IMG/VR virus record: IMGVR_UViG_3300027710_000024
Strand: one strand, 5' to 3'
Length of the DNA stretch: 20,000 nt
Source of the DNA: an uncultured virus (IMG/VR IMGVR_UViG_3300027710_000024)
Lineage: Duplodnaviria; Heunggongvirae; Uroviricota; Caudoviricetes
Shown here: piece by piece, positions 1 to 20,000 of the stretch
Layout of the letters: each line of letters begins with the position of its first letter
Numbering within the stretch: the stretch's first letter is position 1
The notes under the pieces: generated by a model
The model's input: only the letters and a program-made list of their open reading frames with translations
Database searches by the model: none
Told to the model about the DNA's origin: nothing
Translations under genes and position numbers: made by a program

Positions 1-1
1 A

Positions 2-43
2 ACCCTTAAGGAAGAAGAAGAAAAAGACAACTCTCCTGCTTAA
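2..43 (+). CDS. 3' end of an upstream gene (partial, ...TLKEEEEKDNSPA*)
   Basis: Open frame from the window edge to TAA at 41-43; same orientation as the following operon. Confidence 0.35.
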   Translation, partial: TLKEEEEKDNSPA

Positions 44-59
44 TTTCCGCTAGTTTCGC

Positions 60-94
60 TAGACATACACCTGGTTAGGAAGAACAATAGTCCT
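60..94 (+). promoter_or_regulatory. Possible sigma70/SigA-type promoter giving a leaderless transcript
   Basis: TAGACA (60-65), 17 nt, AACAAT (83-88), then ATG at 95. Both hexamers are imperfect. Confidence 0.3.
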
Positions 95-1024
95 ATGGAC
101 CGCGATAAATTAAGCAAATTTGAACAGGTTGACGGCTTACACGAGTCCCAAACCTCTTACTTTAGCGCTCCAAATACGGACTTAGATCCTAACCTATTCT
201 TTGGTAACAGACTTAAGCCTTGGGTTAGAAATAATATCTCAAGGCTTTTGTTTGACCACCTTGGAGTACGGTACTCGGCACCAAATAGGTGGGTTCATAT
301 TTGGCTAGCCGGGTCCGGAGTATCTTATCAATGGTCGGCAGAGCGAGACCCGGGCGACTTAGATTGCCTAGTTGGCATTAATTATGTTGAGTTTAGAAAA
401 GCAAACTATGAGTACGCCGGCCTTTCTGATCAAGAAATTGCCAGCATGTTTAACGAGGGTTTTAATTTAGACTTAATGCCTAACACCAAAAATTGGAATG
501 GCTACGAGCTTACATATTATGTAAATGCTCGTTCCGATATTAAAGATCTAAACCCTTATGCGGCATACGACTTAACTAATGACAACTGGACTGTAGAGCC
601 GGATAGGTCTGCTCACGCTCCTTACTCCCGTTCTTGGGAGCAACAGAGCCAACGAGATTACGATACCGCTACTGAGCTTGTATCTAGATACTCAGCGGCG
701 CTATCTGATATTAAAACGGCACCTAACGATGCTTACAGACTTAATGCAGAAAGACGATTAAAACTTGCGGTAGAGCAGGCGGTATCTTTTTACGATGATA
801 TACACGGAGGAAGAAAAGCCGCTTTTAGCGTCTCAGGATCCGGATACTCTGACTTTAATAACTATAGGTGGCAGGCTGGTAAAAAGACCGGCACTGTACC
901 AGCTTTACGGGCTATTAAACAGTACCAAGATGAGGCTAAAAAACAAGAACAATTAGACACCTATGGTGTAGAATTGCCTGATACACGGACTTTAATTCGA
1001 AGGGCAGCGCAAAAAAATCCATGA
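95..1024 (+). CDS. Pol-beta superfamily nucleotidyltransferase-like protein
   Basis: 309 aa; motif WLAGSGVSYQW...GDLDCLV fits hG[GS]x(n)DhD, with a later acidic strand (YELTYY). Confidence 0.7.
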   Translation: MDRDKLSKFEQVDGLHESQTSYFSAPNTDLDPNLFFGNRLKPWVRNNISRLLFDHLGVRYSAPNRWVHIWLAGSGVSYQWSAERDPGDLDCLVGINYVEFRKANYEYAGLSDQEIASMFNEGFNLDLMPNTKNWNGYELTYYVNARSDIKDLNPYAAYDLTNDNWTVEPDRSAHAPYSRSWEQQSQRDYDTATELVSRYSAALSDIKTAPNDAYRLNAERRLKLAVEQAVSFYDDIHGGRKAAFSVSGSGYSDFNNYRWQAGKKTGTVPALRAIKQYQDEAKKQEQLDTYGVELPDTRTLIRRAAQKNP

Positions 1025-1485
1025 CAGCTTTGGTTTCACTAGACGGGGTTCTTAGAACCGAAGTTGGGAATCCAATTCACGAAGGATTAAAACTATTTAG
1101 GGTTTTAGCTCCCAGTTATCGAGTAGTCCTAGCTACAGACGGTACAAAAATGGAAGCCGAGCATTGGCTTAGATCCAATATGATTTCTGGGTACGCAGAT
1201 ATTATTGATAATACCTCTGGCTATGAAGGACAAGATCTTAGAATACGACAACTTGATATCATGAAGACTTTAGCTACAGTAGAGCTATTTGTAGACTCTG
1301 ATGTAGACCGTTGCGCATTGGCTTTTAAAAGTGGAATAACCTCGCTGTTATTTGCCTCCCCAAAGTTTGTTAGAACAAAGCGTCAAGTAAAGCCTTGGGA
1401 AGAGCTAAAGACTGAGCTTGAAAAACAAAAAGAATTTAGAGCAAGTTTGATGTTAGATGATTTATCAGCGCATAGGTGGGAGTAA
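1021..1485 (+). CDS. HAD-superfamily-like protein (first Asp of motif I replaced by Ser)
   Basis: ALVSLDGVLR (motif I-like), VVLATDG (motif II-like), LFVDSD (motif IV-like); ATGA overlap with the upstream ORF. Confidence 0.6.
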   Translation: MTALVSLDGVLRTEVGNPIHEGLKLFRVLAPSYRVVLATDGTKMEAEHWLRSNMISGYADIIDNTSGYEGQDLRIRQLDIMKTLATVELFVDSDVDRCALAFKSGITSLLFASPKFVRTKRQVKPWEELKTELEKQKEFRASLMLDDLSAHRWE

Positions 1486-1487
1486 CG

Positions 1488-2957
1488 ATGGATATCGTAT
1501 TTTTGGGTGGAGAGGTTCCTTCCCACAGAAAGCTCCTGGTCGCTAATGGCGTAAAGCACATTGGCTTAAACTACTGGCGCCTTGTAAAGCGTGGCCTACC
1601 CAAGACTAAGGACTACCTACTTTCTGAGTACTTCCCAGATGACGTCTTTGTCTATGTAAATGCCAAGATTAACGATGAGTCAGCCCTAACCACAGAAGAG
1701 CTCTTTGATTTTAATGCTGAGTACAATGACTGGGTCTCCCTAAACGAGGACCGAATCGAGCTAGCTTTTGAGTTTACATCCCAGTCTTTAGGGGCAGAAC
1801 ACCGAGCAACTGAGAGAAGTACCTTTTGGGAAGAGTTTGGGGTTGATCGCTTTGTTCCTACTTGGGAAGCAAAAGACGGCCATCCAGAGCTTCACCGGCT
1901 AGCTAAGGCCTACCCTCACGTGGGGATTGTGGGCAACAGTATTGAGGAGGATAAGTCTTTAGCCGGCATTACGCGGGCCCTAACTACCCAATTTGGAACC
2001 ACCTTCCACGCTATAGGCTCGATGAGCCCAGAAAATTTACGGCAGATCCAATGCCTCACAGTCAGCACCCTAGCATGGCTGTCCCCGATGATGCGTGGGG
2101 AAACAATTGTCTGGGATGGCGCTCGCCTTCTTCGTTACCCTAAAAGAATGAAAGCTCAGGCCCGCAGCCGGTACAAGGCAGTCATTGAGAAAGCCGGTCT
2201 CGACTACTCATTAATCATTGCAGATGATCCAAACGAGGTTACGCGTCTAGCTATCTGGTCTTTCCTTGAGCTAGAAGCGTTCATTAATGAACGAAAGACA
2301 CCACTGTTATCTGATAAGAGCGTGTATATGGATGACCCGGGAGATGCGGAAACAGGTGGTACAGAACCTGATAATAGACCCCCCGACGTGCGGAAAGATT
2401 TGCAAGAAAGAGACCCCCTAGAACTGCGCCCATTACCCGTTTTTGGGGTTACAACAAAGACTATAATTGAAAAAGATGAGGTTGGACGAGACGTTTTACG
2501 TGACGTTCCAGTGTTATCTAGCTCATCTTCTTCACTACGCCAGTGTAATACTTGCTTCGTAGCTACTAACTGTCCGGCCTTTAAACCCGAGAATAGCTGT
2601 GCCTTCAACCTGCCCGTAGAGGTAAAAACAAAGGAGCAATTGAAGGGATTATTGAATACTGTCATTGAAATACAGGGTTCTAGAGTCGCTTTTGCCCGAT
2701 TTGCGGAGGAATTGAACGGTGGATACCCAGATCCTAACACTTCCCAAGAGATAGATCGTTTATTTAAAATTGTAAAGCAACTGAAGGAATTGGAGGAAAA
2801 TAAAGAATTCGTACGCATGACGGTAGAACGTCAGAGCTCTGGTGGAGTAATGTCTGCCCTGTTTGGGGATCGAGCGAATACGCTCAAGGAGCTCCCAAAC
2901 CAAGGTTTGTCTGAGTCAGAGGTATCGACTATACTCTCAGAAAAGCTTGAAAACTAG
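1488..2957 (+). CDS. Two-domain protein: degenerate TGT/DpdA-like barrel plus C-terminal Cys-cluster/helical domain
   Basis: ATG at 1488 preferred, 2 nt after the upstream stop. FHAIGS...TVSTLAWLSPMMRG resembles the phage TGT-like HxFG...SVDSxSW..G pattern. Acidic/Pro linker, then CNTC-x5-C-x8-C. Confidence 0.45.
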   Translation: MDIVFLGGEVPSHRKLLVANGVKHIGLNYWRLVKRGLPKTKDYLLSEYFPDDVFVYVNAKINDESALTTEELFDFNAEYNDWVSLNEDRIELAFEFTSQSLGAEHRATERSTFWEEFGVDRFVPTWEAKDGHPELHRLAKAYPHVGIVGNSIEEDKSLAGITRALTTQFGTTFHAIGSMSPENLRQIQCLTVSTLAWLSPMMRGETIVWDGARLLRYPKRMKAQARSRYKAVIEKAGLDYSLIIADDPNEVTRLAIWSFLELEAFINERKTPLLSDKSVYMDDPGDAETGGTEPDNRPPDVRKDLQERDPLELRPLPVFGVTTKTIIEKDEVGRDVLRDVPVLSSSSSSLRQCNTCFVATNCPAFKPENSCAFNLPVEVKTKEQLKGLLNTVIEIQGSRVAFARFAEELNGGYPDPNTSQEIDRLFKIVKQLKELEENKEFVRMTVERQSSGGVMSALFGDRANTLKELPNQGLSESEVSTILSEKLEN

Positions 2958-3006
2958 TTTCACTCTTATCATATAACAGTTACTTTTACCAACGAATGGG
3001 GCCATT

Positions 3007-5049
3007 GTGTTTTCTTTTAAACTGACCGAAGAATTTATCAAATCTTACCGCGGAAAGAAGGTCCCTTGGGGCTACGAAGACTGCGCAGGTAACTCTGTTG
3101 GTGAGATCATCTTTCTTCGTACTTACAGTCGTTTAAAAGCTGATGGGACCAAAGAGACCTGGGTTGATGTCTGCGAGCGGGTTATCAATGGAATGTATTC
3201 TCTTCAGAAAGATCACGCTAAAACTAACCGGCTACCCTGGAATGATGCCAAGGCTCAGTCTTCAGCCAAGGAAGCTTTTGATCGTTTATTTAATCTGAAG
3301 TGGACCCCACCCGGCCGAGGTCTATGGGTTATGGGAACTCCAATCGTTAATGAGCAGAGAAACTCAGCTGCCCTACAAAACTGTGCTTTTGTATCTACAG
3401 GTTCTATGACCAAGCTAGACCCAGCAAAACCATTTGCCTTCCTAATGGAGGCTTCGATGCTAGGCGTTGGAGTCGGATTTGACGATAAGGGCGCAGATAA
3501 GGAGTTCACAATTTATGGGCCACAACCCGACACCGCCCCTATCCTTGTTCCAGATACCCGAGAAGGCTGGGTTGATTCCGTCGCCCTCATCATCAACAGT
3601 TACCTTAAGCCAGATCAGAAGAGCCCAGTATTCGACTACTCACAGATCCGGCCAGCCGGTACTCCGATTAAAACCTTTGGTGGAACCGCGGCCGGACACG
3701 AGCCGCTAGAAAAACTCCACAATCACATTAGATCTATATTTAAAGGACGTGCCGGAGAAAAGCTTACTCGTAGAGATATTGCCGATATTGGAAATCTTAT
3801 CGGAGTCTGCGTAGTATCTGGAAACGTACGCCGTTCAGCAGAGCTTCTTCTTGGTCGAATTGATGACCAAGACTTCCTAAACCTAAAGAATGCTGACGTA
3901 TATCCTGAGCGTAACTCTTACGATCCAAAGTCTCCTGGCTGGGGCTGGATGTCCAATAACTCAGTCGAGGTATCTGTTGGAACAGACCTATCTCCAATTA
4001 TTGACGGCATCTCCCGCAATGGTGAGCCTGGCGTTGTCTGGATGGACCTAACTCGTAAATATGGAAGACTAGCCGACCCAGAGAACAATAAGGACTGGCG
4101 AGCATCTGGATACAATCCTTGCGCAGAGCAATCTTTGGAGTCTTTTGAGTGCTGTACTCTTGTAGAGACTTATTTAAATCGTCACGATGATCTTGAGGAC
4201 TTTAAGCGCACCCTAAAGTTTGCTTATCTATACGCAAAGACTGTAACCCTTATCCCAACACACTGGGAAGAGACTAATGCGATCATGCAACGTAATCGCC
4301 GTATTGGAACATCTGTATCCGGCGTAGCTAACTTTGCCGATAACAAGGGTCTGCCACTACTACGTACTTGGATGGATGAGGGATATGCCGTTATTCAACA
4401 GTACGACAAGTCTTACTCAGAATGGCTAGGTATCCGTGAGTCTATTAAGACCACAACTATTAAGCCTTCAGGAACTGTATCTATTTTGGCCGGAGAATCC
4501 CCTGGAGTTCACTGGACACCGGGCGGAAAATTCTTCTTGCGTGCTATCCGCTTTGGTAACTCAGATCCAATGCTTCCGCTATTTAAGATGGCTAAGTATC
4601 GGGTAGAGCCGGCCTCAGAATCACCAGATACTACATCCGTAGTGTTCTTCCCAATTAAATCTAACGCTAAGCGTTCCGAGAAGGAAGTCTCAATATATGA
4701 AAAGATGGCGCTCGCAGCAACTGCGCAGCGATACTGGTCCGACAACTCCGTCTCAGTAACCGTCTCATTCAACCCAGAGACTGAAGCATCTTCAATAGGA
4801 ACTGCTCTCCATATGTATGACGGACAACTCAAGACTGTCTCGTTCCTCCCAATGACTACTGGGACATACGCTCAAATGCCTTACACTACTAGCAGTGAAG
4901 AGGAGTATGAAGAGGGTAGAATGAATCTATTCCCAATTGACCTCAAAGGGGTCTATGAAGGAATGGCTTATGACGCAATTGGCGAGGCTTACTGCACAAC
5001 AGATGCTTGTGAAGTTAAATTAATTCGAGAGGAAATGAAGAATGTCTAA
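3007..5049 (+). CDS. nrdJ: Class II (adenosylcobalamin-dependent) ribonucleoside-triphosphate reductase, monomeric RTPR type
   Basis: RTYSR, PPGRGLW, NCAF, GNVRRSA, catalytic NPCAEQ, TTIKPSGTVS and the C-terminal redox pair YCTTDAC. Confidence 0.95.
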   Translation: MFSFKLTEEFIKSYRGKKVPWGYEDCAGNSVGEIIFLRTYSRLKADGTKETWVDVCERVINGMYSLQKDHAKTNRLPWNDAKAQSSAKEAFDRLFNLKWTPPGRGLWVMGTPIVNEQRNSAALQNCAFVSTGSMTKLDPAKPFAFLMEASMLGVGVGFDDKGADKEFTIYGPQPDTAPILVPDTREGWVDSVALIINSYLKPDQKSPVFDYSQIRPAGTPIKTFGGTAAGHEPLEKLHNHIRSIFKGRAGEKLTRRDIADIGNLIGVCVVSGNVRRSAELLLGRIDDQDFLNLKNADVYPERNSYDPKSPGWGWMSNNSVEVSVGTDLSPIIDGISRNGEPGVVWMDLTRKYGRLADPENNKDWRASGYNPCAEQSLESFECCTLVETYLNRHDDLEDFKRTLKFAYLYAKTVTLIPTHWEETNAIMQRNRRIGTSVSGVANFADNKGLPLLRTWMDEGYAVIQQYDKSYSEWLGIRESIKTTTIKPSGTVSILAGESPGVHWTPGGKFFLRAIRFGNSDPMLPLFKMAKYRVEPASESPDTTSVVFFPIKSNAKRSEKEVSIYEKMALAATAQRYWSDNSVSVTVSFNPETEASSIGTALHMYDGQLKTVSFLPMTTGTYAQMPYTTSSEEEYEEGRMNLFPIDLKGVYEGMAYDAIGEAYCTTDACEVKLIREEMKNV

Positions 5050-5224
5050 TGAAAAAGATCTTCCTGATTGGGACGAAAGTTTCGCAAGAGAACTTAACCC
5101 GGAAGATGATGTCGATTTTGCTTTAGAAATTGATGACGAGGATTTTGAAGACTGGGAAGATGACGATTTAGAGGAACTTCTCGAAGATGCTGAAGATATT
5201 GAATGGGACGACGAGGAAAAATAA
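5042..5224 (+). CDS. Small, extremely acidic protein
   Basis: 60 aa with 32 D/E by hand count; overlaps the nrdJ stop; GAGG upstream. Confidence 0.7.
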   Translation: MSNEKDLPDWDESFARELNPEDDVDFALEIDDEDFEDWEDDDLEELLEDAEDIEWDDEEK

Positions 5225-5264
5225 GCCTAAGTCTGATTGGGCATACGTATCCGCCGCCGCCAAC

Positions 5265-5319
5265 ACAAACAATTCTTAACTTAAAACCCTAATTTAAGTT
5301 AAGAATTGTTTGTTTTTTT
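5265..5319 (+). terminator. Perfect 21-bp inverted repeat plus T-tract between the convergent gene blocks
   Basis: ACAAACAATTCTTAACTTAAA (5265-5285), 7-nt loop, TTTAAGTTAAGAATTGTTTGT (5293-5313), then a T run. Confidence 0.7.
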
Positions 5320-5325
5320 AAACCT

Positions 5326-5484
5326 TTAATCAAAGTAACCTTCCGCCCACAATCCCCCAAGAAACTCGTGAGTCTTACACAAGCTTCCGTGTAACCAAGG
5401 GTCATCTTTTTCGTTTGTTTTTTCTATGGCTGTAGTAACGCAAGCCATCATATTATCTAGATCTTCTTTAGTAAATCCTAGCAT
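5326..5484 (-). CDS. Hypothetical microprotein, 52 aa (MLGFTKEDLDNMM...GLWAEGYFD), not in the ORF track
   Basis: AAGGTGG SD; overlaps the end of 5478..5774 and fills the gap to the terminator. Confidence 0.7.
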   Translation of the reverse strand: MLGFTKEDLDNMMACVTTAIEKTNEKDDPWLHGSLCKTHEFLGGLWAEGYFD

Positions 5485-5774
5485 TGTTTTACCACCTTAT
5501 TTGTAAACTCGTACTGTTCTTCTGAGCGAATGCATTCAAGGCATACAACTTCTTCATCTCCGTCTTCATCGGTGAATACAAAGAAAGCCTCATCTATAAA
5601 GCTACAGTGATCACATATGTGGACTGTTGGATCCCTATCAAATATGTAGCAGGAGTGACATTGAACTGCGTCTATATATTCGTCTGGATATGCAAGCTGA
5701 TTACCACATATGCAAAACCCCACATACCCTGCCGGCAATTCAATTAATGCTTCTTTAACTGTAGAGCTGCTCAT
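5478..5774 (-). CDS. Cys-rich putative zinc-binding protein
   Basis: CIC, CHSC, CDHC and CLEC motifs; tight packing with neighbours. Confidence 0.7.
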   Translation of the reverse strand: MSSSTVKEALIELPAGYVGFCICGNQLAYPDEYIDAVQCHSCYIFDRDPTVHICDHCSFIDEAFFVFTDEDGDEEVVCLECIRSEEQYEFTNKVVKQC

Positions 5775-5988
5775 CTTCTTGTTCTCCGTTCTGGATAAGC
5801 TTCATAGGCTCACCCGTATCGTAGTTATCTACTGAATGTATCATTGTCCAGCCTTCGTTCTTTCTTAGATCGCCGTATTCCCCAGCGTCTATTCTGTCTT
5901 GTATCTCTTCTTGAAGCCCTATTGATGAAACATCTTCAAGCAACATTGAATAGAACTCAACTTTTTTTACGATAACTTCAACGTTCAT
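5755..5988 (-). CDS. Hypothetical protein (start MNVEVIVKK)
   Basis: AAGGAGAG SD before the ATG at 5988, immediately after the upstream stop. Confidence 0.7.
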   Translation of the reverse strand: MNVEVIVKKVEFYSMLLEDVSSIGLQEEIQDRIDAGEYGDLRKNEGWTMIHSVDNYDTGEPMKLIQNGEQEDEQLYS

Positions 5989-5989
5989 A

Positions 5990-6445
5990 TTACTCTCCTT
6001 TCTTTTTAATTGATGTAATAGATTTGCCATCTTCCCTAGGCCAGACATAAGGCAGGTCATCTGGACCAGGAAACTTGTAGTGGGTTATATCTTTTCTTTT
6101 TAGGTTAGACCGGTGGCTTCGGTGAAGTGCTCGTTTACCTAACCACCAAGGTCGTTTGTATCTGTCTGCTGGTATTTCTTTGCACAACTCTTTTGCTTGT
6201 TGAAGGCAAGTATCTTTATAGCCTAATCTAATCCACCGTTCACAGATAGCTACTGTGTAGAGGAATAACTGTCCTTCGTATCCTCGCCACATTACTGCAG
6301 CTGGGTGGTTTCTCCAACCTTTAGTTTTACCTAGATTAGCCTTTAGAATTTGCAGGGCTTCTACCCGTTGTTTTCCAAGCCGTTTTACATCTAAAGCTTC
6401 AGCAGATTTATTGTAATCTGGAAAGGGTAAGAATGTATTAACCAT
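5990..6445 (-). CDS. Pyrimidine-dimer DNA glycosylase / MSMEG_6728-family protein
   Basis: MVNTFLP...LDVKRLGKQRVEALQI...HPAAVMW...PWWLG...HRSHRSNL...YVWP family pattern; true start taken at MVNTF. Confidence 0.85.
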   Translation of the reverse strand: MVNTFLPFPDYNKSAEALDVKRLGKQRVEALQILKANLGKTKGWRNHPAAVMWRGYEGQLFLYTVAICERWIRLGYKDTCLQQAKELCKEIPADRYKRPWWLGKRALHRSHRSNLKRKDITHYKFPGPDDLPYVWPREDGKSITSIKKKGE

Positions 6446-6554
6446 TTGGATCCCAACAATCTGGGCAAGAAGTAACCATACGAACTTGCTCCGTATCGTG
6501 AGGCTCTTCGTATGAATCGCCCGCACACTTTAAACATATAAACAATATGCTCAT
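6438..6554 (-). CDS. 38-aa zinc-ribbon microprotein (MSILFICLKC...SCPDCWDPNG), not in the ORF track
   Basis: Two CxxC pairs; fills the gap between 6559 and 6445. Confidence 0.6.
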   Translation of the reverse strand: MSILFICLKCAGDSYEEPHDTEQVRMVTSCPDCWDPNG

Positions 6555-6558
6555 ATTT

Positions 6559-6810
6559 TTATCCTATACTGACGCCCTCTTTTTTAGCGTCATAGCCGAT
6601 GTCTTTTAGGTTTTTTCTTATCTCTAATATAGTCCGCCTATCTTTAGTTCTACCTGAAGATAAGATTACTTGTTGCTTTGTTTCATTATTAAAGACGCGT
6701 ACGTGACCGCGTGTAGTTACAGTTACCGAAAGGCCCGATTTTTGTAGGGCTCTCACTAACTTTTTCATGTTTTTATCTTTAAGTGCAAGTGCTGCAAAGT
6801 AAAGTTGCAT
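6559..6810 (-). CDS. HicA-like (dsRBD-fold) toxin/RNase family protein
   Basis: KKLVRALQKSG..V.....GH..V...V.LSS...D.R....I...LK.IG pattern with the GH motif; AAGGAGG SD. Confidence 0.6.
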   Translation of the reverse strand: MQLYFAALALKDKNMKKLVRALQKSGLSVTVTTRGHVRVFNNETKQQVILSSGRTKDRRTILEIRKNLKDIGYDAKKEGVSIG

Positions 6811-6879
6811 GGGTGGTTTCCTCCTTTCTTTTCCTGTGATATAGTTATGACACTCTGAAGAGAGTATCTCTGTCGAGAG

Positions 6880-6928
6880 AAAAAACAGCCCCGCAAGGTA
6901 TTTTTCTGGATACCTTGCGGGGTTGTTT
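6880..6928 (-). terminator. Intrinsic terminator
   Basis: Minus strand: AAACAACCCCGCAAGGTAT, loop, ATACCTTGCGGGGCTGTTTTTT. Confidence 0.85.
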
Positions 6929-6939
6929 GTGTTGGTGTG

Positions 6940-7131
6940 TTACTCGGGGACTTCTTCGCATTCGAGTACTTTTATGTACTCACCCGGGCGAAGATACTCA
7001 TCATTAAGCGCGGTACGTATGAATTGGTCATAGAACCATAAGTCCCAGTTATGCTCTGCAGCATAGGGTGGTTCTATCCGTCCTTCGTATACGCATACTT
7101 CAAACGTTAGTTGAAGTTTTACCATTGCCAT
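6940..7131 (-). CDS. Hypothetical protein
   Basis: 63-aa ORF, GGGAG SD, contiguous packing. Confidence 0.65.
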   Translation of the reverse strand: MAMVKLQLTFEVCVYEGRIEPPYAAEHNWDLWFYDQFIRTALNDEYLRPGEYIKVLECEEVPE

Positions 7132-7134
7132 AGA

Positions 7135-7815
7135 TTACTCCCTTTCGTTAGCATCACCCCCATCTGACAAACCCAACCATAGATCTTGGAATTTGCCGAG
7201 ATGAAGACTAATTTCTCTGAAGCTACTGTCGTACTGGCCACGATTTTTAATCTCGCCCGCCATCCCAATAGCCCAGCCGCATGTGTTTTCTGAAGGAGCT
7301 TCAATGTCGAAGCTGTAATGAAACATGATCTTTGGAAAGTCAATGCTCATTTTGTGATAGATTCCGCTTGGTGGTTTGATGCAGGTATCAAATTCAAATA
7401 CCGCTATCTTTTCAGGTTTGAGGTCTTTTCTAATTTTCATAGGAAGACCGGTTAGTACACCTTCGGTAAGCATATGAGTTGCTACTTGAATATTAACTGG
7501 TTCTTTGGGGGTAGTCCAGTGTTCTTCTTTGAAGGTATACGAATCTAAAGCCTTGTATTTTTCTAGAACACTTGGCTTTATGTTTAGTGGGTTGAACGTC
7601 TTTAGCTCATCAGGCACGGGCTTAACTTTGTTAAAGCTTATGGCTTTTGAACCATCAGATAGGTATTGTATTACTAAGTCAACGTCGGCAGCTGAGCCGA
7701 TCATAACTAACTGATTCTTACAGTCATAATCAGAATGCCTATCAATAACCATCTGATTGTGACGTCGTTGTTCTTCTCTTTCTTTTTCGTCGTCAAAGTT
7801 GACGTTGCTACTCAT
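7135..7815 (-). CDS. YubB/Api92-like ferredoxin-like domain protein (DUF1281-related)
   Basis: C.N.L...G, SFNKVKPVP, EHWTT and FEFDTCIKPP...FP...F.Y resemble the C.N / F....P.P / NWGTKW / FDTAWSPP signature. Confidence 0.6.
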   Translation of the reverse strand: MSSNVNFDDEKEREEQRRHNQMVIDRHSDYDCKNQLVMIGSAADVDLVIQYLSDGSKAISFNKVKPVPDELKTFNPLNIKPSVLEKYKALDSYTFKEEHWTTPKEPVNIQVATHMLTEGVLTGLPMKIRKDLKPEKIAVFEFDTCIKPPSGIYHKMSIDFPKIMFHYSFDIEAPSENTCGWAIGMAGEIKNRGQYDSSFREISLHLGKFQDLWLGLSDGGDANERE

Positions 7816-8080
7816 CGTCTATGCCCCTCTCGGCTTTGTGTTTTTGGATAATTGCGGTCTCGTAAGATTTAATCCTCTCGCTTGACCACGTCAGCATTTC
7901 CATTAACTTACCCTCTTCTTCGAGGGAGTTAACCAGGAAATTATTCATTGCGCAAATCTGCTCTAGTGCAAGAGATTTGAACGGTCCAGGTACTTTTGAG
8001 ATATCATAATCTAGGTTTAGATCAGTTAAGCTGGATAATGAGAAGCCATCCTCATCATCTTCATCATCGTGATTGTGCAT
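7808..8080 (-). CDS. Hypothetical protein
   Basis: 90 aa, GGGGG SD, overlap with the next gene. Confidence 0.65.
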   Translation of the reverse strand: MHNHDDEDDEDGFSLSSLTDLNLDYDISKVPGPFKSLALEQICAMNNFLVNSLEEEGKLMEMLTWSSERIKSYETAIIQKHKAERGIDDE

Positions 8081-8088
8081 TTTTCCCC

Positions 8089-8655
8089 CTAATCGATTTG
8101 TTGTACGGTATTGAATTGATCTTTAAAACTAGAGATTAAGTAGGGCAAGTCCCCGTAGAACTTAGCATCTATAAACTCTTCGCTTGATTGATCAAACAAC
8201 GATATATATTGACATATTTTCTGGTAACGACTTGGAGTAATGCTACCTTTATTGTCAGTATGCGACAAAAAAGCTTGCTTTACCGCTACGTTAAGTTTGA
8301 GGATGTTTGTGTTGGCTTCTGACCTTTTGTACGGATAACCTTCAATTTGATTTAACATAATCCGTACATCTATAGATGCATCAGGTGTGGAGTAATCATA
8401 GTGATAATGCCAGTCAAACTTTAAAGTGTTATCGCTATGAGCTTCAGCTAACTGCTTGAGCACAGCACCCCAGTTTTCTTGCATCCAGGCTACCACAGTC
8501 TTACCAGAAACGGTTTCCTCGCCATCAACCTCAAGATGTTTTACTTGGTTGTATGCATCTTCTAGCCATTCTTTGTTTGCCTTTAGCTTTTCTAGTACGC
8601 TAACTCGACGGACTAAGAACGGCGTTGCTTCTATCTTCTTCGACGCTGTTGCCAT
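8089..8655 (-). CDS. Hypothetical protein
   Basis: 188 aa, GAGGAGG SD. Confidence 0.75.
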   Translation of the reverse strand: MATASKKIEATPFLVRRVSVLEKLKANKEWLEDAYNQVKHLEVDGEETVSGKTVVAWMQENWGAVLKQLAEAHSDNTLKFDWHYHYDYSTPDASIDVRIMLNQIEGYPYKRSEANTNILKLNVAVKQAFLSHTDNKGSITPSRYQKICQYISLFDQSSEEFIDAKFYGDLPYLISSFKDQFNTVQQID

Positions 8656-8851
8656 CGTCTGCCTCCTCTACTAGTTTTGATGTATTGTTGAGGAACCACT
8701 CTGTTGGGCTACACGCTTGGTGTATATCAAAGACTAGTCCTCTTTCATTAAGCCAATCGCTTGCCTCCATAGAGAAGGCAAGCGCTTGGTCTTCAGTATC
8801 GAATGGTCCAACGCATTCTTGCGTTAGAAGATCAAGAGCTATGTAACTCAT
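8600..8851 (-). CDS. Hypothetical protein (GPFDT motif)
   Basis: 83 aa; starts 2 nt after the upstream stop. Confidence 0.6.
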   Translation of the reverse strand: MSYIALDLLTQECVGPFDTEDQALAFSMEASDWLNERGLVFDIHQACSPTEWFLNNTSKLVEEADDGNSVEEDRSNAVLSPSS

Positions 8852-8853
8852 GA

Positions 8854-9312
8854 TTAATCTTTGTCCTGTGATACCAGCTGCTCGAACATCTCGAGATTCT
8901 GTATGGCAGAAGCCAGACCACCTGCAGCTACTTCCTTGCGGGTAGGCATTTCAGCCTCACCGTCAGACATTTCGCTTAGCATTGTGGCTTTGCCAATTGT
9001 GATAAGAACTGGGTGTTCTTTTCGTAGTGACATGCCACGCATCAACGCTTCCTTACAGCGACTACTACTGCGGTATTCGCCATCAAAGAAGTATTGAGAA
9101 GCTGCGATAGCATATAGACCCAAGGCTAAGTCTGGGTTAGAGGAGTTATTAACTACATCGTCCGCTAACTCAAGCCACCAATCAGGATCATACTTTGTAA
9201 AGTTGGCATAGTCACAGAAGACTGGCTTGTAATCAATCAATACAATCATCTGCGCTATGTCTGCTTTTGCAGCGTCTTTTCCTAACGCCTTGTCTAGAAT
9301 TTCTCTAAACAT
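8854..9312 (-). CDS. Hypothetical helical protein
   Basis: 152 aa, GGGAGG SD. Confidence 0.75.
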   Translation of the reverse strand: MFREILDKALGKDAAKADIAQMIVLIDYKPVFCDYANFTKYDPDWWLELADDVVNNSSNPDLALGLYAIAASQYFFDGEYRSSSRCKEALMRGMSLRKEHPVLITIGKATMLSEMSDGEAEMPTRKEVAAGGLASAIQNLEMFEQLVSQDKD

Positions 9313-9326
9313 TGCTTTACCTCCCT

Positions 9327-11306
9327 TTAGTTATTTAGTCTGCGCTTTTTAATTGCGCCTACAACTACCGACTTGGCAAGTTGTAGTAGATCTTTGCCAC
9401 CGTTTACTCGCGCAAACAGTTCGGCCCCATGGCTGAAGTCAGTCTTGTCTCTAAGACTTTGAGCCATATTGTTTCTAGTAACGGCGTCATTGTATGAACC
9501 TTCGTCCATAATCAACACCATGACTGTTAGCACACCACGTTTAGCTAGTCGCTCAATAACTGGGTTGTTCTGCTTACTGTCAAACTGACCGTCAGTAATT
9601 AAGAACAACATTTTATTTGGGCGAGTAGACATCATAAAAGTCTTCTCGGATAGGAGCAAAGACTCGTATGGGTCTGTGCCGCCTTGGCCGTGGATGAACT
9701 TGTATGTGGTGCGTCCTGCTTTATCTTGCTTTCTGTAGGCTATCTCGTTCTTATCATCAAAGGCATAGACCGTTACAGAACAGTCAATGCTTTCCAAGGC
9801 ACGCTTAACAGTCCAGCATGCTACTGATGCTTTTTTGTCATTAGCGCCTGAGCTCATTGAAGATGACCGGTCGATTAAGATGACGGCTTCAATATTAGTT
9901 GAGTCGTCTCCTGTAGACCATGAGTCGAATGACTTGTCAATATCACACCCGCGCATAACGCGAGGCATATTGAGTTTGCCAGCAACTGTCTCTCTTTCCC
10001 AGGCCGGCTCAGAGTCATCCTTTAACTTACGTAGTTCATTTGCAAACCTACGATAGTCAAGTAATGCTTTGGCAGGAACTGGTGCATCAGAGAACTTACC
10101 AAGAGCAGAGTTATCATCCCAGTTTTCATCACCGTGAACGATAATATTCTGCTTGCGCTTGACATCTTTGATAACGTCTTTGCGATCGTATATCGTTTGG
10201 ATATCATTTTCCAAAAGGTCGTTGAGATCTTTAGGCAATCCGCCCTCGCTCTTAACGTGAGAGTTACCCCAGGTATTGAGTTGAGTTGGCTTATCTAGTT
10301 TCTCTTCGCGCTTTTGTAGCATCTCTTCTTGAGTCATAGATACTTCAGTGTGTGTTTGTGTTGGCGGGGTAGAACCATTGCTGGTTCCTTCACCTTCTAC
10401 AGACTCACCTTTTTGCGGACCACTGTTGTGCGGTTCGCCAGGGAAACAACCTTGTTCGTTTGGTTGAGATCCCTGTTGCGATTGTTCTAACGGCTCCTTA
10501 GGTATGTAGAATGACTCAGGCTTACCCATCGTAGAAGCAACTCGTGCGTCACGTTCTTGGGCTTTACCTGGTTCAGGTCTACCTTTTTTGATTGGCGAAC
10601 GAGCATCACAGCTGCCAAGACCACATTGAGGTGGTATATCCATCTGTGAGATAATCAATTCGTGGAACTCTTTGATTAGTTTTTCTGCTCGTTTGTAGTC
10701 CCTAGGGAATGCTAAGCACCGATACTCATTTGTGATTCGTTGAATATCGGGGATTAGTTCAGGCTTGTAGAACAAGTCCCGAAATGCTTCGCGTATTTTT
10801 ACGTTGATATGCCTACGACCAGCGATAAGAGGGTAGTTAGTGAACGCAGCTTCAGGGGTGGTCTGCAGCCAGATTAAGGCAGCAGATTGAAGATACGGAC
10901 TAACACTGGGATATCTAGCACAGAGTAAAGACTCGATGCGTTGATCTTCCAGGATGTTAAAAGATGTATAGTAACCTTGCTCTATTACATACTTTAACAG
11001 CGTAGTTCCTTCGCGGGGCGTGTAGAAATGATGAGCCAGCTCGTGGTAGTTTAGACCAGAAACTTTAGTCAACATCTCAAGAGATATCTCGCCGATGTGC
11101 TTTTGATTGATGTAGATATTCTCACCATCAGACCAGGTTACTGCTGGGCCATCCTCTACAACATGGACGTTGATTGGATCACCTGTCAGAATTCGGTCAG
11201 CACCTTCGTATACTCGAGACAATGCAGACAACTGTAAAGCTCTCATCTGCATTGCCTCTTCGCGAGCAGCACCGTTTTTTGATATTGTAGTATCTTGATA
11301 CGGCAT
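9327..11306 (-). CDS. VWA-domain protein with N-terminal HExxH metallopeptidase-like domain (MoxR partner)
   Basis: HELAH...FNILED; low-complexity linker; MIDAS DRSSSMS, GGT and LITDG. Confidence 0.88.
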   Translation of the reverse strand: MPYQDTTISKNGAAREEAMQMRALQLSALSRVYEGADRILTGDPINVHVVEDGPAVTWSDGENIYINQKHIGEISLEMLTKVSGLNYHELAHHFYTPREGTTLLKYVIEQGYYTSFNILEDQRIESLLCARYPSVSPYLQSAALIWLQTTPEAAFTNYPLIAGRRHINVKIREAFRDLFYKPELIPDIQRITNEYRCLAFPRDYKRAEKLIKEFHELIISQMDIPPQCGLGSCDARSPIKKGRPEPGKAQERDARVASTMGKPESFYIPKEPLEQSQQGSQPNEQGCFPGEPHNSGPQKGESVEGEGTSNGSTPPTQTHTEVSMTQEEMLQKREEKLDKPTQLNTWGNSHVKSEGGLPKDLNDLLENDIQTIYDRKDVIKDVKRKQNIIVHGDENWDDNSALGKFSDAPVPAKALLDYRRFANELRKLKDDSEPAWERETVAGKLNMPRVMRGCDIDKSFDSWSTGDDSTNIEAVILIDRSSSMSSGANDKKASVACWTVKRALESIDCSVTVYAFDDKNEIAYRKQDKAGRTTYKFIHGQGGTDPYESLLLSEKTFMMSTRPNKMLFLITDGQFDSKQNNPVIERLAKRGVLTVMVLIMDEGSYNDAVTRNNMAQSLRDKTDFSHGAELFARVNGGKDLLQLAKSVVVGAIKKRRLNN

Positions 11307-11320
11307 GTCTTTTACCTATT

Positions 11321-12745
11321 CTAGTTCGTGTTCTTTGATTGCAGCCAAGCATCAACTTCTTCGCTGATACTCTCTACACCGTCTGTTGATTCACTTGGAG
11401 TAACTTCATTTAACTTGAAGTCTTCCTTGATGTTGAAATCATGAGTCATAAGAACTAGTGCAACCTTCTCTTGCTCTTCCTTATCGAAGTGTGCAACGAA
11501 GTTAGCAATAGCAAACTCATAATTAAACGGAATGATTTGCTCTAGCTCCATCAACATATTAGTTGAGATAGGAGTTTCGAACTCACCTTTAGCTGCTTCT
11601 GTACGTAACTGCTTAGCAATTACAAGAAGTGCCTTTGACTTGATTAGCTGTGCTTCTACATCGTCGTCATAATCCCAAGGGATTTGAACGCTAAAGCGGT
11701 TACGCATCGCAAAGTTGAGAGGCGTAGTACCGACATACTCAGGATTCATGGTGGCAAAGATAGTCAAGTCTGGGTGAGCTTGAATAGTCTCGCCGTGATG
11801 ATCCAATAGAATCAAGCAACGTCGTCCGTCAAGGAGTGAATAGAGAATTGTGTAGATTTTTGGTGAGATGAAGTTCAACTCATCGAGAATAAGAACACCA
11901 CCATTACGAACTACGTCAGTAATTGGGCCGTCAATCCACTCGAAGCCACCGCTACCATCCGGTACATATTTACCGATTAGTTGGCTTGGCTCGAGAGCGG
12001 CATTGCCGGACACAGCTGCAAGACGCAGTCTATTTTTAGCAGCCCACGCAACAATAGATGTTGTCTTACCAGGACCGGTAGGGCCGTAGATAAGAACTTC
12101 TCGCTTTGAGGCTCGTGCATAATCGAATACGTCAAAGTCAAGAACATTACCCGTTAGTTTGCGGTTAACATAGTTGTTTGCGTATTCAATTGGGGGAATA
12201 CTTGCCAGGGCGATCTTGAGCTTGCCAGATGAATTAACCATCTCTTCACTCAAGTCTTCCTCGACAGCAGGCGCTGCCTCGGATGTTTGTGTTGGCTGTG
12301 TAATGAATGGCGTCTCGATAGAAGAACCATCTCTTTGGCGTCGTAAATCAGTGACATAGTCTTCCAATGTCGGATCACATACTGCAACTCTATCAATAAG
12401 AGTATTGATTCGTTGTTGCACTGAACCGAACTCTTCATCCTTTGGTGCCTTGTCATAAGCAGCCATTGCCTTGGTAGACAATACTGGAGACCAACCGTTT
12501 TCACGGATAGCCTCTTCGTCTGCTGAAGTGACGTGGATACCAACAGGCTGAACAGTTAGAAATTCATTAGGAGACATAGCTGTATACAGTTCGCTAACTG
12601 TTGTTTCGTCCCAGCGCTTGCCGGTAACTCCGTCAGTTAGTCTTGTGTATACGCGAACACTGCCATCATGCGGAACAACAAGTATTTGACGCTTGCTGTC
12701 ATTCATGGATGGCTCATAGGTCTCTACGAACATCGCTATATTCAT
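11321..12745 (-). CDS. MoxR/CbbQ/NorQ-type AAA+ ATPase with a long N-terminal extension
   Basis: Walker A GPTGPGKT, W.DGP, Walker B LILDE, ATMNP.Y.GT and A..NRF; adjacent VWA gene. Confidence 0.92.
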   Translation of the reverse strand: MNIAMFVETYEPSMNDSKRQILVVPHDGSVRVYTRLTDGVTGKRWDETTVSELYTAMSPNEFLTVQPVGIHVTSADEEAIRENGWSPVLSTKAMAAYDKAPKDEEFGSVQQRINTLIDRVAVCDPTLEDYVTDLRRQRDGSSIETPFITQPTQTSEAAPAVEEDLSEEMVNSSGKLKIALASIPPIEYANNYVNRKLTGNVLDFDVFDYARASKREVLIYGPTGPGKTTSIVAWAAKNRLRLAAVSGNAALEPSQLIGKYVPDGSGGFEWIDGPITDVVRNGGVLILDELNFISPKIYTILYSLLDGRRCLILLDHHGETIQAHPDLTIFATMNPEYVGTTPLNFAMRNRFSVQIPWDYDDDVEAQLIKSKALLVIAKQLRTEAAKGEFETPISTNMLMELEQIIPFNYEFAIANFVAHFDKEEQEKVALVLMTHDFNIKEDFKLNEVTPSESTDGVESISEEVDAWLQSKNTN

Positions 12746-12807
12746 TTGCCTTTTCCCTTTCAGTTTATTACTGCACCCGATGTGCAGTTCACCGTTTTAC
12801 CGGCTAG

Positions 12808-12849
12808 TGTGCTAGACAAGAATCGAACTTGTCAATAGCCTTTTAGCAC
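12808..12849 (-). ncRNA. tRNA-like minihelix (acceptor stem plus T-arm only)
   Basis: GTGCTA-AAAGGCTATT-GACAAG-TTCGATT-CTTGTC-TAGCAC-A. Confidence 0.6.
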
Positions 12850-12856
12850 TGAAAGG

Positions 12857-12894
12857 AGAAAGACCGGCGCCGATAGCAGACACGCCGGTCTTTC
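12857..12894 (-). other. 12-bp GC-rich hairpin
   Basis: GAAAGACCGGCG / CGCCGGTCTTTC; no good U-tract. Confidence 0.6.
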
Positions 12895-12922
12895 ACCTAC
12901 AATAAATTTACTGTCGAATTTA

Positions 12923-13051
12923 GATACTAGGGTCATGCAGAGGCATCACTCCACGCTATAGTCATTGGGTTTAGGAATAAAGTCTCACCGATATCAGACA
13001 TGACCACTTTATTGCTAGCACCAGAGCTGCTATGACTCGATCCTAAGTATC
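12923..13051 (-). ncRNA. Structured RNA element closed by a GATAC...GTATC stem
   Basis: Minus-strand GATACTTAGG..GTCATAGCAG pairs imperfectly with CTGCATGACCCTAGTATC. Confidence 0.4.
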
Positions 13052-13070
13052 GCCGTTTTCTAGAGACAGC

Positions 13071-13745
13071 CTAACTTACGGTAGGTTCCTCATCATCTAG
13101 GATGTACCCCGTTACAATATCTAGTCGTAACGGTTTTCGTCCATCCCATTCAGTTGGTATGGATTTACCACCCACCTGAACTTTTCCTGCGGTGCAATAT
13201 GCACACGTTTGTTTTTCTCTGTGATTAATATAACGATTGACATTTTCTTCTGGAATAGTGCATATAACTCGTAGCATTATGCTTTTTCCATTGAATTGGG
13301 TTACTTCTTTATAGCCATCTATACCGTTGCAGGTGATTATATTAAAGCCTTGCCCACTACATGAGGTGCAGCGCCTAAACTTTATAGGTTTCTTTGGATC
13401 AAGTTGCCTGTGTATGTAATACTTTCGTTTTTTATAGTCTATGCCTATAAGATTTGCATAGTTTGCCATCGCTCTTCGGGTAGCAGGTCTTATTCTGTGA
13501 TACCCATATAAAGACGGCAATATAACAACGCCGTTTGGTTTGTAAGTAACTAATTGAAACGAGGTTTGATGAGTAAAAGTAATTGCCATAGTTGTATCGT
13601 CAATTCTTCTAAGTACAAGCCCCCTGTCATATAAAGGACGATATAACTCAGGGTTTTTACCGCCGATTAAATAATCTACAGCTGAATCAAAGTCGTGACA
13701 TTTACGGTCGCGGTTTTGCTCCAAGAGTTGATCTTTTGTAATCAT
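13071..13745 (-). CDS. Hypothetical protein with DnaJ-type zinc-finger motifs
   Basis: CTSCSGQG and CAYCTAG; AAGGAGG SD. Confidence 0.7.
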   Translation of the reverse strand: MITKDQLLEQNRDRKCHDFDSAVDYLIGGKNPELYRPLYDRGLVLRRIDDTTMAITFTHQTSFQLVTYKPNGVVILPSLYGYHRIRPATRRAMANYANLIGIDYKKRKYYIHRQLDPKKPIKFRRCTSCSGQGFNIITCNGIDGYKEVTQFNGKSIMLRVICTIPEENVNRYINHREKQTCAYCTAGKVQVGGKSIPTEWDGRKPLRLDIVTGYILDDEEPTVS

Positions 13746-13754
13746 GGTTCCTCC

Positions 13755-14072
13755 TTATCCTACTTTTGTCTTGCGCCTAATGGCTAACCTTTGTTCCTCC
13801 GTTAATCCTCCCCAGATACCATAATCTTGGTGGGTATCTAAAGCGAACTGTCTACAGGTCTCTATTACGGGACACGCATTGCAACAGGCTACAGCCAGAC
13901 TGATACGCTTTTCTTTGTCTGGCCCCCTCTCTTGCTCTTCGTAGAAGAATATCTCTGTATTTTTTAAGTCATTACATAAGCCTTTTTCTTGCCACGCCCA
14001 GTTGTCATAAATAGGGGTTGGCATATGCTTACTAAATTGACTAGGAGTATATTTTTCTTTCTTTCTTGTCAT
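13755..14072 (-). CDS. whiB: WhiB-family Fe-S transcription regulator
   Basis: W...GLC...FF...CNACPV...C...A......GIWGGLTE.QR; AAGGAGG SD. Confidence 0.95.
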   Translation of the reverse strand: MTRKKEKYTPSQFSKHMPTPIYDNWAWQEKGLCNDLKNTEIFFYEEQERGPDKEKRISLAVACCNACPVIETCRQFALDTHQDYGIWGGLTEEQRLAIRRKTKVG

Positions 14073-14095
14073 ATAACCTCCTTGGGCATGAGTAA

Positions 14096-14128
14096 TGAGC
14101 AGTTTAGCCTTGTCATGCTCAGGACAGG
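14096..14128 (-). ncRNA. Compact H-type pseudoknot, copy 1 (whiB leader)
   Basis: TGTC-CTGAGCAT-GACA-AGGCTAAAC-TGCTCA. Confidence 0.6.
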
Positions 14129-14213
14129 AAGCAGATATACCCCGATGCTTACGGGACGTGTTTTACCTTAGGTCTCGTCAGACCAAAGACACTCCTCCTT
14201 CTAGAGTGCGCCG

Positions 14214-14287
14214 TGCGCTGTGTAGGACTTGAACCTACGACGACCGAATTATGAGTTCGGGGCTCTAACCAACTGAGCTAACAGCGC
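14214..14287 (-). tRNA. tRNA with CAT anticodon (elongator Met or Ile2); CCA not encoded
   Basis: GCGCTGT/ACAGCGC acceptor, D arm GCTC..GAGC, anticodon arm CCGAA-CTCATAA-TTCGG, T arm GTAGG-TTCAAGT-CCTAC, discriminator A. Confidence 0.95.
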
Positions 14288-14319
14288 GGGCCAGCGAATG
14301 TTTGTGTTGGCCGGTGTTT

Positions 14320-14475
14320 TTACAGTGAATCTTTAAACTTCTCTACATCACTAACTATAGTAGCAACCTGCTCCTGCAGTAATTCAATATGCTCTGCAAG
14401 AGAAGCCATTACTATATTTAAATCCTTAAGCATTGCATCAATATCTATATCTTTTTTATCTTGGTCTTCGGGCAT
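14320..14475 (-). CDS. Small coiled-coil hypothetical protein (start MPEDQDKK)
   Basis: GAGG SD; TAATG coupling with the upstream ORF. Confidence 0.65.
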   Translation of the reverse strand: MPEDQDKKDIDIDAMLKDLNIVMASLAEHIELLQEQVATIVSDVEKFKDSL

Positions 14476-14690
14476 TATCGATCCTCTCGTGTTGAGAACA
14501 GGCCTGTATGTTCCCACTCTTGTTTAGGTTCAAAAGAGTTCTTCCATTTAAACTGACCATTCCTAGCCTGAAAATACCTACCAACAACTACGTTAGGGTT
14601 CCTAGGATAGTCCGCAAGCCATATCTGAGCTTTTAGTGGAAGTTTCCAGTATAGCCATACTGGAATTGCTTTGTGCAACCGTTCCTTCAT
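14475..14690 (-). CDS. Hypothetical protein
   Basis: 71 aa, AAGGAG SD, TAATG coupling. Confidence 0.65.
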   Translation of the reverse strand: MKERLHKAIPVWLYWKLPLKAQIWLADYPRNPNVVVGRYFQARNGQFKWKNSFEPKQEWEHTGLFSTREDR

Positions 14691-14860
14691 TACGCCATCT
14701 CCTTTACTGTCTTATATGTTTCCCGATTTTCGGCAAACAAGGCGCCATACGCTTTATCTTTACTTAATCTTCGTAGTTCTATCATTAATGAACTAATAAC
14801 AATTTCTATTGGTATTGGTTTTTCAGATATAATACGTACGTGATGATTATATTCGTGCAT
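14690..14860 (-). CDS. Hypothetical microprotein, 56 aa (MHEYNHHVRI...), not in the ORF track
   Basis: AAGGAG SD; its stop overlaps the next ATG. Confidence 0.65.
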   Translation of the reverse strand: MHEYNHHVRIISEKPIPIEIVISSLMIELRRLSKDKAYGALFAENRETYKTVKEMA

Positions 14861-14870
14861 TAATTACTCC

Positions 14871-15290
14871 TTACTTAGATCGTTTTGATGTGCGCCACAT
14901 GTGGGCATTTTCTGATTTAACACCTATTGCTGTAAGCCCCATTTCGACTAATACATCGTCAATATGAAACTTTAGTCTTTCTAGATCTTTAGCGTCAAGC
15001 CTGACTAGGCAAGAGGTGTCAAAGTCTTGAACAACAAGGAAGGCTGTGTTGTCTGTTTTGCACCCTAGTATGTATCCGGATTCTTTTCTTGTTAAATCGC
15101 TTGATATGGTGTATTGACCTTCTGCAAGCAACTTGTGTCTTTTAAAGGCATCCATTAATGGTGCATAACTGTCTTTAGTGCGGGATTTGTTTGTGTTGGA
15201 GTTGGCTAGTTCTATAGCTTCGTCCTCGTGTTTTTCTGTGTCAACAACTTTAGGCTTTGCTACACGTTTGGGGGTTGCTTTTTTAACCAC
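14871..15290 (-). CDS. Hypothetical protein with basic N-terminus
   Basis: 139 aa, GAGGAG SD, GTG start. Confidence 0.7.
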   Translation of the reverse strand: MVKKATPKRVAKPKVVDTEKHEDEAIELANSNTNKSRTKDSYAPLMDAFKRHKLLAEGQYTISSDLTRKESGYILGCKTDNTAFLVVQDFDTSCLVRLDAKDLERLKFHIDDVLVEMGLTAIGVKSENAHMWRTSKRSK

Positions 15291-15396
15291 GACGACTCCT
15301 CAATACTGTTACTACTGCTTTAGTGATTGCCAATATAATGATAGTCACTAAGAGAGTATCGATCGAGCCATCAGATAGGTCGAGATTGATTGTCAT
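15283..15396 (-). CDS. 37-aa single-pass membrane peptide (MTINLDLSDGSIDTLLVTIIILAITKAVVTVLRSRRG)
   Basis: AAAGGTAAGG SD; hydrophobic stretch followed by a basic tail. Confidence 0.6.
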   Translation of the reverse strand: MTINLDLSDGSIDTLLVTIIILAITKAVVTVLRSRRG

Positions 15397-15426
15397 ACCT
15401 TACCTTTCTACTGGATGGTTGTGGGA

Positions 15427-15529
15427 GGCAGAGAGTGTTTACCCAATACGCTGAGAGATGTAACGGATTTGCCCTCTGTACCGAGCAGGAATCATTGTCA
15501 TGTTGGATCACGTGTAGACACCCTCTGCC
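15427..15529 (-). ncRNA. Structured element closed by a 16-bp stem
   Basis: GGCAGAGGGTGTCTAC ... GTAAACACTCTCTGCC on the minus strand. Confidence 0.5.
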
Positions 15530-15700
15530 CCAAGATAAGAATCAGAATAAGTCAGCACGTGTCAGATACAGCTCCTCTAGCTTTTATTGCACATTCCTTC
15601 GAGTTCTGTATCTCAAGCCTGTGTGGTCCGCATAGATTCCGCGGTACTAAGTATCTATACACCACTTGAGTCTTAGTTGATTCCTACCTTTACCTGTCGA

Positions 15701-15931
15701 GAGACAGATAGGGAGCGTACTTACGCTAAACGAATCAGTTATGTAATCGTGAAGACGCTTAAGGCTGCAGCATTGGGCATCATTCCAGAAGTCACACACA
15801 TACTAAGCACATACGCTCTCTTACTCAGTATGCTCACTCTTCTTTACTAATGACTACACAGGCGTCCCGACAAGGACTCTGTCAGTGCCGGGTGTCGATG
15901 TTTAGCCGTAAGTACGCTTCCTACCTGTCCC
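15701..15931 (-). ncRNA. ~230-nt structured RNA closed by a ~29-bp stem
   Basis: Arms 15703-15731 and 15900-15929; internal 12-bp hairpin at 15798-15833 with 3 G-U pairs on the minus strand. Confidence 0.6.
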
Positions 15932-15954
15932 TACTTATGTTCTTTCATATGATT

Positions 15955-16022
15955 TTGTAGGGTGAGATATGCAAAAGCAGAGCGAACTTCAATCTCTTTT
16001 TTGCATACCTCACACACTACAA
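15955..16022 (-). ncRNA. Long hairpin
   Basis: GTGAGGTATGCAAAAAAGAG ... CTCTGCTTTTGCATATCTCAC, plus an outer TTGTAG/CTACAA pair. Confidence 0.5.
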
Positions 16023-16037
16023 CGCGATTGCTTGGCA

Positions 16038-16298
16038 TTAGTGCGTTCTTTCCGCAAACCTAGCGGCAGCATCATTTATATTGTCAAAATAGTCTCCCCA
16101 TACACAGCCTCCTGTTGCGTGGTTATATGTCCATACAACAAAGGGGTGATAGGTAGATTCTGGGGCGTAACATAGAATTACGTCACAATCTGGGTTAGAT
16201 GGTTTAAGGTTTAAAATGGTAGCGCCTTTAGATACACCACCATCGCCTTGTATTACTGTGCCAATCTTAATGGTCACAATAGTATTTTTATCTGTCAT
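16038..16298 (-). CDS. Hypothetical protein (start MTDKN; YHPFVVW...WGDYF)
   Basis: ATGA overlap with the upstream ORF; exact start uncertain. Confidence 0.65.
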   Translation of the reverse strand: MTDKNTIVTIKIGTVIQGDGGVSKGATILNLKPSNPDCDVILCYAPESTYHPFVVWTYNHATGGCVWGDYFDNINDAAARFAERTH

Positions 16299-16507
16299 TT
16301 TGTAATCCATACTCCTTTTTGCTCGTCTAGGACTGATTCTTGTATCTCCCAGTCCGCTTCGTTCCACCGGATTTGATCATCCATTATTGGTGCGATTTTG
16401 TCTATGAACTGTTGCATAAACTCCTCGGCTTGCTTTTTGTTCTTTGCCTTGATTTCAACTATAGAAATTGAAAGGTCAGTAGAATAGAACTTTTGCTGTT
16501 TACCCAC
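16295..16507 (-). CDS. Hypothetical protein (GTG start, MGKQQKFY...)
   Basis: GAAGGGA SD before the GTG at 16507. Confidence 0.6.
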   Translation of the reverse strand: MGKQQKFYSTDLSISIVEIKAKNKKQAEEFMQQFIDKIAPIMDDQIRWNEADWEIQESVLDEQKGVWITK

Positions 16508-16547
16508 GGCATATCCCTTCTGGCTGGTTGTTTGTGTTGGGGAAGGA

Positions 16548-16697
16548 TTACGGGCATTTACATATTCCCTTCTCGCACTCATAGTTCTTAACTGCTTCAG
16601 CAGCAGTAAATCCCTTGAGTAGTTCTTGCGCAACGAATAGGTCTTTCTCCAATTGCGCCATACTATTTAGTGTATTAGGTTTTTCTTGTATAGCCAT
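16548..16697 (-). CDS. Hypothetical microprotein (MAIQEKPN...CEKGICKCP)
   Basis: TAAGGA SD before the ATG at 16697. Confidence 0.55.
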   Translation of the reverse strand: MAIQEKPNTLNSMAQLEKDLFVAQELLKGFTAAEAVKNYECEKGICKCP

Positions 16698-16728
16698 TGT
16701 TGTCCTTACACTATGACTTACCTCTGGG

Positions 16729-17010
16729 TTGAGATAAGTAGGAGACACACTGAATTACGTACGGAATTATCGGGAGGCTCACTCTCCAGTGATCTCTTGC
16801 ATCGTCAAGGTCTGCCTATAGTTGCGCATTCCATAGGCTCAACGAACAGCGTGAGAGGGCTAACATTTCCCACGGGGCGTCTCTTACCCCACGCTGGCCA
16901 TCCAGATTGTTTCTTCATACCCTTAATCATTCCGATATAGCCTCCAGAATGATTCGTGTATCCTCAGTGACAATCGTGCTTCTCTCCAGTGTATCTCCTG
17001 CCTATCTCAA
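16729..17010 (-). ncRNA. ~280-nt structured RNA closed by a 24-bp stem
   Basis: Arms 16729-16752 and 16987-17010 (2 G-U and 1 mismatch on the minus strand); internal stems CAGCGTG/CACGCTG, GCCTAT/ATAGGC and AATCATTC/GAATGATT. Confidence 0.6.
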
Positions 17011-17034
17011 ATCTTTTTCGGGGGAAATTTAGGG

Positions 17035-17064
17035 TGAGCAGTTTGTCTCCTCTTACTCAGGAGG
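17035..17064 (-). ncRNA. Compact H-type pseudoknot, copy 2
   Basis: CCTC-CTGAGTAA-GAGG-AGACAAAC-TGCTCA. Confidence 0.6.
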
Positions 17065-17094
17065 CGTATCCCCTCCTATAGGGGCACGATTGCT

Positions 17095-17346
17095 TTATTT
17101 TACGGGGCGTAGATAGCCATTGGTTTTGCGGTAAGCGTAGATACGTTGTCTAATAGCGCGGGGATTTGGGTAATCTATTGCTGTTGCTATGTGCTGTATC
17201 ATAATTCCGTCATCTACTAGGGATACTAATAGACTATCGAACTCATTAGCTTTGCTATCTCTTTTGCCGTGGTTACCTCTTGTTGTGCTGATATCAGGCA
17301 TCAACTCTCTGAGCCTGTCGATATGCTGGCGATGTATGGTTTTCAT
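17095..17346 (-). CDS. Small basic protein, possible helix-turn-helix
   Basis: LVDDGIMIQHIATAIDYPNPRAIRQRI has HTH-like spacing; no SD, with the 12-mer sitting upstream instead. Confidence 0.5.
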   Translation of the reverse strand: MKTIHRQHIDRLRELMPDISTTRGNHGKRDSKANEFDSLLVSLVDDGIMIQHIATAIDYPNPRAIRQRIYAYRKTNGYLRPVK

Positions 17347-17364
17347 CGGGCGTGTTTGTGTTGG

Positions 17365-17559
17365 TTACGACTCGTCGATACAGTCTGTAACATATCTATC
17401 GGTATAGATGACGATTTGTCCATCATTATCAATCTCTGTGCCACAATAGTCGGCAAGTTCAGAGATCATATAATCAATAGACATATAGCGGCGTGAGACA
17501 TACCAGGTGATGCCCGCTGTGAGCATCATCAGGAGCAGAGTAAATCCGTTAAAGAACAT
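17365..17559 (-). CDS. Small membrane-anchored hypothetical protein
   Basis: N-terminal hydrophobic helix FTLLLMMLTAGITWYV. Confidence 0.65.
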   Translation of the reverse strand: MFFNGFTLLLMMLTAGITWYVSRRYMSIDYMISELADYCGTEIDNDGQIVIYTDRYVTDCIDES

Positions 17560-17560
17560 A

Positions 17561-17713
17561 TTAAATCACCACTGCCATCTCTTCTTTGATGAAAGCATAG
17601 GCATTAGCACAGGTATAGCAATACCTTTCGGTGGGGATACCTCCTAGTATAAATGCTGCGGTTCCGCTATGAACTAGGTCGGTGTTGTTACAGCCTTTGA
17701 CCTGACACTTCAT
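17561..17713 (-). CDS. 50-aa Cys microprotein (MKCQVKGC...YCYTC...), not in the ORF track
   Basis: Cx4C and CxxC; TAATG coupling with the upstream ORF. Confidence 0.65.
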   Translation of the reverse strand: MKCQVKGCNNTDLVHSGTAAFILGGIPTERYCYTCANAYAFIKEEMAVVI

Positions 17714-17877
17714 TATGAGCCTGCTTTCAGGCGAGGATTGTCAATACGGACTAGCTTGTGCTTGTTGCGTCGTTCGTTATACACAAGAGTCCAGATTTTC
17801 TTTTTCCAAGCCTTGCCATTGGGACGATTGGCTCCTGTTTGAACTTTGACAGGAGTTGAACTACCTTTTTTAGCCAC
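17713..17877 (-). CDS. 54-aa highly basic microprotein (MAKKGSSTPVKVQTGANRPNGKAWKKK...), not in the ORF track
   Basis: TAAGGAGG SD before the GTG. Confidence 0.7.
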   Translation of the reverse strand: MAKKGSSTPVKVQTGANRPNGKAWKKKIWTLVYNERRNKHKLVRIDNPRLKAGS

Positions 17878-17956
17878 GAACCCTCCTTAGATTAGGTTGG
17901 GCACCAAAGACTATCTTTACGCAAGAACTTTGCAACTTTGATGCCCGTTACTCCGC

Positions 17957-18042
17957 CGAGATGGGGAGTGAGAGATACACAGGCCAGACATACTTTACCG
18001 TTTAAGTTATACACACCTGTGTATCTTCCGCCACCCATATCG
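17957..18042 (-). ncRNA. Paralogous stem-loop element B
   Basis: 27-nt arms at 17957-17983 and 18016-18042. Confidence 0.65.
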
Positions 18043-18077
18043 AAGCCAGCCCACGATATTTAAATTAAAAAGGCAAT

Positions 18078-18114
18078 AAAAAAAGGGGAGACCGTAGTTA
18101 CACAGTCTCCCCTT
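18078..18114 (-). terminator. Intrinsic terminator
   Basis: AAGGGGAGACTG, loop, CGGTCTCCCCTTTTTTT on the minus strand after ORF 18124..18369. Confidence 0.85.
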
Positions 18115-18123
18115 GATCTATGA

Positions 18124-18369
18124 CTAAGAGATAACTAACTCCTCTTTGTCGAATACTTCTAGCAGGTCAGAGGCTAGTTCAATCTCCGCACCTATTGGAG
18201 ATGTAGCCTTGAGATGCCGTAGGTAGGTAATCATCGTGTCGAACTTGGTCATCTTACCCACAGCACTAGTGATGATTCCGGCCTTTTTTTCGGGGGAGCA
18301 TAAGCAATCCCCGTTATATATCTCTACCAGATGAATACTAGTAGGGATAGAGTCGTTTAGAGACGACAT
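18124..18369 (-). CDS. Hypothetical protein
   Basis: 81 aa, AAGGGAG SD. Confidence 0.7.
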   Translation of the reverse strand: MSSLNDSIPTSIHLVEIYNGDCLCSPEKKAGIITSAVGKMTKFDTMITYLRHLKATSPIGAEIELASDLLEVFDKEELVIS

Positions 18370-18392
18370 AATAACTCCCTTAGTTATTACCC

Positions 18393-18489
18393 TCAGATAG
18401 AGGGTGAGAGATACATAGGGAAGGTAAGACCTACACGCTACCGTGAGCCTCAGTCTGGTTGTCCTATGTATCCTTCACCAACTACCTGA
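18393..18489 (-). ncRNA. Paralogous stem-loop element A
   Basis: 27-nt arms at 18393-18419 and 18463-18489. Confidence 0.65.
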
Positions 18490-18633
18490 TAACAGGCAGC
18501 CGAACCCCTCCCAGACCTGGTGTTACAACTTGGGAGTGGTTTGCCTTCCCTGATAGTGGCTAAACAGCCATAACCAGACAGGGGTTTTATCCCCTGCCTG
18601 ATTAGAGTGGTTTAGACTCCTGCCGTGAAAGAA

Positions 18634-19200
18634 TTACTCAGAGAAAGAACCCTTGAGTAATAGATAGATAGGGAACAAGAGGTTCTTAGACTCTTGATCC
18701 ATATCCGCGCCTAGAGACTTCTCCAACGCCGACTTGAAAGCAGGAGTTGTTGAAGCGAGTGATGCCGCCGCTGCTTCTTTAGCAGCCTTGAGAGCAGCAG
18801 CCTTCTCAGCAGCAGCCGAAGCCTTGGCAGACAAGATGTCTACCGCGTCTGGGTTGCCTACGAGAGGCTTGATGTCTGTCCAGTCTACCTTTGTGAAGGC
18901 AGCAGCAATCTCAGCGTCTACGCCTGTGGCAATAAGAGCGCCGAGATAGATTGGCCGTTGGTAACCATTGGTGAGGAACTTCTTATCAACAGACTCTGAG
19001 TCTGTCTTATCCCCACGATTAGCCATAGCATTGACGACCAACTGACGGGTTGAGGTAAGGATTTCATCGACGCTACCGCCGTTGATAATGAAGTCCGCAA
19101 CATTGCGACGAACTTCTGGGGCAGCGAGGTTGGCATTACCAGCAACGAATACACCCTGCGACACTGTGTCGAGGGTCTGTGTCATTGTTTGTGTTGACAT
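18634..19200 (-). CDS. Hypothetical protein with an Ala/Lys-rich helix; first gene of the leftward block
   Basis: 188 aa, TAGGTAG upstream of the ATG. Confidence 0.75.
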   Translation of the reverse strand: MSTQTMTQTLDTVSQGVFVAGNANLAAPEVRRNVADFIINGGSVDEILTSTRQLVVNAMANRGDKTDSESVDKKFLTNGYQRPIYLGALIATGVDAEIAAAFTKVDWTDIKPLVGNPDAVDILSAKASAAAEKAAALKAAKEAAAASLASTTPAFKSALEKSLGADMDQESKNLLFPIYLLLKGSFSE

Positions 19201-19641
19201 AACTACCTAACTAGGTCATACATACTCCACCGCTTTGGTGGGTAGAGGTATGCCTGTGCGTGGCTAGGAATCGAACGAGTAAGGGATACTCCGTAAAGTT
19301 TATTCTTTACACTAGAGGGTAATAGATACCCCGCCACCAGACACACGCTAAGGCAGGAAGAACGGCAAGAAGCCACATTGGTATTTATTTACCAGAAAAT
19401 AAGTAAAAAAAATCCACACGAATAACACCCAAAAAATGGGCATAGTTATCCTGTGTGGTGTGGCGGGCTACATCATCACCGCCGTTCTGTAATGAATGGT
19501 ATTGACCTCCGATAACGACCCCTATGGGTTAAATGAAATCTATGAACCTTATCGCCAGGTGAGACAGGAGGCCATGACCTATATTGGGCAGGCAGTGGCT
19601 AAAAATTTTCAAGGTCGGGGGAATATTTGGCAGTGGCCCGG

Positions 19642-19650
19642 TGTTATGAT
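19642..19650 (+). promoter_or_regulatory. Putative extended -10 promoter for hsp20
   Basis: TG-T-TATGAT about 57 nt before the ATG. Confidence 0.4.
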
Positions 19651-19706
19651 TGGTTAGTCCTGCCAATCGGGGGACAATTAACTTATATCGTCTAAGGAGA
19701 TATATT

Positions 19707-20000
19707 ATGCACGTTGCTACCTATACACCAACTTCTGCCAATGCCTGGGTTGATAACCTACATAGCCGGGGGGTTGGATACACCTATCAGTTCAATATGC
19801 TTCAAGAAATTCTAAAGAAAGCTAATTCTGAGAAGTATCCTCCATATAACATTAGAGCTATCACCAAGGATCATTACATTGTCGAGGTCGCTCTAGCTGG
19901 ATTCAATAAAGATGCAATTACGGTTGAGGTCCAGGATCAAGTATTAAAAATCTCGGGGGAGGGTATCAATACAACTCTCTCACCTAGTGAATTTGACTAT
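19707..20000 (+). CDS. hsp20: Small heat-shock protein (Hsp20/alpha-crystallin), truncated by the window end; not in the ORF track
   Basis: TAAGGAG SD; translation contains KYPPYNI...YIVEVALAGF.K..I.VEV.D..L.ISG. Confidence 0.9.
   Translation, partial: MHVATYTPTSANAWVDNLHSRGVGYTYQFNMLQEILKKANSEKYPPYNIRAITKDHYIVEVALAGFNKDAITVEVQDQVLKISGEGINTTLSPSEFDY

Follow-up and report, generated by a model that had tools for sequence, protein, structure and literature searches.

A strict 12-bp word in the early arm of lake actinophages as a putative recognition site of a phage-encoded protein

A strict 12-bp word (consensus YCAACACAAACW) is repeated through the early genes of an actinobacterial phage from a lake and of related phages. 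The data support well the view that it is recognised, as double-stranded DNA, by a phage-encoded protein, and that it marks the early arm next to a genome end. Among 45 core genes, the best trackers of word type are DUF6321 and a mini-HNH protein with the I-HmuI fold and intact catalytic residues. We tentatively suggest, at rather less than even confidence, that the words are programmed nick sites, read most likely by this 97-aa I-HmuI-like HNH protein, perhaps together with DUF6321. Oriented words in lytic phages are usually classed as stoperators for which no reader is named. The family offers three aids to an in vitro test that needs no culture of the lake host: a small enzyme as candidate, two naturally occurring variants of the word between which specificity could be swapped, and cultured relatives that lack the word and can act as controls.

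Results

The window, by which we mean the whole 20,000-nt stretch of DNA analysed, contains nine exact copies of CCAACACAAACA and one further copy, TCAACACAAACA, matching at 11 of 12 positions; all ten coordinates of the preliminary description are correct (Table 1). In 200 dinucleotide shuffles of the window the 12-mer was found with a mean of 0.00 and a maximum of 0, in line with the earlier estimate of far less than one copy by chance, and the minus-strand copies are 824-2049 bp apart, as the approximate spacing first given (0.8-2.0 kb) implied. All ten are sense relative to local genes. The two reading frames reported for in-gene copies are also borne out (PTQT at 12284 and 10353 and STQT at 19186; ANTN at 8304 and SNTN at 15188), and within the MoxR linker, an otherwise gapped stretch, neither the PTQT peptide nor its codons vary. 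The statement that five copies follow stop codons has to be qualified. The copy at 16529 is just past a stop and also within the next ORF, while the one at 14299 is better described as lying about 10 nt 5´ of a tRNA gene. The copy at 5260 does lie 3´ of the stop of the plus-strand operon, by 36 nt, and is also the base of a 23-bp hairpin (5265-5313). Its partner is a decayed inverted copy at 5307-5318 that retains 9/12 letters; an inverted "cap" copy is conserved at this convergence site in related genomes, and the hairpin is probably a bidirectional terminator as well.

Table 1. Word copies and landmark features of the 20,000-nt window
Feature	Position	Strand	Remarks
Class II ribonucleotide reductase (RNR)	3007..5049	+	near end of main-strand block
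Word copy	5260..5271	+	convergence of RNR operon with early arm
Decayed head-to-head pair	5260..5318	.	word, 14-bp perfect inner arm, 7-nt loop, arm, degenerate inverted word
Early arm	5326..19200	-	small variable genes, MoxR/VWA, WhiB, pyrimidine-dimer glycosylase, tRNA; word-dense region
Intrinsic terminator hairpin, 13 pairs	6889..6922	-	immediately 3´ of the 6924 word
Word copy	6924..6935	-	between stop codon and intrinsic terminator
Word copy	8304..8315	-	within 188-aa ORF, ANTN frame
VWA-domain gene with word	9327..11306	-	VWA domain
Word copy	10353..10364	-	low-complexity linker of VWA protein, PTQT
MoxR-type AAA+ ATPase gene with word	11321..12745	-	domain AAA_5
Word copy	12284..12295	-	MoxR linker, PTQT
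WhiB gene	13755..14072	-	
tRNA gene, CAT anticodon	14213..14287	-	
Word copy	14299..14310	-	leader of tRNA gene
Word copy	15188..15199	-	within 139-aa ORF, SNTN frame
Word copy	16529..16540	-	just past one stop and within next ORF, PTQT frame
83-aa ORF (HTH, earlier proposed as reader)	17095..17346	-	
Word copy	17353..17364	-	immediately 3´ of stop codon
TCAACACAAACA, member of consensus YCAACACAAACW	19186..19197	-	codons 2-5 (STQT) of 188-aa ORF, first early gene
Divergence region	19201..19691	.	probable genome ends

The WhiB gene in the early arm points to an actinobacterial host. The closest cultured relatives are the Borockvirus-like Streptomyces phages BRock, Alone3, GiJojo and LuckySocke, which have 71-74% capsid identity and the same two-arm layout; BRock is virulent and has a 221-bp repeat. 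Synteny with BRock, Alone3 and GiJojo makes it probable that the genome ends, with a short terminal repeat, lie in the divergence region. The word, HNH, RHH and DUF6321 are all absent from these three phages.

Across the family the word is kept at 4-15 copies per complete genome. Exact 11-mers numbered 98 in 937 kb, with 1.0 expected and 2 for a reversed control, and single substitutions at core positions occur only 0-4 times each; the one clearly tolerated substitution is at the last base (T). A site behind the capsid gene is all-or-none, the exact word being present in 24 of 65 distinct loci and a one-mismatch word in 0. The earlier proposal of selection at the nucleotide level holds, since 26 of 31 [PS]TQT peptides are written with the word and 6% would be expected. 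Within early-arm borders that we chose ourselves, density is about tenfold that elsewhere (55 per 112 kb versus 37 per 775 kb), uneven toward a genome end whose position is taken from the cultured relatives. The word is not enriched in 401 Actinomycetota genomes, a sample outside which the true host may fall: 92 have a copy, with at most 6 per genome, near the reversed control. A related clade uses CCAACYNARCAA instead. The word thus behaves as a phage-coded signal and not a host-wide one, as had been suspected.

That the word is always sense, as the window had suggested, is true of the window and of the early arms of its lineage (42 sense, 0 antisense, the copies being non-independent) and not of the family. 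We counted 236 non-redundant sites from 43 sources. Antisense copies make up 78 of them: 69 lie in intergenic DNA flanked by genes of the same strand, 8 within ORFs and 1 at a divergence. Of the 69 intergenic copies, 63 sit behind an intrinsic terminator, in spacers where transcription on that strand is unlikely. In-gene copies are 84 sense to 10 antisense, near the 5.7:1 that codon composition predicts. In sister lineages the word is antisense or forms inverted pairs in spacers between terminator and promoter, and pairs of the sister word are both head-to-head and back-to-back. A strict tie to transcription direction is therefore not supported, and on our preferred reading orientation is not the word's function, though the 42:0 count in this lineage, non-independent as it is, leaves room for some real polarity. 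Most genomes carry the word on both strands; in G010 all 10 consensus copies are on one.

The paired elements, several per genome and all within the early arm, have a structure of their own. Perfect inverted arms of 18-25 bp, word included, are found in 36 of 59 back-to-back elements, and their stems hold 1825 Watson-Crick against 28 G-T pairs, as a DNA-type stem would. A DnaA box lies 0-39 nt past one word copy, on one side only, in 36 of 56 elements; in G015 a CRP-like box lies about 60-70 nt from the word. DnaA, CRP-like and GTTAT-repeat boxes substitute for one another among elements, and neither a DnaA nor a CRP-like box occurs in the window, where one decayed pair is the only one. Pair spacing has no helical phasing (Rayleigh p 0.21-0.46), and neither divergence nor breakpoints are in excess on either side of the word. 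One spacer, L356, has the opposite orientation to its homologues.

The candidate reader is encoded by a free-standing ORF in a variable gene block, a few kb past the right end of the window. Its AF2 model (pLDDT 81) is predicted to combine a beta-sheet DNA-binding domain with an HNH core bearing D-H and N ligands. In a fold search of 48,161 chains the best match was the nicking enzyme I-HmuI (rmsd 3.1, 82 aligned), at a Z of 6.1, within the range that the tool warns can reflect a common arrangement; I-HmuI was also the top Foldseek match (E 0.053). I-HmuI residues D74, H75 and N96 have assigned roles, and in the candidate D59, H60, N72 and N81 are invariant in 64 sequences. Model residues 1-91 align to residues 10-105 of 174 in 1u3e, and the C-terminal HTH domain of the I-HmuI type, which goes with a site of about 24 bp, is absent from this 97-aa protein; the forms of it that were searched spanned 53-170 aa.

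Of 8 complete or near-complete word genomes, all but G009 (95% complete) carry the gene. It also occurs in G442 and in 11/11 further word genomes, and the 7 complete relatives without the YCAACACAAACW word lack it. When core genes were scored for being alike across the two word-sharing subclades and divergent in the sister-word clade, DUF6321 reached +15.9 and HNH +13.6, with 42 others at +3.5 to -10.3; the two top genes are neighbours and may be hitchhiking together. On the terminase tree the change of word and the change of HNH type fall on the same branch and together form a single event. The DNA-facing hairpin of HNH is shorter in the CCAACYNARCAA clade, and variants merely 60-67% identical retain the same word.

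Two readers named earlier fared less well. The 83-aa HTH ORF is rejected as not conserved: it has no tblastn match in any of the 13 other relatives tabulated besides G003, and a co-occurring variant skips it. WhiB is not favoured, with homologues in word-less Streptomyces relatives too.

Discussion

Programmed nicks were discovered in phage DNA decades ago, yet there is no consensus on what they do (PMC3517423). In tf they fall at a strict 9-mer; 11 of the 14 sites are in one half of the genome, which has a terminal repeat of 186 bp and is organised in two convergent blocks (PMC3517423). The interruptions of tf/LUZ24-like and phiKMV-like phages and of T5 (PMC3517423; 10.1101/619015) share with our word a strict, asymmetric sequence and lineage-specific variants. 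The tf group has 8-14 copies, genome-wide but denser toward one end, a bias seen here likewise, and tf-type phages and this one are alike in being lytic, with two convergent blocks and, probably here too, a short terminal repeat. T5 encodes its nicking genes, sciA and sciB; the counterpart here would be the candidate HNH. I-HmuI and I-BasI, nicking HNH homing endonucleases (1u3e; PMC3017599), have the same beta-sheet and HNH architecture and D-H...N motif. Unlike I-HmuI, the candidate is 97 aa and free-standing, and is kept in nearly every word genome rather than intron-encoded and patchy, and it would act at many positions in the genome that encodes it, where a homing endonuclease has a single target.

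On this model each word would be nicked by HNH in one of its strands, and the outcome would be programmed single-strand interruptions of the kind found in tf, phiKMV and T5. By the precedent of tf and phiKF77, nicking might come late in infection and sealing follow entry, and the nicks could serve as swivels or entry points in the first-used, most heavily transcribed DNA. In genes and leaders the A/C-rich strand would be cheap to write as sense, a placement that would also fix the strand of the nick relative to transcription; in untranscribed spacers the word could lie in either direction, capping hairpins. In this lineage an ancestral-looking promoter-spacer layout may have given way to a dispersed sense-only array. 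Several points weigh against the nick reading. The words occupy both strands while known nick sites occupy one (PMC3517423), and the two words of a palindromic pair lie 43-85 bp apart, so that nicks in both could sever the genome. The case for HNH as reader is weakened by the single joint switch of HNH and word type, with possible hitchhiking of neighbouring genes and a DUF6321 score as high as that of HNH, by a Z within the range of common arrangements, and by the HNH variants that keep the word at 60-67% identity. The nicks of tf, phiKMV and T5 have been shown physically, whereas those here are putative, and many of our sites, unlike theirs, form hairpin-capping pairs beside DnaA boxes.

The fixed spot upstream of early promoters, beside DnaA or CRP-like boxes, looks regulatory, which also tells against nick sites. 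A bolder and more doubtful proposal is that a widespread family of lake actinophages has domesticated a minimal nickase of the I-HmuI type, which would cut the phage's own genome at a word of 11-12 bp peculiar to each lineage and would change in step with that word. In ancestral-looking lineages, word pairs would cap cruciform-forming palindromes next to host DnaA or CRP-like boxes upstream of each early promoter, so that nicking and hairpins would gate early transcription or start replication. If true, this would provide a named enzyme-site pair for programmed phage nicks, whose purpose has lacked an answer since T5. Should the nickase reading fail, the cassette of hairpin, word and DnaA box upstream of early promoters, of which we found no description in the literature searched, would still be a control element of an abundant group of freshwater phages.

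It is possible, though on balance doubtful, that the word is instead an operator or roadblock, bound by a phage regulator that would silence or organise the early arm in the later part of infection, acting as stoperators do but in a lytic phage; promoter-upstream pairs would block host activators and in-gene copies would stall elongation. The location of pairs between terminator and promoter, next to DnaA or CRP-like boxes, and the density of the word in early genes suit this reading, as does the precedent of L5. The stoperators of cluster A mycobacteriophages (L5 gp71, TipsytheTRex; PMC9283540) are asymmetric 12-13-bp sites in many copies, placed at promoters and in transcribed regions in an actinobacterial host, and the window's sense orientation recalls them. 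In sister lineages, however, orientation is free, with pairs in both orientations, and the sites are stricter than stoperators, mismatched ones being nearly absent, which is unusual for a repressor. The L5 analogy offered in the preliminary description also fails on temperate lifestyle: integrase and serine recombinase (PF00589, PF07508) are absent in 5/5 complete genomes, so the words are not true stoperators, and PHROG matches of 123 G003 proteins include no gp71-like repressor. As for a reader, an Arc-like RHH protein occurs in every complete or near-complete word genome tested, but its reading strand, PKTPTRT[IV]RV, is unaltered in 5/5 sister-word genomes and its contrast is only +3.5. A MerR-like core protein is 45-47% identical between word-sharing subclades and present in word-less relatives too. 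Nor is the missing helical phasing what this reading would favour.

Small origins of replication or recombination are an improbable explanation. Word, hairpin and DnaA box would be nick-primed or initiator-bound starts, and single copies half-sites feeding recombination-dependent replication. The perfect arms with their Watson-Crick stems, the one-sided DnaA boxes, the inverted spacer and the phage's own helicase, loader, primase, recombinase and resolvases speak for it. The multiplicity of elements in one arm, their poverty in the window and the lack of divergence or breakpoints beside the word speak against it, and the interchange of boxes is as expected of promoter inputs.

Still less probable is that the word directs DNA translocation (injection or packaging) as a polar signal, or that the host reads it (as Chi, KOPS, an uptake sequence or the site of a host regulator). 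Concentration at one inferred genome end and the single-strand array of G010 fit such a signal, and in T5 an injection-stop region proposed in silico joins inverted repeats, palindromes and DnaA boxes near a genome end (10.1101/866236). That is one complex region in a 10-kb terminal repeat, however, while here there are many small cassettes, and contig depth, a weak test, gives no sign of a long repeat. Both strands and both pair geometries are used, and a host-read word would be expected neither to be as rare in Actinomycetota nor to differ between phage lineages. Least probable is a signal read on transcripts (cleavage, stability, termination or antitermination): window copies are all sense, some lying before terminators, in the tRNA leader or after the capsid-gene hairpin, and MazF is a weak match to the HNH profile (E about 0.01), but antisense copies behind terminators and pairs in both geometries make an RNA-level role unlikely, in-gene copies have no hairpin enrichment, the post-capsid hairpin lacks a U-tract whether the word is present or not, and the fold search groups HNH with I-HmuI, not MazF.

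Word type changes between phage lineages, and several relatives speak against the nick reading. In G013 and G445 HNH is present and the word absent from 39 and 44 kb of fragment. G439 and G440 have other strict words, mostly sense (GCTTCATACC, 20 copies; GCTTAATACC, 18), and no detectable homologue of HNH. G448 combines a distant HNH with a palindromic word that is more like a dimer operator. In the window itself, a population variant departs from the sequence immediately 3´ of the word copy at 17353.

A strict word selected as DNA

The preliminary description reported nine exact copies of an asymmetric 12-mer, CCAACACAAACA, and one copy of TCAACACAAACA, between 5260 (+) and 19186 (-) of the window. 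All ten were recovered at their places, with none in 200 shuffles, and the word ranks top among the repeated words of the window. The arrangement also held: the single + copy comes after the + block, and - genes surround the nine - copies, which are spaced by 824-2049 bp. As the window covers part of a phage genome, family-level results were drawn from relatives' records, with genes called by our own simple caller. Across 14 records (937 kb), the 11-mer CAACACAAACA was observed 98 times versus 1.04 expected, and its reversed control twice. In these records, each single-base change within the ten-position core was found 0-4 times; the sole clearly tolerated change was T at the last base (12 versus 1.0 expected), giving the consensus YCAACACAAACW.

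Judged by its spelling within genes, the word is selected as DNA. It spells 26 of 31 [PS]TQT peptides, as against the 6% predicted by codon usage, and in the MoxR linker, which is gapped yet has an invariant PTQT, it is used in 9 of 10 MoxR genes among the matches listed. At the post-capsid site, 24 of 65 distinct close loci have the exact word, 41 lack it and none has it one base off, from which we conclude that individual sites are gained and lost in free space; it was missing in 60 of 60 distant loci. Nine complete or near-complete genomes held 55 words in 112 kb of the early arm versus 37 in 775 kb elsewhere.

Phage, relatives and host

The window encodes a class II RNR, a queuine-tRNA-ribosyltransferase-like protein, MoxR, VWA, WhiB, Hsp20 and a tRNA, and an Rfam search of it found nothing besides the tRNA. 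MoxR relatives span 58-97% identity and include four records of ~99 kb. The relative G003 (97% MoxR identity) has a contractile tail, its own polymerase, helicase, loader, primase and recombinase, and three WhiB proteins. The capsid protein is encoded on at least 599 IMG/VR stretches, and the nearest cultured phages by capsid (71-74% identity) are Streptomyces phages BRock, Alone3, LuckySocke, pSt2308 and GiJojo. WhiB, this kinship and the run labels point to actinobacteria as hosts and to lakes as habitat. BRock, a virulent myovirus, has a terminal repeat of 221 bp (PMC7453282), and in the three records examined (BRock, Alone3 and GiJojo) the genome ends lie at the divergence point of two arms. 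A long terminal repeat covering the early arm was rejected, the contig depth in sequencing run X1, which may be where the window's DNA comes from, being 84-125 across the window, the tRNA bin excepted.

Orientation and paired elements

That the word always stands in sense, as first proposed, is true of the window's lineage only, where early-arm copies were 42 sense and 0 antisense in seven genomes. It is not a family rule. In four relatives (G010, G011, G015 and G443), the copies of the early arm are antisense and occupy terminator-promoter spacers, and a fifth, G442, has back-to-back pairs, 3 of 4 of which make perfect Y-shaped stems. Among 236 non-redundant sites, those in ORFs were 68 sense and 8 antisense, and between genes the corresponding counts were 90 and 70. 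Of the 69 antisense sites flanked by same-strand genes, 63 lay behind a predicted terminator. For coding DNA, a Markov model gave 1.03 sense and 0.18 antisense expected (5.7:1), and 84 and 10 were observed. Both in-gene counts greatly exceed chance, and little extra polarity is required to explain their ratio. Replichore orientation accounts for two antisense sites of G003 but leaves the pairs and the conserved copy at the convergence unexplained.

Scanning IMG/VR for back-to-back word pairs yielded 66 stretches and 59 distinct elements, the per-element detail being that of the elements listed. Three of the matches (G467-G469), with 0-1 consensus words, probably arose by chance. Of the 59 elements, 36 have perfect arms of 18-25 bp, word included, with 1825 Watson-Crick versus 28 G-T pairs. 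A DnaA box lies 0-39 nt past one copy in 36 of 56 elements, never on both sides, and other elements have CRP-like or GTTAT-repeat boxes; the DnaA, CRP and parS labels in spacers follow the usual consensus sequences. The boxes suggest that host state is sensed, or host proteins recruited, by early genes. Within the window, the site at 5260 belongs to a head-to-head pair that has decayed. Pair spacers showed no helical phasing, and a spacer flip-flop was rejected (23 same versus 6 inverted pairs); among the five inverted pairs listed, the single element L356 takes part in four, and the fifth seems mis-oriented.

Other lineages use other words

The canonical word is found in 0 of 5 records of a related clade, which carries instead a sister word, CCAACTCAACAA, counted as CCAACNNARCAA at 8-25 copies. 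Its pairs are 13 head-to-head and 12 back-to-back, with both forms inside G475 and G477; inner arms are 14-19 bp in 21 of 25, and all end within 1 bp outside the word. Three loci with the sister-word pair pattern (L499-L501) have no HNH match and look like chance repeats. Two further relatives have GCTTCATACC (G439; 20 copies, 19 sense) and GCTTAATACC (G440; 18 copies). No dispersed word was found in BRock, Alone3, GiJojo, G433, G436 or G437, and locus L170/G029:C7 was set aside, having no match to family markers.

In a quick-search terminase tree of 58 rows, whose root is set by one long outgroup and is unsure, the window's lineage forms one clade with support 100. Lineages with pairs fall to either side of the word switch, and spacer pairs therefore look ancestral.

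Candidate readers and modes of action

The data show a strict duplex site that is concentrated in the early arm and specific to its lineage. Outside transcribed DNA it can stand in either orientation, and it often lies at the base of a hairpin. Its reader is very probably encoded by the phage. Kept in word genomes and absent from Streptomyces relatives are a 47-aa RHH protein, a 97-aa HNH protein, DUF6321 and a few small unknowns. RHH and HNH each occur in 11 of 11 further word genomes and, in a separate set of eight complete records, in one, namely that with the word. The reading strand of RHH is unchanged in 5 of 5 sister-word genomes, and RHH was rejected as reader. Also rejected were a MerR-like core protein, which varies where the word is constant and is present in word-less phages, and the 83-aa HTH ORF of the window (17095..17346), which a variant in run X1 skips.

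We tentatively favor HNH as the reader and nicking as its action. The predicted HNH fold (pLDDT 81) best matches the nicking enzyme I-HmuI, with D59, H60, N72 and N81 invariant. A MazF-like profile likeness was not upheld by fold search. The HNH of the sister-word clade has a hairpin some three residues shorter. In most core genes, the pair-bearing subclade is as close or closer to that clade than to the window's lineage; the opposite trend, following the word, is seen for DUF6321 (+15.9) and HNH (+13.6), while on the same contrast a baseplate gene gave +10.1, on one homologue, and 42 other core genes +3.5 to -10.3. Against this reading, the HNH/word switch is one event on the terminase tree, and neighboring genes possibly hitchhike with HNH. 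No HNH homologue was found in G439 or G440, and cultured phage records gave no match to it. Nicking at paired words would carry a risk of breakage, which also counts against the nickase reading.

If HNH does nick the word, the nicks would be made late and sealed after entry, as is reported for phikF77 (PMC3517423), and could relieve torsion or open the first-used DNA. In working, the word is most like the nick sites of tf/phiKMV/T5 (PMC3517423; 10.1101/619015) or the L5 stoperators (PMC9283540). As defined, it belongs to neither class: it breaks the one-strand rule for nick sites and, for stoperators, the rules on orientation and lysogeny. Comparison extended to I-HmuI/I-BasI (PMC3017599) and the T5 injection-stop region (10.1101/866236). 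A literature search for the word, its architecture and the family, with subscription papers largely outside it, found no description.

An operator that shuts off early genes is a possible but doubtful alternative to nicking. It would work like the stoperators offered initially as an analogue; neither tyrosine integrase nor serine recombinase was found in the five complete genomes searched. A promoter element was rejected: there is no conserved -10 at a constant distance, and several copies lie 5´ of terminators.

It is unlikely that the word primes replication as an origin or primes recombination. A recombination breakpoint or mutation hotspot was rejected: 37 pairs were upstream-only and 29 downstream-only, a comparison confounded by indels, and by site family the counts were 6 and 11 of 26. 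Single joints near 17353 and 8315 are anecdotal only. We consider a translocation signal or a host-read word quite improbable; 92 of 401 Actinomycetota genomes had any copy, with at most 6 per genome, close to the reversed control; two of these genomes, G079 and G270, are unpublished, have one copy each and support no claim made here. An RNA signal is very unlikely. RNA runs X17-X20 contain 5-8% of words, and X17 contigs match 9 of 30 bins, uninformative on expression. The word is no stand-in for a terminator U-tract, the post-capsid hairpin being U-poor with or without it.

Further features of the window and of relatives' records
Location	Feature	Observation
Window 95-1024	309-aa core protein	No Pfam or PHROG match; its GS...D.D motif resembles that of nucleotidyltransferases
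Window 1476-2957	Queuine tRNA-ribosyltransferase-like gene (phrog_887)	Family core, BRock included; may be linked to deazaguanine DNA or tRNA modification
Window 15700-15932 and 17880-18630	Long intergenic stretches	Several imperfect inverted repeats, 37-nt element twice; no Rfam match; may encode small RNAs or act as promoter cassettes
Window 17068-17352	83-aa ORF skipped in run X1 variant	Joint at the 17353 word; depth 46 of ~106
L009:6569-6838 (G003)	SpoVS-family gene	73-99% identity across lake genomes; also in BRock-like phages
L012:7203-11255 (G003)	Small, highly basic proteins encoded in a block around HNH and DUF6321	May bind DNA and be packaged
G008 86286	Word 5´ of degenerate tRNA-like sequence	Echo of the window's tRNA-leader site
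L299-L364; G015 31368-34850; G442 45442; G002 41001; G026 5523	Early promoter spacers with host-type boxes	DnaA, CRP-like TGTGA-N6-TCACA, GTTAT direct repeats, parS-like GTTTCACGTGAAAC
L290-L295 (G439); L391-L395 (G440)	Relatives of 65% GC	Own strict sense words, mostly in genes; one fixed frame in G439
L396-L397 (G448)	Palindromic word TTCGCA(C/G)TGCGAA	13 copies in 40 kb; distant HNH homologue nearby

What the first reader, a model, noticed from the sequence alone, without database searches (positions are those of the whole stretch)
17957..18489. Two paralogous hairpin elements with compensatory substitutions and a shared ACGGTA apex
Seen: the left arms tcagatagagggtgagagatacatagg and cgagatggggagtgagagatacacagg are 21/27 identical. 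Differences at arm positions 1, 2, 7 and 24 are matched by compensatory changes in the right arms. The otherwise different 32- and 43-nt inserts both carry ACGGTA (minus strand) at the apex. In both, the 3' arm can alternatively fold with downstream sequence (ACCCTC/GAGGGT; ACTCC/GGAGT) followed by AA. Inference: a repeated RNA device, where cleavage or ligand binding would free the 3' arm to form a protective 5' hairpin on the downstream mRNA.
Basis: partly seen in the sequence, partly recalled or inferred. Interest (0 to 1): 0.7.

Follow-up and report, generated by a model that had tools for sequence, protein, structure and literature searches.

The report
Swappable small-RNA cassettes in actinophages
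A group of lake viruses of actinobacteria mounts about thirty different small folded RNAs on one constant RNA stem and swaps them between sites and genomes; a few look like pieces of ribosomal RNA, which suggests a changeable kit of RNA decoys, though no function has been shown.

Summary
The two hairpins are real: arms 21/27 identical, compensatory at 1, 2, 7 and 24. The ACGGTA 'apex' is chance: 3 of 19 relatives of insert 1 have it, and two such loops share a 6-mer 15% of the time. The elements are minus-strand RNA cassettes in the early region of ~100-kb freshwater actinophages. A constant ~24-bp clamp covaries, and its 3' arm refolds into a 5' hairpin before a ribosome-binding site. It encloses a variable folded cargo: 93 distinct cassettes, 30 cargo classes of 26-164 nt, 3 empty clamps. 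Cargos are exchanged: a 96%-related phage carries this window's insert 1 in the arms of element 2. Best reading: host RNase III cuts the clamp, releasing the cargo and stabilising the next mRNA; cleavage is not shown. One cargo is a permuted piece of actinobacterial 16S rRNA (family-wise p 0.006), and this window's insert 1 matches a 23S internal loop (post hoc). Most cargos match nothing tested. The scan noted this family before on other DNA (e1-5921873, e1-6020917); the rRNA match was not in the lines shown.

The parts
18463..18489 (-). Cassette 1, 5' arm of the clamp; overlaps the recurrent module junction at 18482-18491
18420..18462 (-). Cassette 1 cargo, class A (43 nt): two short helices around a conserved UGAG/GUGUA internal loop; same core as a 23S rRNA internal loop (E. 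coli 1473/1511)
18389..18419 (-). Cassette 1, 3' arm; 18389-18405 refolds as a stand-alone hairpin
18124..18381 (-). Ribosome-binding site (18375-18381) and 81-aa orphan ORF (18124-18369) downstream of cassette 1; replaced by other modules in close relatives
18083..18114 (-). Intrinsic-terminator-like hairpin between the 81-aa ORF and cassette 2
18016..18042 (-). Cassette 2, 5' arm
17984..18015 (-). Cassette 2 cargo, class D (32 nt), small hairpin at 17997-18007; near-identical cargo sits in another clamp in L128
17950..17983 (-). Cassette 2, 3' arm; 17950-17969 refolds as a stand-alone hairpin
17899..17946 (-).
17713..17888 (-). Ribosome-binding site (17882-17888) and 54-aa basic ORF (17713-17877) downstream of elements 2 and 3
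18490..18633 (-). Structured leader between the 188-aa early gene and the first cassette; nearly identical in the two closest relatives
18634..19200 (-). 188-aa early gene heading the unit; no family assigned
15700..15932 (-). Further long clamp with the same outer-helix letters around a 181-nt insert (probable long cassette; judged by eye, not among the 93)
15954..16023 (-). Further clamp-like hairpin with a related 3' arm (judged by eye, not among the 93)

Best explanation
Each element is an RNA expression cassette in the phage's early transcript. A constant clamp (11 bp, one mismatch, 5 bp, a 2x2 loop, 8 bp) is cut by host RNase III near the mismatch (inferred). The cut releases the enclosed cargo as a small RNA closed by about one helical turn, and lets the 3' arm refold into a 5' hairpin that protects the next mRNA (inferred). 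The cargos are under their own selection for fold and loop sequence (shown) and probably act in trans by binding host proteins (inferred). Some copy rRNA protein-binding sites (sequence match shown for one class, suggestive for two). Cassettes are gained, lost and swapped between sites (shown), most likely by homologous recombination through the shared arms (inferred).
For: Clamp: 96.6% of cells paired, 13 of 24 pairs with double changes, 0 of 500 shuffles as high (22 of the 93 cassettes, picked by hand to span classes). Frequent G-U pairs fix the minus strand as the RNA. Three clamps have only a 5-nt loop, so the clamp works without cargo. The 11-bp upper stem fits the ~11-bp minimum for RNase III (PMC3867540). 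RNase III is in 99 of 101 genomes of the candidate host family. Cargo covariation: class A 5 of 13 pairs, B 3 of 6, C 8 of 9 and 100% paired. Exchange; cargo class is linked most strongly to the inner stem. A complete relative encodes RecA. rRNA likeness.
Against: No processed ends or cargo transcripts were seen: no RNA contig covers the cassettes. The clamp resembles host RNase III substrates only weakly. Most cargo classes show no rRNA match: 2 of 30 at p<=0.05 in the sense direction against 1 antisense. Models of classes A, B and C found nothing significant in 27 small actinobacterial genomes or in two rRNA operons (best E 0.059). In L017 and L018 the first slot holds a parS-like palindrome (label recalled), which points to a DNA-level role for at least that insert. 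A terminator-like hairpin lies just before cassette 2 with no sigma-70-like promoter found between them. The host is inferred, not identified.
Confidence: 0.6

Rival explanations
1. The cargos are cis-acting sensors: binding of a protein or ligand changes whether the clamp is cut and so tunes the downstream gene (riboswitch- or r-leader-like).
For: 78 of 93 cassettes have a ribosome-binding site and start codon within 60 nt (no null computed). r-leaders are cis elements that often mimic rRNA (PMC7247131).
Against: The same cargo precedes unrelated genes and the same site takes unrelated cargos. Tandem cassettes with no gene between them occur. The cargo sits a full helical turn from the likely cut, behind a perfect stem.
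Confidence: 0.15
2. Ordinary T7-type RNase III processing and stabilising sites; the loops are tolerated filler shuffled by recombination, with no function of their own.
For: Empty clamps exist. T7 early RNA has several such sites (PMC8708148). Most cargos match nothing known.
Against: Cargo helices covary while internal-loop bases stay fixed across many records. Class C recurs on unrelated stems. One cargo is built of permuted 16S pieces.
Confidence: 0.12
3. DNA-level elements: inverted repeats acting as recombination sites or cruciforms carrying protein-binding DNA decoys (integron attC- or PeSL-like).
For: Clean module indels at short direct repeats. parS-like palindromes in one slot.
Against: G-U pairs are kept on one strand only. 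No integrase, transposase or reverse transcriptase family among 97 ORFs of 100 aa or more of a complete relative. Cargo loops look like RNA modules.
Confidence: 0.08
4. The cargos are antisense or guide RNAs that pair with phage or host nucleic acid.
For: Constant scaffold plus variable insert is the layout of CRISPR and TIGR arrays.
Against: Inserts are structured and covary. Apart from hits to their own class, matches to three phage genomes and the window are short (12-20 letters) and at shuffle level. No cassette match in 301 host-family genomes. 1 of 90 at p<=0.05 in a host intergenic sample.
Confidence: 0.05

Closest known systems
RNase III processing sites of phage T7 early RNA (R1.1 and others)
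   Same: Repeated irregular hairpins between early genes; likely cleavage by the host enzyme and stabilisation of the products (PMC8708148 and PMC3867540, passages).
   Different: T7 sites end in short loops. Here the loop is an exchangeable, independently conserved RNA of 26-164 nt, and the predicted protective hairpin is at the new 5' end.
Actino-pnp motif (RF01688) and the Streptomyces rpsO-pnp hairpin
   Same: Actinobacterial hairpin; the S. coelicolor rpsO-pnp hairpin is cut by RNase III on both sides of an internal loop (PMC10126417, passages). Shares a GGUAG..AUC helix with the clamp. Weak hit to a phage leader hairpin, E 0.059.
   Different: The clamp does not reach the family threshold. 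The host motif is single-copy, has no cargo, and its cleavage destabilises the mRNA.
PeSL regulatory cassettes of T4-type phages (PMC2839356, abstract)
   Same: Repeated non-coding units in hyperplastic early regions that mediate modular shuffling by recombination.
   Different: PeSLs are promoter-terminator units bounding protein genes; here the shuffled cargo is a folded RNA inside a paired clamp.
Ribosomal leaders that mimic rRNA (PMC7247131, PMC3616713, passages)
   Same: Small RNAs that copy an rRNA protein-binding site, including a GUAA motif for S4.
   Different: They are host cis elements upstream of r-protein genes; no Rfam leader matched, and these sit in a phage before unrelated small genes.
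Phage RNA decoys: viral sgRNAs (10.64898/2026.06.01.729453, passages); RNA anti-CRISPRs and pseudo-ToxI repeats (recalled)
   Same: Phage small RNAs that imitate a host RNA to occupy a host protein.
   Different: Each imitates one defence RNA. Here about 30 unrelated folds share one carrier, and no likeness to CRISPR or antitoxin RNA was found in Rfam.

Membership tests
RNase III substrate hairpin | At least ~11 bp of double helix beside the cut site, on the transcribed strand | tested here: met
   11-bp upper stem and 13 bp below the mismatch, covarying, minus strand
RNase III substrate hairpin | Host encodes RNase III | tested here: inconclusive
   99 of 101 genomes of the candidate family; the true host is not identified
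RNase III substrate hairpin | Cleavage by the enzyme, mapped ends | not testable with these tools
   Only assembled contigs were available
Actino-pnp (RF01688) | Score above the gathering threshold, upstream of pnp | tested here: not met
   No hit on the clamps; 28.1 bits against 47.7 on a leader hairpin
Any Rfam 15 family | Score above gathering threshold | tested here: not met
   Only tRNAs pass in the window and 40 loci scans
PeSL cassettes | Early promoter plus terminator stem-loop in each unit | tested here: not met
   No sigma-70-like promoter or terminator inside either clamp; phage-specific promoters not covered
PeSL cassettes | Modular shuffling through the repeats | tested here: met
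Integron cassette array | Tyrosine integrase acting on attC sites | tested here: not met
   No integrase family among 97 ORFs of a complete relative; ORFs under 100 aa or cut at 20-kb borders could be missed
CRISPR/TIGR-type guide array | Unstructured inserts with matching targets and an associated effector | tested here: not met
   Structured covarying inserts; no targets; no Cas or Nop family
rRNA-mimic RNA (r-leader type) | Sequence and structure likeness to an rRNA site | tested here: inconclusive
   Met for class x10, suggestive for A and C, not met for most classes
rRNA-mimic RNA (r-leader type) | Binds the r-protein and regulates its operon in cis | not testable with these tools
   No r-protein gene was recognised next to the window's cassettes; binding needs experiment

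The most novel reading that the evidence does not exclude
The phages carry an exchangeable library of RNA decoys built like miniature pre-rRNAs: a processing stem around a minimal, often permuted copy of a ribosomal or other host RNA site. Released early in infection, they soak up ribosomal proteins, assembly factors or rRNA-cutting defence enzymes, and the library turns over like a gene-cassette array as hosts change.
Probability: 0.25. Interest if true: 0.92.

Novelty: categorically new. Interest (0 to 1): 0.74.

Why it matters
Phage counter-defence and host take-over are known almost only through proteins, with a few single RNA mimics. A constant carrier holding about 30 interchangeable folded RNAs in viruses whose likely hosts are freshwater actinobacteria would be an RNA counterpart of accessory-gene arrays. 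It hands over a ready list of natural aptamer candidates whose partners can be pulled down, and a natural small-RNA expression and mRNA-stabilising part for actinobacteria. The clamp alone is of a known kind (RNase III site); the carrier-plus-cargo system is what I could not place.

Tried and rejected
ACGGTA as a signal: rejected. Rfam: nothing but tRNA. Cultured phages: one chance hit, E 0.8. Species genomes: no exact cassette. Class C pattern: 0 of 301 actinobacterial genomes. Models R1-R3 on 27 small genomes: best E 0.24; only 150 candidates per genome were scored and no positive control was in those sets. Models on two rRNA operons: best E 0.059. Antisense targets in phages: shuffle level. 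RNase P, tmRNA and SRP likeness: none; Ms1 not found in 4 genomes. Host intergenic likeness: 1 of 90, on 27 kb from the first 400 kb of one genome only. General rRNA origin of cargos: rejected, no excess at k=7-9; excess only at k=10-11. Two-strand profile test: only class A (E. coli p 0.012; L284 p 0.029) and class G (E. coli p 0.006, judged chance because that segment lies inside the cargo's own stem) of 13 classes; class A also scored p 0.03 on the antisense strand of two host operons. A strict pairing descriptor for class A failed on the 23S loop because the helix register differs. More copies of x10 in viral contigs: none. RNA runs: no cover of the cassettes; absence in contigs shows nothing. 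First structure count on class B was misregistered and redone. Function of the 54-aa and 188-aa proteins: no usable lead. WhiB-based host search gave only 38-47% hits.

Full report
Setting. The window is part of a phage genome with a WhiB-like ORF, a tRNA, a ribonucleotide reductase and an AAA ATPase whose best cultured matches are Gordonia and Brevibacterium phages. Complete relatives are about 99-100 kb and encode tail sheath, three WhiB proteins and RecA. Runs holding the stretch are mostly lake, freshwater or subsurface metagenomes. An actinobacterial host is inferred. Which one is unknown; I used unnamed small-genome actinobacteria (G221 and its family) as stand-ins. The two elements lie on the minus strand, downstream of a 188-aa gene, among small orphan ORFs.

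Observation. The arms, their 21/27 identity and the compensatory changes at 1, 2, 7 and 24 are correct. The shared ACGGTA is not meaningful: 14.6% of shuffled loop pairs share a 6-mer, and only 3 of 19 relatives of insert 1 carry it.

The family. Pattern scans of viral and metagenome contigs and a profile-based finder gave 170 raw hits, with 0 in 276,854 shuffled bases. Keeping the better orientation left 99. I dropped 6 more (4 antisense or nested hits, 2 longer than 200 nt), leaving 93 distinct cassettes. Of 88 metagenome loci, 49 hold a cassette; the 39 without include the five records labelled human gut and are probably chance pattern hits. Many loci are the same contig found by several scans, so counts are of distinct sequences, not of independent lineages. 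The 93 fall into 30 cargo classes of 26-164 nt plus 3 clamps with a bare 5-nt loop.

The clamp. On 22 hand-picked cassettes spanning the classes, the 24-pair clamp is 96.6% paired, with double changes at 13 pairs; 0 of 500 shuffles reach this and slid registers fall to 34-60%. Several positions are mostly G-U on the minus strand, which would be A-C on the plus strand, so the structure is a minus-strand RNA. The layout is 11 bp, one mismatch, 5 bp, a 2x2 loop, 8 bp. The 3' arm with the next bases forms a second, mutually exclusive hairpin in 89 of 93 cassettes (27% in shuffles), and 78 of 93 have a ribosome-binding site and start codon within 60 nt (no null for the latter). RNase III needs about 11 bp beside its site, and mismatches or loops steer single or double cuts (PMC3867540, passages). 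It matures and protects T7 early RNA (PMC8708148, passages) and cuts the Streptomyces rpsO-pnp hairpin on both sides of an internal loop (PMC10126417, passages). The enzyme is in 99 of 101 genomes of the stand-in family. Likeness to host substrates is weak: the Actino-pnp hairpin, present in 24 of 27 small genomes, shares one 5-bp helix. The 3' strand of the 23S precursor stem ranks second of about 7,500 positions for the 3'-arm profile in both operons tested (tails 1.5e-3 and 3.2e-4), but its partner is not in the top four for the 5' arm. Cleavage is inferred, not shown. RNA-library contigs cover the 188-aa gene and, in one run, 18480-18591, then run on into different sequence; none covers the cassettes, and contigs cannot show ends.

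The cargos are selected. Class A (this window's insert 1; 19 members) keeps its two helices, with 5 of 13 pairs doubly changed, around a fixed UGAG/GUGUA loop, while the apical loop varies freely. Class B: 3 of 6 pairs. Class C: 100% paired, 8 of 9 pairs, with a fixed GUAAA tail, and it recurs on unrelated stems, including a third element of this window at 17899-17946. The shuffle control ignores relatedness, so these counts are not probabilities.

The cassettes move. In L015, whose 188-aa protein is 96% identical, the window's insert 1 sits letter for letter inside the arms of element 2; L016 has a third cargo there. Ten identical outer-arm pairs carry two or three different classes. L007 and L013, otherwise nearly identical, differ by one whole gene module and one whole RNA cassette, each bounded by a short direct repeat; L006 and L009 swap modules at the same junction. 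Cargo class is linked most strongly to the inner stem and less to outer positions. With RecA present and no integrase or reverse transcriptase family among 97 ORFs, homologous recombination through the arms is the simplest cause.

What the cargos might do. They match no Rfam family, have no antisense targets above chance in three phage genomes, and have no homologue in 301 genomes of the stand-in family. Against rRNA the picture is mixed. Class x10 (L137, L145) has 30 of its 80 bases in exact pieces from one 62-nt window of actinobacterial 16S rRNA (E. coli 1294-1355), in permuted order: 7 of 100,000 shuffles and 11 of 2,000 family-wise draws reach this; E. coli rRNA gives 8 bases and the antisense strand 17. 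[quoted passage not shown] Class A's two conserved strands occur as paired strands in 23S rRNA at E. coli 1473 and 1511 and at the same place in 8 of 121 family genomes. A relaxed pairing descriptor fits 14 of 19 class A members, hits E. coli 23S once, and hits 800 kb of background 0 times. Against this: the descriptor is post hoc, the six host loci it also hits were chosen by a similar pattern, G221 and G269 lack the match, the helix on one side is in another register, the profile test gives only p 0.012-0.24, and GUA/GAG is a recurrent RNA module (recalled). The helix name H58 is recalled; uL2 and YsxC contact H58 in B. subtilis (PMC12560758, passages). Class C's 'hairpin then GUAAA' hits one site, 16S 416-432, in all three rRNA sets and none antisense, and a GUAA motif imitates rRNA in S4 leaders (PMC7247131, passages); this too is post hoc and small. 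Overall, 8.1 of 30 classes share a 10-mer with host-like rRNA against 4.6 +/- 1.9 for shuffles (p about 0.03), 2.8 antisense and 6.1 for E. coli, with no excess at 7-9 letters. So a minority of cargos look rRNA-like; the window's insert 2 (class D) and most others are unexplained.

Literature. Searches for phage RNA arrays, freshwater actinophage structured RNA, phage RNA decoys, rRNA mimics and modular shuffling (listings and abstract starts only) showed no description of this system. The library lacks most subscription papers, and I read no supplements; large motif catalogues in supplements could hold these RNAs. Nearest are T7 RNase III sites, PeSLs (PMC2839356, abstract), r-leaders and viral sgRNAs (passages). 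PMC2864571 was seen as passages and PMC3616713 as passages. Two earlier notes of this scan describe the same clamp family on other genomes; I had reached that reading before opening them and tested it here.

Verdict. Real, wider than reported, and uncatalogued: a constant RNA clamp carrying interchangeable folded RNAs. RNase III release with trans-acting cargos 0.6; cis sensor 0.15; neutral filler 0.12; DNA-level 0.08; guides 0.05. Interest 0.74.

Noticed in passing
window, 8 copies on the minus strand (e.g. 17351-17362, 16527-16538, 15186-15197) and 1 on the plus strand: A 12-nt CA-rich motif recurs, often just upstream of minus-strand genes and of the tRNA; possibly a promoter or translation signal.
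   Followed up: no
L017:6650-6690 and L018:6640-6680: The first cassette slot holds a 14-16 nt palindrome resembling parS (label recalled) in a long hairpin.
   Followed up: partly
window:17713-17877 (-): 54-aa lysine/arginine-rich ORF right after elements 2 and 3, kept in the two closest relatives; a candidate RNA-binding peptide with no family hit.
   Followed up: partly
leaders of L003, L006, L010, L024, L027 and others, 300-600 nt upstream of the first cassette: A conserved pair of strong hairpins follows the first early gene, then further conserved motifs; this window has a different, shorter leader.
   Followed up: no
window:15400-16035 and 16750-17080 (-): Long non-coding stretches with more long stems; 16800-16986 is covered by RNA-library contigs of two studies at 85-90% identity.
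   Followed up: no
L010:2154-2500, L006:3250-3650, L012:3450-3650: A conserved non-coding element of about 300 nt, clamped by its own stem, lies downstream of the arrays in many relatives; no Rfam hit.
   Followed up: no
window:95-2957 (+): Nucleotidyltransferase-like ORF (motif judged by eye), HAD-like ORF and a queuine tRNA-ribosyltransferase-like gene (phrog_887) in a row.
   Followed up: no
L205:11650-12294 (+): A relative encodes a proteasome-subunit-like protein next to the early region (PF00227, E 9e-8).
   Followed up: no
L004, L009, L013, just after the junction motif: The same ~120-bp module with a small cysteine-rich ORF is present in three different phages between direct repeats.
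   Followed up: partly
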